Origin: a virus
Lineage: Duplodnaviria > Heunggongvirae > Uroviricota > Caudoviricetes
Length of the DNA stretch: 24,197 nt
IMG/VR virus record: IMGVR_UViG_2619619133_000006
Span: 1 to 24,197 of that record
Direction: 5' to 3' (one strand)
Part shown: piece by piece, positions 1-24,197 of the stretch
Position numbering within the stretch: the stretch's first letter is position 1
Layout of the letters: each line of letters starts with the position of its first letter
Made by a program: the position numbers and the translations under genes
Notes under the pieces: generated by a model
Told to the model about the DNA's origin: nothing
The model's input: the letters and a program-made list of their open reading frames with translations, nothing else
The model's database searches: none

Positions 1-291
1 TCTCATTGCAGCCCCACGAATAGCATCGACCCCGATCAGCCCAACGCCGCCACCAATGGCAACAGAAAGAGATTTAGGCCATCCGACATACTCAAGAGCG
101 GATGCAAAAGTCAGCGTCAGAGCACCACAGAGCAAAATCTCGAGCGTTTTTCGTTTCCAGCCACCACCACCGCCAAAATAGGCAATGCGCAAGCCAGCCA
201 TAACGATCGACATAATCACTGCGCCCAGCGGTGTGTCTCCACGCCACCAGCTCTGGACCAACTCCAGCCAGGTATTTGGGTTATGAGGCAT
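1..291 (-). CDS. Holin, lambda S family (N-terminal 97 codons; 3' end beyond window start)
   Basis: Minus-strand ATG at 291-289; translation MPHNPNTWLELVQSWWRGDTPLGAVIMSIVMAGLRIAYFGGGGGWKRKTLEILLCGALTLTF... aligns in pattern with lambda S / P22 gp13 ([33 protein letters not shown]) as recalled. Hydrophobic segments; lies downstream of Q. Not in the ORF track because it runs off the edge. Confidence 0.55.
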   Translation of the reverse strand, partial: MPHNPNTWLELVQSWWRGDTPLGAVIMSIVMAGLRIAYFGGGGGWKRKTLEILLCGALTLTFASALEYVGWPKSLSVAIGGGVGLIGVDAIRGAAMR

Positions 292-745
292 TTGTAGTTA
301 TCTCTCACCTCGCCGATACAGGAGGTGCAAATTGAGGGAGTACCACGAACCGCAAACCAGAAGCGGAAACGTAAAAGAAGCCGAGCCAATGGATAAGTGC
401 TAGATAGACCAAGCCCAACGAATACCAAGGCCCAGAAATGACAAAACCCGCTCGACGGCAGGTTTAAGCTGTGTGGCGAAGTAACCACTCTTAACAGATT
501 ACACGATAAAATGCGGACCGCGTGAGGAAAACTATGGTTTTTTTGAAGCGAATGAGTAAAATCAACGCCACTTTGCACATAAGTTATCCACACTGTACGT
601 TTGCAAAATCTCATTGCTCTCTTTGAGTTTTGTAAATGCGCTAATTTTTGGACTTTTTTTGCCGATAGAATCTAACCACTTGTGTGGTAAGTTCTGAATG
701 AATGTTACCTCTTGGTTTGAAAATTCTTAACATAAGGACATCTGA

Positions 746-1741
746 ATGTTTGAGCAGCGTAAAGCCCTGTATGCGCAACTGGAACAAGCACGCAATTCAA
801 AAGTATTATGCTATGTAACAGGTGATAGACCAAACCAAGAAGCTCAAATCAGCGCTGATGTATTCGATCTGTTCGTCAATCATCTTGATGTGATAGGTGA
901 TGTTCAAAAAATTAGCCTCGTGCTCTATACGCGAGGCGGCGACACTTTAACAGCATGGAGCCTTGTAAACCTGCTTCGTCAGTTTTGTAAAGAACTCGAA
1001 ATCATAATCCCATCAAAATGCCATAGTTCTGGGACGATAATGTGCCTTGGCGCGAACAACTTGGTTATGACCAAGCAGGCAACCTTAGGGCCAATCGATC
1101 CAAGTGTGAATACACCACTTAACCCTTCGGCCATAATCAATGGGCAGCCACTTCAACTTCCAGTCAGTGTTGAAGAAATCAATGGCTATCTTGAAGTAGT
1201 TAAGCATGATTTGAGTATCAAAGATGATGCCTCACTTGCACAGATCCTCCTTGCATTAAGTGAAAAGGTTCATCCCTTGGTACTTGGAAAAGTCTATCGA
1301 GCTAAAGCGCAGATTCAAATGCTCGCAAGAAAACTACTGTCTCACCAACTCACTGATAGTGAAAGCATTGAGAAAATTGTAAGTTTCCTTTGTAGTGATT
1401 CTGGTAGCCATGACTACACTATAAATAGGATTGAAGCGGTAAACGATTTAGGTCTTACGGTGGAAAAACCAGATGAGCACCTTTACGGTCTGATCAAAGA
1501 AATTTATGAAGATTTCAAAACTGAGATGCATCTGGGTGAACCTTTTGACCCAAATGCTATCTTAGGAACAGTTAACCAGGCATCGTACGTATCTGTCAGA
1601 AGCATTTTAGAGGCTCCAGACACGTTTTCATATCAATTCCGCACTGAGGGGATGTTACAGCGTTTTCAAGTTCCAGGCGTCCCAGGTCAGTTCGGCATAA
1701 ATCATAACCTTATCTCAGAGGGGTGGGCTCGACATGGATAA
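746..1741 (+). CDS. SDH-family (serine dehydrogenase proteinase-like, ClpP/crotonase-fold) serine peptidase; accessory (moron) gene
   Basis: 331-aa ORF with AAGGA RBS 6 nt upstream. Motifs VLCYVTGDRPN, LVLYTRGGDTLTAW, HSSGTIMCLGA, LGPIDP match the SDH family as I recall it. Opposite strand to the flanking Q and holin genes, with non-coding flanks. Confidence 0.6.
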   Translation: MFEQRKALYAQLEQARNSKVLCYVTGDRPNQEAQISADVFDLFVNHLDVIGDVQKISLVLYTRGGDTLTAWSLVNLLRQFCKELEIIIPSKCHSSGTIMCLGANNLVMTKQATLGPIDPSVNTPLNPSAIINGQPLQLPVSVEEINGYLEVVKHDLSIKDDASLAQILLALSEKVHPLVLGKVYRAKAQIQMLARKLLSHQLTDSESIEKIVSFLCSDSGSHDYTINRIEAVNDLGLTVEKPDEHLYGLIKEIYEDFKTEMHLGEPFDPNAILGTVNQASYVSVRSILEAPDTFSYQFRTEGMLQRFQVPGVPGQFGINHNLISEGWARHG

Positions 1742-1910
1742 CAAATCATCTACAGGTAACTTTGTAGTCTATACTAACAGGCATACAACTACAGCTGCGC
1801 CTAAGCCAGCAAGCATTCCATCCACTGCTCAAAAAACAAGCAACAATGGCGTCAATGGCTACAGTAACTTTTTAAGTTGCACCACAGGTTCAGTCATAAA
1901 AAACAGTTTC

Positions 1911-1942
1911 TAAAAACAACGGCTCTCTAAGAGCCGTTGTTG
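1911..1942 (-). terminator. Intrinsic terminator hairpin immediately downstream of Q (possibly bidirectional)
   Basis: 10-bp perfect stem caacggctct / agagccgttg (1917-1926, 1930-1939), loop cta; on the minus strand followed by TTTTTAGAAACTGTTTTTT. Confidence 0.5.
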
Positions 1943-1945
1943 TAT

Positions 1946-2323
1946 CTATTCACATTCTAAACGTATATCGAGCATACTAAGGCAACCATCGATAAATCCC
2001 TCAGCCATCTGTATCTCAATGCGTATTAGTTTCTCATCCTTTTTACTAGCCTTGGCGAGCTTTCTTTTAGAGATACCGTATAGGTAATGGGCAACAAGAA
2101 GCGAATGTTCGTCCGGCCTTTTTTGCTTTAGACGAGCAAGACAACCTTCAATAATTAATGCATCACTATCTGAACAAGCCTGACGTGTTTTACTTGTATA
2201 GGGAAGAAGCCCTTTAAACCCAGCAGCTATAGGCGAATAATCTACTCCAGAACTATCACTCGCCGCCCATGCTCCCCAACGCTCCAGAACCATCTGAATA
2301 TCACGCATCAACTTTCTCCACAA
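1946..2323 (-). CDS. Late-gene antitermination protein Q-like (phage 82 / QuuD-type)
   Basis: 125-aa ORF; MRDIQMVLERWGAWAA... N-terminus and size recalled as typical of small Q antiterminators; canonical position upstream of the lysis genes. Confidence 0.55.
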   Translation of the reverse strand: MWRKLMRDIQMVLERWGAWAASDSSGVDYSPIAAGFKGLLPYTSKTRQACSDSDALIIEGCLARLKQKRPDEHSLLVAHYLYGISKRKLAKASKKDEKLIRIEIQMAEGFIDGCLSMLDIRLECE

Positions 2324-2325
2324 AA

Positions 2326-3321
2326 TCAGGCCAGCACACCAATCGCCAGCGCACGATCGATAAAACGAAATATCAGCTCCAGCTGGGAGCCATACTTCTC
2401 TTCAAATGCCACGGTATCCGCATGCAGCTCGTCGTGATGCTTTCTGCACAAAGGCAACACAAAAAGGTCATGCGCTTTTGTACCCATTCCACCCTGACCG
2501 TGGCCTATCAGGTGGTGGGGATCATCAGCGGGCTTTCCACAACATGCACACGGCTGCGTCTTAACCCAGCGCGTGTACTTTTCATTAACCCAGCGGCGAC
2601 GTTTTGGGCGTAACATAAAAGACTCCGGCGACTCCGGCTCCACTTTCAGCGCCAGCACCTTTTTCGCTTTATCCTGGATGATGCTGGTGGCAGGAACCGA
2701 AGGAACAAGATCACTTTCCCGGGTGACAGACGGCACAACAGGCTTCGGTAATCTCAGTGCCTTACGGGCTGCACTTTCCGGTAAGGCATCCGCCAGGTCA
2801 TTACGAACCAGCCACCAGCACAGTTCCGGCATTGTCACAACGTGACTGTCATCAAAACCGAGATCCCGACGCACGACAGACAACACCCAGCTGGCACAGT
2901 TATCCGTTGCCATTGATTCCAGCCGTTCCGTGAACTGATCGCGCAGCTGGTTATCGCAGTGCCAGCACAGACGGATTGCGCCCGGAGCGTGTCGCATTGT
3001 GGTCATGTTCTCGCTGTGCCAGTCGGAATGAGGCCACTGGCAGCCTTTTTCACGAAGTAACCAGCTTTCAAGACATTCCACGCCACCAGCACGACGGATC
3101 ACCGCCTCATTGCGGAACACAGCCCGAACGGCAGGATCATCCGCCAGTGGTTGTAATGCCGCCGGAACGGCACCACTGGAAAAAGATGAATAATGTTCCG
3201 GCTCAGGCTCCAGCAGGACACGCCCCTGCATAAACAGGGGCATCAGCTCTGAACCGGGTCTGAACAATACGATCCCCATACGCGGGGCAATTTCAGGGGT
3301 CAGTAGCGCTCTCACGGTCAC
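2326..3321 (-). CDS. DUF968-family prophage protein with C-terminal Cys/His cluster
   Basis: 331-aa ORF tightly packed between KilA-N and Q. C-terminus CACCGKPADDPHHLIGHGQGG...LCRKHHDELH suggests a zinc-binding HNH-like motif. Family assignment from memory. Confidence 0.5.
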   Translation of the reverse strand: MTVRALLTPEIAPRMGIVLFRPGSELMPLFMQGRVLLEPEPEHYSSFSSGAVPAALQPLADDPAVRAVFRNEAVIRRAGGVECLESWLLREKGCQWPHSDWHSENMTTMRHAPGAIRLCWHCDNQLRDQFTERLESMATDNCASWVLSVVRRDLGFDDSHVVTMPELCWWLVRNDLADALPESAARKALRLPKPVVPSVTRESDLVPSVPATSIIQDKAKKVLALKVEPESPESFMLRPKRRRWVNEKYTRWVKTQPCACCGKPADDPHHLIGHGQGGMGTKAHDLFVLPLCRKHHDELHADTVAFEEKYGSQLELIFRFIDRALAIGVLA

Positions 3322-3322
3322 C

Positions 3323-4126
3323 TCAATGAACGGTATCGAGCAGCTTTAACAGCTCAGGGAATCGGGATTCGAAGAAATGCGGCTGCGTCTCACGCGGATT
3401 TGCAGGACTGGTGATGTTCTTGCCGAACATGCAGCCTTTCGCCGTCAGCGACCAGAATTTTTTAATGTTGTTAATTGCGGTACGGCTGTATCGTTCGCGT
3501 TGTTCAACGATCCCCAGCTTCGCCATCTGGTGATATGCCTGATTAGCCGTCAGGCGGATACCATACTGCTTCAGCAGTGCACTCAGCGCCAGCGTCGGGC
3601 GGCTTGAGCCATCAGGCGCGTCAGCAGGAGCATCAATGGCATAGCGCGGTGCCAGATTCGGTAAGCCAACAGCCTCCTGGAGTTTCTGACAGGCACCAAG
3701 CACAGATGAGTTAGACAGGTTTAACTCCCGACGCATAAAGTCCAGCAGAATCACACCAGCCTGCATCTTGTCAGCAGCCTGCCCGGATAATTTTTCCGGT
3801 GCGCTGGTTACCATATCGAAAGTACGGATCACCTTCAGATGGAATGACGGGCTGATACACATTGCATAGGCATACACCAGTTCTTTGCAGACATACGTCC
3901 CCTGGTTATTTCCGCCACGAATAACGTTAACTGGCTCTATATTGACATTGACCGAGTTGCAAATCTGCAACTCGCTTATTAAACGTTCAGTTTGCTCATT
4001 GCGGAGCCAGAATGCAGGCTTATGCTTATCCAGAGAACCGGCAGCCCTGTGCAGATCGTTCAGGCTGTAACGCCCATAAGCATCACGACGAACTTCAATA
4101 CCATCAATAACCATCAGATTATTCAT
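3323..4126 (-). CDS. KilA-N domain protein (Roi/antirepressor-like)
   Basis: 267-aa ORF; N-terminus MNNLMVIDGIEVRRDAYGRYSLNDLHRAAGSLDKHKPAFWLRNEQTERLI fits the KilA-N/Bro-N signature. Confidence 0.55.
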   Translation of the reverse strand: MNNLMVIDGIEVRRDAYGRYSLNDLHRAAGSLDKHKPAFWLRNEQTERLISELQICNSVNVNIEPVNVIRGGNNQGTYVCKELVYAYAMCISPSFHLKVIRTFDMVTSAPEKLSGQAADKMQAGVILLDFMRRELNLSNSSVLGACQKLQEAVGLPNLAPRYAIDAPADAPDGSSRPTLALSALLKQYGIRLTANQAYHQMAKLGIVEQRERYSRTAINNIKKFWSLTAKGCMFGKNITSPANPRETQPHFFESRFPELLKLLDTVH

Positions 4127-4145
4127 ACTTCGTTTCTCCTCTTAA

Positions 4146-4330
4146 TCAGGCGGCTGCACCCGCCGGTTTCTCGTACTTACTGATAGTGATCTCGACCTTC
4201 CCTTCCGGGATAACCGGTCCCCACTCCACCAGCATTCTTTTCACCTGACTGTCGTCTTCCCACACACCCGCGTGGGTCAGGGCGTCAAACAGCGCCTTGT
4301 TATAGTTGTCCAGATCGCGGATCCGGTTAC
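4146..4330 (-). pseudogene. rusA: RusA-like Holliday-junction resolvase remnant (C-terminal part only, no start codon)
   Basis: Minus-strand frame translates to ..NRIRDLDNYNKALFDALTHAGVWEDDSQVKRMLVEWGPVIPEGKVEITISKYEKPAGAAA*, matching the RusA C-terminal half ([25 protein letters not shown]) as recalled. Frame is closed by TGA at 4370-4368; neither other frame encodes a RusA N-terminus. Confidence 0.5.
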
Positions 4331-4944
4331 AGGGCGATGATTTTTTTCCAGAGCCACTGTGCGCAGGTCAAATCATCCTGCGTTCCCCACTGGCGCTTTT
4401 TAGGGCTGAATACAACCGCATCAGGATGGCGAGTTAAAAAATCCTGTTCATCCGTCTGCGTGTCCGGTTGCGAAGCGTCCGGACGAGAAGTTTTTTTATC
4501 TGACGGATCATGTTTTGATTTTACTGACGGATCCCCGCCAGATTCTGACGGGTGAAAACCCGCTTTTTTGCCAGATTTCGACGCATCAAATTTTGACGGG
4601 TCAGATTTTGATGCGTCAGATTTTGACGGGTCAGAATCTGACAGTTGAGAAAATGCCGCTGCCTGAAGCTTCGCAACGTTAAGCTGATAAACATTCGACG
4701 CATTGCGGTTACCCTGGCGACGCGCCTTACGCGTTAACCAGCCTTCTGCTTCCAGCCGTGCGATAGCCGTTCTGACGGTACTCATCCCCGCGCCAATCTG
4801 GCGGGCAATGGTTTCAATTGATGGCCAGCACACACCTTCGTCATTACTGAAATCAGCCAGGCGGGCCATAACTGCCACGCTGGATAATTTCATGCCTGAT
4901 GCAGCGCAACCATCCCATACATAGCCGGTTAATTTAGTGCTCAT
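4327..4944 (-). CDS. Replication initiator-like protein (N-terminal winged HTH, repeat-rich linker), possibly C-terminally truncated
   Basis: 205-aa ORF; N-terminus VAVMARLADFSNDEGVCWPSIETIARQIGAGMSTVRTAIARLEAEGWL resembles the HTH of phage O-type initiators; central DPSKSDASKSDPSKFDASKS repeats; no helicase-loader gene follows. Confidence 0.5.
   Translation of the reverse strand: MSTKLTGYVWDGCAASGMKLSSVAVMARLADFSNDEGVCWPSIETIARQIGAGMSTVRTAIARLEAEGWLTRKARRQGNRNASNVYQLNVAKLQAAAFSQLSDSDPSKSDASKSDPSKFDASKSGKKAGFHPSESGGDPSVKSKHDPSDKKTSRPDASQPDTQTDEQDFLTRHPDAVVFSPKKRQWGTQDDLTCAQWLWKKIIAL
4498..4644. repeat. About 7 tandem 15-bp repeats (consensus GATTTTGACGGGTCA) inside the replication gene; candidate origin iterons
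   Basis: Copies at about 4517, 4541, 4575, 4589, 4604, 4619, 4634. Period 15 bp (5 codons), so also a peptide repeat. Confidence 0.6.
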
Positions 4945-5155
4945 GACCGACCTCTATTTCCCTGAATTTACGACGAAACTGTTCGAGCGGGCTGAAGCAC
5001 TCATGCTCATAGCCTTCGCGGAGGTAGATAACCCGTTGTGTTTCCGGCTCCCAACGAATGACTCTGACGGGCACTCCGTAGTGATCTTTGAACCAGCGGT
5101 TAACTTGTCGCAAAGGACTGTCTCCTTCTGCCGGTTGAAATCCCCCACAGCCCAC
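4934..5155 (-). CDS. Alternative/overlapping ORF, 73 aa, protein-like
   Basis: [51 protein letters not shown] looks like a folded domain; its stop overlaps the start of the replication gene. May be the C-terminal part of a frameshifted gene with 4954-5292. Confidence 0.3.
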
Positions 5156-5292
5156 TCTGCAAAGCTGTGGGTTACAATTTCCCTGTCACCTGGTACATTC
5201 ACTGCATAGCAATACTCCACCTTCGCTTTTCCACCCGGTACAGGAAGCGCAATCAGTTGCGAGCGACGGTAGTGTGTTGTTAAACTGTTCAT
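4954..5292 (-). CDS. Hypothetical early-region protein (overlaps an alternative frame; possibly frameshifted)
   Basis: Start ATG overlaps the upstream stop as ATGA (5292-5289), suggesting coupling. The N-terminal half looks protein-like; the C-terminal half is low-complexity. Confidence 0.3.
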
Positions 5293-5840
5293 GCGTTAGT
5301 TTCTCCACAGTCACGACACGCCACGGCGCCCGGAGCTGCACACTCGCGGGCGTCATTACTTTCTGAAATGCAAAAAATTTTGTAGACCAGTGCTGCATGC
5401 TCCTGCAGCTTCGAAATTGAGAGGTACAGCTCATCGTTAATTGCTGTCTTCTCATGCGGTTCCACTACACCGTCTTCAATTGCTGAACGAATCTGTTTTG
5501 AATAACTGCCGATCTGTTCAATGACTTCCAGCAGACGTTGGTTGATATCGGCGTTGTCCACATCCTCGACATCAGGAAGAGACACAAAGACGCCATTTGC
5601 AGACTGCGCCACAGCGTCAGCAATGAAGTGAGTTCCACCAGCACGTTGTAAAATCATTGCCCATCCCAGCGGGAAAATTTGATCGCCATCGGCACGAAGG
5701 CGATTAAATAATGCGTTCTCTGTTACATCCAGCCAGTCAGCTGCTTCAGCGTAACCCCCCGGCAACGCTGCGATAGTTTTTCTGACAGCTTTCACGTACC
5801 ACTCAGGCTGTTTTTCTACTTTCCAGTGATGCTTACCCAC
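5289..5840 (-). CDS. Hypothetical early regulatory protein (in the CII/YdaT position)
   Basis: 183-aa ORF directly downstream of the Cro-like gene with an overlapping start. Assignment by position only. Confidence 0.4.
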
Positions 5841-6093
5841 GGTTCACCTCCTGTTCCTGTGGTTTAAACCCATTCTGGTTTTGGCTAGATTGAAAACGTG
5901 CCGGATAAAGAATCTGCATTTCGCTGACTTCACCCTTAAAAAAATTGGCTAAACGTTCTGCAAGCTCGATAGATGGAATCTGCTCCAGCCTCTCAATACG
6001 ACTCAACGTCGCTGGATTGACTTGAACACCCGCAGCAACATGCTGCAAAGTGAAACCATGCGCCTTACGCACATTTCGTAATGGTGATTGCAT
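5833..6093 (-). CDS. Cro-like HTH (XRE-family) regulator
   Basis: 86-aa ORF divergent from the repressor gene; HTH segment HGFTLQHVAAGVQVNPATLSRIERLEQIPSIELAERLANFF; GGAGGG RBS upstream. Confidence 0.6.
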   Translation of the reverse strand: MQSPLRNVRKAHGFTLQHVAAGVQVNPATLSRIERLEQIPSIELAERLANFFKGEVSEMQILYPARFQSSQNQNGFKPQEQEVNRG

Positions 6094-6107
6094 ACGCCCT
6101 CCAAATA

Positions 6108-6170
6108 TTGCGCGTTATGCATGTTATTTCACGCAATTATTTTGCGCAAGTTGATTTGCTTATCACGCAA
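6108..6170. promoter_or_regulatory. Right operator region (OR-like) between cro-like and cI-like genes
   Basis: TTGC-N7-GCAA at 6156-6170 (perfect), TTGC-N7-GCAT at 6108-6122, palindrome TTGCGCAA at 6142-6149; lies in the 97-bp divergent intergenic region. Confidence 0.45.
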
Positions 6171-6190
6171 TAAAGAAATGTAATAAACGC

Positions 6191-6883
6191 ATGAACATAG
6201 GAAACCGAGTCAGACAACTTCGCCAAGCGAAGAACATGAAAATCGCCGATCTCGCTGAAGCAATAGGAGTAGATGCGGCGAACATCTCGCGCTTAGAAAC
6301 GGGTAAGCAAAAACAATTTACCGAACAAACACTGAGTAATATTGCCAAGAGCTTAGGTGTTGATATTGCTGATCTCTTTACCTCTGCCCACAAAAGTAAT
6401 ACTGTATATAAAAACAGTAATGATGAGGATGTTGCGCAGGTGAAGGATGTGTTCCGTATTGAAATGCTGGATATCAGTGCCAGTGCGGGAAATGGCCTTA
6501 TCCAGGGCGGTGATGTCATTGATGTGATTCATGCCATCGAATACAGAACTGATAATGCTGTATCAATGTTCGGCGGACGACCAGCCAATCACATCAAAGT
6601 TATCAACGTTCGTGGGGACAGTATGTGTCCAACCATTGAGCCAGGAGATCTCATCTTCGTTGATGTCAGCATCAATCAGTTTGATGGTGATGGTATATAT
6701 GTCTTTGGTTTTGATGACAAAATATACGTTAAAAGACTTCAAATGATTCCTGACAAACTGCTGGTGATTTCTGATAACCAGATTTACCGTGAATGGGGAA
6801 TTACTAGCGAAAACGAACACCGATTCATGGTCTTTGGAAAGGTCTTAATCAGTCAGTCGCAAACCCTTAAGAGACATAATTAA
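6191..6883 (+). CDS. CI-like prophage repressor (N-terminal XRE HTH plus C-terminal S24 LexA-like autopeptidase)
   Basis: 230-aa ORF; HTH IADLAEAIGVDAANISRLETGKQ; S24 motifs GDSMCPTIEPGDLIFVD and IYVKRL (Ser/Lys dyad); divergent from the cro-like gene. Confidence 0.8.
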   Translation: MNIGNRVRQLRQAKNMKIADLAEAIGVDAANISRLETGKQKQFTEQTLSNIAKSLGVDIADLFTSAHKSNTVYKNSNDEDVAQVKDVFRIEMLDISASAGNGLIQGGDVIDVIHAIEYRTDNAVSMFGGRPANHIKVINVRGDSMCPTIEPGDLIFVDVSINQFDGDGIYVFGFDDKIYVKRLQMIPDKLLVISDNQIYREWGITSENEHRFMVFGKVLISQSQTLKRHN

Positions 6884-6901
6884 CCTCAATATCCTTCCAT
6901 C

Positions 6902-6923
6902 GGCCACCGAAAGGTGGCTTTTT
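6902..6923 (+). terminator. Intrinsic terminator after the repressor gene
   Basis: Stem ggccacc / ggtggc with GAAA loop, followed by TTTTT. Confidence 0.6.
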
Positions 6924-6936
6924 ATTACCTATCAAT

Positions 6937-6973
6937 TTGCATATTCCGCAAATATCACTTGCATATCTCGCAA
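6937..6973. promoter_or_regulatory. Left operator region (OL-like): two TTGC-N7-GCAA sites
   Basis: Perfect TTGC-N7-GCAA at 6937-6951 and 6959-6973, centres 22 bp apart; same core as the OR sites. Confidence 0.45.
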
Positions 6974-7159
6974 TTTAATTTTATCTTTTGTTCCAGACCA
7001 ACTACAGGATTACAACAAAATCTGGTTGCAACACGGTGCATGTGTCGTAAGCAGTCAGTAAATGTCAAAAACGAACAGGCAGGACGCCCACGAAGTAGCC
7101 GCCTGGGGCATATGAAGTCCAGGATGATTCGTTGAGTCATGTTGTGCCACTAGGCACTC

Positions 7160-7456
7160 ATGTTAAAGCAGGTGTATGAAATGAAAGTCCAGATTTTAAA
7201 CAATAACTGTGAAGTCGTTTGGTCATACGACATAGCCGCCCCTGTAGATCAGAGCGGCGATAGCTGGACCAATGGGAAACATCAGATTATGGCTGGAGTT
7301 GTGTTCTCTTTACGCCGTGCTTTGGAACAGGCTGAAGTATTTCCATCAGACCCTGAATGGAAATGGCCTTTTTCTATTTGTCCAAATTCGGAGAGTACAT
7401 TTCAGAAAATTGGTCAGAAAGTCGCACTCGAAGAGCATCAGCCAACTGTTTCCTGA
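7160..7456 (+). CDS. Hypothetical protein (early-left region)
   Basis: 98-aa ORF downstream of the putative OL/pL; no recognisable motif. Confidence 0.3.
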   Translation: MLKQVYEMKVQILNNNCEVVWSYDIAAPVDQSGDSWTNGKHQIMAGVVFSLRRALEQAEVFPSDPEWKWPFSICPNSESTFQKIGQKVALEEHQPTVS

Positions 7457-7873
7457 TTTTTTCAGGTAACTCGTCGGCATCGCAGAAACAACAACGCTCG
7501 ATCATGTTGAAAGCCGATTCGTAGAACTGTTTCTGCTGAGTGTCGCTGAGACAGGAAAAGAGCGACGTTACGATGATTTTATTAATGCATTATCAAGTTC
7601 TTTTTCATCAAAAGTCATTTGATTTTCCTTTTATGTATACGGGCTTAAAAGGATACCACCGAGCCTGAAGTGGTGAAAAGACAGGCACATAACAGCTAAG
7701 TATTTTCAACCAAAGAGAATCCTTAGCGTTGTGGTGAATGCGGCTCAGCGCACGCGGGTTAAGGTTGAGGCTGACAGTCGACCTTCTGTAGATACCCACC
7801 CGCCTGGTGTGCAACCTTCGCCAGGCACCGGGAGGCACCCGGCACCACAACTTTATGCTGTGTGTAGTCCTGG

Positions 7874-7919
7874 CGGTACCAGTTTGTACCCTTGCTTCCG
7901 GCTGGTACCGTTCTTTTTA
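7874..7919 (+). terminator. Terminator-like hairpin (9-bp stem, large loop) followed by TTCTTTTT
   Basis: cggtaccag (7874-7882) pairs with ctggtaccg (7902-7910), then a T-rich run. The 19-nt loop makes this uncertain. Confidence 0.3.
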
Positions 7920-8007
7920 CAAAACAGAGAAGAGCATCACCGGACGACGGGCTCATAAACCAATCCATCCGGGCGGCTGCCACCGCAGGTGTTCTTCTCT
8001 GTTTTGT
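7919..8007. repeat. Long inverted repeat (15-bp perfect arms, 55-nt spacer) just upstream of the yfdP-like gene
   Basis: acaaaacagagaaga (7919-7933) is the exact reverse complement of tcttctctgttttgt (7993-8007). Confidence 0.6.
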
Positions 8008-8055
8008 GGAGAAACTAATCGGCCTTGCAGGGTCGATATGATGAGGAGCAGCAAA

Positions 8056-8418
8056 ATGGCTAGCGAACGCAGTACTGATGTGCAGGCATTTATCGGGGAG
8101 CTGGACGGCGGCGTATTTGAAACCAAAATCGGCGCAGTTCTCAGTGAAGTCGCTTCCGGTGTGATGAACACGAAAACCAAAGGTAAGGTCTCACTCAACC
8201 TGGAAATCGAACCATTTGATGAGAACCGTGTGAAAATCAAACACAAACTCTCATATGTTCGCCCGACTAACCGCGGGAAAATTTCCGAAGAAGACACCAC
8301 CGAAACGCCGATGTATGTCAATCGCGGTGGTCGCCTGACTATTCTGCAGGAAGACCAGGGACAGTTACTGACTCTTGCCGGTGAACCTGACGGAAAACTC
8401 CGCGCAGCAGGTCGTTAA
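8056..8418 (+). CDS. yfdP: YfdP-like prophage protein
   Basis: 120-aa product from the ATG at 8056 with AGGAG RBS; the track ORF 7807-8418 extends upstream through non-protein-like sequence. Length and position before the yfdQ-like gene match CPS-53 as recalled. Confidence 0.45.
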   Translation: MASERSTDVQAFIGELDGGVFETKIGAVLSEVASGVMNTKTKGKVSLNLEIEPFDENRVKIKHKLSYVRPTNRGKISEEDTTETPMYVNRGGRLTILQEDQGQLLTLAGEPDGKLRAAGR

Positions 8419-8483
8419 TATCGTTCTTAATTAACTGATTATTTATCTCATCACTGAATATCTTTATATAGTGAGGACTTATT

Positions 8484-9308
8484 ATGTCTCAGAACTTAGA
8501 CGCAACCGCAATTAATCAAATCCATGCCCTTATTTCTGCTCAGGGTGTTAATGAAATTATCAGTAAGATTGGTGCCGATGCTGTGGCATTGCCTGAGAAT
8601 TTCCGCATTCATGATCTGGAAAAATTTAATTTAAATCGCTTCCGTTTCCGTGGTGCGCTTTCCACTGCCAGCATCGATGACTTTACCCGTTATTCTAAAG
8701 ATCTTGCAGATGAAGGCACCCGCTGCTTTATCGATGCTGATAATATGCGTGCCGTCAGTGTGCTTAACCTGGGTACTATTGATGAACCAGGTCACGCAGA
8801 TAACACCGCCACACTCAAACTGAAAAAGACAGCACCGTTCTCTGCTCTGTTGACTGTTAACGGCGAGCGTAACTCCCAGAAGTCACTGGCAGAATGGATT
8901 GAAGACTGGGCCGACTATCTTGTGGGCTTTGATGCTAATGGTGACGCTATTCAGGCAACAAAAGCGGCTGCGGCTGTCCGTAAAATCACGATTGAAGCAA
9001 ACCATACCGCTGATTTTGAAGATAATGACTTCAGCGGCAAACGCTCCCTGATGGAGTCTGTCGAAGCGAAGACCAAAGACATTATGCCAGTGGCATTTGA
9101 ATTTAAATGCATTCCGTTTGAAGGTCTGAAAGAACGTCCGTTTAAATTACGCCTCAGCATTATCACTGGCGATCGTCCGGTACTGGTTCTGCGCATTATT
9201 CAGCTGGAGGCGGTGCAGGAAGAAATGGCTAACGAATTTCGTGATCTGCTTGTTGAGAAATTCAAGGACAGCAAAGTAGAAACCTTTATTGGTACTTTCA
9301 CCGCCTGA
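8484..9308 (+). CDS. yfdQ: YfdQ-like DUF2303 protein
   Basis: 274-aa ORF; same size and neighbourhood as CPS-53 yfdQ, from memory. Confidence 0.55.
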
Positions 9309-9320
9309 TTTCATTACTGC

Positions 9321-9342
9321 AAATGCCCCTGCGGGGGCATTT
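9321..9342 (+). other. Perfect 9-bp stem-loop between the yfdQ-like and yfdR-like genes
   Basis: aaatgcccc-tgcg-ggggcattt; no clear U-tract, so possibly an attenuator or mRNA-stability element rather than a terminator. Confidence 0.35.
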
Positions 9343-9435
9343 ATGGAAACGTAATTTACTCAATAATCGCCGGATGGTGAGGGATTCTTTTTACCAGAAT
9401 TCAGCGCGGTGCAGCGCATATACGTGGAGAACAAA

Positions 9436-9972
9436 ATGTCATTTATTAAAACTTTTTCCGGGAAGCATTTTTATTATGACAGGATAAATAAAGACGACAT
9501 CGATATTAACGATATCGCGGTTTCCCTTTCAAATATCTGTCGCTTTGCCGGTCATCTTTCGCACTTCTACAGCGTCGCCCAACATGCGGTTCTTTGCAGC
9601 CAGCTGGTGCCGCAGGAATTTGCTTTTGAAGCGTTAATGCATGATGCAACAGAAGCGTATTGCCAGGACATTCCCGCACCACTGAAACGCCTTCTTCCTG
9701 ACTATAAACAAATGGAAGAAAAAATAGACGCCGTAATCCGTGAGAAATACGGGTTACCCCCGGTTATGAGTACGCCCGTGAAATATGCCGATCTCATCAT
9801 GCTGGCAACCGAACGCCGCGATCTCGGGCTTGATGATGGCTCTTTCTGGCCTGTACTGGAAGGTATCCCGGCAACAGAGATGTTCAACGTGATTCCACTG
9901 GCACCGGGCCATGCCTACGGGATGTTTATGGAACGCTTTAACGAGTTATCGGAGTTACGCAAATGCGCATGA
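9436..9972 (+). CDS. yfdR: YfdR-like HD-domain phosphohydrolase (5'-deoxynucleotidase family)
   Basis: 178-aa product from the internal ATG with GGAGAA RBS; His/Asp-containing motifs (CRFAGHLSHFYSVAQH, LMHDATEAYCQDIP) are consistent with an HD-domain fold. Confidence 0.55.
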   Translation: MSFIKTFSGKHFYYDRINKDDIDINDIAVSLSNICRFAGHLSHFYSVAQHAVLCSQLVPQEFAFEALMHDATEAYCQDIPAPLKRLLPDYKQMEEKIDAVIREKYGLPPVMSTPVKYADLIMLATERRDLGLDDGSFWPVLEGIPATEMFNVIPLAPGHAYGMFMERFNELSELRKCA

Positions 9973-10325
9973 ATGTTTTCGAAATGGAAGGGTTTCTTCG
10001 TGGGAGATGTGTACCGCGAGATCTGAAAGTAAATGAAACAGATGCTGAATACCTGGTGCGTAAATTCGATGCGCTTGAAGCTAAATGTGCAGCACAGGAA
10101 AACAAAGTAATACCAGTGTCAACTGAACTGCCACCAGCAAATGAAAGTGTTTTGTTATTCGATGCTAACGGAGAAGGCTGGCTAATTGGCTGGCGTTCTC
10201 TCTGGTACACCTGGGGACAAAAAGAAACCGGAGAATGGCAGTGGACATTTCAGGTCGGGGACCTTGAAAACGTCAATATCACTCACTGGGCAGTAATGCC
10301 AAAAGCACCGGAGGCTGGAGCATAA
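9963..10325 (+). CDS. yfdS: YfdS-like protein
   Basis: 120-aa ORF overlapping the upstream stop; size and order as in yfdQRST. Confidence 0.45.
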   Translation: MRMNVFEMEGFLRGRCVPRDLKVNETDAEYLVRKFDALEAKCAAQENKVIPVSTELPPANESVLLFDANGEGWLIGWRSLWYTWGQKETGEWQWTFQVGDLENVNITHWAVMPKAPEAGA

Positions 10326-10630
10326 TGACCACTTTTACCGACAAAGAACTGATTAAAGAAATTAAAGAGCGTATCAGCAGCCTTGACGTGCGAGACGATA
10401 TTGAGCGCCGTGCTTATGAAATCGCACTCCTATCTCTGGAAGTAGAACCAGATGAACGCGAAGCTTATGAATTATTCATGGAAAAGCGTTTCGGTGACTT
10501 AGTAGATCGTCGGAGAGCAAAAAACGGCGATAACGAATACATGGCATGGGATATGACTCTCGGTTGGATCGTCTGGCAGCAACGAGCTGGTATCCATTTT
10601 TCAACAATGTCACAGCAAGAGGTGAAATAA
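10325..10630 (+). CDS. yfdT: YfdT-like protein
   Basis: 101-aa ORF; start overlaps the upstream stop (TAATG). Confidence 0.45.
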   Translation: MTTFTDKELIKEIKERISSLDVRDDIERRAYEIALLSLEVEPDEREAYELFMEKRFGDLVDRRRAKNGDNEYMAWDMTLGWIVWQQRAGIHFSTMSQQEVK

Positions 10631-10980
10631 TGGAGCCATACAGCCTCACACTCGATGAGGCCTGTCATTTTCTCAAGATATCCAGACCGACTGCCATTAA
10701 CTGGATACGCACAGGGCGTCTTCAGGCAACACGCAAAGATCCCACTAAGAATAAATCTCCTTACCTCACAACACGACAAGCCTGCATTGCGGCGCTTCAG
10801 TCTCCGCTGCATACTGTCCAGGTGAGCGCGGGTGATGGCATAACAGAGGAAAGAAAATGTCACTCTTCCGCAGAGGTGAAATATGGTACGCCAGTTTCAC
10901 ATTGCCGAACGGTAAAAGATTTAAACAGTCTCTTGGAACAAAGGACAAAAGGCAGGCGACAGAACTCCATGACAAGCTAA
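10630..10980 (+). CDS. Excisionase-like (Xis/AlpA-type HTH) protein; C-terminal extension overlaps int
   Basis: Starts at the ATG overlapping the upstream stop; N-terminus [33 protein letters not shown] is Xis-like and sits immediately upstream of int. The last ~40 codons overlap int and look non-protein-like. Confidence 0.4.
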
Positions 10981-12020
10981 AGGCTGAAGCATGGCGGGGC
11001 AGCAAACTTGGTGAAATACCTGATATAACGTTCGAGGAAGCGTGTGTCAGGTGGCTTGAAGAGAAAGCACATAAAAAATCACTGGACGATGACAAAAGCC
11101 GGATCGGATTCTGGCTTCAACATTTCGCAGGAATGCAACTAAGAGACATTACTGAATCAAAAATTTATTCAGCAATGCAGAAAATGACGAACCGGCGTCA
11201 TGAGGAAAACTGGAAACTCAGGGCAGAAGCATGCAGAAAAAAAGGGAAACCTGTTCCAGAATACACGCCAAAACCAGCGTCCGTTGCAACGAAGGCTACG
11301 CATCTTTCATTTATAAAGGCCCTACTAAGAGCCGCAGAGCGTGAATGGAAAATGCTGGATAAGGCACCAATTATTAAAGTGCCTCAACCAAAGAATAAAC
11401 GGATCCGCTGGCTGGAGCCCCATGAAGCACAAAGGCTGATTGATGAATGTCCGGAGCCATTAAAGTCTGTTGTTGAATTTGCACTGGCAACAGGCTTAAG
11501 ACGCTCGAACATCATCAACCTTGAATGGCAACAAATAGATATGCAGCGCCGGGTGGCATGGATAAACCCAGAAGAGAGTAAATCAAACCGCGCAATCGGC
11601 GTTGCGCTGAATGATACTGCATGTCGCGTTTTGAAAAAACAAATCGGGAATCATCACCGTTGGGTATTTGTGTACAAGGAAAGCTGTACCAAACCAGACG
11701 GAACGAAAGCGCCAACAGTAAGGAAGATGCGGTATGACGCAAACACAGCCTGGAAAGCGGCGCTGAGACGGGCTGGTATTGATGATTTCAGATTTCACGA
11801 CTTGAGACACACCTGGGCAAGTTGGCTGGTTCAAGCCGGAGTCCCGTTGTCAGTGTTACAGGAAATGGGAGGCTGGGAGTCTATCGAAATGGTTCGTCGA
11901 TATGCTCACCTTGCACCTAATCACCTTACCGAACACGCACGGCAAATAGACTCGATCCTGAACCCATCGGTCCCAAATTTGTCCCAGTCAAAAAATAAGG
12001 AAGGTACTAATGATGTGTAA
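10857..12020 (+). CDS. int: Tyrosine integrase, P22 Int / DLP12 IntD type
   Basis: 387-aa ORF; N-terminus [34 protein letters not shown] recalled as the P22/DLP12 integrase family; catalytic motifs [11 protein letters not shown] and MVRRYAHL; 10 bp from the tRNA-Thr core. Confidence 0.85.
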
Positions 12021-12029
12021 CTTATTGAT

Positions 12030-12048
12030 TTAAATGGTGCCGATAATA
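12030..12048 (-). other. att core: 19-bp copy of the 3' end of tRNA-Thr (thrW), not a complete tRNA gene
   Basis: tggtgccgataataggagt is the reverse complement of ACTCCTATTATCGGCACCA, the thrW 3' end as I recall it. Flanking sequence diverges from the tRNA, so only the core is present. Confidence 0.45.
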
Positions 12049-12196
12049 GGAGTAAAACACTCGATTAATCTCGTGTTAATGCCATCACCTACGACCATTA
12101 CTAATTGATTGAATCTTATAGAAAAAATCATCATTTTCTATGCATTACAATCAATTTTCACATTACAAACGCTCCGACACTTTAGCCGGGGAGTTT

Positions 12197-13474
12197 ATGA
12201 GATACAAGCCCAATCAATACATAATCTGTGATTCTTACGGTAACTACTATTTGAGGATCACGTTGCCTGTGTATATGCAGCCCTTTTTTGAAGGAAAAAG
12301 GACGTTTGTCAGGAGTCTGCATACAAGTAACCTTCGTGTTGCACGTAGAAAGCGTGATCAGATTGCAGATGAATACCATTGTTTACGGGAGAGTGTCGCC
12401 CCTGTAAACAGCACAATAGAGAACACGCTGGAACTGTTACGCAGTAAGGCTAAATACGCCAAAACAGCTACCAGAATGCAAGATACAGCGTCTTCGTGTC
12501 CGTCATTGCTTAAAATTCTTGAAATCTACCTGACAATTAACAGCACGAAGAAGAAGCCAGCCACTTTAGCTAAGGCAAGAAAAGCGGTAGAGATGTTTCT
12601 CTCCTACCGTAAAAAGCCTGATATTGCATTGCAAGATGTGAGCCGCACCACTGTTACAGGCTGGATTGAACACATGCAAAAAACCCTTTCACAACAATCA
12701 ATTGCAAATTATATCAGCCCAATGGCCCAGCTATGGGAGTTAGCTTCATCACGTTACCACGATGCGCCAGAAAGGGCGCTCTCCCCCTGGCGAGGGCATA
12801 GGCTTGATGTGGCACAAAGTAGAGAGAGCTACGAGGCATTTTCTAACAAAGAGCTATTGCAGGTGTTGCAAGTATTTTCCGGTAATTCAGCAGAAAACAA
12901 AGAAATGATGGCTTTGTGTCTTATCGGTGCTTATACAGGTATGCGGATCAATGAGATAGCAAGTCTCACAATAGACGATGTGAAAGAGATCGAAGGTGTG
13001 CTGTGTTTTGAAATCACACAGGGAAAAACGAAAGCTGCGGCACGTGTTGTGCCTGTACATAGCCTTATCACTCCGTTGGTGTTGTCGCTGCGTGAAAAGC
13101 CTCATAATGGCTTTTTGTTCTATCACGCCAGCATTACAGAGCGTGCTGATGGTAAACGTTCCACGTGGCACACGCAGAGATTTACAAGAGCTAAACGAAA
13201 GGCTTTAGGGGAAAAGGGAACAGAAAGGAAGGTGTTTCATTCTCTGAGACACGGAGTAGCACAGCTTCTTGATCGAAATCAAATTCCAGAAGACAGGATC
13301 GCCCTTCTCCTGGGCCATACACGCGGTAATACAGAGACATTCCGCACATATAGCAAGAATGCAGCTTCTCCAGTAGAGCTTAAAAACTATATTGAGCTTC
13401 TACGCTACCCTGAAATAGAGAAAGGCTTATCAATCAATAAAAAATCAAATTTAAGGCGTAAAACAACGCCATAG
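12197..13474 (+). CDS. Tyrosine integrase (second, unrelated family)
   Basis: Likely start at the internal ATG with GGGGAG RBS (track ORF begins at 12140). Catalytic motifs HSLRHGVAQLL and ETFRTYSKN; N-terminus NGNYYLRITLP typical of integrase arm domains. Confidence 0.75.
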   Translation: MRYKPNQYIICDSYGNYYLRITLPVYMQPFFEGKRTFVRSLHTSNLRVARRKRDQIADEYHCLRESVAPVNSTIENTLELLRSKAKYAKTATRMQDTASSCPSLLKILEIYLTINSTKKKPATLAKARKAVEMFLSYRKKPDIALQDVSRTTVTGWIEHMQKTLSQQSIANYISPMAQLWELASSRYHDAPERALSPWRGHRLDVAQSRESYEAFSNKELLQVLQVFSGNSAENKEMMALCLIGAYTGMRINEIASLTIDDVKEIEGVLCFEITQGKTKAAARVVPVHSLITPLVLSLREKPHNGFLFYHASITERADGKRSTWHTQRFTRAKRKALGEKGTERKVFHSLRHGVAQLLDRNQIPEDRIALLLGHTRGNTETFRTYSKNAASPVELKNYIELLRYPEIEKGLSINKKSNLRRKTTP

Positions 13475-13481
13475 ACGCAAT

Positions 13482-13520
13482 AAAGAGGCTTCAACATAGA
13501 TTGGTAGCCTCTTTTATAAT
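13482..13520 (+). terminator. Hairpin with a weak T-tract after the second integrase
   Basis: aagaggct / agcctctt stem with 15-nt loop, followed by TTTATAATT. Confidence 0.35.
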
Positions 13521-13555
13521 TACATCGTTACAGAGCGTTTTAGAGGCATTTACGG

Positions 13556-14269
13556 CTATTCCTGTTTAAAGGCAGGAGTAATAGTGTCTTCACCTTCACT
13601 ACTAGATTTTTCAGTGTTAACACGTTTTTTCATATTAGCCCCGATGTTCTTAGATGGCTGTGTTTTGATAGCTACAGTGTTTACAGTGCCATAAGACACT
13701 AATCTTATTTGCTCAAAGCTAAGATCAAATACCAGAGATTCGCTTGCCTCTTCTGTGTATTCGATGCCTGTTAAAACAACGTTCTCAAAAGTTTTATTTT
13801 CTGTAACAAGAAGAAAAGGCTGTCTACTGTCCATAATCTGATTCAGGTAGTCGATAGCTAATGATCTTCTGTTCCCGTTCACCCCTGCACTCTTTAACAA
13901 GCCAGGATCGCTTTTAATCGGTGTTTCAGTGATCCTTCCCTTAAGAGAAAACTTATTGTTTTTAATTTGAACGTGATCAGACACAGTAGCACCATTCTCT
14001 ACGGGGTAGCTTGTGACATCTGCCGAACGTCTCACGTTCACATCATCTACACTGTCAAAGGCCAGTGCCATATAATTTTCATAAACGTCATTGCCAGAAG
14101 ATGCCAAGCCACTTGTAACAATAGCAAATCCATTCTCTCCTTTTGTTTTATTAGCTTTGCTATTTTCGTTTTTTGTAGAGTTTATATCTTGTTCTGCTTT
14201 GTAAACAGCCTGAACGTGTTGTTCTGGAGTATTTGCTGCACGTATGGTTAAAATTCCCGCCGTTGCCAT
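13556..14269 (-). CDS. Hypothetical protein (virion-protein-like composition)
   Basis: 237-aa ORF with AAGGAAA RBS; rich in N/S/T/G; last gene of the minus-strand cluster, facing the integrase. Confidence 0.4.
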   Translation of the reverse strand: MATAGILTIRAANTPEQHVQAVYKAEQDINSTKNENSKANKTKGENGFAIVTSGLASSGNDVYENYMALAFDSVDDVNVRRSADVTSYPVENGATVSDHVQIKNNKFSLKGRITETPIKSDPGLLKSAGVNGNRRSLAIDYLNQIMDSRQPFLLVTENKTFENVVLTGIEYTEEASESLVFDLSFEQIRLVSYGTVNTVAIKTQPSKNIGANMKKRVNTEKSSSEGEDTITPAFKQE

Positions 14270-14290
14270 AATAATAATTTCCTTGTAATG

Positions 14291-16132
14291 TTATGGCGGA
14301 AATTCCCCGCCGTTAGATTGTCCTGATAAGCTGGTTAATGTTAATGATTTCAAGAAGCTATCCCGACTTGCTCTCGCTGTAAAATCCACATAATCGCTTA
14401 ATCTTGATGTGTCACTATTAATAGTAAGCGGAACCTCTGTTACCACTTCAAATGTAGGATTCAGATTAAACACAGGAGATAAATTATAAGCCGGAGTTGT
14501 CATTGCAAGATTATTTAAAGCACCCTGTTTGAGATTGGTTATCGGTGCTTCATTGACTGACATTTTTACATCTGACACAGAAGATTTATCATCGAAAAGC
14601 AATCCCTTAATCGTGTTAAAGAGAGAATGACTATTATCAGGTGTAGTTGTTGCAGTGCCAGCGCCTTTATATTGATCAGGAACGAGATTAGAAAGATTCT
14701 GTTTCATTCCGTCATTGCTTAATGGCGGTGCATCACCTAAATTTTTCTGAATAGCCTCTGTCTTATCATCATTACGATTAAACCAGTTTACAATCTTCAT
14801 AATAGCTTCAAAGAGACTTCCTACAGCTTCTCCCAGCTTCGTAAAATACGGAGTGAGATTAGAAAGGTTTTTCATAAACTCTTCCGTTACTTTTGGATCG
14901 AGAGATTTCATAAAGCCATCAACAAAGGCGATCCCTTGTGAGTCAGAAAGCCCACTAAGTGCATTATTCAGTTCACGGAATTTAATAACGCTTTCCTGTT
15001 GTGCCTGTGTTACCCAGCGCCCTGATTCTCGTTGTTCTCGTGCTGATTGTTCCACTTCTTTAGCGGAGCGTGTCCAGTATTTAGAGGTGAGCATCAAATC
15101 ATCAGCCAGATCTTCCAGACGACTACCGATCTGCGCATCTGAATAGCCCTTTTTCACCATTCCATTGACAGCTTTACTAACCAGACCAGCCGGATTATCA
15201 GCAAAGTCTTTTAAATCTTTCTTAGTTAAGAAACCTTCGTTAAGTAAAGTATTAATACCTGAATCGCCGCCCTTCCATTCGCCTCGGCCTGTTTTCTTAT
15301 CAACTACATATTCAGCTTCATCATAAGATTTGGTTGCACGTTCACGCACATCTTTCATCTGATCCAGATACTTGCGACGACCTTGATCCCCCATCATTGA
15401 ATCAACGCCGTTTTTATACGCCCATTGTTCAATATTGTTCATCTGGTTAACATCTACACCGCCCAGCTTCGCACGGCTATACAATTCACCCAGCGTTTCA
15501 GCGTTAGCGAAGCTGTTAGCCATAAATTCAGAGGTTTTACTAACAGCCATCACGCCAGCAGCAGCCGTAGCGCCTCCAAATAACAGAGCGCCCATAGTGG
15601 CGGAATTCCCTGATCCTCCCTTAACGGGGGCTAATTGTGCTTTTCTGTTGCCATTAATTTTACGTTGTTGCTGTTGTAAGCGTTTCATCTGGCTATTCAT
15701 ACGTGCAAGCGAGATAGCGCCTTGTTCGTATTGTTTGGCTATCTCACGCGCCTGTGCAATAGCTTTGTATTGTTCCGCTACAGAGAGGCGGTGCATTGCA
15801 CTGATAGAGCTTGAAACATCAAGGAGCTTTAACTCTGCTTTCTCTTTACGTGCTGCTATTTGTGCCTGTTGCCTTGCCTGTGCTCTTGCTGCGGCAGCTT
15901 GTGCTTTTTGATTCTGTTTTTCGTTTTTCGCTTTTTGCTGGGTAATCTTGTCTACTTCACTTTGTGCTTTCTTATAGCCTTTAGTGACACTATCAAACCT
16001 TAATTTAGCTGGCTTGATATTTTCTGTGAATTCTTTTAGGCTTGTAATAGAGTCTTTCGCTTTTTTCAAGCTGTCTTTATCTACACTAAATGTTACTGTG
16101 TTCTTAATTTTAGAAGTGTTAATTTCTAACAT
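14291..16132 (-). CDS. Large hypothetical protein with N-terminal coiled-coil/low-complexity region (structural or ejection-protein-like)
   Basis: 613-aa ORF with GGGGA RBS; N-terminal KAKNEKQNQKAQAAAARAQARQQAQIAARKEKAELK; no catalytic motif recognised. Confidence 0.45.
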   Translation of the reverse strand: MLEINTSKIKNTVTFSVDKDSLKKAKDSITSLKEFTENIKPAKLRFDSVTKGYKKAQSEVDKITQQKAKNEKQNQKAQAAAARAQARQQAQIAARKEKAELKLLDVSSSISAMHRLSVAEQYKAIAQAREIAKQYEQGAISLARMNSQMKRLQQQQRKINGNRKAQLAPVKGGSGNSATMGALLFGGATAAAGVMAVSKTSEFMANSFANAETLGELYSRAKLGGVDVNQMNNIEQWAYKNGVDSMMGDQGRRKYLDQMKDVRERATKSYDEAEYVVDKKTGRGEWKGGDSGINTLLNEGFLTKKDLKDFADNPAGLVSKAVNGMVKKGYSDAQIGSRLEDLADDLMLTSKYWTRSAKEVEQSAREQRESGRWVTQAQQESVIKFRELNNALSGLSDSQGIAFVDGFMKSLDPKVTEEFMKNLSNLTPYFTKLGEAVGSLFEAIMKIVNWFNRNDDKTEAIQKNLGDAPPLSNDGMKQNLSNLVPDQYKGAGTATTTPDNSHSLFNTIKGLLFDDKSSVSDVKMSVNEAPITNLKQGALNNLAMTTPAYNLSPVFNLNPTFEVVTEVPLTINSDTSRLSDYVDFTARASRDSFLKSLTLTSLSGQSNGGEFPP

Positions 16133-16147
16133 TTAAAATCCCCCTTA

Positions 16148-16351
16148 TTAATCATTTTTACAACCTTCTTTACTTAAGAAATGGTGTAGAGCCTGATCAA
16201 TACTCTCGTTTAATCTGAACATACGGGCTTTTACTCCTTCATATGGAACATCTAAGAGAGAACATAGATATTTCAGATTTAACAAGCCTCTAGAATCATT
16301 AGCATCTAAATGTACGTGGACACCATTTTTTGATTTCAGAATCACTTCCAT
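16148..16351 (-). CDS. Small hypothetical protein
   Basis: 67-aa ORF with GAGAGGTGA RBS immediately after the A19 terminator. Confidence 0.35.
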   Translation of the reverse strand: MEVILKSKNGVHVHLDANDSRGLLNLKYLCSLLDVPYEGVKARMFRLNESIDQALHHFLSKEGCKND

Positions 16352-16373
16352 ATTTTAATCACCTCTCAAAATT

Positions 16374-16420
16374 AAAAAAAAAAAAAAAAAAAGGCGAAGC
16401 GTGAATACACGCCACGCCTC
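16374..16420 (-). terminator. Strong intrinsic terminator after the capsid-like gene, with a 19-nt homopolymeric T tract
   Basis: On the minus strand: hairpin ggcgtggcgtg-tatt-cacgcttcgcc (about 10 bp, one mismatch) followed by T19 (A19 on the plus strand, 16374-16392). Confidence 0.6.
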
Positions 16421-16436
16421 TATTACACGTTAAATA

Positions 16437-17465
16437 TTATTTAACAGTGATTTGAACGGAGAAGCCTACACCGTGGTTTACAACCATCTGGCTATTCTCT
16501 GTAACAACGTTAACAGCATCACCACGAGAAGATTCATAGCTATAGCTGTAAACCTCAGTAGGAGCGGCATTAATCAGTTCAAAGGTGCTGGAAGCAGCCC
16601 CGTAGATGTTCTGATATACGTTAGAGCCTTTAGCGAATTTAGGCACAGCTACAGCGTCTGCGGTCATATGTGCAAGGTGTAGCGGATCTACCAGTTTAAC
16701 AACATCAATGTTAGTTCCTGGAATAGTGAACGCTGTCACCCCTGGCAGCAGGTCACGACGCTGATACACAACGTTCCCTTCTTCCAGTGGGCTTACATAC
16801 TGGAATGCGTTTGCCATACCCGCAGAGAATCGAATTGCAGAGAAGGCTTCCGGCTTACAGAAAACAACAATACGCTCTACAGCAGCCGCCTGGCTTTGTG
16901 CTTTCTCGATAATGTCAGTAGCAATCTGATCAAATTCTTTAAAAATCTTCGTGGTGTCAGTGCTGGAAGCGTTCACAGTGGCTTTCATAGCTGATACGTT
17001 AAACAGCTTGCCCCACTCGATAAGAACATCATCAGTTTTAGGCGTGTAAGTTTTGCCAGAGAACAAAGAAGCCGCCAACACGCTCTCTTTAGTGCGCTGA
17101 TACGCTACGTGGTGTTTAGCAACATAGTCAGCATAGATATCAGTGAGTGTTTCCTGGAAATCAGTGCCAGGTTTACGTTTGCCTTGAACATCAGAAGGAC
17201 GGATCACATCTTCACGAAGAAAATACGGGATTTCAATCAGCCATTCTTTACCTTGTTCTCGCTTAGTAACGTTGTGTTCAGAAGAGAAACGAGAGGTTTC
17301 TTTGTTAAAGAGAGATTCGTTGCTTTCGACAAGCTGGGAAACAGCTACTTTATGAGAACTAACGCCCACCGGATCAGTGAAGTCGAGGGTAGAGAGCAGA
17401 TAGTTTCTAGTGCTATGAGCCTGGAAAAGCGGAGCTAAATCAACGTAATCATTACCTAGAATCAT
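16437..17465 (-). CDS. Putative major capsid protein (local similarity to T7 gp10-type capsid protein)
   Basis: 342-aa ORF. VERIVVFCKPEAFSAIRFSAGMANAFQYVSPLEEGNVVYQRRDLLPGVTAFTIPGT parallels T7 gp10A ADRVFYCDPDSYSAILAALMPNAANYAALIDPEKGSIRNVMGFEVVEVPHLT as recalled. Size, strong terminator after it and operon position fit a highly expressed structural gene. Confidence 0.45.
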   Translation of the reverse strand: MILGNDYVDLAPLFQAHSTRNYLLSTLDFTDPVGVSSHKVAVSQLVESNESLFNKETSRFSSEHNVTKREQGKEWLIEIPYFLREDVIRPSDVQGKRKPGTDFQETLTDIYADYVAKHHVAYQRTKESVLAASLFSGKTYTPKTDDVLIEWGKLFNVSAMKATVNASSTDTTKIFKEFDQIATDIIEKAQSQAAAVERIVVFCKPEAFSAIRFSAGMANAFQYVSPLEEGNVVYQRRDLLPGVTAFTIPGTNIDVVKLVDPLHLAHMTADAVAVPKFAKGSNVYQNIYGAASSTFELINAAPTEVYSYSYESSRGDAVNVVTENSQMVVNHGVGFSVQITVK

Positions 17466-17483
17466 TTATTATTATTCCTTTTA

Positions 17484-17846
17484 TTAAGAAGTGAAAACAG
17501 AGTGGAACCCTTCAAGCTGGAAGCCTTTTTTAATTAATGCTGTTTTTGCTGCTTCACTTACAGCATTCAGCGCATCAGCTTTGATGCAGACAAGCCCAGC
17601 ATTGCTACGTAGCACATCTACAGGCTTGTTGTCTCCAGCCGTTAAAAACTCACTCATAACAACATAGATATCATCTCCTGATTCATATTTAGCGCCAGTG
17701 CTTGTGATCAAGTCGCCGCACTCAACATCAGCAGGAAGAGAAGCAAAAACCTTGCTTTCTACAGAGGCAAACGGATCAGTACAATAACTTACAATATCTG
17801 TGAAAGTCTTTCGAACTGGAAATAGAGTGTCTAAATCAATAATCAT
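17484..17846 (-). CDS. Hypothetical protein upstream of the capsid-like gene
   Basis: 120-aa ORF overlapping the upstream stop (ATGA). Confidence 0.4.
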   Translation of the reverse strand: MIIDLDTLFPVRKTFTDIVSYCTDPFASVESKVFASLPADVECGDLITSTGAKYESGDDIYVVMSEFLTAGDNKPVDVLRSNAGLVCIKADALNAVSEAAKTALIKKGFQLEGFHSVFTS

Positions 17847-18055
17847 TTAGTAATCTCCTTAGCTTTTAATTTGATTAATTCATTAAGGGAAGGTGTAGAC
17901 GGAGAAGAAGGAGAAAAATATTTTTCAACACATCTTTCTACTTCCTCGACAGAACACCCAGCGTATTTAGCTACCATTTCGGTAATTTGTGGATTAATTT
18001 TCAGCATTTCATCTTTATACTTGATGATTTGCTCTTTATCATTTAAGAACAACAT
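17843..18055 (-). CDS. Small hypothetical protein
   Basis: 70-aa ORF, first gene after the 18.06-18.39 kb intergenic region. Confidence 0.35.
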   Translation of the reverse strand: MLFLNDKEQIIKYKDEMLKINPQITEMVAKYAGCSVEEVERCVEKYFSPSSPSTPSLNELIKLKAKEITK

Positions 18056-18329
18056 TTATATAAACCTTGTTACCTTGTTTAAAGTAAGAAATACAACTTT
18101 TAAGTTGCATAACGGGCAAAATAAAAGGCAGCATTTAAAGCCGCCTTTGTAATTACCCTATGTTATGCACACTCCAAGATGTATGCATAACAAAGGAAAA
18201 AAGAGGTAATAATGACACAGTATTTACTTAAGGAGGAGAAGCGGGGAGCGGAGATTTTACTCCCCTTTAACGACAAGAAGAATTTTTAATATCGAACCAA
18301 TAAAGGAAAAATAATCACCCCATATAATT

Positions 18330-18358
18330 ATATTAACATACAATAGATGGAATGTCAA
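18330..18358 (-). promoter_or_regulatory. Candidate sigma70 promoter for the capsid-containing operon
   Basis: Minus strand TTGACA (18358-18353), 17-bp spacer, TAATAT (18335-18330). Downstream palindromes CAACTT-TT-AAGTTG (18095-18108) and TTATGCA-N14-TGCATAA (18163-18190) could be operators. Confidence 0.35.
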
Positions 18359-18387
18359 GATATTTTACAACTTTTTTGTTGCTTTTT

Positions 18388-18726
18388 TTATTCTTCTGTG
18401 ATAGTAGCGCCTAAGCGTTGAGCTAGTTCAACAAGTCCGTCTCCTACATAGCGAACGTCCGATTCAAGACCTTCTATCCAGTTTGATAGCTCCCATAGCT
18501 GAGCCGCTGTCAGATATGCGTTCTCACGCTTACAGAGCATCTCTACACGCTTAGAGAGGTGCTCAAAGGCATTCACAGCTAAATCCCAGTGTTTAAACGC
18601 CTCATTTAGTGCCGCTGGCGTGTTTTCTTTGTATGCTTCAAGTTCAGCGCGGTTTAAAGGCAGGAGGTAATCATCCTCATAATAATTAATTAGTGAATAA
18701 ATTGTGTCATACGTGTTTTTGTTCAT
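18388..18726 (-). CDS. Hypothetical protein
   Basis: Likely start at the ATG at 18726 (GGAGA RBS, 2 nt after the upstream stop) rather than the track start at 18753; about 112 aa. Confidence 0.4.
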   Translation of the reverse strand: MNKNTYDTIYSLINYYEDDYLLPLNRAELEAYKENTPAALNEAFKHWDLAVNAFEHLSKRVEMLCKRENAYLTAAQLWELSNWIEGLESDVRYVGDGLVELAQRLGATITEE

Positions 18727-18727
18727 A

Positions 18728-19138
18728 TTAAAAGTCTCCATAGTGATCAACATTATCTAGAATATGGAATTCTGGGACTAAATTATTTAGGCCATTTGTG
18801 GCGAGATAACCAACGTAGTGGTTATAGTCTTCAAATCCTAAAATCTGGTATTTGCGGAGTTCGTCAGAACTAACAATATACTCTTTTCTTTTTCTAGGTT
18901 TCCAGAATACACCAGGTGTTGAAGATAAGATTTCTTGTAATGCGTTAAATTCATCTCCACAAGGCACAGAGGGAGAATGTTCTATGATCTCTGTTTTCCA
19001 TTCGCCAGGGGCGCTATTTTGCTTGGTGAGCGTAACTAGCTCTTTAAAGTCTTTACGTCTTAGAATAGATTTAGGTTTACTTAGAAGAGAAGCTGAATCA
19101 CCGATTTTCTTAACAACGTTGTTTTTTCTTTTTGCCAT
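18728..19138 (-). CDS. Hypothetical basic protein
   Basis: 136-aa ORF; lysine/arginine-rich N-terminus MAKRKNNVVKK. Confidence 0.4.
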   Translation of the reverse strand: MAKRKNNVVKKIGDSASLLSKPKSILRRKDFKELVTLTKQNSAPGEWKTEIIEHSPSVPCGDEFNALQEILSSTPGVFWKPRKRKEYIVSSDELRKYQILGFEDYNHYVGYLATNGLNNLVPEFHILDNVDHYGDF

Positions 19139-19270
19139 TATTTACTTTTCCTTTTCTTTTAAAGGAAAACACCCCGAAGTATGTTTCTAACGTGAGAAAG
19201 AACAATAACCAATACATAGCTACTATCATAATAATGTTTTCCTTTTATATTTTAATTACATAGAGAGATT

Positions 19271-19546
19271 TTAGAGAGTGGAATAGATGAATTCTACTTT
19301 ATCTAGTCTTTTGAGATTGAATGTAGAGAAAGATAATTCTTTAATCTCTATAACACCGAAATTTGATAGCTGTCTAAGCCAGAATTTTAAACCATCTTCA
19401 GAGCAAGCTGCTCGATGTAACACATCGCTATATTTTAGCGGTGTTGGCTTTCCTTTATAGAGGTAAGCAAGTGTTTCGTAGATGCGTTTTCCTGTGTCAT
19501 TACACTGAATTCTGTCTACTTGATTTTTTACTAAATATTGAATCAT
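19271..19546 (-). CDS. Small hypothetical protein
   Basis: 91-aa ORF in the operon. Confidence 0.35.
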   Translation of the reverse strand: MIQYLVKNQVDRIQCNDTGKRIYETLAYLYKGKPTPLKYSDVLHRAACSEDGLKFWLRQLSNFGVIEIKELSFSTFNLKRLDKVEFIYSTL

Positions 19547-19557
19547 AACCCTCCTTA

Positions 19558-20247
19558 TTAAAATGGAATATCAAAGTCTTCATATACTTTGGGATGTTTC
19601 TTAGCAAAATATGCCTCAATACCATTTGGTAGCTTTAACCTGTGCTTATAGGCTAACGATGTTGCAAATTCTATAAAGGATGCCCCTCCTGTTCTGGTAT
19701 TCTTCTGCGTGATAATAAGAGAGGCAAAATTCTCTAACACATCCTCCTCATTATCATTAGCTACCTTTTCATTTGATGAAACAGGTGTTTCTTCCATCTC
19801 CCAGGGTAAAGGCGTATCCCAATCATCAAGAACATCAAAAGAAGGCTGTTTATGGCCTTTAGGTTGTTCCTGTGCTTCTTCTGCCTCAGAAAGATCAGAG
19901 AGTGATGATTCTCCTGGGGGAGTAATATGTGCATCTGTGAGAGGGAGAGCATTGTAAATCAAAGATGAAATATACGGATCAGGATGTGGGGATGTTTCTA
20001 ATAATCCCATCTCTTTAAGATCGTTTATCTTACGTTTAATTGTTGACGCTGAAGACTTAAAAATCTTAGCTAATGTTTCGTGACTTTCATAACAATTAAG
20101 GTTGTTTTCCTGATAACTAAGGAATCGAAAATAAAGCACAATATGTAATAGTTCTAAATCTTTTCCTTGAGGGAATTTATCAGAATAAATCTTTGATACA
20201 TTATCAAACGTGTCATAGTGTTTTGTAAAAGTTAGTTGATTAATCAT
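19558..20247 (-). CDS. Putative DNA-binding / replication-initiator-like protein (N-terminal winged HTH, acidic linker)
   Basis: 229-aa ORF; LELLHIVLYFRFLSYQENNLNCYESHETLAKIFKSSASTIKRKINDLKEMGLLE resembles the HTH of phage/plasmid initiators; lies near the iteron region. Confidence 0.35.
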   Translation of the reverse strand: MINQLTFTKHYDTFDNVSKIYSDKFPQGKDLELLHIVLYFRFLSYQENNLNCYESHETLAKIFKSSASTIKRKINDLKEMGLLETSPHPDPYISSLIYNALPLTDAHITPPGESSLSDLSEAEEAQEQPKGHKQPSFDVLDDWDTPLPWEMEETPVSSNEKVANDNEEDVLENFASLIITQKNTRTGGASFIEFATSLAYKHRLKLPNGIEAYFAKKHPKVYEDFDIPF

Positions 20248-20298
20248 TAAAAATCTCCTTATAAATCACGCTTAATGCGCTACTAAAGTGAATGAGGA

Positions 20299-20466
20299 TC
20301 ACTTACCCTTTTTTTGTTTGATGTTCTCTGCTGCTTCAGTAATGATTTCTAACATCAAATCACTGACCATAATTTGCCTTTTCTTGGCTTCAGCAAATAA
20401 AACCTTGAAGATTTCAGGGTCAACGTGTAGGTAAGTGCGCGGAATTGGTTTCTTAGTTTCGCTCAT
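20299..20466 (-). CDS. Small protein (55 aa), possible DNA-binding regulator
   Basis: Below the ORF-track size cutoff. ATG at 20466-20464 with AGGAGA RBS; MSETKKPIPRTYLHVDPEIFKVLFAEAKKRQIMVSDLMLEIITEAAENIKQKKGK; a beta-strand-then-helix pattern is compatible with ribbon-helix-helix, which is uncertain. Confidence 0.3.
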   Translation of the reverse strand: MSETKKPIPRTYLHVDPEIFKVLFAEAKKRQIMVSDLMLEIITEAAENIKQKKGK

Positions 20467-20485
20467 AGTTTTCTCCTTCTATTCT

Positions 20486-20674
20486 TTACTCTGTTTCAGA
20501 TTCTTTTTCATTTTTTCTTAATTCATCAATAATCTTGAGTGCTTCATTGAAGCAAGCTGCTCGCTCTGGATAACCTCGACTCCTTGCCATATTACGATTC
20601 ATTACTATTTGATGGCGTGTAAGCTCACCTTTTTTAAATGCCTGGATGACGTGCTCAGATGTAAACCATTTCAT
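20486..20674 (-). CDS. Small hypothetical protein (first gene of the minus-strand operon)
   Basis: 62-aa ORF directly downstream of the candidate promoter at about 20.8 kb. Confidence 0.3.
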   Translation of the reverse strand: MKWFTSEHVIQAFKKGELTRHQIVMNRNMARSRGYPERAACFNEALKIIDELRKNEKESETE

Positions 20675-20784
20675 AAAAAACTCCTTATTCAGTTAAAAGA
20701 AAAAACACCTTGCAAGCCTGACGGCTTCAAAGTGCATTGATTTTGATTATTTAGAGAAGAATGTTTTCTGTCCCTCTAATACCT

Positions 20785-20813
20785 ATTATTACATATAAAG
20801 AAACATTTGTCAA
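20785..20813 (-). promoter_or_regulatory. Candidate sigma70 promoter facing the 62-aa gene
   Basis: Minus strand TTGACA (20813-20808), 17-bp spacer, AATAAT (20790-20785). Confidence 0.3.
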
Positions 20814-20905
20814 TACCCTTTCCGAAAAAAATCGATCTTTTTCATGCACTTACATTTTTTCTTAGCTATTCGTGCTCTTCTGTGTAGTGCTATTCTTCCT
20901 TATTG

Positions 20906-20935
20906 TCTAAAACGCTCTAAAACGCTCTAAAACGC
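20906..20935. repeat. Three exact tandem copies of 10-bp TCTAAAACGC
   Basis: Copies at 20906-20915, 20916-20925, 20926-20935. Confidence 0.7.
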
Positions 20936-21349
20936 GTTATAACGAGATTTTGATAAAAGCAATACATTCCCTTATGTAATGGCTGTTTAGCTCGCCAGAG
21001 GCTTATTTAAGGGGCTTATTTTGTATTTGTTAGGTATATGAAAAGGTAATGGTAGATATAAGATAGAGAGTCACTTTATAAAACGCTATGTAAAGCCCTG
21101 TAGTGAGCTTATATGTGTAGGCAATGCGTTTCCATTCCCTACCCTGCTTAATGCTGTTAGAGAAGCATTTAGACCCCTTATTTTTAATTAATTAAAGTAT
21201 CCTCTATACATTCCTGTTATGAAACACCTCTGAATCCTTCATAAAACACATTATGACGCAAAGAACACTTTTCTAAGGTGATTCCCTTCCTGAATGCTGT
21301 TTCTTGCGTCAGAGAGCTACAGAGAGCTTATAAAGCTATTATTAATAAT

Positions 21350-21410
21350 AAAGTAGATAAAGTAAGATAAGTAAGTAAGATAACTAAGATAGATAAGATT
21401 AATAAGATCA
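21350..21410. repeat. AT-rich GATAA / TAAGATAA repeat cluster
   Basis: aagtagataaagtaagataagtaagtaagataactaagatagataagattaataagatcag; multiple GATAA units. Confidence 0.5.
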
Positions 21411-21450
21411 GAATTCTCTTTCGGTGTCGCCTCTGGCTTTTCCACCGAAA

Positions 21451-21617
21451 ACAATTACACGACTACAGAATGTAGGAAGTGGAATTGTATTGAGGCTTAG
21501 TGAAATTACACGAGGAAAGCAGAGTGTAATTGAGCTTTAGCCGCTCTCTCTTCGAGTAATTACACAACTACAGAGAATAACGAGAGTTATTAAGTGTAGG
21601 AAGTGGAATTAAGAGGT
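21451..21617. repeat. Dispersed direct repeats (AATTACAC-N-ACTACAGA and 16-bp TGTAGGAAGTGGAATT, two copies each)
   Basis: TGTAGGAAGTGGAATT at 21471-21486 and 21595-21610 (exact); AATTACAC(G/A)ACTACAGA at about 21453 and 21559; the second copy carries a palindromic insert aataacgagagttatt. Confidence 0.6.
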
Positions 21618-21649
21618 AGAGAGAGTTACACATAAGCAATCAGTATGAT

Positions 21650-21835
21650 TGGTTAGGTGATTACTCTTCTGCGCACAGCGCAATAGTATTTCTTCGTGGG
21701 CGTTATCGCCAACGAAGTTACACGAAGAAAGTAACGCTTTGCTTTCGGTGTGAGCGGAACGGGCCAGCCACGAAGCCCGAAAGGTAGCGGAGTAAGGCTG
21801 CTTGCCAGGGAGTGAAGCTAACGCCGGAAGGCAAA
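21650..21835. ncRNA. GC-rich structured island inside the AT-rich origin-like region; candidate regulatory RNA
   Basis: Hairpins cttcgtgggcg-ttat-cgccaacgaag (21683-21708) and ctttcgg...ccgaaag (21739-21781). The only long ORF here (21609-21842, minus) translates to non-protein-like sequence. Confidence 0.25.
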
Positions 21836-21840
21836 AGATC

Positions 21841-21852
21841 ATATATATATAT
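21841..21852. repeat. (AT)6 dinucleotide repeat; candidate DNA-unwinding element
   Basis: atatatatatat immediately upstream of the 22-bp iterons. Confidence 0.4.
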
Positions 21853-21924
21853 AGATATAAAGAATATTATTATTATGATCTAATTAATAATCTAATATAG
21901 TTTTATTAATAGTCTTATTGTAGT

Positions 21925-22026
21925 TCACAGTGACCTACCCCCTAGCTCACTATGACCTACCCCCTAGCTCACTATGACCTACCCCCTAGCTCATAGTGAA
22001 CTACCCCCTAGGTCACAGTGACCTAT
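21925..22026. repeat. Iteron array A: 4.5 tandem copies of 22-bp TCACTATGACCTACCCCCTAGC
   Basis: Copies at 21925, 21947, 21969, 21991 (variant) and partial at 22013; directly abutting, no spacers. Confidence 0.8.
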
Positions 22027-22082
22027 ATAGTATAAAGAATATTATTTATATTATTTAATTATAGTATTTAATTATAGTATTG

Positions 22083-22184
22083 GTGGAACTCATTTCCTAG
22101 GTAGGTAGGAACTCATTTCCTAAGTAGGTAGGAAACCACTTCCTAGGTTACTTCCTAAATAGATCGGAAATCATTTCCTAGGTG
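22083..22184. repeat. Iteron array B: 4-5 copies of about 23-bp GGAACTCATTTCCTAGGTAG-like unit
   Basis: Copies at about 22085, 22108, 22131, 22166; each contains internal GGAA...TTCC dyad symmetry. Confidence 0.75.
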
Positions 22185-22198
22185 TTATTTATACTTAT

Positions 22199-22262
22199 CG
22201 GGTATCAGTTTTGATAGGGGTATCAGACTTGATAGGGGTAACAGAATTTTGTTAGGGTAAAA
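22199..22262. repeat. Iteron array C: 3-4 copies of about 18-bp TTGATAGGGGTATCAGA
   Basis: Copies at 22211-22227 and 22229-22245, plus partial copies on both sides. Confidence 0.7.
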
Positions 22263-22304
22263 ATCTCTTTAAAAGTTAAGATTAACAGAATTCTGTGGGG
22301 GTGG

Positions 22305-22341
22305 TTCACTATGACCTACCCCTAGTTCACTGTGAGCTACC
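22305..22341. repeat. Two further array-A-type iterons about 280 bp from the main array
   Basis: ttcactatgacctacccctag (22305-22325) and ttcactgtgagctacc (22326-22341). Confidence 0.65.
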
Positions 22342-22470
22342 GTTACATTCAATCATCTTCCGATGTGTAATATCGTTACATTCAATAATTAGTCTATGTA
22401 ACATATCGTTACTACCAACTTTCTTACAGAGAGCATTTCAGATAGCTGAATGTAACCTCTCGTTACATCC
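22340..22470. repeat. Repeat family CGTTACAT(T)C (4 direct copies plus 1 inverted)
   Basis: Copies at about 22340, 22372, 22406 and 22460; inverted copy tgaatgtaacc at 22447. Confidence 0.6.
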
Positions 22471-22936
22471 ATTTGTCACATAGCACTCTGTGTAATGTCT
22501 TTCTATGTGTGTGCCATAATCCCCCTATATTCCCTGTGTAAATCATAGAATATCCCTAACTTATTCCTGTGTAATTCCCTACTAAAAAATCCAATGAAAA
22601 ATGGCTTCAAAGTGCAATGTTAGCTTTCTTCACTTTTACATCACTTTCGCAAAGCCTTGTGTAATGCGGTTTACAGAGCACCATCAGAAATTGTTGGCTA
22701 AAAATTGTTCTGCTTGTTTCTTAATGAGTTTTCTTGTTTGTGCAAATTTTAAAATTTATTTTGTTTTTACAGCCTTATTTCGTGTAATGCGTGGCATAGC
22801 AAGCCCTTTTCTTGTGTTGTCAAGACATTTGGCAACGTTCAAACATCTGTTTAGAAATGCCAAATTATTGATCTAACAAATAAACCTGTATAAACAGAAC
22901 ACCATTTAATCTATTCCCCTGTGTATCCATTAGGCA

Positions 22937-23045
22937 TACCAAATGAATACAGCTAAATCGTGTAATATTCCGTACCCATAAGGCTTGAAACAGACCAAAT
23001 GAATACGATATACTCATTTGCATTGAAGTAGTGCCAAATCGATAC
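22937..23045. promoter_or_regulatory. Candidate recombinase-binding (res-like) site upstream of the serine recombinase gene
   Basis: Direct repeats ACCAAATGAATAC (22937-22949, 22997-23009) and related GCCAAATCGATAC (about 23031), 15-120 bp upstream of the recombinase start. Confidence 0.3.
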
Positions 23046-23059
23046 ATTAAGAGGATTTT

Positions 23060-23599
23060 ATGAGCAATATCGGTTATAAGCGTGTGAGCACTGTAGATCA
23101 GAACACTGATCGCCAGCTTGCAGGAGTAACGCTTGATAAAGTCTTTGAAGATAAGCTGTCAGGTAAAGACACTAACCGTCCAGGCTTACAAGCGTGTTTA
23201 TCCTATCTGAGAGAAGGCGACACCTTACACGTGCACTCTCTCGATCGTTTAGGGCGTAACACCTTAGACATTCTTGCCTTAGTGGAACAACTTAATAATC
23301 GTGGTGTAATTGTTCGCTTTCACAAAGAAGGGATCATTGCAGACATTACAAGCGCGATGGGAAAGATGATGCTTACGATGTTGTCGGCAGTTGCAACGTG
23401 TGAACGTGAACTGATGTTAGAGCGTAAACGAGAAGCGCAAGCCGTCAATCCTACAAAGCGTGGTAAAGGTAAAGCAGTGGATAGGGAAGGTATAAAGAAA
23501 GCCCTTTCTGATGGCCTGTCAGTGCGTAAAACCGCCGAGAGCTTTAATGTTGCTCCTTCAACGGTACAGCGAATTAAGAAGGAAGAAGAGGAGGCGTAA
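23060..23599 (+). CDS. Small serine recombinase (resolvase/invertase family)
   Basis: 179-aa ORF; catalytic N-terminus MSNIGYKRVSTVDQNTDRQ with Ser in the RVST motif; aligns in pattern with Hin/Gin/Tn3 resolvase; C-terminal HTH LSVRKTAESFNVAPSTVQRI. Confidence 0.85.
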   Translation: MSNIGYKRVSTVDQNTDRQLAGVTLDKVFEDKLSGKDTNRPGLQACLSYLREGDTLHVHSLDRLGRNTLDILALVEQLNNRGVIVRFHKEGIIADITSAMGKMMLTMLSAVATCERELMLERKREAQAVNPTKRGKGKAVDREGIKKALSDGLSVRKTAESFNVAPSTVQRIKKEEEEA

Positions 23600-23710
23600 T
23601 GCCTCCTTGATATTTGGGGATTCTGGATTTTCCAGATCGGGGGGCGCTGAAAATCGCGTTAAGCACCTCTCGCAATCTAGCCATAAGGGAAGGAATATAG
23701 GTATTTAGAT

Positions 23711-23750
23711 GTATTTATAGCTATTTATGGCTATTTATGGCTATTTATTT
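23711..23750. repeat. Four to five tandem 10-bp repeats (G/C)TATTTAT(G/A)G
   Basis: gtatttatag, ctatttatgg, ctatttatgg, ctatttattt in tandem; 10-bp phasing. Confidence 0.65.
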
Positions 23751-24038
23751 TTTATTTACCTTTATTTAAAAATAACCTTATAAATCAATAAGATACAGAA
23801 CTATCTGTTTATATTTTAACCAATTAAATCAAGTTTAATACCCTTAAATAACCTGAAAATAGCCTTAAATACCCCAATAATTAATTTTAAGGTTTTCCGT
23901 GTTCTCTTCTGCATTATGAAAATGCAAAATAAGGCACAAAACAAGCGCACAGACGCATTAAACACACATCACCTATACATCCCTATACCAAGCAATGAAA
24001 ACAGCGTTAGAATGCGTCCTGTTGGGTTCTGGAGATTT

Positions 24039-24197
24039 TCAGAAATCCTCTCTAAGCCATTTCAACTCACTAAGGAGTTTTCTTTCTTCGTTCTCTCGCT
24101 GTTTACGCTCTAGCCAGGCTTTTCCTTCTGGCGTAGACAGGAACTTACGAGCGTGAATCTTGCGGTTATTACGTTTTATAGCTGCAATGTTTTTCAT
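24039..24197 (-). CDS. Small basic hypothetical protein (52 aa), start codon at the window edge
   Basis: Minus-strand ATG at 24197-24195; MKNIAAIKRNNRKIHARKFLSTPEGKAWLERKQRENEERKLLSELKWLREDF; below the ORF-track cutoff. The start may lie further upstream outside the window. Confidence 0.25.
   Translation of the reverse strand: MKNIAAIKRNNRKIHARKFLSTPEGKAWLERKQRENEERKLLSELKWLREDF

Follow-up and report, generated by a model that had tools for sequence, protein, structure and literature searches.

A serine protease and a small overlapping partner ORF form a candidate anti-phage cassette in the Q–holin interval of an E. coli prophage

The window analysed here, a 24,197-nt stretch of DNA (positions 1 to 24,197 of IMG/VR record IMGVR_UViG_2619619133_000006), begins within a lambda-family holin gene (1..291, − strand; PF05106, 84 bits) that runs off the window start. 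On the other side of a variable segment lie the gene for antiterminator Q (1946..2323, −; PF06530, 179.6 bits; PGAP start at 2311) and, beyond Q, that of a DUF968 protein (2326..3321, −). Between holin and Q, and on the strand opposite to both, as an earlier note on this DNA had stated, sits a gene for an SDH-type ClpP-fold serine protease of 331 aa (746..1741, +). The same note had described a single, stand-alone gene with non-coding flanks. This holds for the 5′ flank (292-745), which contains no credible gene, but not for the 3′ flank, which is coding: a conserved, unannotated ORF of 59 aa (1734..1913, +) overlaps the protease stop codon and makes the cassette a pair. A further ORF (216..614, −; 132 aa) overlaps the holin start, has an odd composition and was judged spurious.

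The protease carries the PGAP accession WP_032249317.1 and the name ‘SDH family Clp fold serine proteinase’. Pfam PF01972 (SDH_protease) matches it at 53.6 bits, above the gathering score of 31.3, with an alignment confined to residues 53-124 that spans 72 of the 286 profile positions; the profile-HMM search proposed earlier thus does return a peptidase family. Together with an AF2 model built from 45 homologues (pLDDT 87.5, pTM 0.84), which shows a ClpP/crotonase fold, this upholds the initial assignment as an SDH/ClpP-fold serine peptidase. The top matches in a BFVD structure comparison carry the name ‘serine dehydrogenase proteinase’, and PHROG 11747, a family with no assigned function, matches at 310 bits, while a PDB sequence search gave chance matches only. 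The NCBIfam equivalog NF047768 (Clp_like_SDH) scores 69 bits, below its cut-off of 250, and the window protease represents a subfamily separate from it. In the AF2 model, this subfamily is marked by a helical insert and a C-terminal three-stranded beta domain (approximately residues 278-330). A Pfam scan of ten longer homologues found no extra domains, i.e. the protease domain alone. More distant likenesses exist to an NCBIfam head-maturation protease model (28.3 bits against a cut-off of 120), to ClpP-like head-maturation proteases among the PHROG matches and, weakly, to NfeD1b_N (11.8 bits against a cut-off of 40).

The predicted catalytic triad, Ser94, Asp118 and His222 (codons 1025-1027, 1097-1099 and 1409-1411, + strand), is unchanged in 45 homologues of 54-93% identity, and the predicted residues follow the Ser, Asp, His order of SDH-type proteinases. 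Ser94 is the first serine of HSSGT, the motif in which the catalytic serine had been placed beforehand, and the invariance of all three residues is consistent with that placement. A good Shine-Dalgarno sequence, AAGGA, precedes the gene at 734-738. Since no N-terminal hydrophobic stretch is apparent by eye, protease and partner are probably both cytoplasmic.

The partner ORF lacks a PGAP annotation in E. coli. Its ATG overlaps the stop codon of the protease gene (ATGGATAA), and GAGGGG at 1718-1723, 10 nt 5′ of this ATG, codes for the conserved C-terminal E-G-W of the protease (GAGGGGTGG) and could also serve as the partner's Shine-Dalgarno sequence; to judge by this arrangement, the two genes form a translationally coupled pair. 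Serine, threonine and asparagine make up 44% of the partner, no secondary structure was predicted when it was folded without an alignment, and the protein is probably disordered. HMM scans, Panacea included, found no known domain in it. Comparison with the Kluyvera copy counts 29.3 synonymous and 14.7 non-synonymous differences, and the resulting pN/pS of ∼0.16 places the partner under purifying selection (dN/dS is 0.04, with dS saturated), independent evidence that the ORF is real. The blocks conserved between the two are M-x-NKS-x-TGNFV-x-Y and GYSN-x-LSCTTG.

An equivalent ORF of 54-69 aa overlaps the 3′ end of the protease gene in every homologous locus of the first set examined, and a partner-like ORF was present in nearly all of 80 further loci from a one-genome-per-species scan. 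Altogether, the partner follows the protease at practically all loci that could be assessed, ∼95 of them and drawn from many bacterial phyla plus one archaeon; the few seeming exceptions either start further upstream or have a longer, fused form. At control positions, the rate for a comparable ORF is 13-18%. An HMM trained on 32 of the small proteins (consensus MNNNTNSDNNINYIDYTTSSASSGISETSAKPDSLSSIIKNNTVII) and searched against 18,129 six-frame ORF segments from 96 loci (1.03 Mb) retrieved 53-54 ORFs at E<1e-3, all of them on the + strand at the 3′ end of the protease gene. Enterobacterial partners are divergent from this family, and the window partner matches weakly (11.4 bits; E 0.21 in the set, ∼1e-5 as a single a-priori ORF), sharing with it an N-terminal motif (GNFVVYTN vs NINYIDYT). 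Proteases share a median pairwise identity of 55.6%, partners one of 17.6%; it is the partner, not the protease, that is variable and fast-evolving. In-frame fusions of the N-terminal half of the protease to the partner motif were also seen (P0229, 263 aa, and P0240, 210 aa; 42 and 16 bits with the partner HMM); these may be deletion derivatives or assembly artefacts.

In three of the 80 loci (L078, L084 and L087; hosts Succinivibrionaceae, Hungatella and Lachnospiraceae), the gene after the protease encodes a Panacea/SocA antitoxin domain (PF13274), with scores of 68-74 bits for L078 and L084 (Pfam) and 52 bits for L087 with the NCBIfam model named ‘type VI TA SocA antitoxin’. These genes encode 189-198 aa, and their Ser/Thr-rich N-termini carry an aromatic motif that looks partner-like by eye, without a match to the partner HMM. 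The 160-aa partners of two other loci (L048 and L059) were considered as HicB-like, for which HMM support was absent.

A 12-bp G+C-rich hairpin (1915..1941) lies between the partner ORF, which ends 1 nt before it, and the stop codon of Q. It is kept in Kluyvera with compensating changes and looks like a terminator acting on both strands. A second terminator-like hairpin, G+C-rich and with a T-run (444..465, −), is located ∼150 nt upstream of the holin gene inside a ∼60-nt element (443-503) that on its own also occurs in other E. coli genomes; hairpin and element may represent the late terminator tR′. No convincing, consensus-like sigma-70 promoter was found upstream of the protease gene, nor a consensus late promoter pR′ on the − strand from Q to the holin, the one weak match (9/12) falling inside the protease gene. 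The sequence 3′ of Q that prophages with the same Q allele have in common is limited to 1-526. Scans of the window for tRNAs and Rfam families returned nothing.

Homology breaks and base composition together delimit a variable cargo segment (504..1955) with a GC content of ∼40-43%, compared with 52-56% in the flanks. The holin flank matches 1,467 E. coli genomes, in which homology ends at window positions 496-526; it resumes on the right at 1956-1967, or at 2210-2262 where the Q allele differs as well. Only 47 of these 1467 genomes carry the cassette, i.e. most sister prophages are without it. In many comparisons, the C-terminal two-thirds of Q (1946-2262) fall within the low-GC exchanged segment, and cargo and Q allele therefore tend to swap together.

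What occupies this slot elsewhere was compared in ten sister prophages sharing both flanks. All ten contain other cargo, always on the opposite strand, which substantiates the earlier suggestion that the Q-to-holin interval is a cargo site. The occupants include the Kiwa proteins KwaA and KwaB, a TIR-TM protein (PADLOC, 194 bits), a KAP NTPase that matches the PADLOC candidate PDC-S20 at 589 bits and, in one genome, a pair named by PGAP as ‘nucleoid-associated anti-phage protein’ and ‘anti-phage protein’. Identical or near-identical versions of this last pair were found in two more genomes, and a fourth has a pair of similar organisation. One sister prophage holds a TIGR04255 protein with two hypotheticals, and others hold hypotheticals. 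With conserved flanks, interchangeable cargo and deviant composition all present, the cassette is prophage cargo (a ‘moron’), and the Q–holin interval is a hotspot for defence genes in this family of E. coli prophages. As evidence for a defence role of the cassette itself, slot occupancy amounts to strong guilt by association.

Several of the slot cargos annotated as hypothetical or TIGR04255 proteins comprise two or three genes (L096 3572-5135, L101 4110-6268, L120 4192-5919) and are candidates for undescribed defence systems; those of L096 and L101 have no strong PADLOC match. A second small cargo slot is located a few hundred bases from the hotspot: iss, which encodes the increased serum survival lipoprotein (a bor homologue), lies on the opposite strand in the lysis region of five prophages (L096, L098, L101, L119 and L121), at about position 1700-2500 in each.

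The E. coli prophage in the window has a P27-type terminase, a contractile tail and an HK97 prohead protease encoded between its portal and capsid genes. A whole phage genome including the cassette (at 2229-3400) and a dusA fragment beside the integrase is deposited as a circular ‘plasmid’ of 43,680 bp from E. coli AH02 (L123; NZ_CP081704.1), and the AH02 chromosome (NZ_CP081701) also matches the cassette. What was assembled as a plasmid is probably the phage genome in its excised or replicating state, and, with a chromosomal copy in the same strain, the phage is therefore probably excision-competent; NZ_CP081794 from strain CT01 (43,671 bp) appears to be another such record. In L123, a second cargo region (19,691-25,160) between the integrase and tail-fibre genes encodes a type II restriction endonuclease, a cytosine methyltransferase, a LEM-3-like GIY-YIG protein and an acyltransferase. 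In the window itself, the region directly after the prophage integrase (∼13,500-24,197; L122) holds another tyrosine recombinase together with a CP4-like island, which encodes cbtA with a YeeU-family antitoxin, an antirestriction protein, a RadC-like JAB protein and an Ag43 autotransporter. The window thus spans two mobile elements integrated in tandem.

Beyond E. coli, the protease family is broad in reach and patchy in occurrence, with 4,102 matches in a 90%-clustered database, 392 clusters at E<1e-30 in a 50%-clustered library and 364 carriers among 185,579 species representatives. Proteins at least 50% identical to the window protease occur in Proteobacteria, Bacteroidota, Bacillota, Spirochaetota, Chloroflexota, Planctomycetota, Patescibacteria and a Methanofastidiosum archaeon; the pair moves horizontally and is kept as a unit across phyla. 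Among 126 neighbour genes at 32 loci outside Enterobacteriaceae, the commonest shared Pfam family, an HTH, recurs no more than three times, so that the module has no third component. Represented among these genes are integrases, terminases, a portal, transposase fragments, restriction-modification, GmrSD, DpdF, PsyrT and housekeeping genes.

Where Pfam annotation defines the context, the setting is a prophage and the pair runs antisense to the phage genes around it; only the cI-adjacent copies depart from this strand rule. The Q–holin placement recurs in E. coli, Kluyvera, an Enterobacteriaceae MAG and K. variicola, and a Klebsiella sp. locus has the same gene order as judged by ORF sizes only. 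The pair is found in the nin region in K. michiganensis, Atlantibacter and Phytobacter, at the tail-fibre-side prophage end in Raoultella/Klebsiella, and 3′ of cI on the same strand in Pseudomonas (71 nt after cI) and Pectobacterium (260 nt after); this cI-adjacent placement corresponds to the rexAB position of lambda. These other placements are classic moron slots, and the slots that the pair takes in enterobacterial prophages are of a type whose cargo is expressed in the lysogen. A Nitrosomonas copy sits in a Mu-like remnant, the context of two metagenomic lineages is ambiguous, and none of the 14 lineages examined placed the pair in a PICI. Searches of 50,697 deposited phage genomes by megablast and tblastn found no homologue of the protease. 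In 47 of 5,426 complete E. coli genomes, the cassette is present at ≥99.7% identity and always beside Q, and many of these genomes look clonal; a DNA-level search of the 5,426 genomes, by distant blastn and by megablast with six other enterobacterial alleles, turned up no further E. coli allele.

How might such a pair act? We lean, with a confidence only a little better than even, towards a lysogen-expressed, toxin–antitoxin (TA)-like or abortive-infection anti-phage module in which the protease is the effector and the small partner its inhibitor or its sensor or bait. A defence role, very probably exerted in the lysogen, is the best reading of the locus because sister prophages hold Kiwa, the TIR-TM protein, PDC-S20 and the anti-phage-named proteins in the same slot. 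The earlier proposal of a defence or superinfection-exclusion function would therefore stand, except that it had been made for a peptidase acting alone. As in TA pairs, the unit is compact and bicistronic, its two genes are conserved together and no third gene accompanies them. In the lysogen, the module would be expressed and protect its host against other phages. The partner would bind the protease via its conserved N-terminal strand-like motif and keep it inactive, or else act as a bait; infection would remove or outcompete the partner, and the freed protease would then cleave its target. Extreme conservation of the protease itself (median ∼56% identity across phyla) points to a conserved host protein as the probable target, not to a phage protein that evolves fast.

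The Panacea fusions bear on this model in two ways. According to Kurata et al., writing in 2022, the domain reportedly accompanies many unrelated toxins and its variable extensions are said to give specificity, which fits a small motif as the protease-binding element and the protease as the ‘toxin’. Yet SocA, the founder of the Panacea domain, is itself a proteolytic adaptor, so the fusion does not cleanly separate a TA-like role from an adaptor role, and it occurs in only three of the 80 loci. Other points also count against the reading we favour: a gene order that starts with the putative toxin is unusual for a TA pair, as is a protease conserved to such an extreme, and we further weighed the lack of a PADLOC match, of a homologue in the phage genomes and of a convincing promoter, as well as the weak HMM match of the window partner.

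A bolder version, which we consider doubtful though worth stating, would make the pair an undescribed prokaryote-wide immune module distinct from the FS_HP_SDH_sah system discussed below. Its disordered partner of 55-80 aa would be both inhibitor and infection sensor, and the freed protease would abort infection by cleaving a universally conserved host protein. If so, this one gene pair would function without alteration in hosts ranging from E. coli through Bacillota and Patescibacteria to methanogenic archaea.

The main rival to the TA-like model assigns the partner a different task, namely that of an adaptor or activator for a protease that defends directly by cleaving one of the incoming phage's proteins, such as a capsid, scaffold or tail assembly protein. 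The adaptor activity of SocA, whose domain is fused to the partner in three loci, would suit it, as would the distant likeness of the protease to ClpP-like head-maturation proteases (28 bits with NCBIfam, and among PHROG matches); interference with phage assembly by prophage cargo also has a precedent in Tai (PMC11364771). What makes this rival unlikely is where the variability lies. A protease more than 50% identical across Proteobacteria, Bacillota, Patescibacteria and an archaeon ill fits fast-evolving phage targets, and it is the partner (17.6% median identity) that varies, not the protease (55.6%).

We give a still smaller chance to a pure addiction module that stabilises the prophage or another mobile element and has no anti-phage role. 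The overlapping bicistronic pair, the Panacea fusions and the occurrence in many kinds of mobile DNA would all be expected of it, but the E. coli slot is otherwise filled by bona fide defence systems, and many TA modules are also defensive, so that this reading and the TA-like defence module overlap. Improbable is a protease that benefits the phage during infection or induction, be it by counter-defence against host immune proteins or as a regulator of lysis and lysogeny. Proteases are able to inactivate host factors, and the gene does adjoin Q and the lysis genes; however, it is on the strand opposite to the late operon, is missing from most sister prophages (47 of the 1467 genomes with the holin flank carry it) and elsewhere either directly follows cI in the same orientation or has a non-phage setting. 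Finally, despite the ClpP fold and the weak matches to head-maturation and NfeD1b_N models, a morphogenetic protease of the prophage itself or a housekeeping SppA/NfeD-type membrane protease is barely conceivable: the scores are far under the cut-offs (28 vs 120 and 11.8 vs 40 bits), slot occupancy is variable, no hydrophobic N-terminal stretch is apparent by eye, and the head module already has its HK97 prohead protease, which, with the synteny, excludes a structural late-gene role.

Protease effectors constitute a small and poorly understood class in bacterial immunity, and we know of no mechanism for any SDH-type protease defence system. The functional unit is here defined as a gene pair whose smaller member escapes PGAP annotation in E. 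coli, and predicted catalytic residues as well as partner motifs are now on hand for testing. The unit is portable across phyla, and the Q–holin interval of a common E. coli prophage family offers a hotspot that could be mined for defence genes, several of its cargos still being called ‘hypothetical’.

Several known systems invite comparison. Lit of prophage e14, a zinc metalloprotease encoded by a single gene, causes abortive infection via EF-Tu upon activation by a T4 capsid peptide; without any homology, it shares with our proposal the logic of a prophage protease effector directed at a conserved host protein. With regard to position, stx in Stx phages and nmpC in DLP12 sit in comparable genomic slots, and phi80 is among the phages with opposite-strand cargo between Q and the late genes. 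In phi80, the defence gene taiEcA is divergent from the Q-controlled late operon, expressed in the lysogen and reduced upon Q expression, with late transcripts proposed to run antisense through the gene (PMC11364771). This gives a precedent for a divergent defence gene active in the lysogen within a late region under Q control; the slot is of the same kind as that of the cassette, whereas the proteins are unrelated. With Panacea (PanA/SocA) TA systems, the pair shares overlapping genes and, in three of 80 loci, a Panacea domain behind a Ser/Thr-rich N-terminus, but the window partner is without this domain. The ClpP fold and the Ser-Asp-His arrangement are common to the window protease and the canonical SDH-type proteinases (PF01972, NF047768), from which it differs by matching only 72 of 286 PF01972 positions and by its helical insert and C-terminal beta domain.

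The closest relative by description is FS_HP_SDH_sah, reportedly a validated anti-phage system of phage-inducible chromosomal islands described by Fillol-Salom et al. in Cell (185:3248, 2022). It is said to consist of two genes on enterobacterial mobile elements, one for an SDH_sah-domain protein and one for a ‘hypothetical protein’. Like this system, and likened to it by name and description only, the cassette comprises two adjacent genes (746-1741 and 1734-1913), one of them SDH-type. Unlike it, the module lies in prophages and never in a PICI among the 14 lineages examined; its partner of ∼60 aa, unannotated by PGAP in E. coli, can be set against the ‘HP’ by description only. The protease matched none of the 5027 models of PADLOC-DB v2.0.0 at E≤1, and a literature search on SDH or ClpP defence systems found only the name FS_HP_SDH_sah. 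As this name is listed as a DefenseFinder system in one article (PMC13532340), the earlier view that such a peptidase has no established role is probably out of date. An SDH_sah protease and a hypothetical protein on an enterobacterial mobile element are thus very probably of a kind already known. What appears to be new are the hidden small partner, the pair's conservation from phylum to phylum, its fusions to Panacea and the context of a Q–holin defence hotspot.

What the first reader, a model, noticed from the sequence alone, without database searches (positions are those of the whole stretch)
4146..4370. Deletion scar: rusA C-terminal remnant fused out of frame behind a truncated replication gene, next to an A7 homopolymer
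The RusA-like frame has no start codon and no N-terminal half in any frame, and no helicase-loader or nin genes separate the replication gene from the KilA-N gene. A deletion probably removed the P/nin region, making the prophage replication-defective. A +1 shift at the A7 run (4339-4346) would fuse the two frames, so an assembly indel should be excluded.
Basis: seen in the sequence. Interest (0 to 1): 0.45.

Follow-up and report, generated by a model that had tools for sequence, protein, structure and literature searches.

The report
Deletion scar in a prophage
A single deletion of about 2 kb in an SfII/CPS-53-like E. coli prophage cut off the end of its replication-initiator gene and the front of its rusA gene; this is ordinary prophage decay, not an assembly error or a new kind of element.

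Summary
The window is an E. coli draft contig (GCA_000700245.1) carrying an SfII/mEp460/CPS-53-like lambdoid prophage, with the early-right operon on the minus strand. Intact relatives, including the phage SfII, read O-like initiator (313 aa) – yfdN (PerC) – dam – LexA-DBD gene – rusA (129 aa) – kilA-N. In the window, O codon 205 is joined to rusA codon 70 at a 2-nt TA microhomology (4328-4329). This removes 1,996 bp relative to the closest intact relative (99.9% identical on the left arm), or 1,346 bp relative to dam-less relatives. The junction itself creates the TAA stop of the 205-aa O fragment. The 60-codon rusA remnant (4146-4328) is in another frame and has no start codon. The A7 run (really 4341-4347) is native: all 16 loci checked and 120 viral contigs have A7. 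The junction recurs in a second isolate assembly and in an independent reassembly of reads, so it is real. It is also rare: 0 of 5,426 complete E. coli genomes have it. The intact phages have no P or helicase-loader gene either. Loss of the conserved O C-terminal domain probably makes the prophage replication-defective, but that is an inference. Low interest.

The parts
4327..4944 (-). Truncated O-like replication-initiator gene: native codons 1-205, then a TAA stop (4329-4327) created by the deletion junction (Tyr206 TAC became TAA).
   Evidence: ORF. It is 98.5% identical to residues 1-205 of the 313-aa intact protein. HTH_36 at residues 22-70. The intact protein matches phrog_391 'replication initiation O-like' over its full length, E 9e-136.
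4328..4329 (.). Deletion junction: a 2-nt TA microhomology shared by both parental sequences.
   Evidence: Homology to the rusA side runs up to 4329 and homology to the O side starts at 4328, in comparisons with L001, L002, L015 (SfII) and L138.
4146..4328 (-). rusA remnant: codons 70-129 plus a TGA stop. It has no start codon and lies +1 relative to the O frame, so it is presumed untranslated.
4341..4347 (.). A7 run (T7 on the plus strand) inside the O-like gene, covering codons Lys200-Lys201 and the first base of Ile202. It is native sequence, not part of the scar.
   Evidence: A7 in all 16 loci examined, intact or deleted. The exact 27-mer containing it is in at least 120 viral contigs.
4501..4646 (.). 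Iteron-like repeats with a 15-nt period (consensus CAGATTTTGACGGGT) inside the O-like gene. This is the probable origin and it is retained.
   Evidence: TRF finds 4.3 copies at 4572-4635. The repeat families extend to 4501-4646. The ori role is inferred by analogy with lambda ori inside O.
3323..4126 (-). kilA-N gene, the first intact gene downstream of the scar. It keeps its own Shine-Dalgarno sequence (AAGAGGAG, about 4133-4140).
   Evidence: PF04383, E 6.6e-25. Sequence read.

Best explanation
One illegitimate-recombination deletion occurred in the early-right operon of an SfII/mEp460/CPS-53-like lambdoid prophage of E. coli. The ancestor read cro - cII(ymfL) - ymfM/DUF4222 - O-like initiator (313 aa) - yfdN - dam - LexA-DBD gene - rusA - kilA-N - DUF968 - Q. 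A join at a TA dinucleotide removed 1,996 bp (1,346 bp if the ancestor lacked dam). It runs from O codon 206 to rusA codon 69. Because the length is not a multiple of 3, the two halves are out of frame, and the junction itself forms the stop codon of a 205-aa O fragment. That fragment keeps the N-terminal winged-helix domain and the iteron-bearing linker. It keeps only about 34 of the roughly 133 residues of the conserved C-terminal domain. The rusA fragment is silent. kilA-N, DUF968 and Q stay in the operon with their own signals. Shown here: the deletion, its exact endpoints, its content and its reality. Inferred: the O fragment cannot assemble a replisome, so the prophage cannot replicate after induction unless a co-resident phage supplies O. 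Also inferred: RusA, YfdN, Dam and the LexA-DBD protein functions are lost.
For: The junction was mapped identically against four intact relatives. The left arm (window 1-4329) is 99.88% identical to E. coli QDFD216 and stops exactly at 4329. QDFD216 has the full rusA - LexA-DBD - dam - yfdN - O series, giving a deletion of 1,996 bp. Phage SfII has the same intact order and no P gene. The deleted parts are absent from the whole window. The same 60-nt junction is present in GCA_000700425.1 (L004; IMG/VR L137) and in the Logan reassembly of SRR1186636 (L005). L004 is identical to the window over 3966-7789 but 2-3% diverged to the left of 3965, so the allele has outlived a recombination event. 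The deleted O tail alone matches the C-terminal parts of O-like, DnaD-like helicase-loader and replisome-organizer PHROGs (E 8e-48 to 2e-12). Every other prophage gene shared with the close relative L002 is full length (the holin up to the contig end) and 87-100% identical, so this is the only lesion seen.
Against: Nothing contradicts the deletion itself. The functional consequence is untested. No structure or experiment shows what the C-terminal domain of this O-like protein does, and it has no Pfam family. The rest of the prophage (lysis and structural genes) lies off the contig. The ancestor's dam status, and hence the deletion size, is inferred from the closest relative.
Confidence: 0.95

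Rival explanations
1. Assembly artefact: a wrong homopolymer length at the A7 run, or a misjoin between two prophages, creates an apparent truncation.
For: Homopolymers are error-prone. One Logan protein (P0002, 232 aa) is a frameshift at this same run in an otherwise intact gene. The window comes from a short-read draft assembly.
Against: The run is A7 in all 16 loci and in 120 viral contigs. The missing 1.3-2.0 kb cannot be explained by a 1-nt indel. A 2-nt overlap is far too short for a de Bruijn-graph misjoin. The junction was recovered in two NCBI assemblies and one independent reassembly of reads.
Confidence: 0.02
2. Native short arrangement: some phages of this group naturally carry a 205-aa initiator followed directly by kilA-N.
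For: phrog_11896 ('primosomal protein', 225 positions) aligns to residues 1-203 only. So short N-terminal versions are annotated in some phage genomes.
Against: None of 5,426 complete E. coli genomes spans the junction. Neither do GTDB species representatives or JGI metagenome contigs. Only one IMG/VR contig does, and it matches the window exactly as L004 does (identical alignment, 107 mismatches), so it is probably the same genome (inferred). A startless 60-codon rusA tail with 98% identity to full-length rusA is a remnant, not a gene.
Confidence: 0.01
3. The deletion is real but functionally tolerated or selected. The O(1-205) fragment, which still has the ori-binding domain and the iterons, is kept as an origin-binding protein. 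It could interfere with replication of superinfecting or co-resident phages of the same ori type, or lock the prophage in place while Q-dependent genes and cargo stay expressible.
For: The fragment ends cleanly at the junction with no foreign tail. The allele persisted through recombination into a second left-arm background. An independent TAC->TAG nonsense mutation at the same codon 206 exists in a metagenome scaffold whose downstream genes are all intact (L007). All neighbouring genes are intact.
Against: Only two isolates carry it, and they are identical around the scar, so selection cannot be tested. L007 was found by an exact 205-aa look-up, which selects for that end point. Random decay explains everything seen.
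Confidence: 0.07
4. A nin5-like deletion: it removes transcription terminators between the replication genes and Q, making late-gene expression independent of antitermination.
For: The position is analogous to the lambda nin region, between the replication genes and Q (my own knowledge of lambda).
Against: The consensus scan finds no terminator-like site on the sense (minus) strand within the deleted segment of the intact relative. All seven sites found are antisense, and their number is within the range seen in shuffled sequence.
Confidence: 0.03

Closest known systems
E. coli K-12 cryptic prophage e14, ymfN (oweE'-'aaaE chimera)
   Same: It has the same gene neighbourhood (ymfK/cI - ymfT/cro - ymfL - ymfM - O-like gene). 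An internal deletion also truncates the O-like initiator and joins it to a fragment of a downstream gene.
   Different: In e14 only 78 O codons remain. The partner is a terminase fragment, and the fusion is annotated as one chimeric ORF. Here 205 codons remain, the partner is rusA, and the join is out of frame with a stop at the junction.
E. coli K-12 cryptic prophage CPS-53 (KpLE1), yfdO-yfdN-yfdM
   Same: It belongs to the same phage family. Window 4328-4711 is 99.2% identical and 8037-10683 is 96.7% identical to CPS-53. Its O-like gene is also truncated by a deletion.
   Different: The pattern is partly reciprocal. CPS-53 lacks window 4712-8036 (the O N-terminus, cII, cro, cI) but keeps the O C-terminus (yfdO), yfdN and a dam remnant, which are the genes missing here.
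Shigella phage SfII (KC736978) and relatives SfIV, mEp460, PhiR29_1
   Same: SfII shows the same gene order and is 97-99% identical in DNA on both sides of the scar. It serves as the intact reference.
   Different: These phages carry the full O (313 aa), PerC-family gene, dam, LexA-DBD gene and rusA (129 aa).
Lambda nin5 deletion
   Same: It is a deletion of the non-essential block between the replication genes and Q.
   Different: By my own knowledge, nin5 spares O and P and removes terminators. This deletion truncates the initiator, and no sense-strand terminator is predicted in the lost segment.

Membership tests
RusA Holliday-junction resolvase (PF05866) | Sequence homology to the family profile | tested here: met
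   E 1.7e-11, but only profile positions 79-123 of 124 are matched. 98% identical to residues 70-129 of an intact 129-aa RusA.
RusA Holliday-junction resolvase (PF05866) | Complete, translatable gene of about 120-130 aa that includes the N-terminal half | tested here: not met
   There is no start codon in the open stretch, and the N-terminal 69 codons are absent in all six frames of the window. It is a pseudogene fragment, not a functional member.
Lambda-O-like replication initiator (phrog_391) | N-terminal winged-helix DNA-binding domain | tested here: met
   HTH_36 at residues 22-70, E 1.8e-11.
Lambda-O-like replication initiator (phrog_391) | Iterons (origin) embedded in the gene | tested here: met
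   15-nt periodic repeats at 4501-4646. Binding and origin function are not testable here.
Lambda-O-like replication initiator (phrog_391) | Conserved C-terminal domain (profile positions about 207-298) | tested here: not met
   The gene stops after residue 205. Residues 206-313 are absent from the window.
Defective (cryptic) prophage carrying an internal deletion | Loss of sequence relative to functional phages of the same type | tested here: met
   1,996 bp are missing relative to QDFD216 and L002, about 1,994 bp relative to phage SfII, and 1,346 bp relative to L001.
Defective (cryptic) prophage carrying an internal deletion | Inability to replicate or to produce phage | not testable with these tools
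   This needs induction experiments. The lysis and structural genes lie off the contig.
nin5-type terminator deletion | The deleted segment contains sense-strand terminators upstream of Q | tested here: not met
   No minus-strand terminator-like site in L002 10340-12330. This is a consensus scan only, and Rho-dependent sites are not covered.

The most novel reading that the evidence does not exclude
The 205-aa O fragment (ori-binding domain plus iterons, ending cleanly at the junction) is not junk. It would be a retained origin-binding protein that blocks or titrates replication of incoming or co-resident SfII-type phages with the same ori specificity. That would be a replication-level exclusion function created by prophage decay. 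The persistence of the allele across a recombination event, and an independent stop at the same codon in L007, do not exclude this.
Probability: 0.05. Interest if true: 0.35.

Novelty: new member of a known kind. Interest (0 to 1): 0.1.

Why it matters
It matters little beyond correct annotation. The locus should be annotated as two pseudogene fragments (O' and 'rusA), not as a 'GntR-family regulator' plus a 39-aa ORF, which is how the source names and calls them. It gives a precisely mapped example of microhomology-mediated prophage decay hitting the initiator gene, the same gene that is truncated in the K-12 cryptic prophages e14 and CPS-53. It also shows that phages of this family have no separate helicase-loader gene in this block (shown for SfII), so its absence here is not a sign of decay.

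Tried and rejected
(1) I searched for the junction elsewhere. It was found in 0 of 5,426 complete E. coli genomes, 0 GTDB representative genomes, 0 JGI metagenome contigs and 1 IMG/VR contig, which matches the window exactly as the second isolate's contig L004 does and is probably the same genome.

(2) I suspected a recombination or mosaic hot spot at codon 205, because 8 contigs from other assemblies end within 0-2 nt of it and L007 has a stop at codon 206. Scans for any allele that continues with something other than TAC after ...GCCCTG found only the deletion allele in IMG/VR and nothing in JGI metagenomes. All 120 viral contigs continue with TACGA. The clustering is best explained by the exact-sequence look-up selecting that end point. 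Partial proteins of 188 and 198 aa are similarly recurrent.

(3) The nin5-like terminator-removal idea got no support from the scan.

(4) I looked for a family or structure for the lost O C-terminal domain. Pfam gave nothing even at E 10. NCBIfam gave nothing. PDB sequence search matched only the N-terminal winged helix. Only PHROG names bear on it.

(5) Rfam found no RNA family in the window, and there are no tRNAs.

(6) One literature search found nothing specific to this gene block.

(7) A cluster look-up of the KilA-N proteins, made to learn the second strain's name, was uninformative.

(8) I did not run structure prediction or the large protein searches, because the answer did not depend on them.

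Full report
**What is in the window**

Window 1-10944 is 100% identical to the first 10.9 kb of JNMH01000015.1 (GCA_000700245.1). The collection names the source of the 205-aa protein, for at least one of its two accessions, as Escherichia coli 3-373-03_S3_C3. Positions 1 to about 12,050 carry the early and immunity region of a lambdoid prophage.

- On the minus strand: a partial holin at the contig end, Q (1946-2323), DUF968 (2326-3321), KilA-N (3323-4126), the feature in question, the O-like gene (4327-4944), the YmfM-like and DUF4222 ORFs, cII/YmfL (5289-5840) and cro (5833-6093).
- On the plus strand: an SDH-family protease gene (746-1741), cI (6191-6883), yfdP-yfdQ-yfdR-yfdS-yfdT and the integrase (10857-12020).
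- These assignments rest.
- The closest named relatives are Shigella phages SfII and SfIV, coliphage mEp460, and the K-12 cryptic prophages CPS-53 and e14.

**Checking the observation**

- The minus-strand frame 4328->4149 reads NRIRDLDNYNKALFDALTHAGVWEDDSQVKRMLVEWGPVIPEGKVEITISKYEKPAGAAA, then stops at TGA 4148-4146.
- It matches only the last third of the Pfam RusA profile (positions 79-123 of 124, E 1.7e-11).
- It is 98% identical to residues 70-129 of an intact 129-aa RusA.
- Upstream, the frame is open for just 13 codons (PAHSGSGKKSSPC), and none of them is a start codon. The only start is an internal GTG that gives a 39-aa ORF.
- The replication gene encodes 205 aa. Its intact homologues are 313 aa.
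- tblastn finds no trace of O 206-313, YfdN, Dam, the LexA-DBD protein or RusA 1-69 anywhere in the 24-kb window.
- The homopolymer is at 4341-4347, which is T7 on the plus strand.

**Mapping the deletion**

I compared the window with four intact relatives: L001 (strain muskdeer13-4), L002 (VTB97584v), L015 (phage SfII) and L138 (QDFD216).

- In every comparison, homology on the rusA side runs up to window 4329 and homology on the O side begins at 4328. The junction is therefore a 2-nt TA microhomology.
- The left arm (window 1-4329) is 99.88% identical to QDFD216 and stops exactly at 4329. QDFD216 then carries the rest of rusA, a 108-aa LexA-DNA-binding-domain gene, dam, yfdN (PerC family) and the 3' 324 nt of the O-like gene. 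That is 1,996 bp missing from the window.
- Relative to dam-less relatives, the gap is 1,346 bp.
- Neither length is a multiple of three, which explains the frame difference.
- On the coding strand the join reads ...GCC CTG TA|A CCG GAT.... Tyr206 (TAC) has become TAA, so the O fragment consists of native residues 1-205 with no foreign tail.

**The A7 run**

Losing one A, or a +1 slip of tRNA-Lys, would join the O frame to the rusA frame.
- But the run is native sequence 12 nt from the junction.
- It is A7 in all 16 loci examined, both intact and deleted. The exact 27-mer containing it occurs in at least 120 IMG/VR contigs.
- An indel there could only produce an O(1-201)-SSPC-RusA(70-129) chimera. 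It could never restore rusA.

**Is the junction real?**

- The same 60-nt junction is present in a second isolate assembly (GCA_000700425.1, L004). An IMG/VR contig (L137) also has it, but its alignment to the window is the same as L004's, so it is probably the same genome.
- It is also present in the Logan reassembly of run SRR1186636 (L005). That contig is 100% identical to window 4304-5268, which includes the A7 run.
- L004 is identical to the window from 3966 to 7789. Left of 3965 it is 2-3% diverged and carries different cargo genes. The deletion allele has therefore persisted through at least one recombination event.
- It is nevertheless rare. None of 5,426 complete E. coli genomes has it, nor do the GTDB species representatives or JGI metagenome contigs.

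**What the deletion probably does**

- Shown: the O fragment keeps the HTH_36 winged-helix region (residues 22-70).
- Shown: it keeps the repetitive linker, whose DNA carries 15-nt iteron-like repeats at 4501-4646.
- Shown: the deleted tail on its own matches the C-terminal parts of several PHROGs. These are phrog_391 'replication initiation O-like' (E 8e-48), phrog_2514 'DnaD-like helicase loader' (E 4e-24) and phrog_4880 'replisome organizer' (E 2e-12).
- Shown: profile boundaries place this conserved domain at about residues 172-304, so the truncation leaves only about 34 of its residues.
- Shown: in SfII no separate P, DnaC or helicase gene lies between cII and Q. The missing loader gene is therefore not a result of the deletion.
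- Inferred, by analogy with lambda O (N-terminal domain binds the iterons, C-terminal domain recruits the helicase-loading machinery; my own knowledge): the fragment can still bind the origin but cannot start replication. The prophage would then be replication-defective unless an O protein is supplied in trans.
- kilA-N keeps its Shine-Dalgarno sequence, and DUF968 and Q are intact. Read-through transcription towards Q should therefore remain possible.
- No sense-strand terminator is predicted in the lost segment, so a nin5-like effect is not supported.
- Every other gene this part of the prophage shares with the close relative L002 is full length (the holin as far as the contig end). Identity is 98-100%, except 87% for the mosaic KilA-N. 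The deletion is the only lesion visible.

**Comparison with what is known**

This is ordinary prophage decay. E. coli K-12 offers two direct precedents in the same phage group.

- e14 ymfN is an O' fragment of 78 codons fused by deletion to a terminase fragment.
- CPS-53 keeps the opposite half of the gene (yfdO) together with yfdN and a dam remnant. It has lost the O N-terminus and the immunity region.

The present allele is a new, precisely mapped instance of that kind.

**Verdict**

- Three corrections apply: what was lost, the position of the A-run, and the irrelevance of an A-run indel.
- The functional consequence is plausible but untested.
- Interest is low.

Noticed in passing
window 4934-5292 (minus strand): Two overlapping ORFs in different frames each have family support. 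One is a 112-aa YmfM-like ORF (4954-5292; phrog_1170, E 1.7e-70; K-12 e14 ymfM is annotated 'cell division inhibitor'). The other is a 59-aa DUF4222 ORF (about 4934-5113; PF13973), which is the one PGAP annotates in relatives. Which is expressed, or whether both are, was not resolved.
   Followed up: partly
window 4501-4646: Iteron-like repeats with a 15-nt period (consensus CAGATTTTGACGGGT) lie inside the O-like gene, next to an A/T-rich stretch at about 4485-4520. This is probably the phage origin. The repeats also encode the repetitive SDxSKSD linker of the protein.
   Followed up: partly
window 12140 to about 20700: A second integrated element lies directly after the prophage integrase. 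It has its own 444-aa integrase, a Dit-like tail protein, a 613-aa ORF with no Pfam hit, a major capsid protein E homologue and a 229-aa HTH_36 protein. It is common in E. coli at 94-96% identity. It may be a phage satellite or PICI-like island.
   Followed up: no
L007 2886-2888 (ENA metagenome scaffold ROBE23-1...scaffold_607): An independent TAC->TAG nonsense mutation sits at the same codon 206 of the O-like gene. yfdN, dam, the LexA-DBD gene, rusA and kilA-N are all intact downstream.
   Followed up: partly
L006, L008-L014 (contig ends): Eight contigs from unrelated assemblies end 0-2 nt after codon 205 of the O-like gene. No alternative allele diverging at that point was found in IMG/VR or JGI metagenomes. 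This is most likely a selection effect of the exact-sequence look-up, plus a repeat boundary nearby.
   Followed up: yes
protein P0002 (Logan, 232 aa): This is a frameshift at the same A7 run in an otherwise intact O-like gene (WKK followed by a +1-frame tail). The run is therefore an indel or error hot spot in other assemblies, though not in this one.
   Followed up: no
window 7133-7656: This is a variable segment between cI and yfdP. The window has 523 nt with a 98-aa ORF (7160-7456). The close relative L002 has 771 nt there, encoding a 68-aa hypothetical protein and an ECs1072-family protein.
   Followed up: no
window 746-1741 (plus strand): A cargo gene lies between Q and the holin. It encodes an SDH-family Clp-fold serine protease (331 aa). 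The second deletion-bearing strain (L004) has two unrelated ORFs at that position instead.
   Followed up: no

Follow-up and report, generated by a model that had tools for sequence, protein, structure and literature searches.

The region at 4489-4646 of the stretch of viral DNA analyzed here (24,197 nt; hereafter, the window) is, with a probability of roughly 0.7 judged from comparative sequence analysis, the replication origin of an e14/SfIV-type temperate phage, situated in the linker-coding part of the phage's own initiator gene. How might such an origin work? In the mechanism that we infer, the N-terminal winged-helix domain of the initiator, probably as a dimer, would bind an array of 15-bp iterons, each an inverted pair of 6-mers (TCTGAC-NN-GTCARA), with five in tandem followed by a spacer and a distal copy. 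The duplex would then open in the adjoining block, where two GATC sites lie together with the gene's least stable stretch, and the initiator would bring the host replication machinery there through its C-terminal domain, which can be exchanged. Early-right transcription (cro, cII-like, DUF4222, initiator) would pass through the site, as at lambda ori. Most likely, then, this is a known arrangement—an in-gene iteron origin, as in lambda—in a different, uncharacterized, and widespread initiator family. Within the literature searched, whose coverage was incomplete, we found neither an experiment on this initiator family nor a description of the SfIV/SfV-type or e14 origin or of the motif itself; the SfIV genome paper names a replication module and no origin (PMC3851460).

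What does the gene encode? It occupies 4327-4944 on the minus strand and consists of 205 codons plus a stop, corresponding to codons 1-205 of the 313 in SfIV gp41 and the SfII "O protein." Its 617 nt are 98-99% identical to genes of Shigella phages SfIV and SfII and of several E. coli phages, where the annotation reads "replication protein O" or "primosomal protein." Codons 1-97 (4654-4944, minus strand) form an N-terminal winged-helix DNA-binding domain, presumed to be the iteron-binding part, and the best Pfam match of the window protein and of its homologues is HTH_36 (PF13730; E=1.8e-11, residues 22-70 of the window protein). Other winged-helix families also match this domain (GntR, PaaX, and MarR-type), together with a weak match to DnaD_N (17-21 bits, E=3e-4 to 5e-3 in the window protein and homologues, against a Pfam cut-off of 27 bits). 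The full-length 313-aa SfIV homologue is matched end to end by PHROG 391, "replication initiation O-like" (E=1.6e-135), and parts of the full-length protein are matched by PHROG families named "DnaD-like helicase loader" (E=2.7e-29) and "replisome organizer." No Pfam match to Phage_rep_O (PF04492) was obtained at E<=0.01 in the window protein or in the SfIV, phiNP, YeP1, and P27 homologues, nor any match to Rep_3 in the window protein or in the homologues searched. Its HTH_36 N-domain, its "replication initiation O-like" PHROG match, and its early-operon position indicate that the gene encodes a replication initiator, and the window protein is best described from these profiles as a functional analogue of lambda O, not a member of PF04492.

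The genomic setting is a lambdoid early-right operon on the minus strand, in which the initiator comes after genes for a Cro-like protein (5833-6093), a cII/YmfL-like protein (5289-5840), and a DUF4222 protein (4934-5155), all on the minus strand, with a cI-like repressor gene at 6191-6883 on the plus strand. Farther downstream of the initiator are genes for a KilA-N protein, a DUF968 protein, and the Q antiterminator. RefSeq names the neighbor gene in E. coli ymfL, a gene of the e14 prophage of E. coli K-12; because of this neighbor, we class the window prophage as e14/SfIV-type.

The initiator in the window is truncated. It ends after codon 205 (..WLWKKIIAL*), and the sequence then enters the last 56 codons and stop of rusA (4146-4316, codons 4149-4316, minus strand; Pfam RusA E=7.6e-11, profile positions 81-123 of 124), with the junction between the two genes at about 4317-4334. 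The original prediction had placed the repeats in the coding sequence of an initiator-like protein; this stands for the identity of the protein (HTH_36, PHROG 391), with the correction that the gene is not intact, as it stops after codon 205 and is joined to rusA. In SfIV and E. coli A1_181 the initiator runs 108 codons further and is followed by PerC and a LexA-like gene, with rusA next in A1_181. In all of the 12 best-covered complete E. coli genomes (12/12), 1251 query bases extend over 2435 record bases, and the window's own initiator/rusA junction was found in 0 of 5426 complete E. coli genomes. The intact gene order of the relatives and the difference between 1251 and 2435 bases therefore show a deletion of ~1.2 kb in the window that removed the C-terminal domain of the initiator. 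Because the C-terminal 108 residues are missing, the origin in the window is probably inert without a helper, that is, silent unless a related phage gives the initiator in trans. For prophage biology this means that where a decayed prophage has kept its origin, a related phage that superinfects the cell could replicate it in trans.

How many repeat copies are there, and how are they built? At 4572-4635, Tandem Repeats Finder (TRF) reported a period of 15 with 4.3 copies (81% matches, score 86) and also a period of 30 with 2.1 copies (88%, score 100). The 15-mer GATTTTGACGGGTCA, allowing <=3 mismatches, occurs on the plus strand at 4541, 4574, 4589, 4604, and 4619; on both strands it has 6 matches against 0.6 expected, a number reached in 0/100 shuffles. 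A shorter form, (T/A)CTGACGGAT, is present twice, at 4499-4508 and at 4523-4532. The array in 4499-4646 is thus made of units centered on TGAC-NN-GTCA, with seven copies: a tandem run of five has a spacing of exactly 15 bp, and the others, two or three, are degenerate. The count of about seven 15-bp copies inside the gene, claimed at the outset from inspection of the sequence, is borne out by TRF, by the motif matches, and by the shuffles (0/100).

The five tandem units, presumed to be iterons, lie at 4572-4586, 4587-4601, 4602-4616, 4617-4631, and 4632-4646, as delimited by TRF, repeat families, and motif statistics. On the coding strand the unit is TCTGAC-NN-GTCAAAA, that is, the inverted 6-mers TCTGAC and GTCA(G/A)A, and the tandem part reads TCTGAC-CC-GTCAAAA / TCTGAC-GC-ATCAAAA / TCTGAC-CC-GTCAAAA / TTTGAT-GC-GTCGAAA, with TCAGATTCTGAC before it. 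With two inverted 6-mers in every 15-bp unit, there are dyad axes inside the units as well as between neighboring ones. The distal iteron copy at 4538-4557 (TTTCACCCGTCAGAATCTGG on the coding strand) is set off from the tandem array by a spacer of 14 bp (4558-4571), which is variable, and is followed by GGGGATCCGTCAGTAAAATCAAAACATGATCCGTCAGATAAAAAAACT. All of this lies inside the minus-strand open reading frame, in the linker, where the repeats encode the peptide SDSDPSKSDASKSDPSKFDASKSGKKAGFHPSESGGDPSVKSKHDPSDKK; the linker peptide of the initiator reads SDSDPSKSDASKSDPSKFDASKS...DPSVKSKHDPSDKK. The palindromic core TGAYSSRTCR occurs at 5 places in 4501-4633 and at one other in the 24-kb window (10 strand-matches against 1.2 expected; 0/100 shuffles), and because the motif is so nearly confined to the array, we do not regard the array as a promoter operator set.

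Is the array shared by other members of the family? Our sample of homologues comprised nine phage loci and 80 genomic loci, one genome per species, the latter including Shigella, Citrobacter, Kosakonia, Enterobacter, Kluyvera, Buttiauxella, Yersinia, Pantoea, Rahnella, Proteus, Providencia, Erwinia, and Edwardsiella. (Searching proteins with the N-domain yielded little besides E. coli fragments, either truncated or fused, and was of no use for distant relatives, so related loci were used instead.) A repeat linker stands directly after the N-domain in every full-length homologue. The sequence TGA-N4-TCA is present in 76/76 full-length homologous loci, with a median of 4 strict sites; across these 76 loci its density is 11.4 per kb in the linker versus 0.36 per kb in the other 365 kb, and 146 of the 222 spacings between successive sites are exactly 15 bp. 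Variation in repeat number among homologues, which had been proposed as a check, was indeed seen: genes have one to nine units, mostly four or five, and alleles of 939, 954, 969, and 984 nt among close Klebsiella and E. coli phages differ by whole-unit steps of 15 bp. The repeat region of SfIV, a phage that has been induced, plaque-purified, and propagated (PMC3851460), is identical to that of the window. Because a plaque-forming phage has this identical region, the repeats are present in a functional homologue; their absence from such homologues would have counted against the original prediction.

Whole-unit steps in copy number are also what replication slippage would give, and the encoded linker is rich in Ser, Asp, Lys, and Pro and looks flexible. 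The repeats could on this account be a slippage-prone, low-complexity peptide linker (D-x-S-K-S) whose likeness at the DNA level comes from recent duplication. We consider this explanation scarcely credible in view of how codons are used in the linker. Synonymous sites there are nearly invariant in ~80 species, whereas they are scrambled in the N-domains of the same proteins, and the middle residue of the repeat is free to be A, P, T, G, R, or V while the flanking nucleotides are fixed. Moreover, one copy is kept in another reading frame, and the reverse-complement centers of some repeats encode different peptides; both features are described below.

Is it the nucleotides or the amino acids that have been conserved? 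A 72-bp block (4489-4560), which holds the distal iteron and two more CCGTCAG copies, shows family-wide conservation at each of the three codon positions. The N-domain has a median nucleotide identity of 69% (81 genes), and at its conserved residues synonymous codons are scrambled, with a mean normalized entropy of 0.81 and a mean top-codon share of 0.54 (81 homologues). The corresponding values for 24 codons of the block, covering the distal copy and the GATC sites, are 0.15 and 0.94 (Mann-Whitney P = 8.5e-13 versus the N-domain). Block Ser is encoded by TCA in 45/45, 67/67, 68/68, and 59/59 homologues, Val by GTA in 75/77, and Glu by GAA in 64/64; one Gly wobble position alone varies freely. 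For the first, second, and third codon positions, the N-domain has identities of 0.84/0.89/0.53, compared with 0.82/0.81/0.80 for the block, and such equal conservation at the three positions is the signature of noncoding constraint. The tandem units behave similarly: Ser in [D/E]-x-S is TCA in 291/343 cases, compared with 91/794 Ser codons of the N-domain, and Lys is AAA in 243/244, compared with 249/429 in the N-domain. The codon data thus show that the repeats are conserved as DNA rather than as protein, under nucleotide-level purifying selection, and they make the linker a clean case of a coding region in which selection acts on nucleotides and not on amino acids.

Two further lines of evidence bear on the same question. 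The first is a copy kept in a shifted frame. Phage P27 and one genomic locus (L079) have lost 1 nt in the spacer and gained 1 nt after TCTGG, so that the distal copy is read in another frame, where the peptide LTLQNLDP or FTRQNLTP (the latter in L079) replaces HPSESGGD. The distal-copy DNA, GTTTTCACCCGTCAGAATCTG, is identical at 21/21 positions between L079 and the window, while their N-domains are only ~60% identical in protein. The second is the symmetry of the units. Their arms, TGA...TCA, are invariant, and their centers are CCCG in 54 cases, CGGG in 10, CCCC in 10, and GGGG in 7. In a subfamily from Erwinia, Edwardsiella, and Morganella (subfamily B), TTGACCCCTCAA (encoding I-D-P-S-N) and TTGAGGGGTCAA (encoding V-E-G-S-T), which are exact reverse complements of each other, alternate with a period of 15 bp. 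Fixed arms with free or flipping centers are predicted by a symmetric dimer site and by no peptide-level model. The symmetry argument refers to free or flipping centers within fixed palindromic arms and not to whole-unit inversion, because in subfamily A the central dinucleotide alone flips and the flanks stay the same.

The repeats also change together with the part of the protein expected to read them. Subfamily B has GAKSKTTVSAAI as its predicted turn and recognition helix, versus GA-GESTVRTAI elsewhere, with a one-residue insertion; it differs in the wing as well, and its 15-bp unit is TTGA-SSSS-TCAA, unlike that of the rest. This co-variation of iteron and helix rests on two to three subfamilies only. 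Synonymous invariance, the shifted-frame copy, and the helix co-variation would all be expected of a cis-acting, initiator-binding array and not of a mere peptide repeat, and together they lend support to the proposal of an in-gene origin like that of lambda O/ori.

Could the nucleotides be conserved for their role in RNA? The constraint might reflect mRNA structure, with translational pausing between domains or RNA stability as its function, or else an overlapping gene. The 166-nt RNA folds at -53.2 kcal/mol versus -30.7 for shuffles (z=-6.6), and about 85% (85.1%) of structure cells can pair in 22 gap-free homologues. When pairing partners were shuffled, however, the mean was 85.6%, with 482/500 shuffles as high, and covariation was below that of the shuffles; the RNA pairing is for this reason best seen as a by-product of the palindromic repeats. 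In addition, the fold leaves the best-conserved stretch (GATCCGTCAGTAAA...GATCC) largely unpaired, and an Rfam scan gave only sub-threshold matches to microRNA hairpins. An overlapping gene is excluded by stops, which interrupt the other coding-strand frames in 81/81 loci and the three antisense frames in 45, 75, and 81 of 81. We therefore hold an RNA-level or overlapping-gene explanation to be very unlikely. A terminator-like antisense hairpin at 4549-4562 was taken as chance, since it lies where the spacer varies and the aligned homologues do not conserve it.

What, then, might the 72-bp block contribute to an origin? Beyond the distal iteron, its main features are two GATC (Dam) sites (4506-4509 and 4530-4533), 24 bp apart in the stretch after the distal copy. 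The Asp codons that form these sites are GAT and never GAC in 81/81 and 67/67 homologues, whereas the Asp of the tandem units is encoded 222 times by GAC and 56 times by GAT. The block also contains 4490-4529 (68% A+T), the 40-mer with the lowest stability in the gene, which in a nearest-neighbor scan has a value of -47.7 kcal/mol (z=+1.9 relative to 1900-7000) and is a candidate for the unwinding element adjoining the iterons. At a larger scale the A+T richness is modest, as 100-bp windows in the gene never fall to <45% G+C. By eye, nothing convincing resembling a DnaA box or an IHF site was seen in the conserved block.

The block with its GATC sites is preserved base for base in Enterobacterales phages of subfamilies whose iterons, and whose C-terminal domains, differ, and an adenine-methylase gene lies near the initiator in 47/80 loci. 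The origin may be bipartite, with subfamily-specific iterons and a 72-bp block that either unwinds under the control of methylation/SeqA or provides a place for a host factor to land; such a role is suggested by the invariant pair of GATC sites, 24 bp from each other, and by the frequent adjoining methylase gene, and we offer it as a tentative extension that is possible and well short of probable. If it is true, the block would be a "universal" origin core common to loader-less ("initiator-solo") phages, and such a core has not been described before.

The block also marks a junction between protein modules. At least three unrelated C-terminal domains are joined to the N-domain and repeat DNA (SfIV type, Phg_2220_C type, and P27 type), which indicates that N-domain and repeat DNA travel as one module, as in lambdoid O proteins. 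Since these domains start right after the block, it could be supposed that the block is simply a crossover point for the exchange of N- and C-terminal modules, homogenized by recombination and with no part in replication. Recombination gives mosaic joints, though, and not third codon positions fixed in ~80 species, and it leaves the 15-bp periodic palindromes and the recognition-helix co-variation without an account; a conserved origin, on the other hand, would itself make such a crossover point. We give the crossover explanation very little probability.

Does the array start replication or regulate something else? It could be a true binding site, for the initiator or for another protein, that serves regulation while replication starts elsewhere; it might then act in autoregulation, as a roadblock to transcription, in the control of copy number through paired arrays, or in timing that depends on Dam/SeqA. 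Conservation at the DNA level and palindromic anatomy reveal a cis-acting protein-binding array and not its job, and computation alone cannot separate an origin from an initiator-binding array with a regulatory role. The A+T-rich element is only modest, and the two invariant GATC sites, with a methylase gene beside the initiator in 47/80 loci, hint at methylation-linked control. Against this, the promoter and operator regions of the window are without the motif, a repeat search found no other repeat array in the early region of the prophage, and the boundary between the DNA-binding and the exchangeable C-terminal domains is the place of the proven lambda and P22 origins (PMC8022706). We prefer an origin because the promoter region is without the motif, the array stands at a domain boundary, and an easily melted stretch with GATC sites lies alongside, and we regard a purely regulatory array as unlikely.

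How does the proposed origin compare with known ones? Distinct iterons are present within the coding regions of lambda O, of P22 gene 18, and of gene 18 of phage L (PMC8022706), and O and ori of Stx phages have also been described (PMC7466680). In all of these, as proposed for the window, the origin is in the initiator gene, in the part coding for a linker that follows an N-terminal DNA-binding domain and precedes a C-terminal domain open to exchange. Further likenesses to the lambda type are the presence of several iterons, each with a dyad inside it, a place in the early-right operon after cro and cII, and iterons that differ between phages along with the N-domain; a modestly A+T-richer stretch, promoter-distal to the array, is a candidate for another. 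There are also differences. The N-domain here is HTH_36 (PF13730) without a Pfam Phage_rep_O match. The lambda AT-rich region is stronger than the 68% over 40 bp found here. Unlike lambda, this family has the 72-bp block with two invariant GATC sites, common to subfamilies with different iterons, and is usually not followed by a P/DnaC-type loader gene; a DnaC-like gene is present in only 4/80 loci and also in P27, and SfIV has PerC and a LexA-like gene next. The units are 15 bp long and directly abut one another, whereas the iterons of lambda and P22 are ~20 bp (PMC8022706).

Two other groups of replicons invite comparison. In Gram-positive phages (SPP1 G38P/oriL, lactococcal phages), initiators of the DnaD-like "replisome organiser" kind have an in-gene origin, and their winged-helix N-domain binds repeats in its own gene; the weak DnaD_N match and the PHROG names recall them here. 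The DnaD_N score is, however, 19-21 bits, below the Pfam value of 27, and the hosts, repeats, and C-terminal domains differ. Iteron plasmids combine winged-helix Rep initiators with tandem iterons, and P1 oriR contains repeats with GATC. They resemble the proposed origin in having a winged-helix initiator, tandem iterons, and an adjoining unwinding region with GATC, but their iterons lie outside the rep gene, and no Rep_3 match was found here.

Sequence from the region is present in 2733/5426 complete E. coli genomes (about half), and many prophages of Shigella, Klebsiella, Citrobacter, Yersinia, Proteus, and Providencia carry it too. No mapping of the origin was found in the literature searched, and the analysis gives the proposed origin in testable form, with its coordinates, the consensus of its half-site, and a 72-bp core that is conserved. 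For annotation, linkers of this kind should not be treated as disordered filler; for engineering, recoding or codon-optimizing these initiators may destroy the origin. We also considered whether a plasmid replicon has been built on the initiator. Plasmid records carrying the gene are mainly phage- or chromosome-sized and look like phage genomes or fragments, and a 16-kb "plasmid" (NZ_CP148542.1) that might have been taken as evidence of plasmid replication is a lambdoid early/lysis fragment.

Which genes accompany the initiator in related genomes? Across 80 genomic loci homologous to the initiator region (L010–L089, one genome per species), a DNA adenine-methylase gene lies no more than 2.5 kb downstream of the initiator in 47, and a DnaC-like loader is found downstream in only 4. 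Because a methylase neighbor is present in 47 of the 80 loci and the 72-bp origin block (4489–4560) carries two invariant GATC sites, there is a hint of methylation-linked control.

In the window itself, codon 205 of the initiator is joined to the final 56 codons of rusA (remnant and junction, 4146–4334) by a deletion of ~1.2 kb, which cost the initiator its C-terminal domain and removed both PerC and a LexA-like gene. This initiator–rusA junction was found in none of 5,426 complete Escherichia coli genomes. Many independent truncations and fusions of the initiator do occur in E. coli (proteins P0043–P0055 and P0074–P0103; locus L063), including a 138-aa HTH_36+RusA fusion, initiator–DUF968 fusions, and, at L063, an initiator–terminase fusion that we take to be of the e14 OweE type. 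In decaying prophages, deletions often end in the replication gene. Upstream of the initiator, two minus-strand ORFs (4934–5292) overlap each other in different frames: a 112-aa ORF (4954–5292), which had no match in Pfam and whose counterpart by position in the Shigella phage SfIV is the annotated gp40, also of 112 aa, and a DUF4222 ORF (4934–5155; E = 3e-19). Phage records and RefSeq differ in which of the two they annotate.

An initiator homologue with 53% identity is also encoded on a circular, 16-kb E. coli record deposited as a plasmid (NZ_CP148542.1; locus L091). The record contains only lambdoid early, nin, and lysis genes; it is probably not a plasmid but a phage fragment, either mis-assembled or excised.

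Directly past the prophage integrase (10857–12020), the window continues into a second element of higher A+T content (12140–24197), which resembles a small phage-like element or a satellite. It encodes its own integrase (12140–13474), a Dit-like tail protein (13556–14269), a capsid E protein (16437–17465), a borderline second HTH_36 protein (19558–20247; E = 1.8e-5), and a resolvase (23060–23599). Tandem repeats crowd the noncoding, A+T-rich DNA at 20906–22257, adjoining the second HTH_36 gene, with units of 10 bp (three copies; 20906–20935), 22 bp (4.3 copies; 21931–22025), 23 bp (2.8 copies; 22085–22148), and 18 bp (3.1 copies; 22200–22257). These repeats may constitute an iteron origin—one lying outside its initiator gene, in contrast to the presumed origin at 4489–4646, which lies inside.

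Follow-up and report, generated by a model that had tools for sequence, protein, structure and literature searches.

We found that the GC-rich block upstream of the yfdP-like gene of a lambdoid prophage is best understood as an untranslated plus-strand RNA region of ~400 nt made up of separable modules, namely a small RNA, its terminator and a structured leader, a reading to which we give a probability of roughly 70%. We demonstrate the structures, conservation, covariation and strand of these modules and propose how they could act together ahead of an operon that ends in excision genes. This corrects existing annotation, in which the region is either left blank or recorded as hypothetical proteins or a frameshifted pseudogene.

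The window, by which we mean the whole stretch of 24,197 nt analyzed, is 99.1% identical to phage SfV, and about half of complete E. coli genomes (2785 of 5426) match it. It derives from a lambdoid prophage of the SfV/mEp460/ST64B type with the gene order cro, cI, orf33, block, yfdP and onward to xis and int, the block lying on the early-left arm between the cI-side genes and yfdP. The yfdP feature (8043-8418, plus strand; ORF list, PGAP and SfV annotation) comprises a GAGGAG ribosome-binding site (8043-8048) and a coding sequence (8056-8418, ATG at 8056-8058), and yfdP opens a yfdPQRST-like operon that in phage SfV extends to xis and int. The block is as GC-rich as the initial annotation, made from the sequence alone, had described it, with 57.1% GC in 7731-8010 versus 43.1% in the whole window. 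In K-12 CPS-53, the whole leader is absent and homology begins only ~20 nt before yfdP.

A predicted small RNA with its own terminator

Positions 7728-7918 of the plus strand, which we call module A on the basis of fold and homology, are predicted to be an sRNA-17/STnc100-like small-RNA gene with a product of ~189 nt. The module comprises a core folded as a cloverleaf-like five-way junction (7728-7851; fold and sub-threshold STnc100 match), a single-stranded linker that leads from the cloverleaf to the terminator (TTTATGCTGTGTGTAGTCCTGG, 7852-7873; conservation) and an intrinsic terminator (7874-7918), all on the plus strand. The core is closed by a 9-bp helix in which 9/9 positions pair (GTTGTGGTG, 7728-7736, with CACCACAAC, 7843-7851) and carries arms at 7740-7755, 7756-7797, 7802-7826 and 7828-7842, the last of which, CCGGG-AGGCA-CCCGG, stacks directly on that helix at its 3' strand. 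The terminator has a GC-rich stem of 9/9 bp (CGGTACCAG, 7874-7882, with CTGGTACCG, 7902-7910) followed by TTCTTTTT (7911-7918), the layout of an intrinsic (Rho-independent) terminator; an automated terminator scan missed it because its loop exceeds 8 nt. These two helices and the CCGGG/CCCGG arm bear out the several dyads that had been noticed at first. The fold of the whole module has a modest z of -1.97.

The small RNA that the initial annotation had suggested has a positional counterpart that was mapped experimentally. This is sRNA-17 of E. coli K1 RS218, a 193-nt RNA mapped by RACE and Northern blotting (PMC7719688), whose carrier is an mEp460-like prophage and which occupies the same site between the cI-side genes and yfdP. 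We reconstructed its ends from the supplementary alignment of that report together with mEp460. The 5' end is the first G of GTTGTGG, corresponding to 7728, the first base of the closing helix, and the RACE 3' end falls within the T-run corresponding to 7911-7918, behind CGGTACCAG...CTGGTACCG and upstream of yfdP. The two RNAs share their first 15 nt (GTTGTGGTGAATGCG) and the closing helix (...CACCACAAC), and the measured length of 193 nt is close to the ~189 nt predicted for the window. They differ in the cloverleaf interior of ~100 nt, which is unrelated in sequence and is of the SfV/ST64B type in the window. Identity does not extend over the full 193 nt, with mEp460-type records aligning from 7871 only: mEp460 is 96.8% identical to the window over 7871-8060, the BLAST alignment starts only at 7871, and the terminator and everything downstream are shared. 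A mosaic junction between phage lineages lies near ~7871.

The likeness to STnc100 is one of architecture. An E-value scan of 7500-8150 matched the Rfam STnc100 model (RF02076, full length, model positions 1-206) with 40.7 bits and E = 2.1e-7, short of the gathering score of 47 bits, and a gathering-mode Rfam scan of the whole window returned no match. Module A and STnc100 (EcOnc27/sRNA103) have in common a closing helix (UGGUGAAU...CACCA), an identical 22-nt CACCGGGAGGCACCCGGCACCA, a multi-arm topology with a CCGGGAGGCACCCGG hairpin beside the 3' strand of the closing helix, a 3' terminator with a U-run and carriage by prophages. Canonical STnc100 copies differ in lying in the late region, 3' of stx2B or near Fels-1 genes, and in their other arms. 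EcOnc27, the Stx-phage copy of STnc100, is a small RNA that binds Hfq (PMC12711010), and a structural relationship of the family to PasD has been reported (bioRxiv 10.64898/2026.05.13.724894). None of 37 related loci reached the STnc100 threshold, and the sRNA-17 region of mEp460 matched nothing in Rfam up to E = 1. We regard the other Rfam matches in 7500-8150 (ftsZ-DE, MIR5998, cyano-S1 and hairpin ribozyme) as chance.

Across the wider family, most of which escapes the current Rfam model and which includes more than 120 viral contigs among the matches listed, the ends of module A are conserved and both the sequence and the length (~20 to ~150 nt) of the interior are hypervariable. Phage P1 carries a compensatory GTTGCGGTG/CACCGCAAC exchange in the closing helix, and G.U changes occur as well; because the 3' strand of this helix was picked by its pairing, the percentage of paired positions is circular for it. 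The TGCTGTGTGTAGTC part of the linker is retained at most yfdP-linked loci, even those with a tRNA in place of module A. At the terminator position, most related loci retain a hairpin and T-run with a different stem sequence. A search within the window for an antisense target of the linker found none beyond chance.

Two further plus-strand elements lie 5' of the small RNA. A hairpin at 7695-7727 (GCTAAGTATTTTC/GAGAATCCTTAGC), found in the list of inverted repeats and as part of the fold, directly precedes it. A pseudoknot-like element at 7652-7686, judged by eye, consists of an ACCAC/GTGGT stem whose GCCTG loop pairs with CAGGC; it also precedes yfdP at other loci, among them those of Kosakonia, Atlantibacter and Limnobaculum, with a compensatory GCCGG/CCGGC in Limnobaculum.

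We considered and rejected two switch-like arrangements of these elements. One is a terminator/antiterminator switch, suggested by the resemblance of CGGCACCAC, in the 3' region of the closing helix of module A, to the 5' arm of the terminator, but the terminator stem varies freely while module A, a tRNA or nothing precedes it. We found no conserved alternative pairing of terminator and antiterminator, and the antiterminator offered by the initial annotation is not supported. The other is a riboswitch with a terminator platform; the interior of module A is hypervariable, and a tRNA or nothing can take its place before the same terminator.

The inverted repeat and module B

The perfect 15-bp inverted repeat that had drawn attention to the block is present (ACAAAACAGAGAAGA, 7919-7933, and TCTTCTCTGTTTTGT, 7993-8007). 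Its spacer measures 59 nt rather than the 55 nt first given, and 48 nt separate its end from the yfdP ATG (8056), close to the ~50 bp noted. Among perfect inverted repeats of at least 13 nt with a spacer of up to 100 nt, it is the only one in the 24-kb window, and block-shuffled windows contained a mean of 0.2 repeats of at least 12 nt. When G.U pairs are included, the repeat becomes the core of an RNA helix of ~24 bp (7915-7938/7988-8011), which forms the outer helix of a plus-strand three-way junction that we call module B (7915-8011; fold, covariation and covariance model). Within it, the fold places P2 (7940-7944/7968-7972) around a near-invariant 19-nt loop (ACGGGCTCATAAACCAATC, 7947-7965) and P3 at 7973-7976/7983-7986. 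RNAfold assigns module B -49.1 kcal/mol with z = -7.7, and none of 200 shuffles folded as well. The initial annotation had also offered a terminator, which proved right for the region, at 7874-7918, and wrong for the repeat, which failed an intrinsic-terminator test: it has no U-tract and is followed by GGAGAAAC.

Comparative evidence for this fold comes from an alignment of 28 sequences from Enterobacteriaceae prophages, in which 97.4% of cells were paired versus 35-52% in slid controls. Changes on both sides of a pair were seen at 10 pairs and in 46 cells, a level that none of 500 shuffles attained. One pair is U.G in 21 of the 28 sequences. A covariance-model search found one copy in the window, with 112.6 bits on the plus strand versus 36.2 bits on the minus strand. 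The U.G pair and this difference in score point to an RNA on the yfdP strand. When loci were anchored on YfdP alone, 19 of 30 carried module B, which ends ~37 nt before the start codon there. A comparison with Rfam 15 gave no family match, and a literature search for the conserved sequences turned up no paper. As judged from sequence comparison, module B is a separate conserved three-way-junction RNA and a well-supported motif, absent from the RNA catalogs searched, and it is the structured leader upstream of yfdP that had been proposed as one possibility for the block.

Module B is followed by a GGAGAAACTAA tract and then by hairpin C (8020-8035, CGGCC-TTGCAG-GGTCG), a plus-strand element (8008-8035) recognized by eye from its conservation. 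By the same kind of inspection, most yfdP-linked loci carry GGAGAAACTAAC just before the ribosome-binding site together with a hairpin whose loop is TGCAG or GGCAG, with stems that vary among GGCGG/CCGCC, CGCCC/GGGCG and GGCTG/CAGCC.

Module B is not specific to the yfdP operon. A short form lies 6 nt past tRNA-Asn, tRNA-Arg or tRNA-Thr in 11 distinct variants, in which the outer helix is followed by (A/G)CCA, whereas the long form before yfdP has no CCA. Because these relatives after phage tRNA genes have no yfdP 3' of them, a yfdP-specific role is not required by the data; module B instead connects prophage leaders with phage tRNA arrays. Its loop contains CUCAUAA, with CAU in the place of an 'anticodon', and the common form of the loop, GGGCTCATAACCC, is identical to the anticodon arm of the E. 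coli initiator tRNA (tRNA-fMet). A GGG:CCC pairing in the loop is not strict, being GGG/ACC in the window, GGG/TCC in Klebsiella and replaced by CTCATTC in some loci. We rejected a hammerhead ribozyme: the CUGAUGA of the Klebsiella short form recalls the hammerhead core, but yfdP-type copies lack it.

These connections raise the alternative, which we consider unlikely, that modules A and B, instead of forming a classical leader, derive from tRNAs and are acted on by tRNA-processing or tRNA-binding proteins. Module A would then be a scaffold with an acceptor-like helix, a D-like hairpin, cargo arms and a T-like hairpin abutting the 3' strand, its 5' end cut by RNase P. Module B would be a tRNA-sized RNA that lacks a D arm and has a loop mimicking the anticodon arm of the initiator tRNA, and would serve as a decoy or binding site. 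The five-way junction of module A does have the topology of a class II tRNA, with its last hairpin adjoining the closing helix at the 3' strand, and the mapped 5' end of sRNA-17 sits exactly at the first base of that helix. At one locus (L196), a variant in the same frame has a canonical T arm (GGTGGTTCGACTCCACT) and lies beside tRNA-Arg and tRNA-Met; its match to the tmRNA clan is weak (E = 0.04) and far below threshold. The site of module A, ahead of the same terminator, module B and yfdP, is taken by a tRNA gene in Phytobacter, and another locus (L062) has a short-form module B where L196 has tRNA-Met(CAU). The (A/G)CCA behind the outer helix of the 11 short-form variants and the initiator-like loop also speak for such an origin. 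However, neither ARAGORN nor the Rfam tRNA model found a tRNA in the window, the T-like loop AGGCA of the window is not a T-loop, the long form before yfdP has no CCA and the GGG:CCC pairing is not strictly kept. The likeness to phage tRNA arrays and tRNA-like structures is one of cloverleaf topology and of modules A and B being interchangeable with, or adjoining, tRNA genes; the two modules differ from tRNA genes in going unrecognized by tRNA detectors and in their non-canonical helix lengths and loops.

A more speculative extension, to which we give slightly lower odds again, is that lambdoid and P1-like phages may carry shuffled tRNA-derived RNA modules, with module A as an RNase P-cut scaffold with a hypervariable cargo arm and module B as an initiator-arm mimic without a D arm, possibly a decoy or docking site for VapC-type anticodon nucleases or the 30S P site. 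If so, module A would be a natural counterpart of the engineered 'tRNA scaffold' used for small-RNA expression, and the repeat in the window would be a long-stem initiator-arm mimic ahead of an operon ending in xis/int.

Proposed control of the yfdP operon

Returning to the reading of the block as small RNA, terminator and structured leader, we propose that 7728-7918 would yield a small RNA consisting of the cloverleaf, the linker and its own terminator. The terminator would stop most transcription from the immunity side and insulate the yfdPQRST-xis-int operon, with yfdP carried by read-through transcripts only. The leader of these read-through transcripts would open with the self-folding module B, followed by the small hairpin beside the ribosome-binding site. 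As for module B itself, its most likely role, which is the least certain step of the proposal and is put forward tentatively, is that of an RNA processing or stability element: the ~24-bp helix could be a site of double-strand-specific cleavage, or it could protect the 5' end and part the small RNA from the mRNA.

The arrangement resembles the lambda early-left leader (nutL, an RNase III site before N, and tL1) and HK022 putL in that a structured untranslated RNA and a terminator separate the first gene of an operon ending in xis and int from a repressor-controlled early-left promoter. The leader of lambda N contains an RNase III-sensitive hairpin, to which the long duplex before yfdP can be compared. 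The block would differ in having no boxB and no N, in its lack of similarity to put and in an upstream module that is probably released as a stable small RNA.

A published deletion bears on this proposal. Removal of sRNA-17 raised yfdP RNA 2^6.58 (~95-fold; Table 1 of PMC7719688), so the region affects downstream expression, as seen in the homologue. That report ascribes the effects of sRNA-17 to regulation in trans and to a promoter under ArcA control, and it leaves unstated whether the terminator was part of the deletion (PMC7719688). The ~95-fold rise also fits gating of the yfdP operon by the terminator, and we infer this cis reading here; a gating terminator would give a cis explanation of the published effect. 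We envision that the terminator is likely to be a barrier between lysogenic transcription and an early-left operon ending in excision genes. The initial proposal that the region controls the yfdPQRST-like operon thus gains from the deletion of the counterpart; its focus on the repeat does not, with relatives of the repeat found after phage tRNA genes.

Transcription into the block could start at a tentative early-left operator/promoter on the plus strand (6937-6987), which we infer from sequence. Two operator-like TTGC-N7-GCAA sites (6937-6951 and 6959-6973) accompany the hexamers TTGCAT (6959-6964) and TATCTT (6982-6987), which are separated by 17 nt; the hexamers are weak, and a promoter scan made no call there. 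The TTGC-N7-GCAA motif occurs five times in the window versus 0.79 expected, three of the five copies being found where cro and cI diverge (6156) or directly past the cI terminator, and the same operator-like arrangement is found in mEp460.

Processive antitermination of the early-left operon would be another use for an RNA in this position, with a put-like RNA acting directly on RNA polymerase, or a nut/rrn-like boxA that recruits NusB/NusE, allowing polymerase to pass the terminator and to escape Rho over the long untranslated stretch. The block does lie 3' of a candidate early-left promoter and 5' of a terminator, as do HK022 putL and lambda nutL (PMC9378689), and we noticed no N-like gene in reading through the ORF list. 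Many relatives (P1, L141, L133, L140 and mEp460) have a boxA-like GTGCTCTTT ahead of module A, and the motif returns as GGTGCTCTTCTG in the 3' arm of module B. Yet the block shares no sequence similarity with HK022 putL, blastn-short against the HK022 immunity region returning chance words of 8-13 nt only, and the put architecture, a 70-nt two-stem RNA, is different. The CGCTCTTA-like boxA motif is degenerate in the window, reading AATCCTTA before module A and GTTCTTCT in module B, where it is buried in the 24-bp helix. Moreover, the homologous terminator gives a discrete small RNA and deletion of that RNA raises yfdP strongly, so termination is efficient in the conditions used (PMC7719688). 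We judge antitermination to be improbable.

Coding and DNA-level readings

The initial annotation had seen no protein-like frame in the block, which needs qualifying, with ORFs of 49-80 aa overlapping it and PGAP annotating 7731-8041, and which holds in that those ORFs show no coding signal. The corresponding alternative, a decayed protein gene with incidental dyads, draws on the PGAP call of a 'frameshifted hypothetical protein' at 7731-8041 in a 99.3%-identical genome, on overlapping ORFs of 75, 74 and 49 aa and on hypothetical proteins annotated there in several phage records, but is highly improbable: substitutions by codon position (11/5/9 and 14/9/7; MAFFT) show no third-position excess in any overlapping frame, close variants differ by 1-, 7- and 8-nt indels, the block ORFs have no Pfam matches, open frames in relatives fall on differing strands and phases, both-side changes preserve the RNA helices and the homologue is a mapped non-coding RNA (PMC7719688).

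We attach equally little probability to the inverted repeat acting as DNA, be it a protein-binding palindrome, a cruciform, a recombination site or the end of a mobile element; it is a long perfect dyad with a phage-lineage mosaic junction nearby (~7871), and modules A and B and tRNAs are apparently shuffled at conserved boundary sequences, but the repeat occurs once per window and we noticed no target-site duplications, the covariance model strongly favors the yfdP strand at every locus, many pairs are of the G.U type, which works on the plus strand alone and would give A-C mismatches in DNA and on the other strand, and the interior hairpins and loop, neither of which a simple palindrome needs, are conserved as well.

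Prophage setting of the block upstream of yfdP

Its sequence marks the window as lambdoid prophage DNA of the type of SfV, mEp460 and ST64B. Shigella phage SfV is 99.1% identical to it over 7600-8060, a stretch present in 2,785 of 5,426 complete E. coli genomes. A cro-like gene (5833-6093), on the opposite strand to the rest, precedes a cI-like gene for a LexA-family repressor (6191-6883, in plus-strand order), its terminator (a hairpin with a T-run, 6902-6919) and an orf33-like ORF (7160-7456) between that terminator and the block at 7731-8010. Directly after the block come yfdP (8056-8418, plus strand), yfdQ and yfdR, and in SfV the yfdP operon extends to xis and int. The motif TTGC-N7-GCAA occurs five times in the window (0.79 expected), with sites at 6156-6170, in the cro/cI divergent region, and at 6937-6951 and 6959-6973, both just past the cI terminator. 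The last of these operator-like sites is overlapped by a candidate promoter, TTGCAT-17-TATCTT, and mEp460 has the same layout. This arrangement suggests an early-left operator and promoter near 6959-6987, directed towards the block, and the promoter stays putative because its hexamers are weak.

Module A, a predicted small-RNA gene that includes a terminator

In an Rfam E-value scan, 7706-7920 matched STnc100 (RF02076) over the full length of the model (40.7 bits, E = 2e-7, under the gathering score of 47). The RNA here, which we call module A (7728-7918), folds as a cloverleaf-like five-way junction closed by the helix GTTGTGGTG/CACCACAAC, and its last arm, CCGGG-AGGCA-CCCGG, sits directly against the helix's 3' strand; 3' of the cloverleaf lie a conserved linker (7852-7873) and a hairpin, CGGTACCAG/CTGGTACCG, with TTCTTTTT. 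At the same position, in an mEp460-like prophage of E. coli K1, RACE and Northern blots mapped a 193-nt RNA, sRNA-17 (PMC7719688). Placed with the supplementary alignment of that paper and the mEp460 sequence, its 5' end is the first G of GTTGTGGTGAATGCG and its 3' end lies in the T-run past CGGTACCAG…CTGGTACCG, and these ends correspond to window 7728 and 7911-7918. From 7871 onward mEp460 is 96.8% identical to the window, whereas the cloverleaf interior of sRNA-17 and mEp460 is a different variant. A mosaic junction falls at ~7871: for mEp460, cdtI and many Stx2 phages the match to the window begins only at the terminator, and SfV, SfII, SfIV and ST64B additionally share its cloverleaf interior.

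Deletion of sRNA-17 raised yfdP RNA by 2^6.58, with yfdR also up (PMC7719688, Table 1). The authors of that study discuss regulation in trans for such effects; as the simplest reading of the yfdP rise, we infer loss of the terminator directly upstream of yfdP.

Scanning viral contigs for GTTGYGGTGAATGCG yielded at least 120 loci. Among those listed, the common parts are the 5' end, one hairpin that is D-like, another beside the 3' strand, and the sequence of that strand, CACCRCAAC; the interiors, ~20 to ~150 nt long, are unrelated in sequence. When the ends were joined and aligned, five pairs of the closing helix showed changes on both sides (P1, for instance, has GTTGCGGTG/CACCGCAAC), and many one-sided C-to-U or A-to-G changes retained G.U pairs on the plus strand. 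Because the 3' strand was located by pairing, the fraction of paired positions is a circular measure for this helix. None of 37 related loci reached the Rfam threshold for STnc100, and the mEp460 copy had no Rfam match. In its canonical form STnc100 is EcOnc27, which binds Hfq and lies downstream of stx2B (PMC12711010), and according to a 2026 preprint the family is related to PasD (10.64898/2026.05.13.724894). We place module A, as a variant not seen before, in a published kind of prophage small RNA, the sRNA-17/STnc100-like kind.

In many relatives, including six collected loci with yfdP homologues, the terminator loop carries a conserved insert, …GGAGGATGAAGATAATGTTCTG…, that is absent from the window and looks like a ribosome-binding site with a 5-codon mini-ORF, or a -10 box (GATAAT).

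Module B, the RNA of the inverted repeat

The initial annotation described a 15-bp perfect inverted repeat with a 55-nt spacer upstream of yfdP; the repeat is present (arms 7919-7933 and 7993-8007) and ends 48 nt before the ATG, and its spacer is 59 nt. No other perfect inverted repeat in the window has arms of at least 13 nt and a spacer of at most 100 nt, and shuffled windows held a mean of 0.2 inverted repeats of at least 12 nt. The block has a GC content of 57% versus 43% for the window, and RNA folding gave -49.1 kcal/mol and z = -7.7 for 7915-8012 and z = -4.47 for 7700-8060.

Homologues of this RNA, module B (7915-8011, one copy in the window), were gathered from viral contigs by loop motif and, in a set unbiased with respect to the RNA, by YfdP protein with one genome per species. 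In the YfdP-anchored set, module B was found on the yfdP strand in 19 of 30 loci, ending ~37 nt before the start codon, in genera that include Mangrovibacter, Enterobacter, Atlantibacter, Leclercia, Kosakonia, Phytobacter and Pseudocitrobacter; the seed alignment of the covariance model already contained about half of the sequences. An alignment of 28 sequences describes a three-way junction with a long outer helix, P2 around a 19-nt loop and P3 of variable length. Its cells are 97.4% paired, with changes on both sides in 10 pairs (46 cells), values that none of 500 shuffles matched, and sliding the partners lowered the paired fraction to 35-52%. A perfect inverted repeat could also be read as a DNA-level site. 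One pair, however, is U.G in 21 of the 28 sequences, and the covariance model gives the plus strand 112.6 bits and the minus strand 36.2; module B is therefore an RNA on the yfdP strand and not a DNA palindrome. Rfam returned no match for module B, a conserved RNA motif that seems not to have been described. The initial annotation's suggestion of a structured leader, terminator/antiterminator or small RNA is partly right: a leader, a terminator and a small RNA are all present, but the repeat is not the terminator and belongs to a separate conserved RNA.

Downstream of module B, most loci have a conserved GGAGAAACUAA tract and then a small hairpin, its loop of the UGCAG type, before the ribosome-binding site, and this hairpin is retained in relatives with different stem sequences. 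The window has a GGAGAAACTAA tract and a TTGCAG-loop hairpin (hairpin C, 8020-8035) at 8008-8035, just before the yfdP ribosome-binding site. P3 of module B and some variants of module A likewise have UUGCAG-type loops.

Modularity, tRNA likeness and possible roles

Buttiauxella has module A with neither terminator nor module B, two small contigs have the terminator without module B, and Providencia has a long hairpin alone in place of module B. In K-12 CPS-53 the leader is gone except for the last ~20 nt before yfdP; tandem copies of a CAGATTTTGACGGGT-like repeat, at 7400-7520 of that locus, lie upstream of yfdP in its stead. The 3' end of module B (GTTTTGTGGAGAA) repeats the start of module A (GTTGTGGTGAAT), and in phage P1 and one other locus (L066) B continues directly into A.

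The loop of module B is nearly invariant, ACGGGCUCAUAACCCAAUC, with A replacing the first C of CCC in the window. Its GGGCUCAUAACCC is also the sequence of the initiator-tRNA anticodon arm in E. coli, a match that is not strictly kept because CUCAUUC and GG-only variants exist. In Klebsiella-type phages, a short form with covarying P2 and P3 and (A/G)CCA after the outer helix lies 6 nt after tRNA-Asn, tRNA-Arg or tRNA-Thr genes, and at one locus (L062) it occupies the place of tRNA-Met(CAU) in a related array (L196). The module A variant of L196 has a canonical T arm and a weak tmRNA-clan match (E = 0.04), a tRNA takes the place of module A in Phytobacter, before the same linker, terminator, module B and yfdP, and the tRNA-rich ban operon of phage P1 contains, besides a small B, copies of A that are unannotated. 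From these likenesses, a tRNA origin of both modules is plausible, though not proven.

In Phytobacter ursingii, ARAGORN calls a tRNA-Ile(AAT) ~200-280 nt upstream of yfdP, exactly at the module A position. In P1 (NC_005856), the module A copy lies at 70077-70206 of the record (locus 2429-2630), the small B continues into it and also overlaps the annotated upl ORF at its start, and a second A-like copy, ATTGTGGTGAATGCACAGGC…CCATCACAGT, lies at another site in the ban operon.

We envision that transcription from the immunity side would make the small RNA and mostly end at 7911-7918, and that read-through transcripts would include module B, hairpin C and yfdP. Since most transcription would stop there, the terminator would gate the operon from yfdP to xis and int, as the deletion phenotype of the homologue suggests. 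For the ~24-bp helix of module B, at the head of the yfdP leader, we favor, with low confidence, a role in processing or stability. Set beside the tRNA likenesses, a rival account has tRNA enzymes handling both modules, or lets them serve as decoys. A less probable rival is antitermination, with the region as a signal of the put or boxA type; HK022 putL has no similarity to it, and the boxA-like motif in the window is degenerate.

A decayed gene is a further, improbable reading of the block: PGAP labels 7731-8041 in a near-identical genome a 'frameshifted hypothetical protein', and, where the initial annotation saw no protein-like frame, several ORFs of 49-80 aa do overlap the block. A protein-coding gene is rejected on how substitutions are spread over codon positions in the two principal frames that overlap the block (11/5/9 and 14/9/7 among 20 close variants), the indels of 1, 7 and 8 nt separating close variants, the open frames on other strands and in other phases in distant relatives, and a Pfam search of the block ORFs that gave no match.

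A pseudoknot-like element at 7652-7686 (ACCAC/GTGGT, with loop GCCTG pairing with CAGGC) is kept upstream of yfdP leaders in several genera, with compensatory GCCGG/CCGGC in Limnobaculum; in Kosakonia sp. S29 it stands directly before linker and terminator, without module A. A terminator scan flagged the window's element on the minus strand. On that strand there is also a short ORF of ~16 codons (7571-7618; ATG at 7618, with AAGGAAAA before it), and the sole promoter-like site from the scan (7618-7589) is likewise directed away from the block; this may be the remnant of a longer gene in relatives. The minus strand of Salmonella phage ST64B (19-95 of the collected locus) matches Rfam isrK (RF01394) at 64.3 bits, above threshold, inside the annotated sb41 ORF and ~2.4 kb from the ST64B copy of the yfdP leader.

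Follow-up and report, generated by a model that had tools for sequence, protein, structure and literature searches.

A 19-bp thrW fragment at the probable internal junction of an SfIV-like prophage and an unrelated integrative element in Escherichia coli

The tRNA gene thrW is among the most used integration hotspots of Escherichia coli (PMC7545054) and serves as the integration site of SfIV/P22-type phages (PMC3306764, PMC3636060). The SfI paper assigns one attP core to SfI, SfII, SfIV, SfV and SfX, and the att core common to these phages and P22 is 46 bp long, ATTCGTAATGCGAAGGTCGTAGGTTCGACTCCTATTATCGGCACCA, running from ATTCG to CACCA (PMC3636060), with the P22 att site quoted elsewhere as ATGCGAAGGTCGTAGGTTCGACT (PMC8022706). 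Tandem occupancy of thrW has been described in Shigella flexneri for SfI together with SfX (Sun et al. 2011, PMC3306764), and in O157 clade 8 (PMC9997748), and in E. coli O157:H7 Sakai the prophages Sp1 (lambda-like, intD-type) and Sp2 (P4-like) are annotated in tandem at the same gene. With regard to the geometry of integrase and tRNA genes, both an 'opposite convergent' (thrW-intH) and an 'opposite divergent' (ptwF-intF) arrangement have been defined (Panis et al. 2010, PMC2951348). Integrases that target tRNA genes cross over either at the anticodon loop, with a long displaced fragment, or at the T-arm/3′ end, with a short one (PMC4383910; bioRxiv 10.1101/2020.11.02.365908), and Islander catalogues 125 tandem arrays made up of a tDNA and displaced 3′ fragments, where each island has its own integrase and fragment and two crossover classes are distinguished (Hudson, Lau and Williams 2015, PMC4383910).

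Here we analysed a stretch of viral DNA of 24 197 nt, which at its full length is called the window, and we estimate a probability of roughly 85% that it spans the junction where two integrative elements meet inside a tandem array at E. coli thrW. The element to the right of this junction is called island 2, and the features at and around the junction are the following:

1..12016, no strand: int-proximal 12 kb of an SfIV-like lambdoid prophage, from homology to prophages, the annotation of loci L003 (VTB97584v) and L006 (22AR0322), and Pfam
10546..10980, plus strand: putative excisionase/HTH protein, upstream of int1 and overlapping it, with a weak TIGR01764 excisionase-domain match below cut-off
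10857..12020, plus strand: int1, SfIV/P22-type tyrosine integrase of 387 aa, convergent with the tRNA fragment (Pfam Phage_integrase PF00589, 7e-48)
12017..12034, minus strand: TTTAAATCAATAAGTTAC (tRNA sense), the 18 bp normally found 3′ of thrW, overlapping the int1 stop codon; part of the SfIV-type int-side arm and of the empty site
12035..12053, minus strand: the 19 terminal bp of thrW, an exact single match, serving as att core of island 2 at its tRNA-distal junction and by now as the prophage boundary too
12054..12196, no strand: distal att arm of island 2 and int2 upstream region, with an identical arm beside the 19-mer in all island-2 loci
12054..24197 and past the right window end, no strand: island 2, of low GC content, from collinear alignment to GF153 and cq9 and from composition
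12197..13474, plus strand: int2, tyrosine integrase of 425 aa, divergent from the tRNA fragment (Pfam PF00589, 3e-17; PF13102; PF20172)

The sequence ACTCCTATTATCGGCACCA, present on the minus strand at 12035-12053 as a single exact copy in the window, constitutes the last 19 nt of thrW, spanning the end of the T-loop to CCA and agreeing at 19/19 positions with the thrW 3′ end as annotated in cq9, GF153 and Sakai. About 0.01 chance matches to this 19-mer would be expected in shuffled sequence, even with three mismatches allowed. A first-pass annotation of the window, made from its sequence, had described a 19-bp tRNA-Thr 3′ core at 12030-12048; exact alignment bore out its identity with the thrW 3′ terminus in full, whereas its position was off by 5 bp, with 12030-12048 comprising 14 nt of tRNA followed by TTTAA from the downstream flank. 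Immediately 5′ of the true 19-mer, in tRNA sense, the window has GTGTTTT instead of the GGTTCG found in thrW, and the longer upstream context ends in ...CGAGTGTTTT at the junction versus ...GTAGGTTCG in the tRNA. ARAGORN detected no tRNA gene in the whole window, and no second copy of the core was found within it. Because non-tRNA DNA precedes the 19-mer and ARAGORN found no tRNA, we regard it as a displaced tRNA fragment and not as the gene, in line with the earlier proposal that it marks an att junction.

On the left side of the core, the gene int1 ends 14 bp away and not 10 bp away, as had first been given; its proposed P22-type family was correct, since the protein shares 99.7% identity with Int of the Shigella phage SfIV and 89.7% with its counterpart in SPN9CC, a P22-like phage. 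The overlapping upstream gene has a homologue annotated as an HTH protein in the prophage of VTB97584v. Apart from int1 and xis, the prophage genes within 1..12016 include a holin, an SDH Clp-fold protease moron, Q, DUF968, KilA-N, a cro/cI-like repressor pair and yfdP-T-like early genes. Window positions 1-12053 were matched, across at least 80% of this stretch, by prophages of 56 complete E. coli genomes, with 93-94% coverage at 97-99% identity in the best-matching genomes listed, and this homology ended exactly at 12053. The related prophages (L003, and L006 and L007 of 22AR0322) are lambdoid with a contractile-tail late region. It was also seen that the SDH-family Clp-fold serine protease gene (746-1741, plus strand) lies alone between Q (1946-2323) and the holin gene (216-614), that the near-identical prophage of 22AR0322 has a KAP NTPase in this slot instead, and that TIR-domain and DNA-methyltransferase genes are annotated inside the matched regions of other such prophages. 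The position of the protease gene looks like a swappable moron or defence slot; PADLOC returned nothing meaningful with regard to defence genes, and gave no match for the protease slot.

The 18-bp block TTTAAATCAATAAGTTAC was evaluated as a phage-specific sequence following CCA, and this was ruled out, since the same block lies directly 3′ of intact thrW in 948 genomes with an unoccupied site; it is therefore uninformative on origin. It also follows thrW in Sakai Sp1 (L005). In K-12, the ptwF fragment (L004 9210-9255) comprises about 48 bp of thrW and extends as far as the anticodon stem, and the downstream 18 bp, TTAAAATCAAAGAGTTAC, differ at three positions from those in the window. The K-12 version is found at many island-2 loci, so that two alleles of the block downstream of thrW circulate. 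At the unoccupied site, the approximately 55 bp beyond this block (..TNTAQEETW..) share homology with the 3′ terminus of a degraded P22-type integrase pseudogene, with this DNA located at L002 19893-20018, L004 9256-9380 and L009 2165-2467, corresponding to what lies left of window position 12017 when there is no prophage. The pseudogene is still recognisable in Escherichia sp. E1V33, where it displays in-frame stops and 61% identity to Int1 residues 319-380. The empty site is not pristine, and from these remnants it seems that an ancient P22-type prophage left its int-side arm at thrW.

On the right side of the core, int2 begins with an ATG at 12197, preceded by GGAG, at a distance of 143 bp from the core, and the same 425-aa open reading frame is found in the RefSeq annotation. 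The claim that this integrase is unrelated to the one on the left held up well, as the two proteins share a local match of 67 aa only, with 28% identity. Between Int2 and K-12 IntF we found 24% identity over 136 of 425 aa (E 5e-5), and the other island-2 proteins gave no match to the seven CP4-6 genes nearest to intF. The possibility that island 2 is CP4-6, with int2 being intF, was ruled out by the 24% local identity and by the lack of any shared gene among the seven intF-proximal CP4-6 genes compared.

Island 2 has a GC content of 35-46%, as compared with about 50% across most of the prophage, and matches to it in other genomes start from window position 12017 or 12030. It is about 12.8 kb long here, and in cq9 it forms a discrete block of about 13.4 kb between intact thrW-proA and yagP/pao. 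Sequences of island 2 occur in about half of the complete E. coli genomes; in many of them the island, of about 13 kb, occupies the interval from thrW to yagP, with intact thrW at one end and the same 19-mer at the other, and where both ends are visible the direct repeat is 20 bp, i.e. the 19-mer and the next T. The 19-mer in the window is identical to the distal junction of island 2 in GF153, cq9, 22AR0322 and loci L008-L030. Relatives of Int2 at 47% identity also adjoin a 3′ fragment of thrW, and in an exact 40-mer scan using one genome per species the sole match was Escherichia sp. E1V33, at 94% identity. The arm at 12054..12196 has CATTAC(A/T)A-type repeats, with two occurrences of TTGTAATG, and also CGTTTGTAA, which recurs in inverted orientation within the thrW-proximal arm of GF153 (L001 34174-34433). 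Judging by sequence, these repeats may be arm-type sites for Int2 that overlap the presumed int2 promoter, in which case autoregulation of int2 would be predicted, as proposed for ptwF-intF. A promoter and terminator scan around the junction gave no more matches than were obtained in shuffled sequence.

Considering the core and its two arms together, the junction has the last 19 of the 46 core bases, and the other 27 are replaced by island-2 DNA that agrees with the tRNA at about 6 of the 20 positions directly upstream. The upstream arm, GAGTGTTTT, is identical to the distal junction of island 2 in genomes having the island only, and the downstream arm does not differ from what lies 3′ of intact thrW in simple lysogens such as Sakai Sp1. 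Because of the replacement of 27 core bases by island-2 DNA, the upstream arm is that of island 2 and the downstream arm that of the phage. A convergent P22/Sf integrase and the conserved int-side arm, identical to those of Sakai Sp1 and VTB97584v, are thus both present as in an Sf/P22-type attL, but not the 46-bp core beside int, which elsewhere accompanies the same int in full, either within a complete thrW (Sakai Sp1) or as a 46-bp fragment (VTB97584v). No more than the last 3 nt of ATGCGAAGGTCGTAGGTTCGACT fall inside the 19-mer, and with the P22 att site almost wholly outside it, the canonical crossover region of Int1 is missing here. By sequence comparison, then, the junction is the distal att site of island 2 fused to the int-side arm of the phage, and not a normal Sf/P22 attL.

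Complete E. coli genomes were searched with a 3-kb junction probe, at a threshold of at least 80% of the probe, and the int1-core-int2 junction was found in three of them, together with a few having remnants of int1. In GF153 and 22AR0322, which are the two of these three that were inspected, the junction is base-for-base identical to that of the window, with intact thrW and proA situated about 13.2 kb to the right of the core. As the last base of the window corresponds to GF153 position 33829 and thrW starts at 34434, the window ends 605 bp short of thrW on this alignment. The suggestion that two elements are integrated in tandem at one tRNA could thereby be substantiated, with two unrelated elements that both use thrW and with the array itself seen in GF153 and 22AR0322; an intact tRNA beyond the right end, as had also been suggested, is found in these nearest relatives and would lie about 605 bp further on in the window's own genome. 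We infer that thrW, and the outer repeats of that genome, from these close relatives; none of the complete E. coli genomes matched both halves of the window at 99% or above.

In 22AR0322 the prophage looks complete, with its far end comprising the P-arm (..GGATTCTTATA) and the full 46-bp thrW fragment, and since a P4-like element follows beyond this fragment, the array of that genome has three members. In GF153, the P-arm and 46-bp core are found beyond a prophage remnant. The third array member, having psu and ogr/delta (L007 4902-9285 in 22AR0322; L001 5642-11648 in GF153), was seen to carry defence genes of the reverse-transcriptase type, namely Drt3a/b in 22AR0322 and an RNA-directed DNA polymerase in GF153, and the integrase of the GF153 element is split by IS3. 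In 21 complete genomes the order is reversed, with thrW followed by the phage and then by the island, and a full 46-bp copy separates a P22-type phage att arm from the thrW-proximal arm of island 2 (e.g. SF-468, L008). Of 5426 complete genomes, 1214 have this int immediately next to thrW. Across genomes, at least five different neighbouring arms were seen fused to the island-2 arm, in every case exactly at its 19-mer; they comprise the native flank in two variants, a flank from Escherichia sp., the Sf int arm, a vat/P4-type arm and an Sp2-type arm. With 26 IMG/VR loci having int2 also examined, the Sf int arm was found joined to the island-2 arm in the window, in GF153, in 22AR0322 and in two IMG/VR loci that retain remnants of int1.

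Followed in tRNA sense, the array would consist of thrW (off the right end), island 2 with int2 at its far end, the 19-bp core, the 18 bp, and int1 with the prophage. Crossover sublocations at the anticodon loop and at the T-arm/3′ end were reportedly set apart by Williams in 2002, and the location presumed here for the P22-type crossover draws upon the literature together with that account. On the basis of the 46-bp fragment versus the 19-mer, Int1 would belong to the anticodon-loop class and Int2 to the T-arm class, and because the Int1 crossover region is absent, Int2 is the simplest maker of the junction. We consider it rather probable that the phage arrived before island 2 and that Int2 made the junction, both the enzyme and the order being deduced from the sequences at hand. 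An SfIV-type phage would first have integrated beside thrW, rebuilding the last 46 bp of the tRNA and placing its int-side arm directly after CCA; island 2 would then have entered the rebuilt thrW, splitting off the last 19 bp along with the phage arm. The 19-mer would accordingly be a direct repeat produced by the island's own integrase, recombining in the segment of thrW from the T-loop to CCA, and this recombination activity of Int2 is a predicted one. Island 2 might have arrived from outside, or it might have hopped within the same cell, by excision from a thrW-phage-island array and re-entry at the intact tRNA. The 46-bp copy seen in the opposite order in 21 genomes indicates that phages with a P22-type arm take the intact tRNA when island 2 is present, and repeated insertion of island 2 into intact tRNA would be expected to give many neighbour arms at the 19-mer. 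The thrW 3′ fragment found beside the Int2 relatives of 47% identity is a further point in favour of the Int2 route.

What speaks against the phage having come first is that island 2 is common and the tandem rare, which naively suggests an earlier arrival of the island. With island 2 as resident in about half of the complete E. coli genomes, the SfIV-like phage could instead have entered the 19-bp fragment through Int1, using it as a secondary attB with the help of the shared 18 bp, and 37 contiguous bp (19+18) are indeed common to such a site and the phage attP. However, 27 of the 46 core bp, holding the quoted P22 att site, are absent at the junction, and in 21 genomes a phage with a P22-type arm that adjoins island 2 sits at intact thrW and leaves a 46-bp copy; we find this course of events improbable. 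The same 37 bp, being perfectly identical between a phage-occupied thrW and the distal junction of island 2, might have allowed RecA-dependent homologous recombination without any integrase, for example upon import of adjoining chromosomal DNA from another strain, and the locus is highly mosaic between strains. A length of 37 bp is, however, close to the minimum for RecA exchange, and the fusion of at least five neighbour arms exactly at the 19-mer fits better with a site-specific enzyme, so that we rate the RecA route just as low.

The absence of a second core copy and of a tRNA within the window would also agree with the 19-mer being a chance match, or a scar from assembly or deletion, having two integrases as neighbours for unrelated reasons, but such an explanation, with 0.01 chance matches expected, identical junctions in independent complete genomes having thrW at the expected distance, and the homologies of both elements ending precisely at the core, is refuted as far as the data allow and has a negligible probability. 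The end product would be equal whether phage first, island first or RecA applies, and sequence alone can therefore not settle the order of arrival; an insertion of island 2, by Int2, into a thrW already occupied by the phage is nonetheless the course that we favour.

Beyond int2, the following features were found in island 2:

13556..20674, minus strand: leftward block with a Dit-like tail protein, a 613-aa tape-measure-like protein, a gpE-like major capsid protein, several small proteins and HTH_36 (Pfam, PHROGs)
21920..22343, no strand: iteron-like array with AT-rich flanks (repeat search)
23060..23599, plus strand: small serine recombinase (resolvase/invertase; Pfam Resolvase 1e-33)

The leftward block is syntenic in GF153, cq9, 22AR0322 and L008. 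The iteron-like array consists of five tandem 22-bp repeats at 21920-22029 and two more at 22301-22343, with the consensus CTAGCTCACTATGACCTACCCC, and lies within a 2.3-kb ORF-poor stretch (20250-22600) that also has two other short repeat sets (22094-22183 and 20906-20944). From its sequence, the array is a probable replication origin. Neither the window as a whole nor the ORF-poor stretch gave a match in Rfam scans. No portal, terminase, primase or P4 genes were detected in island 2 with Pfam, PHROGs and NCBIfam, and seven of its small open reading frames were without any match using the same three resources. Comparing the gene content with hallmarks of satellites, i.e. psu, sid, delta and primase for P4, alpA and primase-rep for PICI, and portal, protease, terminase small subunit and HK97-type capsid for cfPICI, we saw only the integrase, the gpE-like capsid, the tape-measure-like and Dit-like proteins, the HTH protein and the resolvase.

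The island 2 of 22AR0322 (L006 22555-29769, compared with window 13556-20247) has an equal gene order and intact open reading frames, with proteins that are 26-71% identical to those of the window and a capsid protein without detectable similarity, and yet its int2 and the far-end open reading frame are 96-98% identical. The Int2 relatives at 47% identity (L032-L035) keep homologues of the capsid protein and of the adjacent 120-aa protein. Comparison of these sequences suggests that island 2 is a living element family, possibly a satellite, rather than a decaying prophage. It is a tentative and rather unlikely idea that it would be an active satellite-like family of about 13 kb, having a thrW T-arm integrase, an iteron origin and its own gpE-like capsid, with repeated insertion ahead of residents; tape-measure-like and Dit-like tail proteins are carried in the E. 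coli members. If true, repeated insertion or hopping into intact thrW would explain the tRNA-proximal position of island 2 with respect to each neighbour to which it is joined. In a literature search on thrW and satellites, no description of island 2 was found.

The tandem array at the thrW hotspot is real but ordinary, and of a kind already documented, and knowledge of tRNA-targeted integration is unchanged by it. Exact boundaries can now be given for both elements, and the internal junction falls short of the length of a normal Sf attL, since the crossover site of the partner is another one. With the integrase genes being just 176 bp apart, annotation pipelines tend to merge both elements, and the length of the displaced fragment (19 versus 46 bp) can be used as a readout of which integrase made each junction. 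If any part merits further study it is island 2, seemingly an element family that has yet to be characterised, which is very common, compact, conserved in gene order and divergent in sequence, and has an origin-like array.

Compared with SfI and SfX in S. flexneri (PMC3306764), the array studied here involves the same tRNA gene and the integrase family of int1, with elements placed head to tail around an intervening att copy, and the later arrival inserts at whichever junction of the resident faces thrW, as also proposed here. There, however, both partners are Sf phages, and by analogy their internal junction is expected to keep the full 46-bp core, whereas in the present array an unrelated island having another integrase is the partner, and 19 bp are left. 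In Sakai, as in the array considered here, a prophage with a P22-type int and an identical arm is convergent with thrW, a tRNA fragment is present, and an unrelated element with its own integrase is the other member; the difference is that the phage of Sakai is tRNA-proximal, abutting thrW, with a 46-bp fragment, whereas here the island is tRNA-proximal and the fragment is 19 bp. The ptwF-intF region of K-12 CP4-6 resembles island 2 by occupying the slot from thrW to yagP, with a thrW 3′ fragment at the tRNA-distal end and an integrase gene diverging from it, the same divergent geometry being found in the window and in cq9, and by having an int promoter predicted to overlap the att site (PMC2951348). 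An IntF-type integrase is nevertheless absent here, with IntF being 24% identical over 136 aa, and the K-12 fragment extends for about 48 bp, into the anticodon loop, as opposed to 19 bp. Like the arrays catalogued in Islander, finally, the window contains a tRNA 3′-terminal fragment including CCA (19/19). The window holds int2, the 19-mer and int1; an upstream full-length tRNA of equal orientation, with the island in between, is present in the two relatives with an identical junction (L001, L006), and the prophage's own distal fragment, which lies outside the window, is seen in 22AR0322 as a P-arm with a 46-bp copy. There is no difference in principle from those arrays, the one studied here being a mixed array with one element of each crossover class.

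What the first reader, a model, noticed from the sequence alone, without database searches (positions are those of the whole stretch)
12049..24197. AT-rich integrative element combining a capsid-like gene, a plasmid-like iteron origin and a serine recombinase, but no visible portal or terminase
Right of the att core the composition turns visibly AT-rich. The element carries its own tyrosine integrase, a minus-strand operon of nine-plus small unknown proteins, a 342-aa capsid-like gene ended by a strong terminator, a 613-aa coiled-coil protein, a 2.3-kb non-coding region with several iteron families, and a resolvase-type serine recombinase. This does not fit the satellite families I know (P4-like, PICI, cf-PICI, PLE) or a complete phage. 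It could be a new satellite or phage-plasmid-like parasite of the neighbouring prophage or of a podovirus-like helper.
Basis: partly seen in the sequence, partly recalled or inferred. Interest (0 to 1): 0.85.

Follow-up and report, generated by a model that had tools for sequence, protein, structure and literature searches.

The report
Satellite of phi92-like virulent coliphages
This 12.6-kb island at the thrW tRNA gene looks like a previously undescribed phage satellite: it carries its own capsid and tail-core genes plus a copy of the genome-end signal of phi92-like virulent phages, so it probably hijacks those phages to spread.

Summary
Window 12035-24197 is nearly all of a 12.6-kb element flanked by thrW att repeats. 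Only about 415 bp lie beyond the window, so there is no room for a portal or terminase gene.

It is not a decayed prophage. The same compact gene order recurs in E. coli, Klebsiella, Enterobacter, Citrobacter, Serratia and Sodalis.

Its structural genes are a colinear subset of those of phi92-like virulent myoviruses (Stephanstirmvirinae):
- a head-decoration-like protein;
- a major capsid protein;
- a tape-measure homologue of Phi92_gp134;
- a tail-tube initiator, 60% identical to the gp135 homologue.

Beside the second recombinase, 79 bp of non-coding DNA match the phage concatemer junction. A 40-bp identical core straddles the right boundary of phi92's 343-bp direct terminal repeat.

Best reading (about 0.7): a new satellite family that replicates from its own iteron origin, is cut and packaged by the helper's terminase, and supplies its own capsid shell and tail core.

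Its proposed helpers (the neighbouring SfII-like prophage, or a podovirus) are not. All evidence is computational; I found no paper describing such an element.

The parts
12035..12053 (.). attL core, a 19-bp copy of the 3' end of tRNA-Thr thrW (reverse complement). It is shared with the SfII-like prophage to the left.
   Evidence: Two copies 12,577 bp apart flank the element in SF-468.
12140..13474 (+). Tyrosine integrase, 444 aa
   Evidence: PF00589 E 3e-17, plus DUF6538 and SAM_5; phrog_1 E 4e-33. Unrelated to the neighbour's integrase outside the catalytic motif.
13556..14269 (-). Tail-tube initiator (Dit-like), 237 aa, homologue of Phi92_gp135
   Evidence: PF21821 E 3e-29. 60% identical (E 2e-92) to bas60_0019 of phage PaulScherrer. 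Solved chain 21vq_N Phi92_gp135, E 2e-78; also 'tube initiator' chains 9cuy and 7yfz.
14291..16132 (-). Tape-measure protein homologue, 613 aa, homologue of Phi92_gp134
   Evidence: phrog_16051 E 6e-50. 28% identity over residues 150-609 and 56% over the first 66 residues to the PaulScherrer tape measure. 21vq_V Phi92_gp134, E 5e-36. DNA is 80% identical across the start codon.
16148..16351 (-). Core 67-aa protein, helix-turn-helix-like by sequence pattern (my reading), present in all family members; function unknown
   Evidence: Family alignment across six genera. AlphaFold model: beta-hairpin plus three helices, pLDDT 78. No structural neighbour.
16396..16420 (-). Intrinsic terminator after the capsid gene
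   Evidence: 9-bp stem with 5 G-C pairs and a T-run.
16437..17465 (-). Major capsid protein, 342 aa (lambda gpE / PF03864 family)
   Evidence: PF03864 E 6e-14 over the full length. 21% full-length identity to the PaulScherrer capsid protein, E 9e-9. Solved chain 21uy_N Phi92_gp124, E 2.5e-6. Homologues of 37-98% identity occur only in Enterobacterales chromosomes.
17484..17846 (-). Head-decoration-like protein, 120 aa, sitting directly upstream of the capsid gene as in phi92-like phages
   Evidence: Transitive homology. Family profile A2 to P0165: hhalign probability 97.7%, E 1.6e-12. P0165 to phrog_2680 'head decoration': E 1.7e-5. The phage decoration protein bas60_0007 to phrog_2680: E 7e-39. 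The direct comparison is weak, E 0.03, sharing a C-terminal ...VFTS.
17843..18055 (-). Core 70-aa protein of unknown function, first gene of the capsid operon
   Evidence: Conserved in all family members. No family hit.
18124..18358 (-). Near-consensus sigma-70 promoter (18330-18358: TTGACA, 17 nt, TAATAT), an approximately 180-nt leader, then an intrinsic terminator (18124-18148), all ahead of the capsid operon. Possible antitermination control point.
18388..19546 (-). Three small variable ORFs (121, 136 and 91 aa) of unknown function
   Evidence: No family hits. Content differs between family members.
19558..20247 (-). Putative replication initiator, 229 aa, winged helix-turn-helix
   Evidence: phrog_270 'replication initiation protein' E 6e-9; PF13730 HTH_36 E 2e-5, just below Pfam's cut-off. 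Highly divergent between members. The 22-bp iterons occur only with this Rep type.
20299..20674 (-). Two small ORFs (55 and 62 aa) at the head of the early operon
   Evidence: The position is conserved in all members. No family hits.
20785..20944 (.). Promoter-like site for the early (rep) operon (20785-20813, minus strand, 11 of 12 consensus matches) and three 10-bp repeats TCTAAAACGC (20906-20944), a possible operator
21484..21835 (+). Conserved structured block, a candidate non-coding RNA (or single-strand initiation element) leading into the origin
   Evidence: 75-86% DNA identity to Klebsiella and Enterobacter elements whose capsid proteins are only 55-63% identical. RNA fold z-score -3.2. 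In a hand-made structural alignment of 9 sequences, 111 of 111 cells pair and 7 of 15 pairs change on both sides; slid controls give 30-49% and none. No Rfam match.
21836..22340 (.). Origin-like region: AT-rich tracts with GATC sites, 22-bp iterons x4.3 (21931-22025) with inverted copies (22297-22340), 23-bp repeats (22085-22183) and 18-bp repeats (22200-22257)
   Evidence: Iteron clusters of different sequence sit at the same place in other members. No DnaA box.
21454..22966 (.). GTGTAAT heptamers: 10 of the window's 14 copies. They lie on the minus strand left of the iterons and on the plus strand right of them.
   Evidence: 14 found against 3.25 expected; 0 of 100 shuffles reach 14.
22826..22875 (+). 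Copy of a conserved block from inside the helper's terminal repeat (phi92 DTR positions about 135-185; TTGGCA ... TGCCAA dyad)
   Evidence: blastn 78% to PaulScherrer 94781-94830 with an exact 16-mer. nhmmer E 5e-8 against a profile of three phage junctions. The block is also conserved between phi92 and a Klebsiella phage.
22922..23046 (.). res-like site: three direct 12-13-bp repeats CCAAATGAATAC with inverted partners, just upstream of the recombinase gene
   Evidence: 3 copies against 0.01 expected.
23060..23599 (+). Small serine recombinase (resolvase/invertase type), 179 aa
   Evidence: PF00239 E 1e-33; phrog_125 E 1e-54. A small tyrosine recombinase takes this position in Klebsiella, Enterobacter, Citrobacter, Serratia and Sodalis members.
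23603..23681 (+). Mimic of the helper's terminal-repeat right boundary. A 40-nt core identical to phi92 has the DTR end (…CGCGTTA|AGCACC…) falling at 23661|23662. Predicted terminase recognition and cleavage site.
   Evidence: 46 bp at 95.7% identity to 62 Stephanstirmvirinae-like records, E 5e-12; in phi92 the match lies at 318-363 of a record whose annotated DTR is 1-343. nhmmer E 4e-18. Equivalent sites in the Klebsiella (E 5e-10 to a Klebsiella phage DTR) and Enterobacter elements.
23696..23875 (.). Five 10-bp repeats TATAGCTATT (23696-23748) and a second boundary-like site CTGAAAATAGCCTTAAATACCCC (23853-23875, 18 of 23 matches)
   Evidence: 0.025 such sites expected per shuffle.
24039..24197 (-). 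Basic 52-aa ORF, the last gene before attR
   Evidence: Annotated as WP_000788777.1 in SF-468. No family hit.

Best explanation
The element is a member of a previously undescribed family of phage satellites of Enterobacterales. Its helpers are predicted to be phi92-like virulent myoviruses (Stephanstirmvirinae: Justusliebigvirus and Phapecoctavirus).

Shown by the sequence:
- It is a 12.6-kb att-flanked island at thrW with its own integrase.
- It has a Rep-like protein next to an iteron-rich non-coding region.
- It has a second small recombinase with a res-like site.
- It carries a colinear subset of the phi92 virion genes: decoration-like protein, major capsid protein, tape measure (gp134 homologue) and tail-tube initiator (gp135 homologue).
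- It has no portal, terminase, protease, scaffold, sheath, tube or baseplate gene.
- Its non-coding DNA reproduces the two best-conserved blocks of the helper's 343-bp direct terminal repeat, including the exact right boundary.

Inferred life cycle:
1. Infection by a phi92-like phage induces excision and replication from the iteron origin. A structured RNA may be transcribed into that origin.
2. The capsid operon, normally held back by a leader terminator, is expressed. The satellite's capsid and decoration proteins then build a small shell, sized for about 12.6 kb rather than 148 kb, on helper portal and scaffold.
3. The helper terminase recognises and cuts the boundary mimic and packages satellite DNA.
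4. The satellite's tape measure and tube initiator are built into otherwise helper-made tails.
5. After injection into a new cell, the small recombinase acting at its res-like site helps to circularise or resolve the DNA, in the manner of Cre/lox in phage P1. The integrase then inserts it at thrW.

Steps 1-5 are inference. Step 5 is the most speculative.
For: Size and completeness: att cores lie 12,577 bp apart in SF-468, and the remainder beyond the window has no convincing ORF.

Conserved architecture: Klebsiella, Serratia, E. coli, Enterobacter, Citrobacter and Sodalis members share the gene order while their capsid proteins are only 37-77% identical.

Helper link through proteins:
- Tube initiator 60% identical, E 2e-92; Phi92_gp135 E 2e-78.
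- Tape measure E 2e-29; Phi92_gp134 E 5e-36.
- The Klebsiella member's tape measure is 40-42% identical to Phapecoctavirus ones, E 2e-85.
- The capsid protein is related to Phi92_gp124.
- The decoration link is transitive.
- Gene order is colinear with the phage.
- The best phage hits of the tube initiator (56-60%) and all but a few tape-measure hits are Stephanstirmvirinae or unclassified records of similar size.

Helper link through DNA:
- 79 bp match the phi92 concatemer junction, with a 40-nt identical core centred on the DTR end.
- The site is unique in both genomes.
- Profile E 4e-18.
- The same site occurs in the Klebsiella and Enterobacter members, where the best match is a Klebsiella phage with the same 343-bp DTR.
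- The mimicked blocks are those best conserved between distant phages.

Replication: the 22-bp iterons co-occur only with the matching Rep type, and iteron clusters sit at the same place in other members.

No hallmark gene of a known satellite family or defence system was found.

Prevalence: 238 of 5426 complete E. coli genomes carry at least 80% of it, and 765 carry some of it.
Against: - There is no experimental evidence of induction, packaging or transfer.
- I found no free or virome-derived contig. All IMG/VR hits are prophage calls from isolate genomes.
- No mimic of the helper's DTR left boundary was found, so how both genome ends would be made is unknown.
- The capsid protein is only 21% identical to the helper's. 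Compatibility with helper portal and scaffold is therefore an assumption.
- Why a satellite needs its own tape measure and tube initiator is unexplained.
- The conserved junction block could be a promoter or regulatory site of the phage rather than a packaging site.
- The decoration-protein assignment is transitive only, and its structure prediction failed (pLDDT 41).
Confidence: 0.7

Rival explanations
1. Interference-only (defence) island. The element does not transfer in particles. It uses decoy copies of phi92-like structural proteins (tape measure, tube initiator, capsid) and a decoy terminase site to poison the assembly and packaging of invading phi92-like phages.
For: Homologues of two physically adjacent tail-core proteins, gp134 and gp135, resolved in the same solved entry 21vq, could act as dominant-negative subunits. 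The boundary mimic could titrate terminase. Assembly-blocking defences carried on mobile elements are known (papers listed: PMC10884400, PMC11364771).
Against: Full-length, conserved capsid and decoration genes, a dedicated replication module, integrase with intact att sites, and spread across genera at different att sites are what a transferable element needs, not what a decoy needs. No PADLOC model matches convincingly. Interference and transfer are not exclusive in known satellites.
Confidence: 0.12
2. Decayed remnant of a temperate relative of phi92-like phages, that is, a cryptic prophage with no present function as a unit.
For: The structural genes are a colinear subset of a phage morphogenesis cluster. 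RefSeq annotates them simply as phage proteins.
Against: The same compact 12-13.5-kb gene set, with intact ORFs and no pseudogenes, recurs in at least six genera with 37-77% capsid identity. Random decay would not repeatedly leave this subset. The att repeats are intact. The non-coding region is at least as conserved as the genes: 93% column identity against 94.8% for the whole element. Every related phage record returned that I inspected is a 128-154-kb genome, and the one read in full (PaulScherrer) has no integrase.
Confidence: 0.08
3. Satellite of a different helper, such as the neighbouring SfII-like prophage or a podovirus.
For: It sits in tandem with an SfII/SfV-like prophage at the same att core.
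Against: The best phage matches of the tube initiator and tape measure and all 62 matches of the terminal-repeat site are Stephanstirmvirinae-like, and no such match is to an SfII-like phage or a podovirus. The element occurs without that neighbour. The two integrases are unrelated.
Confidence: 0.05
4. Integrative plasmid-like element (phage-plasmid relative) that is maintained extrachromosomally through the iteron origin and a resolvase.
For: Rep-like gene, several iteron families and a resolvase-type recombinase with a res-like site.
Against: 944 of 946 places in E. coli are chromosomal. No plasmid record shares the origin region apart from copies of the element. There are no partition genes. 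It is always att-flanked with an integrase.
Confidence: 0.05

Closest known systems
[quoted passage not shown]
   Same: An integrative island of about 12-15 kb that makes its own capsid and depends on a helper for the remaining virion parts.
   Different: cf-PICIs encode a complete head module (HK97-type capsid protein, portal, protease, head-tail connectors, small terminase) and take only tails, from temperate helpers. This element has only a capsid and a decoration-like gene (PF03864 family), with no portal, protease or terminase. It carries tail-core genes instead and copies the helper's genome-end site.
[quoted passage not shown]
   Same: Predicted to parasitise a virulent myovirus. Has its own replication initiator and origin, and relies on the helper's packaging machinery.
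   Different: By my knowledge, PLEs remodel the helper's own coat protein with a scaffold (TcaP) and carry no capsid or tail homologues. There is no sequence relationship. The host and helper lineages are different.
P4-like satellites (helper P2)
   Same: About 11-12.6 kb, tRNA-associated integrase, carries the helper's DNA-end recognition site (cos in P4), own replication, small capsid expected.
   Different: P4 uses the helper's capsid protein with the external scaffold Sid and encodes the alpha primase-helicase, Psu and Delta. None of these is found here. The helper here has direct terminal repeats, not cos ends. In a Citrobacter genome this element and a P4-like satellite lie side by side as separate units.
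PICMI (minimalist islands of Vibrionaceae, virulent helpers)
   Same: Satellites of virulent phages that depend on the helper terminase (abstract of PMC10803314, listed).
   Different: According to that abstract, PICMIs have reduced gene content and no capsid-remodelling genes. This element carries four virion-protein homologues.
phi92-like phages (Justusliebigvirus / Phapecoctavirus)
   Same: Homologous tube initiator, tape measure, capsid and (remotely) decoration proteins in the same order, and the same terminal-repeat boundary sequence.
   Different: The phages are 145-150-kb virulent genomes with a full virion and replication gene set. The element is 12.6 kb and integrative, and none of its other eleven ORFs has a significant match (E below 1e-4) in the PaulScherrer genome.

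Membership tests
Phage satellite (generic kind) | Discrete integrative element with its own recombinase and flanking att repeats | tested here: met
   Integrase. The 19-bp thrW core flanks a 12,577-bp unit in SF-468.
Phage satellite (generic kind) | Lacks a complete set of virion and packaging genes | tested here: met
   All ORFs of the 12.6-kb unit were scanned. None is a portal, terminase, protease, sheath, tube or baseplate gene.
Phage satellite (generic kind) | Carries a cis-acting packaging signal matching that of its helper | tested here: met
   A 79-bp match to the phi92 concatemer junction, with a 40-nt identical core across the DTR right boundary. That this site directs packaging is inferred, not shown.
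Phage satellite (generic kind) | Helper-dependent induction, packaging and transfer | not testable with these tools
   Needs infection experiments. No virome-derived free contig was found.
P4-like satellites | Alpha primase-helicase, Sid/Psu capsid-size genes, Delta/Ogr-type activator, P2-type cos site | tested here: not met
   No Pfam, PHROG or NCBIfam hit to any of these.
PICI (Gram-negative type) | int, alpA, pri-rep module and packaging-redirection genes (small-terminase-like, Rpp or Ppi) | tested here: not met
   No AlpA, primase or small-terminase hits.
cf-PICI | Complete head module: capsid protein, portal, prohead protease, head-tail connectors and small terminase (plus HNH) | tested here: not met
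   Only a capsid protein (PF03864) and a decoration-like gene are present; the rest is absent.
PLE | Homology to the Vibrio PLE gene set (RepA_N-type initiator, TcaP, and others) and an ICP1 helper | tested here: not met
   No such hits. The element is confined to Enterobacterales.
Phage-plasmid | Extrachromosomal maintenance with plasmid replication and partition genes, plus a full virion gene set | tested here: not met
   944 of 946 places are chromosomal. No plasmid relatives of the origin. No par genes. Incomplete virion gene set.
Iteron-type theta origin | Tandem iterons next to an AT-rich region and a cognate initiator gene | tested here: inconclusive
   Iterons, AT-rich tracts with GATC and a Rep-like protein are present, and the 22-bp iterons co-occur with the Rep type. 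However, there is no DnaA box, Rep binding is untested, and two repeat families are shared between elements with unrelated Reps.

The most novel reading that the evidence does not exclude
A satellite family that parasitises large virulent myoviruses of E. coli and its relatives by building chimeric virions. It would supply its own capsid shell and decoration, and its own tail core (tape measure plus tube initiator). It would steal portal, terminase, sheath, tube and baseplate from the helper, and gain access to the helper's terminase by copying the exact boundary of its direct terminal repeat. A recombinase/res module beside that site would recircularise the injected DNA, in the manner of Cre/lox in P1. 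A conserved structured RNA would feed the iteron origin. This would be the first satellite known to encode tail-core proteins, and the first E. coli satellite of a virulent phage.
Probability: 0.35. Interest if true: 0.9.

Novelty: new variant of a known kind. Interest (0 to 1): 0.8.

Why it matters
- Therapy relevance. By my knowledge, phi92-like and Phapecoctavirus phages are broad-host-range virulent coliphages that are often isolated for therapy and biocontrol. An element present in 4% (nearly complete) to 14% (any part) of complete E. coli genomes that hijacks or blocks them would affect phage efficacy. It would also provide a route of gene transfer driven by virulent phages.
- New mechanism. 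A satellite carrying tape-measure and tube-initiator genes would extend the known ways of virion piracy from heads to the tail core.
- Packaging site. The conserved 40-nt core across the terminal-repeat boundary marks a candidate terminase cleavage site for this phage group. I know of none described, though I did not search the literature for one.
- Testable system. The helpers (phi92, the BASEL phage PaulScherrer) and carrier strains (SF-468, NCTC10973) are named isolates with complete genome records.

Tried and rejected
- Rfam, at gathering and permissive thresholds, on the window and on the SF-468 copy: nothing above noise.
- tRNA scan: none. Only the 19-bp tRNA-Thr fragment is present.
- Mimic of the helper's DTR left boundary: local alignment no better than shuffles (score 33 against mean 26, maximum 47). 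No nhmmer hit. No convincing second TTR^AGC site in direct orientation.
- DnaA boxes and a Fur box in the non-coding region: none.
- NCBIfam and PADLOC on the unknown ORFs: only sub-threshold helix-turn-helix noise.
- AlphaFold model of the 120-aa protein: unusable (pLDDT 41.5).
- AlphaFold model of the 67-aa protein: acceptable (pLDDT 78), but no Foldseek match in PDB or BFVD at E below 0.09.
- Direct profile comparison of the 120-aa family with the phage decoration protein: not significant (E 0.03). Only the transitive link holds.
- MAFFT plus RNAalifold on the RNA 3' domain: weak (-2.1 kcal/mol), because the alignment is not structure-aware. It was replaced by a hand alignment, which is biased towards the structure.
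- IMG/VR: 11 loci, all from isolate genomes, none a free satellite-sized contig. A 12.3-kb metagenome scaffold has no terminal overlap.
- Non-coding region against plasmids and phages: no relatives.
- Literature: seven full-text searches found no satellite of phi92-like, rV5-like or Stephanstirmvirinae phages. The library is incomplete, so this is not proof of novelty.

Full report
**What is in the window**

The right half of the window begins at a 19-bp sequence, TGGTGCCGATAATAGGAGT (12035-12053). This is the reverse complement of the 3' end of tRNA-Thr thrW (identification of thrW from my knowledge of the E. coli gene). It is unique in the window.

To its left lies the end of an SfII/SfIV/SfV-like temperate prophage (97% identity). 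That prophage's integrase stops 15 bp before the core.

To its right the GC content drops to 0.34-0.45.
- a tyrosine integrase at 12140-13474;
- thirteen minus-strand ORFs from 13556 to 20674;
- a 2385-bp stretch without convincing ORFs;
- a small serine recombinase at 23060-23599;
- a 52-aa ORF whose start codon is the last triplet of the window.

**The element is complete and small**

A megablast search finds the segment in 765 of 5426 complete E. coli genomes. In 238 of them at least 80% is covered, and 944 of 946 places are chromosomal. The best identity is 95.9%.

In strain SF-468 the element lies in the thrW island region, between a vat toxin island and other islands. There the att core occurs twice, 12,577 bp apart. 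By that measure the window ends about 415 bp before attR, and the missing piece has no convincing ORF.

**What the genes are**

Pfam and PHROGs identify four ORFs:
- 13556-14269 is a Dit-like tail protein (PF21821, E 3e-29).
- 14291-16132 is a tape-measure protein (phrog_16051, E 6e-50).
- 16437-17465 is a major capsid protein of the lambda gpE family (PF03864, E 6e-14).
- 19558-20247 is a winged-helix replication-initiator-like protein (phrog_270, E 6e-9).

Searches of 50,697 phage records show where these come from. The best tube-initiator hits (56-60% identity) and nearly all of the tape-measure hits are 128-154-kb myoviruses. Those carrying a genus-level name or taxonomy line belong to Justusliebigvirus or Phapecoctavirus, subfamily Stephanstirmvirinae (the phi92-like phages). 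I did not look up the taxonomy of the remaining records.

Against phage PaulScherrer:
- the tube initiator is 60% identical (E 2e-92);
- the tape measure is related over most of its length, with 56% identity in the first 66 residues;
- the capsid protein aligns end to end at 21% (E 9e-9).

Solved structures give the same answer. The three proteins match Phi92_gp135 (E 2e-78), Phi92_gp134 (E 5e-36) and Phi92_gp124 (E 2.5e-6). gp134 and gp135 are resolved in the same entry, 21vq. Other matches of the 237-aa protein are named 'tube initiator'.

The 120-aa ORF just upstream of the capsid gene occupies the place of the phage's head-decoration gene. A profile of its family finds remote relatives (P0165: hhalign probability 97.7%, E 1.6e-12). 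Those relatives hit the same PHROG, 'head decoration' (phrog_2680), as the phage protein. The direct comparison is not significant, so this assignment is only moderately supported.

None of the other eleven element ORFs has a significant match in the 150-kb PaulScherrer genome. The serine recombinase shows only a weak family-level match (32%, E 4e-4).

**A shared cis-acting site**

The same whole-genome comparison revealed two short non-coding matches.

The stronger one lies just downstream of the serine recombinase. It matches 62 phage records, all of this phage group by name, taxonomy or genome size (142-154 kb), at up to 95.7% identity over 46 bp (E 5e-12). In the phi92 record it lies at 318-363, overlapping the annotated 343-bp left terminal repeat.

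I aligned it to the reconstructed concatemer junction of phi92. Window 23603-23681 matches over 79 bp. A 40-nt identical core places the right end of the terminal repeat (…CGCGTTA|AGCACC…) at window 23661|23662.

The second match (22826-22875) corresponds to a dyad-containing block in the middle of the repeat.

A profile built from three phage junctions (phi92, PaulScherrer and a Klebsiella phage that also has an exact 343-bp repeat) scores the two window sites at E 4e-18 and 5e-8. These two blocks are also the parts of the repeat best conserved between the E. coli and Klebsiella phages.

I read this as mimicry of the helper's terminase recognition and cleavage site, as in P4 with the P2 cos site. 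That the block is a packaging signal rather than, say, an early promoter is inferred from its position on the boundary. It is not demonstrated.

I did not find a copy of the left boundary. There is a weaker second boundary-like site 206 bp downstream, and an inverted one inside a gene.

**It is a family, not a wreck**

Capsid-protein homologues of 37-98% identity occur only in chromosomes of Enterobacterales. I read the neighbourhoods of members from Klebsiella, Serratia, a divergent E. coli, Enterobacter, Citrobacter, Sodalis and two metagenome scaffolds. All share the following order:
1. a second small recombinase;
2. 1.6-2.7 kb of non-coding DNA;
3. one or two small ORFs;
4. a Rep-like protein;
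5. variable small ORFs;
6. a non-coding gap;
7. a 66-74-aa ORF;
8. the 117-126-aa decoration-like ORF;
9. the capsid gene;
10. in all but one, a 59-67-aa ORF;
11. a 613-650-aa tape measure;
12. a Dit-like or a 92-155-aa ORF in most members (neither is called in E. coli L015 or Serratia L005);
13. the integrase.

Modules are swapped by analogy:
- The second recombinase is a serine enzyme in E. coli and a 183-205-aa tyrosine enzyme elsewhere.
- The integrase is a large serine recombinase in Sodalis.
- Rep proteins are barely alignable.

The Klebsiella and Enterobacter members carry the boundary mimic next to their small recombinase. It matches a Klebsiella phage better than phi92 (E 5e-10 and 2e-8). 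The Klebsiella tape measure is 40-42% identical to Phapecoctavirus ones (E 2e-85).

Intact ORFs, intact att sites and a repeated, compact gene set at this divergence are not what decay of a prophage produces.

**The non-coding region**

Tandem Repeats Finder and the repeat finder confirm the iteron families.

- The 22-bp family (21931-22025, with inverted copies at 22297-22340) occurs only in elements with the window's Rep type.
- The 23-bp and 18-bp families are shared with elements that have unrelated Reps. Only the 22-bp set is therefore a good candidate for Rep iterons.
- Other members have iteron clusters of different sequence at the same place, next to AT-rich tracts. In the members whose sequence I read, these tracts carry GATC sites.
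- The heptamer GTGTAAT is strongly enriched (14 against 3.25 expected). It switches strand across the iterons.

Between the early promoter and the iterons lies a block (about 21484-21835) that is conserved at 75-86% DNA identity with Klebsiella and Enterobacter elements.
- It folds better than shuffles (z -3.2 on the plus strand).
- Its 3' domain exists in three sequence versions whose helices change in a compensatory way: CAGCC/GGCUG, UGUCC/GGACA, ACC/GGU; GGC/GCC against GGG/CCC; CG/CG against GG/CC.
- It has a GAAA loop and G-U pairs that make sense only on the plus strand.
- In a hand-made structural alignment of nine sequences, all 111 cells pair and 7 of 15 pairs change on both sides. 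Slid controls give 30-49% pairing and no compensatory pair.

This count is biased by the hand alignment and rests on only three independent versions. I therefore call it a candidate structured RNA (or single-strand element) feeding the origin. Rfam has nothing like it.

Neither the plasmid nor the phage collection contains a relative of this 2.4-kb region.

**Other cis features**

- A near-consensus sigma-70 promoter (18330-18358) is followed by an approximately 180-nt leader and an intrinsic terminator (18124-18148), before the capsid operon. A second strong terminator follows the capsid gene. This suggests control by antitermination, which is my inference.
- Upstream of the serine recombinase are three direct 12-13-bp repeats with inverted partners (22922-23046; 3 found against 0.01 expected). 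This is the layout of a res site.
- A recombinase, of either chemistry, always sits beside the terminal-repeat mimic. I therefore propose that it recircularises or resolves the injected or replicated DNA, as Cre/lox does for P1. This is the least supported step.

**Comparison with known systems**

The element works most like a satellite.
- It differs from cf-PICIs, which have a full head module and steal tails.
- It differs from P4 and PLE, which remodel the helper's coat protein and have no virion homologues.
- It differs from PICMIs, which have no capsid-remodelling genes.

None of those families' hallmark genes is present. Seven full-text literature searches found no report of a satellite of phi92-like, rV5-like or Stephanstirmvirinae phages. 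The library is incomplete.

**Verdict**

- The satellite interpretation is supported, but with a different helper: phi92-like virulent myoviruses.
- I rate the element a new variant of a known kind, that is, a new satellite family. Confidence is about 0.7 and interest 0.8.
- Everything rests on sequence analysis. Induction, packaging, particle composition and transfer need experiments.

Noticed in passing
window 1-12034: The left half of the window is the integrase-proximal end of an SfII/SfIV/SfV-like serotype-converting-type prophage (97% identity over 65-71%). It shares the thrW att core with the element, so the two form a tandem array at one tRNA gene.
   Followed up: partly
L017 15544-21032 (Citrobacter freundii CP162975.1): Here the element lies directly beside what looks like a P4-like satellite (integrase, AlpA, DUF5375, primase with Zn_ribbon_Prim/Toprim/DUF927). 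Two unrelated satellite types sit in tandem.
   Followed up: no
L018 821-2533 (Sodalis sp.): This family member has a 570-aa large serine recombinase at the opposite end in place of the tyrosine integrase. The integration module has been swapped while the core is kept.
   Followed up: no
L002 4394-5083; L016 2311-3932; L017 1654-3816: Accessory cargo between the small recombinase and the element end differs. Klebsiella has a Dam-type methyltransferase. Enterobacter and Citrobacter have an HNH protein plus unknown ORFs. The window's element has only a 52-aa ORF there.
   Followed up: no
PaulScherrer MZ501100.1 94717-94740 and 94913-94935; L002 4061-4082: The terminal repeat of phi92-like phages contains a palindrome, ATGCAAATGATAATCATTATCA, that by my count matches the 19-bp E. 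coli Fur-box consensus at 17 positions. The Klebsiella element carries the same motif. The window has none.
   Followed up: partly
window 18556-18578 (minus strand, inside the 121-aa ORF): A 23-mer matches the terminal-repeat boundary core at 17 of 23 positions (…TTTGAGCACCTC), in inverted orientation. It is conserved in SF-468. Together with the site at 23853 this makes two such sites against 0.025 expected. Meaning unknown.
   Followed up: partly
window 21454-22966: GTGTAAT heptamers (10 copies in 1.5 kb) point in opposite directions on the two sides of the iteron cluster. No binding protein is assigned.
   Followed up: partly
phage records MG065639, MG065645, MG065656, MG065689 and others: Several GenBank records named 'Campylobacter phage' (about 146 kb) match the element's tape measure and terminal-repeat site in the same way as phi92-like coliphages do, which makes the host label look doubtful.
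   Followed up: no
L001 30564-30612 (SF-468): At the element's right end the tRNA-derived repeat runs for about 46 nt rather than 19. It probably belongs to the att site of the next island in the array (DUF4365 gene, partial integrase).
   Followed up: no
window 22085-22190 compared with SF-468 (alignment A1): Between two elements that are 95% identical, whole repeat modules are present or absent (the 23-bp family and a CGTTACATTCAAT segment), while the flanking non-coding DNA is nearly identical. The repeat region appears to evolve by cassette gain and loss.
   Followed up: partly

Follow-up and report, generated by a model that had tools for sequence, protein, structure and literature searches.

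Why should a small integrative element that carries no portal, scaffold or terminase gene carry a capsid gene, and what purpose would the gene serve there? The gene in question lies within the window, the 24,197-nt stretch of DNA that was analysed here, and an earlier note had described it as a lone capsid-like gene with a T7 gp10-like signature and had taken it to suggest a satellite strategy in which helper capsids are redirected or remodelled. The gene boundaries given in that note were exact: the ORF at 16437..17465 (minus strand) is single and intact, begins with ATG and encodes 342 aa.

The capsid nature of the protein was borne out by profile, PDB sequence and structure-model comparisons. 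Residues 15-341 were found to align with positions 10-329 of the 329 positions of the Pfam profile PF03864 (Phage_cap_E) with an E of 6e-14 and 52.2 bits, compared to a gathering cut-off of 22.9 bits, and the same profile was present in all homologues of the element capsid protein. The ORF also matched PHROG 29, 'major head protein', at 5e-15, and a PDB sequence search returned capsid 9zbi at 1.7e-10 and phi92 gp124, over the full length, at 2.5e-6. When compared directly, phi92 gp124 and the element protein aligned end to end with 22% identity (E 1e-9), and the identity to sequenced phage capsids was 22-25% at most. The AlphaFold model was of moderate confidence (pLDDT 61, pTM 0.61) and contained the HK97 spine helix (residues 103-136) as well as the expected strands. 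In a Foldseek search, this model matched 147 PDB chains at E<=1e-3, with PhiTE as the best match (3e-13), and the best 50 of these 147 chains were nearly throughout HK97-fold shells, that is, phage capsids together with a few encapsulin-type cages. The nearest solved relatives are capsids of the large myophages phi92, PhiTE, Bas63 and ICP1, the ICP1 capsid (8g1r) being among the closest structural matches. A terminator-like hairpin is located directly 3' of the gene (16396..16420, minus strand), and a comparable hairpin is present 3' of gp124 in phi92. The gene is a true phage capsid gene of the lambda-E / phi92 gp124 lineage and not of the T7 type.

In contrast, the proposed relationship to T7 gp10 did not hold. 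BLASTP against T7 gp10A gave one local match only, in which residues 200-232 aligned with T7 residues 206-239 at 37% identity (35 residues; E 0.002 for a single-pair comparison). T7 gp10 was missing from the PDB sequence matches of the capsid ORF at E<=10, and in the fold search it was found at rank 22 with a TM of 0.38. What remains of the T7-like signature is this faint local match, whereas there is no likeness over the full length or at the level of the family.

Further virion genes were found next to the capsid gene, in the order possible mini-scaffold, decoration protein, capsid protein, small HTH protein, tape measure and tail-tube initiator. This module is colinear with phi92 gp122-124 and gp134-135. 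The label 'lone' is inaccurate because homologues of the decoration, tape-measure and tube-initiator proteins sit beside the capsid gene. The tail-tube initiator (Dit-like; 13556..14269, minus strand) is a homologue of phi92 gp135 that matched Pfam Dit_like at 3e-29 and the PDB chain 21vq_N (Phi92_gp135) at 2e-78, with 58-61% identity to Stephanstirmvirinae phages. The tape-measure-like protein of 613 aa (14291..16132, minus strand) is a homologue of phi92 gp134 that matched phrog_16051 at 6e-50 and PDB chain 21vq_V (Phi92_gp134) at 5e-36; its identity to the phi92 protein was 64% over the first 50 aa and 10-40% over the remainder, about 30% overall. Between the tape-measure and capsid genes lies an ORF for a 67-aa protein (16148..16351, minus strand) that occupies the same position in every element examined. 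It gave only sub-threshold HTH matches in Pfam and is probably a small HTH DNA binder, a candidate site-recognition or regulatory factor. An hhalign comparison of its family with phi92 gp133 was not significant, and the two proteins are unrelated.

On the other side of the capsid gene, at the position of phi92 gp123, a 120-aa head decoration-like protein is encoded (17484..17846, minus strand). Its AlphaFold model was likewise of moderate confidence (pLDDT 67), and its top six PDB matches in Foldseek were accessory chains of ~123-146 residues (E 4e-3 to 6e-2) from the capsid reconstructions of Sf14, Bas63 and PhiTE; these are not capsid-protein chains, and we read them as the decoration proteins of those phages. 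Matches in BFVD were named 'head decoration protein', and the C-terminal ...VFTS was common to the 120-aa protein and phi92 gp123, the hhalign comparison of the family with gp123 being not significant. The 70-aa protein encoded at 17843..18055 (minus strand) is possibly a mini-scaffold: over its whole length it aligned with the last 66 residues of the phi92 scaffold gp122 at 34% identity (uncorrected E 1.8e-4; score reached by one of 200 shuffles). In a relative (L039), the protein at the same position resembles the other end of gp122, matching its first 74 aa at 47%. The 70-aa ORF had no match in Pfam, in a release that seems to be without PF26210 and PF26075, since the L039 protein, which is PF26210 in a precomputed table, was also unmatched.

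Directly upstream of the structural operon, at 18124..18358 (minus strand), a promoter-like site (TTGACA-17-TAATAT, 18358-18330) is followed by a leader of ~180 nt and a hairpin (18148-18124), and this stretch is predicted to act as the promoter/leader/terminator-like region of the operon. The T4-type late promoter TATAAATA had no informative occurrence. All structural genes were found to be under strong purifying selection (dN/dS 0.05-0.2), with values of 0.05-0.11 for the capsid gene at a dS of about 0.25, 0-0.10 for the decoration gene, 0.13-0.21 for the tape measure and 0.05-0.10 for the tube initiator. No NCBIfam names were found for the structural genes. In phi92 the structural genes follow the same order with detectable homology. 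The element condenses its set into 4.5 kb, and genes separated by 5 kb in phi92 are neighbours in it in every lineage. Roughly 40 additional virion genes of phi92 are absent from the element. When the ORFs of the element were searched with Pfam, PHROGs and NCBIfam, none matched a portal, terminase, protease, sheath, tube or baseplate protein. The earlier observation that portal, scaffold and terminase genes are absent nearby holds across the entire window.

The capsid gene was found to belong to a discrete mobile unit of ~12.4 kb, extending from position 12035 of the window to the right att copy ~0.6 kb past the window end, which integrates site-specifically at thrW or srsR. The left att core, the 19-mer TGGTGCCGATAATAGGAGT at 12035..12053 (plus strand), corresponds to the 3' end of the tRNA-Thr gene thrW and forms the junction between an adjoining lambdoid prophage and the element; a tRNA scan of the window found no tRNA gene, only this 19-bp thrW fragment being present. 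In L001, the same 19-mer was found on both sides of the element (6007 and 18584), and in the sister copy L002 the element is flanked by a perfect 52-bp srsR repeat instead of the thrW core. The element occupies at least three chromosomal sites, with up to 3 copies per genome. Ownership of the capsid gene by the adjacent lambdoid prophage was rejected because the element also occurs without that prophage. Next to the left att core, a tyrosine integrase is encoded at 12140..13474 (plus strand; Pfam DUF6538, Phage_int_SAM_5 and Phage_integrase), sharing 93-96% identity with its counterparts in L001 and L002; in RefSeq copies its start is the Met corresponding to about 12197.

Beyond the promoter-like region of the structural operon lie three small, conserved ORFs (121, 136 and 91 aa; 18388..19546, minus strand), which are intact annotated genes in L001 and L002 and had no family matches in Pfam, PHROGs, NCBIfam or PADLOC. 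They are followed by a gene for a Rep-like winged-helix protein of 229 aa (19558..20247, minus strand; HTH_36, DUF6945), which matched replication-initiator PHROGs such as phrog_270 (6e-9). A 62-aa ORF together with the strongest promoter-like site of the element (TTGACA-17-AATAAT, 20813-20785) heads this regulatory/replication operon (20486..20813, minus strand). Repeat analysis revealed, next to the Rep-like gene, an iteron field at 21920..22343, with five tandem 22-bp repeats at 21920-22029, two more at 22301-22343 and a second repeat family at 22094-22183; it is without an annotated gene in RefSeq copies and is the presumed replication origin. A serine recombinase of the resolvase/invertase family is encoded at 23060..23599 (plus strand; Pfam Resolvase 1e-33), at a position where sister elements carry a small tyrosine recombinase, and a 52-aa ORF lies at the window edge (24039..24197, minus strand). 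An Rfam scan of the element returned nothing meaningful. The placement of the capsid gene in a small integrative element by the earlier note is supported, and the element lacks a portal, a terminase and a full head module.

Of 5426 complete E. coli genomes, 393 (about 7%) carry the capsid gene, the laboratory strain NC101 being among the carriers, and SF-468 and NCTC10973 are further natural carriers of the element. The compact gene set and its order recurred with intact ORFs in 378 E. coli genomes and also across genera. Other Enterobacterales have related elements too, and a core of capsid, decoration and tape-measure genes was kept in Klebsiella, Serratia, Sodalis and more distant hosts, with capsid identities down to 28%; some of the elements outside E. 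coli also encode an adaptor matching phi92 gp126 and a fragment of a scaffold matching gp122, and some distant relatives carry a PhiTE/phi92 gp126-type adaptor. No free form of ~12 kb was found in IMG/VR, where all matches lay within larger host-derived contigs. Three metagenome/SRA contigs of ~12 kb (L036, L041 and L042) were considered as circular or packaged forms and rejected, as they end near the att repeats and are integrated copies.

A direct connection to phi92-like phages was found at the DNA level. At 23603..23685 (plus strand), the element contains a stretch that mimics the phi92 terminal repeat at its right boundary. It includes an exact 40-mer (23636-23675) that is identical in 40 of 40 bases to phi92 318-357, and these phi92 bases span position 343, where the direct terminal repeat of 343 bp is annotated to end. 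The likeness extends over 79 bp and reached a Smith-Waterman score of 45 compared to a shuffle maximum of 16. The mimic was present at >=95% identity in 421 E. coli genomes, and its conservation is above that of the capsid gene. In the lineage comparison, the window site scored 48 with phi92, 48 with the Klebsiella phage and 25 with WPEC4; the L015 site scored 52 with Phapecoctavirus compared to 16 with phi92, and the site of a Klebsiella element scored 38 with the Klebsiella phage compared to 21 and 13. These scores are a strong indication that the site variants co-vary with the phage lineage. Judging from the position of the phage sequence in annotated records, the mimic is a candidate terminase recognition or cleavage site, with packaged DNA predicted to end at about 23661/23662 (GCGTTA|AGCAC). 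The left boundary of the terminal repeat had no match in the element (Smith-Waterman versus shuffles), and there was no significant mimic of the remainder of the repeat, a match to phi92 135-184 being marginal against shuffles with an E of 8e-6 against the Klebsiella phage.

Moreover, a 229-bp segment at 20250..20478 (minus strand) was 99.6% identical to phage muut and 98.7% identical to phage inny, both Justusliebigvirus. It contains a 55-aa ORF (20299-20466) whose counterpart in muut is gene muut_153 of the early region; the 55-aa protein is 100% identical in muut and inny, and a search of 50,697 records turned up no further phage with it. The element and Justusliebigvirus phages have therefore exchanged DNA recently.

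Because a capsid gene with a few virion parts is found on a mobile island together with a copy of a phi92-like DNA end, we consider it fairly probable that the element is a satellite of large virulent Stephanstirmvirinae myophages and belongs to an undescribed family. The element shows two generic features of a satellite, in that it is a discrete mobile element with an integrase and att repeats and that its virion and packaging set is incomplete. The satellite strategy suggested by the earlier note is still the best reading, now on the independent basis of the terminal-repeat mimic, the recent DNA exchange and the synteny under purifying selection. The candidate helper would be a Justusliebigvirus (phi92-like) for the copy in the window and Phapecoctavirus or Klebsiella relatives for the sister copies. 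Upon helper infection, the element would excise and replicate from its iteron origin, and its own shell proteins would assemble a dedicated, presumably small capsid on the helper portal. The helper terminase would then recognise or cut the mimic site and package element DNA, and the neck, sheath, tube and baseplate of the helper would complete the particle, the tail enclosing a tape measure and, in the window lineage, also a tube initiator supplied by the element. Such a diversion of helper parts would probably also lower the helper yield.

Some observations sit less easily with a satellite of these phages. The terminal-repeat mimicry is limited to one boundary, and a capsid protein with 22% identity to that of the helper would need to form a shell on the helper's portal in an element that has no portal, protease or full scaffold of its own; we know of no satellite that does so with such a diverged capsid. 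Among the element copies, site types and capsid clades occur in shuffled combinations, the site variant of one E. coli clade (L014) had no phage match, and, as noted, no free form was found in IMG/VR.

The mechanism put forward in the earlier note, in which a stand-alone T7 gp10-like protein would redirect helper capsids or remodel them, appears very improbable. Its T7 part is refuted: the two proteins have the HK97 fold and a short local match at an equivalent position in common, but the capsids of phi92, PhiTE, Bas63 and ICP1 are much closer to the element protein. The redirecting or remodelling part is probably wrong too, since the 22% identity to the capsid protein of the candidate helper makes co-assembly of the two, and with it remodelling of the helper shell, unlikely and a shell of the element's own likelier. 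The low identity of 22-25% to any sequenced phage capsid, in a family that is small and isolated (82 clusters among 1.84 billion representatives), could also be taken to mean that the element is a satellite or defective virus of another, unsampled helper with a closely related capsid, the likeness to Stephanstirmvirinae being ancestral or acquired. We regard this as quite unlikely, as the closer relatives with readable context were all found in the same kind of element and none in phages, and the exact 40-bp site, the 229 bp at 99.6% and the 60%-identical initiator point specifically to Stephanstirmvirinae. That the element is a cryptic prophage, a decaying remnant in which the capsid gene is a functionless leftover, is scarcely credible. 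The majority of virion genes are missing and a lambdoid prophage adjoins the element at a tRNA integration site, but the element also occurs where that prophage is absent, and neither frequent frameshifts or pseudogenes among the copies nor a dN/dS near 1 was observed. The same intact gene set and order in 378 E. coli genomes and other genera, at dN/dS 0.05-0.2, and the adjacency in every lineage of genes that phi92 keeps 5 kb apart argue against decay. Phi92-like phages are moreover virulent, and we know of no temperate relatives.

An anti-phage island that acts by assembly interference or as a decoy, and that spreads by other means rather than as a transmissible satellite, is unlikely but accounts for several of the findings. 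In such an island the diverged capsid, tape-measure and initiator proteins would poison phi92-like heads and tails, and the mimic would titrate or misdirect the terminase. The structural homologues are partial and chimerically conserved, as in the tape measure, which is expected because the parts must still dock onto helper components; the candidate target phages are virulent; there was no packaged form in IMG/VR; and there are known defences that act by disturbing tail assembly (PMC11364771). However, pure defence leaves unexplained the element's own iteron replicon, its decoration protein and its strongly selected full-length capsid protein, as well as the lineage-matched versions of the cut-site-like sequence. 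There was also no match to a known defence family, PADLOC detecting no defence system on the element. Interference and transfer as a satellite are compatible and coexist in PLE and P4.

Returning to the satellite of Stephanstirmvirinae, a more detailed proposal can be made tentatively. The elements may represent the first satellite family of virulent coliphages, forming hybrid virions in which a satellite shell (capsid, decoration and scaffold-derived mini-protein) and a satellite tape measure and tube initiator would be combined with the portal, neck, sheath, tube and baseplate of the helper. An exchangeable cassette with the terminal-repeat cut-site mimic would set the helper genus, and the phages would fight back or be manipulated, as the capture of a satellite regulatory gene would show. 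To our knowledge, E. coli has no known satellite that exploits a virulent phage, and the described satellites either reshape the helper capsid or carry a whole head module. If the proposal is true, carrying only shell and inner tail proteins would be a third satellite strategy, raising the questions of how the portal of a helper could serve to build a shell from a foreign capsid protein and what use a satellite has for a tape measure of its own. Phi92, Phapecoctavirus and Justusliebigvirus phages have a broad host range, are often isolated and are considered for therapy. An island found in about 7% of complete E. coli genomes could affect the efficacy of such phages and could carry DNA between strains, and the lineage-matched 79-bp site would point to the packaging signal of Stephanstirmvirinae, which is still undefined.

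Among known satellites, no relevant literature was found on systems linked to phi92, Phapecoctavirus, Justusliebigvirus or Stephanstirmvirinae, and an overview of December 2025 covers only P4, PICI, cf-PICI, PLE and jumbo-phage islands (PMC12772148). PICMIs are satellites of virulent phages and are without structural genes, and the Streptomyces satellites MiniFlayer and MulchRoom have encapsidation proteins of their own, lack genes for integration and replication, and infect hosts unrelated to those of the element. P4, with P2 as helper, has 11.6 kb, an integrase beside att, a packaging site copied from the helper, the decoration protein Psu and the size-determining scaffold Sid. The element resembles it in genome size and integrase-att arrangement and has candidate counterparts of the other features in the terminal-repeat mimic, the decoration-like protein and the possible mini-scaffold. 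P4 uses the capsid protein of a temperate helper, whereas the element encodes its own and its candidate helpers are virulent. The P4 genes Sid, Psu, Delta and primase (alpha) had no matches in the element (Pfam, PHROGs, NCBIfam), and its replication protein is an iteron-type Rep-like HTH protein instead of a primase of the alpha type. The cf-PICIs of Enterobacterales are integrative satellites of about 10-15 kb that, like the element, have their own HK97-fold capsid protein, and they build their own heads and do not reshape those of the helper (PMC12772148). They carry a complete head and packaging module with portal, protease, connectors and small terminase and take only tails from temperate helpers of about 40 kb, whereas the candidate helpers of the element are virulent myophages of ~148 kb. 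No ORF of the element matched the portal, prohead protease, connectors or small terminase by which cf-PICIs are recognised (Pfam, PHROGs, NCBIfam); the element lacks these genes and has a tape measure and a tube initiator in addition. Domains corresponding to the PICI and PLE markers (AlpA with Pri-Rep and TerS or Ppi; PLE marker genes) were also not found in the element. PLE of Vibrio cholerae is, like the element, a chromosomal island, and it parasitises a large virulent myophage, ICP1. It forms small heads from the ICP1 capsid protein with its external scaffold TcaP and has no capsid protein of its own (PMC12772148), in contrast to the element, which encodes one.

The capsid gene was found to be a single long open reading frame on the minus strand of the window (16437..17465, ATG start) encoding 342 amino acids. 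The product matched Pfam Phage_cap_E end to end and over the curated threshold, also matched PHROG 29 'major head protein', and is a capsid protein. In sequence searches of the PDB, the closest entry was capsid protein 9zbi (1.7e-10), and phi92 capsid protein gp124 gave a full-length match (2.5e-6). An AlphaFold model built from 20 homologues was of moderate quality (pLDDT 61, pTM 0.61) with an unreliable N-arm; the long spine helix was present in it, and almost all of the top fold matches in the PDB were HK97-fold shells, with those of the myophages PhiTE, Bas63 (JohannRWettstein), ICP1 and Sf14 ranking first. The family matches and the modelled fold bear out the earlier note, which had placed a capsid-like gene at exactly these coordinates. 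The T7 gp10-like signature that it had also proposed was reproduced by a real alignment over 35 residues only: BLASTP of T7 gp10A and the capsid protein gave one patch (VVFCKPEAFSAI vs VFYCDPDSYSAI, E 0.002 for the single pair), T7 gp10 was absent among the PDB sequence matches, and it ranked 22 in the fold search with the capsid model. A family relationship with T7 gp10 is therefore not supported. The alignment with phi92 gp124 was full-length (22% identity, E 1e-9).

The gene had been described as a lone capsid gene without portal or terminase, and neither was detected, but homologues of decoration, tape-measure and initiator genes adjoin it. The structural module consists, in order, of a 70-aa ORF, a 120-aa ORF, the capsid protein, a terminator-like hairpin, and ORFs of 67, 613 and 237 aa. 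The 237-aa protein is a tail-tube initiator, matching Phi92_gp135 at 2e-78 and showing 58-61% identity to Justusliebigvirus and Phapecoctavirus phages. Tape-measure homology was found for the 613-aa protein (Phi92_gp134 at 5e-36, phrog_16051 at 6e-50), with 64% identity to phi92 in the first 50 residues compared to 10-40% beyond. For the 120-aa protein no sequence family was found; the six best PDB matches of its model (pLDDT 67) were small accessory chains of the Sf14, Bas63 and PhiTE capsids, which we read as decoration proteins, and these capsids were also among the best matches for the capsid protein. In a viral structure library the model matched proteins named 'head decoration protein', and we read the modelled 120-aa protein as decoration-like. 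An end-to-end alignment of the 70-aa protein to the final 66 residues of phi92 scaffold gp122 showed 34% identity, a weak match that 1 of 200 shuffles equalled in score and that is weakened by a lysine- and glutamate-rich composition. The order scaffold-like, decoration and capsid, then tape measure and initiator, is that of phi92 gp122-123-124 and gp134-135. In family searches, no gene of the element resembled a portal, terminase, protease, sheath, tube or baseplate wedge, and with this gene content it is unable to make a particle alone. The highly conserved N-terminus of the tape measure and the initiator, at 60% identity, resemble docking surfaces that have stayed compatible with components of the helper.

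Found to be E. coli DNA, the window begins with a lambdoid prophage early region (1-12020) that ends at the thrW att core and encodes an SDH-type protease, DUF968/HNH, KilA-N, an O-like replication protein, CII, Cro, CI with an S24 peptidase domain, DUF2303 and an HD-domain protein, with excisionase and integrase at 10857-12020. A second, independent element begins at 12035 with a 19-bp copy of the tRNA-Thr (thrW) 3' end, and the two lie one after the other at a single tRNA integration site, with the thrW att core in common. The element, approximately 12.4 kb in length, of which the window omits the last ~0.6 kb, was found without the prophage in other strains. The same 19-mer was present at both flanks of the E. 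coli SF-468 copy, and in NCTC10973 the srsR gene was split, with a perfect 52-bp direct repeat at the flanks; the integration site of other clades was a tRNA-Gly gene. The flanking repeats and the prophage-free copies indicate that this is a bona fide site-specific integrative element.

Its integrase gene (12140-13474) lies on the plus strand. A strong promoter-like site (20813-20785, minus strand) heads the minus-strand operon, in which two small ORFs of 62 and 55 aa are followed by a gene for a Rep-like winged-helix protein (19558-20247, minus strand) and three small ORFs without assigned role. A second strong promoter-like site (18358-18330, minus strand) is followed by a leader of ~180 nt and a terminator-like hairpin (18148-18124, minus strand) directly before the structural operon, and this arrangement (18124-18358) suggests control by antitermination or a small leader RNA. 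The 67-aa ORF (16148-16351) shows a helix-turn-helix-like pattern, and every element has a conserved counterpart of ~60-67 aa that separates the capsid gene from the tape-measure gene, an unusual location for a DNA-binding protein; it could be a site-recognition factor or a regulator. A 2.3-kb stretch (20.7-23.0 kb) carries no annotated gene in RefSeq copies. Iterons were found at 21920-22343 (22-bp units, five in tandem and two more), with further repeats at 20906-20944 and 22094-22183 (a second repeat family, and a 32-bp repeat and a 10-bp unit, three copies each, in the iteron field). Its layout is typical of iteron origins, and the field is presumably the origin of the element. A serine recombinase gene follows (23060-23599), next to a mimic of the right boundary of the phi92 direct terminal repeat (23603-23685). 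An AT-rich repeat of ~28 bp (TAAAAATCTCCTTATAAATCA...) was present at 20248-20275, 22258-22285 and 23767-23794, adjoining the start of the Rep-like gene, the iterons and the mimic, respectively, and a TATTTATGGC triplet was located at about 23717-23750; both may be binding sites of one regulator.

Within the mimic, the 40 bases at window 23636-23675 are identical to phi92 318-357, and similarity spans 79 bp (window 23603-23681 vs phi92 285-363), with a score of 45 compared to a shuffle maximum of 16. Because the left direct terminal repeat is annotated at 1-343 in the phi92 record, the match straddles its right boundary, at the junction of GCGTTA and AGCAC; the other repeat boundary has no mimic in the element. 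Dozens of genomes of Stephanstirmvirinae, the large virulent myophages that include phi92 (from E. coli, Klebsiella and Citrobacter), have kept this sequence at the corresponding position, and the left ends of the phage genomes begin AGCC or AGCAC, as expected if the terminase cuts at the boundary sequence. Its position in annotated records makes the conserved phage sequence a candidate terminase site. The 91-bp mimic stretch was found at an identity of at least 95% in 421 E. coli genomes, and the capsid gene was less conserved (90-95% in most copies, 60-80% in 94).

In the diverged L015 clade, the site matched Phapecoctavirus (81% over 83 bp, E 4e-13), with a score of 52 compared to 16 for phi92, and the site of the Klebsiella elements was closest to a Klebsiella Stephanstirmvirinae phage (38 compared to 21 and 13). 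The window site scored 48, 25 and 48 with phi92, Phapecoctavirus and the Klebsiella phage, respectively, and is thus set apart from Phapecoctavirus only. The mimic site co-varies with phage lineage. All combinations of site type and capsid clade were found: among the IMG/VR loci L017, L027 and L028-L030, for example, a capsid gene 99% identical to that of the window occurs with a Phapecoctavirus-type site and one 74% identical with a phi92-type site. The site therefore behaves as an exchangeable cassette, and modules of the element are shuffled by recombination. A further diverged version (CAGATCGGGAGGCTTGATCTTTGTGTTCAACGA) was found at about 4940-5060 in L014, the tRNA-Gly copy of E. coli MJ-T. 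It had no match in the phage collection, and the tube-initiator gene is missing in this clade, the helper of which may be an unsampled phage.

A 229-bp segment (window 20250-20478), which precedes the Rep-like gene directly and includes the 55-aa ORF, was 99.6% identical to muut_153 in the early region of the Justusliebigvirus phage muut and 98.7% identical in phage inny, and was found in no other phage among 50,697 records. Since the 55-aa gene is standard in the element and rare in phages, transfer was likely from element to phage; whichever the direction, element and phage must recently have shared a cell. The muut_153 gene looks like a satellite gene captured by a virulent phage and could serve as a counter-measure.

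When E. coli copies at dS of about 0.15-0.45 were compared, the capsid protein had a dN/dS of 0.05-0.11, the initiator 0.05-0.10 and the decoration protein 0-0.10, with the tape measure higher at 0.13-0.21, and no internal stops were found. Of 5426 complete E. coli genomes, 393 have the capsid gene, which is full length in 378; all copies are chromosomal, number up to three per genome and fall into at least two sequence clades. Homologous elements of Klebsiella, Serratia, Sodalis, Citrobacter and Enterobacter keep a core in which ORFs of about 70 and about 120 aa precede the capsid gene, an ORF of about 62 aa and the tape-measure gene come after it, and the integrase gene closes the set, preceded in some cases by the initiator. 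With its low dN/dS, absence of internal stops and recurring core, the structural gene set is under selection and does not reflect random decay. An exhaustive HMMER search gave only 82 related clusters among 1.84 billion representatives, and the intermediate clusters (34% and 28% identity) for which a location was obtained again lay in small integrase-bearing elements with tape measure and decoration protein. Among more distant relatives, L039/L040 (8065-8544, 9273-9638) encode an adaptor 39% identical to phi92 gp126 and a 121-aa protein matching phi92 gp122 residues 1-74 at 47%, and L041 differs in having its tape-measure gene upstream, not downstream, of the capsid genes.

The best-supported reading is that the element is a satellite of virulent phi92-like myophages. 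Mobility, a replicon, a partial virion set colinear with that of the helper, a lineage-matched copy of the DNA end, recent exchange and purifying selection form its computed basis. A satellite strategy had been suggested in the earlier note, and the mimic site, the exchange and the selection favor it; for induction and packaging, we infer the following steps. Helper infection would induce the element, and its capsid and decoration proteins would build a dedicated, presumably small, shell on the helper portal, with the scaffold-derived 70-aa protein perhaps joining in assembly. The helper terminase would package element DNA via the mimic site, and the particle would be finished with helper tail parts, while tape measure and initiator would come from the element. 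The weak points are that a capsid protein far from the helper's would have to work with a foreign portal and without a protease of its own, that the mimic covers a single repeat boundary, that the conserved phage sequence is taken as a terminase site from annotation, and that no packaged form was seen in IMG/VR. The main rival, a defence island that interferes with assembly, agrees with most of the data, and it and the satellite model could both hold.

Full-text literature searches gave no description of a satellite tied to phi92, Phapecoctavirus, Justusliebigvirus or Stephanstirmvirinae, and a December 2025 overview of satellite kinds contains nothing like the element, which, if it is a satellite, would represent a new family. 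A virulent myophage as (candidate) helper is a likeness to PLE, with no marker genes in common. P4 is similar in size, in its copied helper packaging site (a candidate here), in its decoration protein and in its size-determining scaffold (a weak candidate here), but likewise has no marker genes in common with the element. The portal, protease, connectors and small terminase that define cf-PICI are missing, but with a capsid protein of its own the element works most like cf-PICI.

Follow-up and report, generated by a model that had tools for sequence, protein, structure and literature searches.

The intergenic interval at positions 20675-23059 of the window (the whole 24,197-nt stretch of DNA that was analysed) is most likely the control centre of a small mobile element of E. 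coli that resembles a phage satellite and is apparently undescribed. Taken together, the features of this 2385-bp interval are probably those of a cis-acting control centre in which a modular iteron origin, a res-like cluster, a folded element and outward-facing promoters are combined. The element, of about 12 kb, is integrated, has integrase, Dit-like, tape-measure-like and capsid-like genes, and was present in 718 of 5426 complete E. coli genomes. The interval is bounded by the start of the 62-aa ORF (20486-20674, minus strand) and the start of the recombinase gene at 23060. The leftward operon contains the genes for the 62-aa, 55-aa and 229-aa winged-helix proteins, followed by the capsid-like, tape-measure-like and Dit-like genes, and the gene to the right encodes a small serine recombinase. 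The order recombinase, 1.5-2.4 kb of non-coding DNA, 62-aa gene, (55-aa gene) and winged-helix gene was kept in every relative with enough flanking sequence, which were 8 E. coli records, 18 IMG/VR loci and 54 metagenome loci. The 62-aa gene was present in nearly all relatives, and its product had no family match. No helicase or primase gene was encoded in the element.

The repeat density of the region far exceeds chance. Tandem Repeats Finder (TRF) returned 13 rows with a period of at least 9 inside the interval, compared with a mean of 0.33 and a maximum of 2 in 200 dinucleotide shuffles. Eight of nine other 2385-nt stretches of the window gave 0-4 rows, and the ninth (from 19081) gave six because it overlapped the region itself. 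All the repeat families described in an earlier note on this DNA were found at or near the positions reported for them, including the 22-bp array, given there as 4.5 copies plus two distal ones and seen here as five tandem and two further units (Table 1).

Table 1. Features of the control region and its flanking genes (window coordinates).
Feature	Position	Strand	Details
229-aa initiator-like protein, N1 type	19558..20247	-	N-terminal winged helix, disordered acidic linker, helical C-terminal domain
55-aa protein	20299..20466	-	from the ORF list
62-aa protein, first gene of leftward operon	20486..20674	-	tblastn matches in 70 loci, 54-98% identity
Left copy of 17-bp direct repeat GGCTTCAAAGTGCATTG	20723..20739	+	right copy 22603-22619
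Sigma-70-like promoter of leftward operon	20785..20813	-	TTGACA, 17 nt, TG-AATAAT; 11/12 matches plus extended -10 (promoter scan)
TCTAAAACGC 10-bp x3 (20906-20935) plus degenerate fourth unit	20906..20944	+	TRF score 60
GATAA-rich cluster	21348..21408	+	directly 5' of folded element; TRF periods 9, 13, 22
Highly conserved folded element, ~440 nt	21405..21845	+	closing helix ~21417-21437 with 21800-21835, about ten hairpins
Paired exact 16-mers TGTAGGAAGTGGAATT	21471, 21595
AT-rich tract 1	21836..21920	.	(AT)6, leader TATAAAGAATATTATT, 12-mer x3.6; 87.1% AT; TRF
(AT)6	21841-21853
X array, five 22-bp units TAGYTCACWRTGACCTA plus CCCCC	21921..22025	.	TRF score 146; candidate iterons for N1-type protein
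AT-rich tract 2	22026..22084	.	second leader copy TATAAAGAATATTATT, then 13-mer TTAATTATAGTAT x3; 89.8% AT
Y array, four units, dyad GGAA-N5-TTCC	22085..22190	.	TRF scores 100, 99
Z array, ~2.5 units, TATCA-N4-TGATA dyad	22200..22257	.	18 bp apart; TRF score 70
Two further X units	22297..22344	.	repeat-search family I3, 91% complementary
W remnants	22341..22471	.	two GTAAC-N5-GTTAC dyads (22398, 22452) plus two half-sites
Six GTGTAAT motifs, consensus YYnGTGTAAT	22365..22966	all +	pattern search
Right-hand shared core	22563..22705	.	holds right 17-bp repeat copy; aligned in 47-49 of 51 loci, 87-91% identity
Res-like cluster, five CCAAATGAATAC-like copies	22923..23045	.	both orientations; overlaps recombinase promoter
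Recombinase-gene promoter-like site	22985..23014	+	TTGAAA, 18 nt, TATACT; 10/12 matches (promoter scan)
Small serine recombinase, 179 aa (resolvase/invertase type)	23060..23599	+	Pfam Resolvase E = 1e-33, C-terminal HTH

The centre of the region is built of cassettes, every array standing directly behind an AT-rich tract (87-90% AT in the window). The window contains its own cassette (AT tract plus five X units), a second full cassette (three 13-mers plus four Y units) and remnants of two more (Z and W). The tandem X dyads start at 21921, 21943, 21965, 21987 and 22009, and the two further units, at 22302 and 22323, have the opposite orientation to the array if their flanking G5/C5 run is included; all 13 matches to the 22-bp unit in the window fall at X-unit sites. 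AT tract 1 preceded the 22-bp array in all 11 N1-type relatives with repeat tables listed (the types are defined below), and N2 and N3 loci retained one X unit at the junction where the two further units lie. The leader TATAAAGAATATTATT is duplicated (repeat family D8). The 13-mer TTAATTATAGTAT (3.1 copies at 22042-22081, TRF score 66), which was missing from the earlier list of repeats, was found in 2 to 5 copies in relatives. The Y units start at 22085, 22108, 22131 and 22166, with spacings of 23, 23 and 35 bp, and the 18-bp Z units start at 22203 and 22221, with a degenerate third. Four copies of CGTTAC occur at 22341-22466, with the two full W dyads among them.

The N-terminal domain of the winged-helix protein fell into four clusters, N1 to N4. 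Among 52 typed relatives there were 34 distinct backgrounds, each with its own combination of module types (N domain, C domain, 55-aa, 62-aa and recombinase), the folded element being counted as present or absent. An array matching the N domain was found in 32 of the 34 backgrounds, or 32 of the 33 with a normal region, a tally of distinct module combinations and not of events on a tree, as the loci are phylogenetically non-independent. N1 was paired with X, N2 with Y, N3 with Z and N4 with W. At least two X units were present in 11 of 12 distinct N1 backgrounds, and no tandem X array stood directly behind an AT tract in the other types; three or more Y units were present in 10 of 11 N2 backgrounds, the exception being a locus without the region (L069). 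All six N3 backgrounds had 4-5 Z units, and all four N4 backgrounds, and no other type, had at least three W units. The other exception, L041, had an N1 protein but a Z array, with only one X unit. Non-cognate arrays were optional extras. From these pairings, the Y array would be cognate to the N2-type protein, and hence non-cognate in the window, and Z and W would be cognate to the N3-type (4-5 units) and N4-type (3-4 dyads) proteins. The array and the sequence that encodes the N domain are about 1.7 kb apart, and the modules between them recombine independently. The covariation shows that protein and array are coupled but not to what purpose, and operator arrays would give the same signal. 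The central arrays behave as candidate binding sites of the 229-aa protein, and are most likely iteron origins.

Comparisons of sequence and fold supported a grouping of the 229-aa protein with phage O-type initiators and replisome organizers. It matched replication-initiator, O-like and DnaD-like PHROG families (E 6e-9 to 6e-3) and Pfam HTH_36 with 24.9 bits, just under the cut-off of 25, and its winged helix aligned with that of the O-like initiator of a neighbouring prophage (BLASTP E = 7e-6). An AlphaFold model, built from a 15-sequence alignment and of moderate quality, had pLDDT values of 78-88 in the N-terminal domain and below 50 in the linker (mean 66). The named best matches of this model in the viral-structure library BFVD were replisome organizers, replication initiators and protein O; in a PDB fold search, initiators and MarR-/ArsR-type regulators were not separable. 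The protein ends in ...YEDFDIPF; the terminal P and F were invariant among all its types, and all variants ended in [DS][IL][PT]F, mostly DFDIPF. The SSB C-terminal motif is DDDIPF (PMC5872125). The tip of the 229-aa protein thus appears similar to the SSB tail, a match of six residues that could reflect convergence on another partner.

The same protein might instead be a transcriptional regulator, with the arrays as operator banks of the outward transcription units and no role in replication, an arrangement similar to a lysis-lysogeny or satellite-induction switch. We consider this unlikely. It would agree with the RefSeq names of the protein ('transcriptional regulator' or 'helix-turn-helix domain-containing protein'), with the many MarR-/ArsR-type repressors among its best PDB fold matches and with the position of the arrays between outward-facing promoters, and covariation of array and DNA-binding domain suits any cognate pair of protein and site. 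However, the arrays are at a distance of 1.1-1.5 kb from the leftward promoter and of 0.7-1.1 kb from that of the recombinase, and each is tied to an 87-90% AT tract, one with three 13-mers, which is the anatomy of an origin. In its families and among viral folds the protein matches replication initiators and replisome organizers, and the SSB-like tip would have no obvious use in a repressor. The two roles are also not exclusive, as the initiators of iteron plasmids commonly autoregulate as well.

At the right-hand end, the recombinase matched phrog_125 (E = 1e-54), gamma-delta resolvase (E = 2.4e-29), Tn3 resolvase (E = 2.7e-28) and a DNA-invertase chain (4m6f, E = 2.7e-26). Two exact copies of the CCAAATGAATAC motif and three with 2-3 mismatches all lie within 123 bp; this repeated motif upstream of the recombinase was missing from the earlier note. 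In loci with a 62-63%-identical recombinase, the 200 nt upstream of the gene were replaced wholesale, with a different, ATCACTACAC-like repeated motif. The 130 bp upstream of the recombinase gene switch with recombinase type, and form a putative res-like site. The arrangement is similar to the res sites of Tn3 and gamma-delta in that a small serine recombinase is preceded directly by several binding-site-like repeats in about 125 bp, which lie over the promoter and covary with the recombinase type. It differs in that a three-subsite geometry was not evident, the five motif copies occurring as both diverging and converging pairs, and in that the element has no transposase. The similarity of the recombinase to the invertase chain is just as high, yet the cognate arrays had the same orientation in all 52 typed loci. 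Plasmid-style multimer resolution by the recombinase is plausible.

The left half of the region contains the folded element, with a minimum free energy of -161.4 kcal/mol, z-scores of -9.4 on the plus strand and -6.0 on the minus strand, and sliding-window z-scores as low as -7.4. The 32 distinct homologues were 89-98% identical and most alignment columns were invariant. All seven one-sided changes among the 139 consensus pairs kept the plus-strand pair, and ten G-U pairs were invariant; compensatory base changes were absent because there was hardly any variation. The paired 16-mers and the left-hand GTGTAAT copies do not form binding-site families of their own but are stems of hairpins duplicated within this element, which corrects the earlier list. 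No Rfam family matched the element, and no promoter or terminator that was convincing was seen for it.

That the region is mainly an RNA locus seems quite doubtful. In this reading, at least one long non-coding RNA (the 440-nt folded element, with further RNAs derived from the repeats) would control the element or disturb a helper phage, and the repeats would act as RNA. The depth of the plus-strand fold and the substitutions that preserve G-U pairing, which favour that strand, would fit such a locus, as would the identity of 91-99.7% per 50-nt bin in the 35 of 51 loci that have the element, above the 76-86% of the flanking 62-aa and 55-aa genes. The fold signal is outstanding only at 21405-21845, however, the low z-scores of the arrays arising from their palindromic units, and the arrays covary with a DNA-binding domain. 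The 16 of 51 loci without the folded element retain the arrays and the overall layout, and compensatory changes, an Rfam family and a clear promoter or terminator are all absent. For the 440-nt part alone, an RNA can be reconciled with the control-centre reading.

The leftward promoter lies within a part of the region common to 50 of 51 loci, and the right-hand core was aligned even in loci in which both of its flanks differed. The 17-bp direct repeat GGCTTCAAAGTGCAWTG (repeat family D15) lies near each end of the region, at 20723 and 22603, and its two copies are 94% identical and separated by 1880 bp. Nearly all relatives with a complete region had both copies; it was absent from the repeats described earlier. 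The TCTAAAACGC repeats, about 95-125 bp upstream of the -35 of the leftward promoter, occurred in 1-3 copies in relatives, and this tandem repeat was also found in an intergenic repeat_region of Felixounavirus phage radambza and, in the 122-kb Pectobacterium phage My1, within the left terminal repeat. The copy pattern of the GATAA-rich cluster differed among relatives. GTGTAAY had 17 matches in the window (5.4 expected; none of 100 shuffles reached 17), 12 of them in the region, with a strand bias: of the six left-hand copies all but one are on the minus strand, and the six on the right are all on the plus strand.

The earlier note had read the region as a plasmid-type origin and partition locus. 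The origin part is supported by the covariation of array and initiator, the AT tracts and the initiator family, whereas the partition part is unsupported: no ParA, ParM or ParB-type protein is encoded in the element, and the arrays are explained by the initiator covariation. That any of the arrays serves as centromere repeats for a partition adaptor is very improbable. Tandem short dyad repeats do resemble parC- or parS-type centromeres, and the nearby 55-aa protein, which had no family match, might by inspection of its sequence have a ribbon-helix-helix fold. Nevertheless, the element also lacks a TubZ-type NTPase, is maintained by chromosomal integration and has no similarity to plasmid partition regions in PLSDB, and the four array types follow the N domain and not the 55-aa protein, of which there were two types among relatives (98-100% or 42-46% identity) and which was missing from all N2-type loci. 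A relation to plasmid and phage-plasmid replicons, as also proposed, was not borne out: against 72,556 plasmids (PLSDB) and 50,697 phages, the region had no relatives except for one 37-nt repeat, so by descent it is neither a plasmid nor a phage-plasmid replicon. The likeness to iteron theta plasmids (pSC101, R6K, RK2, P1, F) lies in the 17-23-bp tandem iterons, the adjacent AT-rich unwinding element with 13-mers and the nearby initiator gene; as in such plasmids, extra iteron sets could give incompatibility or copy control. Unlike in these plasmids, a Pfam search found no Rep_3, pi or TrfA-type two-winged-helix initiator, the region has no DnaA boxes, partition genes or PLSDB DNA similarity, and the element is integrated in the chromosome.

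The non-coding stretch placed earlier at about 20700-23050 is real, and the view that it holds no credible ORF was confirmed: the four ORFs of 60-91 aa inside it had no Pfam or PHROG match and carried stops or frameshifts in most relatives, the two longest being intact in 2 of 47 and 1 of 45 loci. Some copies of the region carry IS insertions. These interruptions and insertions might suggest a decayed repeat-rich pseudogene or a junk spacer from prophage degradation, but this has next to no probability, as non-coding blocks are 93-99.7% identical across loci with genes only 76-86% identical, an ordered modular anatomy is common to about 50 loci, the ORFs have no protein-family signal and the repeats far exceed chance; the pseudogene outcome named in the earlier note as a refutation is contradicted by this conservation pattern.

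Phage satellites, though integrated, possess origins that become active once the satellite has excised. The nearest counterpart is the 2.7-kb non-coding region of the V. cholerae satellite PLE, which has four repeat families and contains an origin with semi-palindromic iterons bound by the winged-helix initiator RepA_N (PMC7145576, Barth et al., NAR 2020); with this precedent, the premise that such repeats are unexpected inside a chromosomally integrated element was wrong. PLE and this satellite-like element are both small and integrated, and in both a stretch of over 2 kb is free of genes and holds several repeat families. They also have in common genes transcribed away from this stretch and an initiator with an N-terminal winged helix and a C-terminal domain of unnamed partner, without helicase or primase. 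There is no sequence relationship, and the initiator here matches HTH_36/O-like families and not Pfam RepA_N. Interchangeable origin cassettes of four specificities, of which an element can have two or more, the SSB-like tip and the flanking serine recombinase with its own site cluster are further differences, and dependence on a helper is here a supposition only. A lambda-type origin (lambdoid example at 4327-4944 of the window, iterons at 4572-4635) similarly has about four dyad iterons beside an AT tract. In lambda O, an N-terminal winged helix binds the iterons and the C-terminal part recruits the helicase-loading machinery. The 229-aa protein shares PHROG families with the lambdoid initiator of the window (pairwise E 7e-6), although the C-terminal domain and tail are unrelated and no P-like helicase loader is present. 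Lambdoid iterons lie inside the O gene, as do those of the neighbouring prophage's O-like initiator (15 bp x4.3), whereas here they are non-coding and about 1.7 kb away.

From the anatomy, its conservation, the two covariations and the resemblances of fold and family, we infer binding, firing, recruitment, resolution and helper dependence as follows. Each origin module would comprise an AT-rich tract for unwinding and, behind it, dyad-symmetric sites in tandem, to which dimers of the 229-aa protein would bind through the N-terminal winged-helix domain. The acidic linker, the helical C-terminal domain and the SSB-like tip (...DFDIPF-COOH) may recruit host or helper replication proteins, candidates being proteins with which the SSB tail interacts, for example PriA, DnaG or the chi subunit; as there is no DnaA box and no helicase or primase is encoded, the helicase-loading route is therefore conjecture. 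Beside the origin, the 440-nt element, folded on the plus strand, may be a new structured RNA or a single-strand priming signal. The outward promoters at both ends would drive the leftward operon and the recombinase gene, and the res-like cluster over the recombinase promoter may serve both to resolve multimers of the excised, replicating element and to autoregulate the gene. Since several cassette specificities are present in the window, the element could be fired or titrated by the initiators of related co-resident elements.

The region is an intergenic interval of 2385 bp between the starts of a 62-aa ORF and a serine recombinase gene (positions are listed in the table). Tandem Repeats Finder returned 13 rows of period at least 9 for the region. 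Dinucleotide shuffles of the region (n = 200) gave a mean of 0.33 rows and at most 2, and equal-sized stretches elsewhere in the window gave 0-4, save one that overlapped the region. All of the repeat families named in the earlier note were found, the GATAA-rich cluster included. The same note had seen no credible ORF here; four ORFs of 60-91 aa are present, but they had no match in Pfam or PHROG and were interrupted in most relatives, and the region was therefore regarded as non-coding.

Relatives were gathered via the 229-aa protein, a helix-turn-helix protein encoded beside the region, and comprised 8 E. coli, 18 IMG/VR and 54 metagenome loci. In all loci with enough flank, the recombinase gene is followed by non-coding DNA of 1.5-2.4 kb and then by the genes for the 62-aa protein, the 55-aa protein (where present) and the helix-turn-helix protein, in this order. 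Conservation was uneven along the region in the 51 loci compared, over which the 62-aa and 55-aa genes were 76-86% identical.

Features of the window, with alignment and identity among the 51 loci compared where available
Feature	Position	Strand	Details
Lambdoid prophage, end	1-12020		
O-like initiator gene, prophage	4327-4944	-	phrog_391 E = 3e-81; HTH_36 44 bits
Tandem array in O-like gene	4572-4635		15-bp x4.3 (30-bp x2.1)
CI-like repressor gene, prophage	6191-6883		
STnc100 match (RF02076)	7706-7920	+	full model length
Tyrosine integrase gene	10857-12020		
Small integrated element	12140 to window end		
Tyrosine integrase gene	12140-13474		first gene of element
Dit-like, tape-measure-like and Phage_cap_E genes together	13556-17465		
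Dit-like tail protein	13556-14269		
Tape-measure-like protein			613 aa; 29-37% identical to those of ~145-154-kb myoviruses
Capsid protein, Phage_cap_E type			22-26% identical to capsids of other myoviruses
Run of 19 A	16374-16392		T19 on sense strand of element genes; between capsid gene and 67-aa gene
229-aa protein	19558-20247	-	
C-terminus ...YEDFDIPF	19558-19581		
62-aa ORF	20486-20674	-	start bounds region on left
62-aa gene, leftward promoter, 10-bp repeat	20500-21050		45-50/51 loci align; 70-95% identity
Region	20675-23059		
17-bp direct repeat GGCTTCAAAGTGCAWTG	20723-20739 and 22603-22619		inner quasi-palindrome CAAAGTGCATTG
Tandem repeat TCTAAAACGC / CTAAAACGCT	20906-20944		upstream of leftward promoter
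Left arm and folded element	21050-21880		32-37/51 loci align; 90-99.7% identity
Folded element	21405-21845		
AT tract 1	21836-21920		87.1% AT
Leader TATAAAGAATATTATT	21856 and 22031		
Arrays	21900-22450		8-23/51 loci align; identity variable
AT tract 2	22026-22084		89.8% AT; 13-mer x3 (2 to 5 copies in relatives)
Right-hand core	22550-22700		47-49/51 loci align; 87-91% identity
Right arm	22700-22950		24-30/51 loci align; 90-98% identity
CCAAATGAATAC-like motif x5	22923-23045	both	overlaps predicted recombinase promoter
Serine recombinase gene	23060-23599	+	179 aa; start bounds region on right
10-bp tandem repeat TATAGCTATT x5.3	23696-23748		3' of recombinase gene, toward element end

The centre of the region varied with the type of the 229-aa protein. 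Clustering of its N-terminal domain at 70% identity gave four types: N1 (32 loci, the window included), N2 (23), N3 (14) and N4 (8). Each locus was assigned to a background, defined as a combination of the N, C-domain, 55-aa, 62-aa and recombinase types with the presence of the folded element, and 34 distinct backgrounds were found among 52 typeable loci. Counted over these distinct module combinations, not on a tree, the array type matched the N-domain type in 32 of the 33 backgrounds with a normal region. N1 proteins were paired with array X (TAGYTCACWRTGACCTA plus CCCCC, 22 bp; 2-6 units in 11/12 backgrounds), and N2 proteins with array Y (GGAA-N5-TTCC core, 23 bp; 3-5 units in 10/11 backgrounds, the eleventh, L069, being the one without a normal region). 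Array Z (TATCA-N4-TGATA core, about 18 bp) was present in 4-5 units in all six N3 backgrounds, and array W (GTAAC-N5-GTTAC) in 3-4 units in all four N4 backgrounds. The sole real mismatch was relative L041, which has an N1 protein with a Z array; non-cognate arrays occurred among the loci as optional extras. The sequence coding for the N domain is about 1.7 kb from its array. The modules between the two (the 55-aa gene, the 62-aa gene and the left arm) are swapped among loci independently, as is the C-terminal domain, so the pairing is better explained by function than by linkage. On this covariation, the central arrays are predicted to be the cognate sites of the neighbouring 229-aa protein.

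In the loci shown, the central region begins behind a conserved stretch ending in AAGATCATATATATAG and consists of an AT-rich tract and then a dyad-symmetric array, and the order of AT tract and array was kept in the ten loci examined. The window has a compound form of this layout, in which the leader is present twice. Behind the first copy is an N1-type cassette, consisting of an AT tract and five X units, and behind the second is a complete N2-type cassette, consisting of the 13-mer repeat and four Y units; on its 3' side come about 2.5 Z units, another two X units and a pair of W dyads. Where the protein of a relative is of type N1, the X cassette is often the sole one; where it is of type N2, only the second cassette is present. 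The window therefore has its own predicted origin cassette and that of a rival. The compound layout was also found in the relatives L001, L002, L005 and L033, and is probably present in the 232 genomes covering at least 80% of the query. With such an arrangement, co-resident elements might cross-fire or titrate one another.

The tandem arrays are of iteron size (22-bp x5, 23-bp x4 and 18-bp x2.5), at a density far above that of the shuffles. They are 0.7-1.5 kb away from both promoters. An origin, rather than a set of operators only, is favoured because the AT tracts abut the arrays, the promoters are distant and the protein resembles initiators. The earlier note had read the region as a compound plasmid-type origin and partition locus. 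The origin half of this reading is supported by the arrays, the AT tracts, the covariation and the initiator-like protein, and the partition half is not supported. No partition NTPase (ParA, ParM or TubZ) was found among the element proteins with Pfam, PHROGs and NCBIfam. Each of the four arrays varies with the winged-helix protein rather than with the 55-aa or the 62-aa product, and no N2 locus has the 55-aa protein; both results argue against a plasmid partition locus. Nor is an origin unexpected inside an integrated element, as the note had held, since integrated satellites such as PLE carry origins (PMC7145576).

The 229-aa protein is modular, with a variable N-terminal domain, a conserved linker ALPLTDAHITPPGESSL and one of several C-terminal domains. 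Its PHROG matches were replication initiators, O-like initiators and DnaD-like loaders. In the AlphaFold model (mean pLDDT 66), the N-terminal winged-helix domain (pLDDT 78-88) is followed by a disordered, acidic linker of 55 residues and then by a C-terminal domain that is small and helical. The named best matches of this protein in the viral structure library (BFVD) were replisome organizers, replication initiators and replication protein O. The fold search against the PDB, which cannot discriminate, returned generic winged-helix regulators and RepA_N initiators, the RepA_N N-terminal structures 4pql, 4pt7 and 5kbj appearing only among the generic winged-helix matches (E about 0.02-0.06). 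A search of solved structures by sequence gave no match. The winged helix also aligned with the O-like initiator of the neighbouring prophage (BLASTP E = 7e-6), and both proteins match the same PHROG families. The prophage gene holds a tandem array within its coding sequence, which is a classical lambda-type origin; this gene and its array provide a useful internal comparison for the protein and arrays of the element.

The ending [DS][IL][PT]F was present in all variants of the 229-aa protein, with DFDIPF the commonest form and the terminal P and F invariant. The C-terminal motif of E. coli SSB is DDDIPF, the docking peptide of many replication and repair proteins (PMC5872125). From these six residues and their conservation, we infer that the iteron-bound protein may recruit an SSB partner (PriA, DnaG or chi) via its tip, which would explain a replication start without a helicase, primase or DnaA box.

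The closest analogue of the region is the non-coding region of PLE (PMC7145576). A PLE-type satellite has its origin in a large non-coding region with several repeat families and replicates only when its helper phage infects the cell; such a region with its repeats is present here, with predicted origin activity. The 229-aa protein had no Pfam match to RepA_N (PF06970), the PLE initiator family. The region resembles an iteron-type theta origin in its tandem repeats of ~17-23 bp and adjoining AT-rich unwinding element. It differs from one in that DnaA boxes (TTWTNCACA) are absent from positions 20675-23059, two being found elsewhere in the window, and in that the protein had no Pfam match to the Rep_3, pi or TrfA families. 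The O-like winged-helix N-terminal domain, seen with PHROG, BLASTP and BFVD, is shared with the lambdoid O/ori-lambda system; in contrast to that system, which has its iterons within the initiator gene and a P-type helicase loader downstream, the arrays of the element are in non-coding DNA ~1.7 kb from the gene, and no P-like or DnaC-like loader encoded in the element was found with Pfam or PHROG. The earlier note had also likened the region to plasmid and phage-plasmid replicons. A DNA search of all phage and plasmid records returned no replicon relatives, just one 37-nt repeat match in Felixounavirus, an E. coli chromosome of 4.9 Mb wrongly filed as a plasmid, and an F-type plasmid with an inserted copy of the element, and descent from such a replicon was rejected on this search.

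The folded element in the left arm had a folding energy of -161.4 kcal/mol on the + strand (z = -9.4), and z = -6.0 on the - strand, with sliding windows down to z = -7.4. Its 32 distinct homologues were 89-98% identical and gave a consensus of 139 pairs. No compensatory changes were found among these homologues, because the folded element is almost invariant. Each of the seven one-sided changes preserves pairing on the + strand, where ten G-U pairs are also invariant; read from the opposite strand, these ten would become C-A mismatches. The paired 16-mers and the left-hand GTGTAAT motifs form the stems of duplicated hairpins. Rfam 15 scans (E <= 10), run both on the window as a whole and on the region by itself, returned nothing relevant, and no match in the region was better than E = 1 or near a gathering score. 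The folded element was absent from 16 of the 51 loci, where no counterpart was found, z reaching only about -5 and over repeat arrays only. The folded element may act as a stable regulatory RNA, as a pre-primer-like transcript that extends into the predicted origin, or in priming, as a single-strand signal. The idea of a CsrA sponge was dropped, the GGA motifs (about nine in 440 nt by hand count) being near the composition expectation.

Several further motifs were noted. The tandem repeat TCTAAAACGC / CTAAAACGCT, noted also for L003 (3001-3037), L083 and L084, recurs in two phages: in radambza (Felixounavirus) it lies in an intergenic repeat_region, and in the Pectobacterium phage My1 (122 kb) it is part of the left terminal repeat. 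CTAAAACGCT may be a shared binding site of a host or phage factor. The Felixounavirus intergenic region and the left part of the region had 26 9-mers in common against 9.8 expected, a weak signal, as 10 of the 26 come from one 10-bp repeat. The two copies of GGCTTCAAAGTGCAWTG bracket the region core and are kept in nearly all relatives; they could be operators for one small protein or a pair of + strand promoters. Six GTGTAAT motifs, all on the + strand, are present in the right arm. A Tus/Ter-like or DnaA-like site was rejected for this motif, its core mismatching the consensus sequences.

The recombinase (PF00239, E = 1e-33, with a C-terminal HTH_7/HTH_38) matched gamma-delta resolvase over residues 2-175 (E = 2.4e-29), and was about equally similar to gamma-delta/Tn3 resolvases and to a solved chain named DNA-invertase. 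Its small size and its layout, catalytic domain at the N-terminus and HTH at the C-terminus, are those of the Tn3/gamma-delta type; the three dimer-binding subsites of a res site could not be assigned to the five motif copies upstream. Where the recombinase of a locus is no more than 62-63% identical, a different sequence occupies all of the 200 nt upstream and has its own five-fold ATCACTACAC-like motif. The motif cluster is consistent with a candidate res-like site, subject to autoregulation, at which multimers formed by the excised element would be resolved, and the region probably includes a resolution site. An invertible switch, in which the serine recombinase would invert the segment between the 22-bp array and its two inverted distal units, was also considered. 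There was no sign of one, since strand-specific motif counts placed the asymmetric X and Z units on the same strand in 52/52 typed loci; the ten loci inspected were collinear. The repeat TATAGCTATT beyond the recombinase gene was also seen in relatives L002, L012 and L025.

In the element, the capsid gene is followed by several small ORFs, the 229-aa helix-turn-helix protein, the 55-aa and 62-aa genes, the region and the recombinase. Phapecoctavirus and Justusliebigvirus were among the names listed for the matches of the tape-measure-like protein. No match to terminase, portal, helicase or primase families was found among the ten element proteins scanned. These genes point to a satellite of phages, more precisely of large virulent myoviruses. 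Within 160 nt downstream of the capsid gene, the longest run of T ranged from 5 to 19 among 29 relatives, with 7-8 the commonest; that of the window is the longest, and slippage-prone expression control is thus possible.

One integration site seems to have received both the lambdoid prophage and the small element, which lie there in tandem. Their two tyrosine integrase genes are on the same strand, with 120 bp between them. The prophage part includes genes for the CI-like repressor, a CII-like protein, KilA-N, DUF968, the O-like initiator and its own integrase. This part also has a match to STnc100, an sRNA family of gammaproteobacteria (E = 7.9e-6); its 40.7 bits fall short of the gathering score, which is 47.

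Strain 47-1826 of E. coli has the same ~12.8-kb element, with a pao/LysR remnant on one side and the tRNA-Thr beside proA on the other. Further copies, with different integrases and with cargo such as GmrSD or HNH, were located at tRNA-Gly, near thiM and in an F-type plasmid. In relatives near thiM (L006 7980-9551 and L007 7458-8183), the initiator-like gene, the non-coding region and the recombinase are retained as a module, capsid and tail genes are missing, and GmrSD or HNH nuclease genes lie beside the integrase; the replication module is therefore common to different kinds of island, some with defence cargo. The region was matched in 718 of 5426 complete E. coli genomes, in up to four places per genome and with mosaic coverage; at least 80% of the query was covered in 232 of the 718, and O26, O103 and O111 strains were among the best matches. 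A search of 100,044 species genomes returned three loci only. All relatives found were from Escherichia, Shigella or Citrobacter, except one contig labelled as a Bacillota MAG.

Three features of the region stand out: predicted origin cassettes that are interchangeable and can be stacked, the resemblance of the initiator tip to the SSB tail, and the highly conserved folded element of 440 nt. In the most far-reaching reading, the C-terminus of the initiator would mimic the SSB tail and so tether SSB-interacting replication proteins, such as PriA, DnaG or chi, to an iteron-bound, DnaA-independent origin. The origins would be plug-in cassettes, many elements, the present one among them, carrying the complete cassette of a rival beside their own, through which co-resident relatives might cross-fire or titrate each other's initiators. 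The folded element would represent a structured RNA of a new class, or else a single-strand signal for priming, and would be required for this kind of replication or for interference with the helper, and the element family is likely to be satellites of large virulent myoviruses. That a helicase-less, SSB-tail-like, DnaA-independent initiator, plug-in cassettes of four specificities and a new structured RNA or priming signal all hold jointly is a tentative and rather doubtful proposition.

The element family is present in about 13% of complete E. coli genomes, yet no paper describing it was found. If the reading is true, four matched initiator-iteron pairs on a shared backbone would be a ready-made system for the evolution of origin specificity, and would allow competition or cooperation of related mobile elements in one cell to be studied. 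An SSB-tail mimic on an origin-binding protein would be a simple route for a minimal replicon to the host replisome. The folded element, more conserved than the adjoining genes, would be a candidate for a new structured RNA, and this in the best-studied of bacteria. The gene set suggests a satellite of virulent myoviruses in E. coli which, if so, bears on phage therapy and on studies of phage resistance.

Follow-up and report, generated by a model that had tools for sequence, protein, structure and literature searches.

What is a GC-rich, strongly folding patch doing within the AT-rich, non-coding part of a phage-related element, and does it act as an RNA? The question is raised by positions 21650-21835 of a 24,197-nt stretch of DNA from a Caudoviricetes virus record (IMGVR_UViG_2619619133_000006), referred to here as the window. 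The original prediction described the patch as a GC-rich structured island in an AT-rich origin region and as a candidate copy-control or regulatory RNA. Its composition is as described: the patch has a GC content of 0.53, against 0.345 across the remaining non-coding sequence (20675-23059), with 0.60 in its 3' part (21740-21835). It is the GC maximum of this 2.4-kb non-coding stretch, at a level matched by just 0.13% of 186-nt segments island-wide. The predicted hairpins also withstood in-silico folding: as RNA, the + strand of 21640-21845 reaches -73.4 kcal/mol (z -3.5), a value equalled by none of 200 shuffles, and the - strand reaches -58 kcal/mol (z -2.2). Moreover, the surroundings are as AT-rich and repetitive as had been stated, the patch being flanked by an AT tract (21841-21919), five 22-bp repeats (21920-22029) and more repeat families.

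Two statements held only in part. The absence of a plausible reading frame is not literally correct, as the - strand contains a 77-aa ORF starting with ATG (21609-21842), but the region is non-coding: this ORF was rejected as a gene because frameshifting single-base indel polymorphisms occur at no fewer than three sites inside it among near-identical homologues (GGAACG[A]GG, AGCC[A]ACG and CCC[G]AAAGG). The limits of the patch were drawn too narrowly, since the structured domain extends leftward by another ~230 nt, to 21417. What was flagged corresponds to the GC-rich 3' third (P1-P6, 21664-21838) of a chain of hairpins on the + strand that spans ~420 nt (21417-21838) and comprises H-a to H-e plus P1-P6.

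The folding of the whole domain is more pronounced than that of the patch. As RNA, 21400-21840 gives -160 kcal/mol on the + strand (z -7.9) and -130 kcal/mol on the - strand (z -6.2); with DNA parameters the z values are -8.1 and -6.9, respectively. The equivalent domains of two divergent islands (L116 and L118) have z values of -4.1 and -3.6. The + strand has a stability advantage of 14-34 kcal/mol over the - strand in three divergent types, with 6.5-11% G.U pairs. Furthermore, among 36 distinct close relatives 5.4% of the paired sites vary, compared with 14.4% of the unpaired ones (2.7-fold, Fisher p=0.003).

The 5' half (21419-21659, + strand), which has homologous blocks in other island types, is folded into five consecutive hairpins: H-a (21419-21450), H-b (21451-21488), H-c (21494-21542), H-d (21543-21626) and H-e (21629-21659). 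The fold of 21400-21665 (z -7.2 on the + strand and -4.8 on the - strand) is stronger than that of the GC-rich patch itself, and the composition of this half is G-rich and C-poor (25% G, 15% C, GC skew +0.24). The 3' part, on the same strand, begins with the P1 hairpin TGCGC-ACA-GCGCA (21670-21682), almost invariant and present in nearly all homologues. P3 (21689-21731) consists of an outer stem TTTCTTCGTG/CACGAAGAAA, an inner hairpin GGCG-TTAT-CGCC and the internal loop AACGAAGTTA. P4 (CGCTT...GAGCG, 21735-21756) is the weakest helix, with 91% of cells paired in the model-based alignment described below, and the P5 core (GGC-CAGCC ... GGCTG-CTT-GCC, 21762-21806) includes an internal hairpin and a GAAA loop. 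The terminal hairpin GCC-GGAA-GGC (21823-21832) takes the place of the P6 hairpin GGCG-N5-CGCC of other types, and the conserved GGCAAAAGATC comes after it. Two long-range closing stems, P0 (TTCC/GGAA) and the outer stem of P6 (TTGCC/GGCAA), were discarded as comparison gave them no consistent support; a loop-loop (kissing) pairing between P3 and P6 was likewise inconsistent across types.

Homologues of the element were located by exact-pattern scans in genomes of four genera (Escherichia, Enterobacter, Citrobacter and Serratia) and in ~70 metagenome contigs; the window itself holds one copy. Exact-pattern scans return only the pattern, so that part of the invariance of the core is an ascertainment artefact; islands were therefore gathered via their capsid protein and then subjected to profile searches, which revealed two additional core types. 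The upstream hairpins P2 and P3 are exchanged among types for unrelated yet complementary sequences, the architecture being kept. Thus, P2 occurs as TTCGCC/GGCGAA, TACGCC/GGCGTA, TTTGCC/GGCAAA or TATGCC/GGCATA, and the outer stem of P3, always with inner hairpins, as the pair given above, TCGTGC/GCACGA, GTGCAA/TTGCAC or GTGCC/GGCAC. Six divergent variable halves each fold better than their shuffles (z -1.8 to -3.5); taken by itself, the invariant type I core does not (z about -0.1).

The type I core, near-invariant across the four genera, has the P5 helix GGC-CAGCC...GGCTG-CTT-GCC, which is GGGG-TGTCC...GGACA-TTT-CCCC in type II and GGC-TGACC...GGTCA-CTT-GCC in type III. All three have the same helices, a 3-nt YTT bulge, an internal GCC...GGC hairpin and a GNAGCC motif in common. 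Within type I, the variation of P5 falls mostly in unpaired positions; the few exceptions include L015 (C->T giving G.U) and L046. MAFFT alone misaligned the P4 and P5 arms, and a covariance model of P4-P6 was used instead; with 30 distinct sequences in the resulting alignment, pairing extends to 96.5% of its cells. Changes on both sides affect 11 of the 23 pairs, compared with 3.3 +/- 1.4 in shuffles, none of 500 reaching 11, and with at most two pairs in slid controls; in the main P5 helix all seven pairs have changed on both sides. These counts come from an alignment fitted to the model, and the P5 signal derives from three alleles, that is, from few independent events. One-sided stem changes between divergent types, assessed by eye, mostly lead to G.U pairs (GTGCAG/TTGCAC, GGTTG/CAGCC and GCT-GGAA-GGC are examples); among close relatives G.U is not favoured over A.C (3 vs 5). 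Comparison with homologues, one of the checks proposed for the patch, thus came out in favour of structural conservation, and as far as sequences can tell the secondary structure of P2, P3 and P5 is maintained by compensatory changes.

The position of the domain gives a first indication of its role. To the left lies the gene for a 229-aa Rep-like initiator (19558-20247, - strand; HTH_36, DUF6945, O-like/DnaD-like PHROGs), transcribed away from the domain; the rep operon has a strong leftward promoter (20785-20813, - strand, TTGACA-17-TG-AATAAT), with equivalents in L016 and L002. To the right, the AT-rich tract with GATC sites (21841-21919), which in homologues always follows the domain directly, is taken to be the DNA-unwinding element of an origin. 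It is followed by the five 22-bp iterons (21920-22029), the set matching the Rep allele of the window, with two inverted copies at 22301-22343, and by two further families (22094-22250), one of four 23-bp iterons (22094-22183) and the other of three 18-bp iterons (from 22200).

The relation between Rep allele and iteron family was assessed across about 50 loci. Islands that match at 95-99% in their structural genes span 28 to 100% in Rep identity. Where Rep is at least 91% identical, the 22-bp repeats are present in multiple copies (4-14 regex counts) at nearly all loci; at loci with other Rep alleles the counts do not exceed 2-4 and can be put down to the shared inverted copies. Rep proteins of 57-67% identity go with the 23-bp GGAAnnCAnTTCC repeats, and those of ~52% identity with the 18-bp GGGTATCAG repeats. 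Since Rep allele and iteron family co-vary, this is, on comparative evidence, a genuine iteron origin, with tandem direct repeats that lie beside an AT-rich region and are specific for the neighbouring initiator, as in iteron-type theta origins. The placement of the structured island within a replication-origin region was thus correct. No DnaA box (TTATNCACA with up to one mismatch) occurs in 20574-23957. It may be added that the window combines three iteron families (22-, 23- and 18-bp) with a single Rep allele, and that relatives with other Rep alleles have the 23-bp or the 18-bp family (both at the loci with Rep 57-67% identical) without the 22-bp tandem array; this mix suggests cassette exchange that leaves "foreign" iterons behind.

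Pairwise comparison of islands resolves the region into two variable cassettes, Rep and the iterons, separated by a constant block (20450-21900) that holds the rep-operon promoter, the hairpin domain and the AT-rich tract; the element is therefore independent of initiator specificity. The domain is found with Rep alleles of 28-100% identity, and its orientation is fixed, 5' to 3' toward the AT tract and iterons, with the divergent rep on the opposite side. It demonstrably exists, is conserved, and keeps its position and orientation beside the unwinding element. Moreover, among the island protein families from -7 kb to +5 kb none co-varies with the core allele, near-identical alleles being common to types I-III, and so in this comparison the element is independent not only of the Rep allele but also of every other island protein allele. 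Its partner would therefore be the host, a helper phage or nucleic acid itself. The domain is the initiator-independent constant arm of an iteron-type origin in mosaic islands of Enterobacteriaceae.

This arrangement bears directly on the proposal of an antisense copy-control RNA, a countertranscript of the replicon, which would be in keeping with a structured non-coding region inside an origin. A distance of 1.2-1.6 kb separates the element from the Rep start codon, and even the rep-operon promoter is ~600 nt away from it; because that promoter (20813-20785) points leftward, away from the domain, and Rep starts at 20247, there is no overlap, and antisense pairing with the rep mRNA or its leader is impossible. 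Furthermore, an identical element occurs in islands whose Rep alleles differ by up to 70%, and this constancy contradicts a Rep-specific antisense controller. In addition, consensus scans of the + strand of three island types, which weak or non-sigma-70 promoters could escape, returned neither a sigma-70 promoter nor an intrinsic terminator of its own, and the aligned upstream blocks contain no conserved -10/-35. This part of the prediction must be given up, an antisense role being extremely improbable.

Two other observations concern the borders of the domain. Homologues of a type other than that of the window (type B, e.g. L016 10323-10341) carry after the element a hairpin, TTTGCG-ACAAG-CGCAAA, which the window type does not have; on the - strand it reads like a terminator (hairpin plus ATCTTTT) and could keep transcripts that run leftward out of the iterons from entering the domain. 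Upstream of the domain, all island types have the box ATTCCCTACCCTG (21136-21148 in the window, with a degenerate second copy at 21283-21295), and in the window type ~230 bp of extra AT-rich sequence, including GATAAG repeats (21352-21400), lies between the box and the domain.

The near-invariant sequence of the type I core might also be that of a double-stranded DNA site, such as a pac or cos site, a recombination site or a protein-binding array, and a serine recombinase gene with a conserved inverted repeat does lie 1 kb to the right. Recognition of double-stranded DNA would leave unexplained, however, that helices are kept by compensatory changes with unrelated sequences, and the core allele is tracked by no island protein allele. 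Nor is there any similarity to phage records, as would be expected of a mimic of helper cos or pac. A double-stranded site is accordingly rated as quite improbable. The inverted repeat, ATTTGGCA...TGCCAAAT, belongs to a 46-bp block (22827-22872) conserved in most island types and situated ~190 bp upstream of the serine recombinase gene (23060-23599), in whose promoter region TGCCAAAT occurs again (23033-23040); the block is a candidate res site or operator.

The nature of the element that carries this origin was also reconsidered. Instead of the plasmid that had been supposed, the window holds E. coli chromosome with an integrated island that resembles a phage satellite; of 834 matches in E. 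coli, 832 lie on chromosomes. Among 5426 complete genomes of this species, 717 have a match to the 2-kb region, nearly always on the chromosome, and 438 (~8%) have one to the 461-nt core region, with no annotation beneath it. In a plasmid collection of 72,556 records (megablast, and blastn with E<=1) the one real match, chance matches aside, was a 4.9-Mb record, i.e. a chromosome, and in a phage collection of 50,697 records the same searches gave chance matches only. The absence of plasmid and phage matches argues against a borrowed plasmid ssi or oriT or a mimic of helper cos/pac.

In strain 2013C-4538 the element is within an island of ~12 kb adjoining tRNA-Thr and proA. The island encodes an integrase, Dit-like and tape-measure-like proteins (the latter of 613 aa), a lambda-E-type major capsid protein, its capsid gene being of HK97 type, several small ORFs and the 229-aa Rep-like protein, after which come the non-coding region and the serine recombinase; no terminase, portal or protease gene was detected in the island (window 13556-20674). 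It looks like a family of phage satellites, not placed among PICI, cfPICI or P4-like elements. In the window, its tandem neighbour is a lambdoid prophage, a possible helper, represented by the end that carries the immunity genes and the integrase. This prophage end (window 1-12020) comprises a CI-like S24 repressor (6191-6883), CII (5289-5840), an HTH_36 O-like protein (4327-4944), KilA-N, DUF968/HNH and an integrase (10857-12020). In other strains pao genes flank the island instead of the prophage, and the thrW region of O157 Sakai has other elements and no such island. The gene families of the islands each exist in several alleles, shuffled between islands, which amounts to extreme mosaicism.

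A satellite-like island with capsid, tape-measure-like and Dit-like genes, without terminase or portal and in tandem with a lambdoid prophage, could encode a trans-acting or helper-directed ncRNA that interferes with or senses the helper phage and is merely located in the constant block. Such a role would suit a conserved structure of this size, which tracks no protein allele of the island and whose type I core is near-invariant across four genera. Against it, the domain adjoins the AT tract in a strictly kept orientation although the islands are otherwise heavily reshuffled, which speaks for a role in cis, and nothing points to a complementary or other target. The promoter and terminator scans of three island types were empty for this RNA as well, and four related islands (L115, L120, L124 and L125) do without the element. 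A trans-acting RNA is thus considered unlikely, although less so than a double-stranded site.

The element is, then, best read as a cis-acting origin module that would be active as a folded nucleic acid of the + strand. This reading of a single-stranded module is suggested by its fixed position, its orientation toward the AT tract, its independence of the Rep allele, the strand bias of its folding and the conservation of helices, bulges and loops; the domain probably helps to start DNA copying. The module may be RNA or single-stranded DNA. Of the two, the RNA version is favoured, albeit tentatively, and we infer that the domain acts as RNA and that it does so in initiation. According to this model, the domain would be transcribed rightwards as an untranslated, tightly folded RNA that runs into the adjoining AT-rich unwinding element; once Rep has bound its iterons, this RNA would serve as a pre-primer or activator in the opening or priming of the origin.

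Several features point to such an RNA: the size of about 420 nt, with nine or more helices and conserved bulges and internal loops; the stability advantage of the + strand, its G.U content and the stem changes giving G.U across divergent types; and the combination of a conserved origin-proximal part with variable distal hairpins. The G-rich, C-poor 5' half is also in agreement, a sequence of this kind being suited to a Rho-resistant, R-loop-prone untranslated transcript. However, neither a sigma-70 promoter nor an intrinsic terminator was detected on the + strand of the three island types, and the folds of the - strand and with DNA parameters are highly significant too (z -6.2 to -8.1). Close relatives show no preference for G.U over A.C, the invariant core alone does not exceed its shuffles (z about -0.1) and the covariation of P5 comes from only three alleles. 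There are, besides, many triloop-capped stems, and the type I core has CGNAG and CGAAAG motifs, as at single-stranded DNA priming sites (PMC13037366). A pre-primer or activator RNA of the + strand is accordingly put forward as a possibility that still falls short of being probable.

These last features would also suit a single-stranded DNA initiation signal, whose + strand hairpins, once Rep has melted the AT tract and the region is unwound, would resist SSB and recruit host primase or the PriA primosome, so as to prime the leftward fork or load its helicase, much as G4-type or phiX174-type ssi signals do beside plasmid origins. A site for the host machinery would fit the contact with the unwinding element, the fixed orientation and the independence of the Rep allele; no transcription signals would be needed, in line with the empty scans, and with DNA parameters the + strand does fold (z -8.1). 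Strand-specific hairpins predicted with DNA parameters beside the AT tract of an origin are also what a G4-type ssi presents. Triloop-capped GC stems are abundant, and the CGAAG/CGTAG and CGAAAG motifs of the type I core recur in the G4 and phiX174 intergenic sequences. Mini-hairpins have been reported at the complementary-strand origins of G4, St-1 and alpha3 and at ssiA of RSF1010 (PMC13037366, a review).

On the other hand, no sequence similarity to G4, phiX174, St-1, alpha3, plasmid G-sites or any other plasmid or phage record was found (blastn E<=1, phage and plasmid records). Only core type I has, in its P5 arm, the 5'-CTG-3' that a conserved primase start just 3' of the key hairpin would require; types II and III have neither this triplet nor conserved mini-hairpin motifs, and even within type I the GAAA loop is commonly AAA. 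Known ssi signals measure about 60-150 nt, and a 420-nt domain with nine or more helices is far larger; its distal 5' hairpins, moreover, would not be single-stranded at initiation. GAGCGG and TAGCGG in the element recall the AAGCGG of the phiX174-type PriA site, which we take to be a resemblance of motif only. The DNA version is thus a possible but somewhat doubtful alternative to the RNA version, which is retained as the working model.

Comparison with known systems places the element among origin-associated structural elements that work as single strands. Rfam 15 assigned no family to any part of the window at the gathering threshold, and a permissive search of 20600-24197 gave chance snoRNA-like matches with E>1, none of them within the patch or 21417-21838. 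A search for tRNA and tmRNA was negative, and the full text of the literature gave no match for the core sequence, for AAGCGG together with primosome sites or for DUF6945. The element carries no annotation, and its sequence resembles that of no known origin RNA or ssi.

Transcript-primed or transcript-activated origins are exemplified by ColE1 RNA II, oriF and oriG of T4 and the "activator RNA" of R6K. With ColE1 RNA II, a promoter-driven structured transcript of ~500 nt that ends at the origin, the domain shares the design of an untranslated, multi-hairpin sequence of several hundred nucleotides that points to the start of DNA synthesis, as well as an origin-proximal part that is the most conserved and distal hairpins that vary. 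It differs in that neither sequence nor Rfam similarity, nor a promoter or an antisense partner, was found and its transcription is a prediction; moreover, ColE1 RNA II acts independently of a plasmid-encoded initiator, whereas the island origin has Rep and co-varying iterons. The ssi signals (G4-type, phiX174-type, ssiA/B of RSF1010) are comparable in being strand-specific, GC-rich hairpins beside an AT-rich or iteron origin and independent of the initiator allele, with the CGNAG and CGAAAG motifs shared by core type I, but the element is three to five times larger and unrelated in sequence, and types II and III share neither the CTG start nor the mini-hairpins.

The intergenic region of M13/f1, a non-coding chain of imperfect hairpins of ~500 nt, strand-asymmetric and serving replication, is similar in both its hairpin chain and its asymmetry; however, M13/f1 are single-stranded DNA phages with a rolling-circle initiator, whereas the island combines iterons and a theta-type Rep with a capsid gene of HK97 type. 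Finally, in the PICI/SaPI and lambda-type iteron origins, too, an initiator gene is followed by iterons and an AT-rich melting region, within an integrated island related to phages (PMC6092414). The description of the PICI origin given there has sets of iterons on the two sides of an AT region and mentions no structured domain (PMC6092414). A further difference is that neither an alpA nor a pri-rep module was detected in the present island, whose rep operon points away from the origin.

The interest of the element lies in part in its host, since E. coli is the most heavily annotated bacterium and yet ~8% of its complete genomes contain this domain unannotated and without an RNA family. As an RNA, it would enlarge the enterobacterial set of large structured ncRNAs and imply that a folded transcript can be required by an iteron/Rep origin. 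The chance that it represents a new class of large ncRNA is fair; that such a class, of ~420-450 nt and encoded in Enterobacteriaceae by a family of capsid-gene-carrying satellite-like islands not described before, licenses or primes a Rep/iteron origin, as a hybrid of ColE1-like RNA priming and initiation by Rep and iterons, or couples replication of the island to the helper phage, is conceivable but on the doubtful side. If it is a single-stranded DNA signal, it would be a new and unusually elaborate priming or helicase-loading site. In either case, it marks the initiator-independent half of the origin in widespread, mosaic, satellite-like islands, for the finding of which the R1 covariance model offers a handle.

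Some related islands depart from this organization. In the four without the domain, whose capsid protein is 53-64% identical, the place is taken by a different non-coding region (L115 4347-6089, L120 4202-5859, L124 4786-6157 and L125 4381-6142), with a short hairpin that has the GCGAAGC mini-hairpin motif (GTGTCAGTGAGCGAAGCGAGCATGACA). Another E. coli island (L003) has the structured element beside thiM and carries as cargo an 871-aa TIR-domain protein (11092-13707), likely a defence gene; in this island IS1 occupies the place where the Rep gene would be expected.
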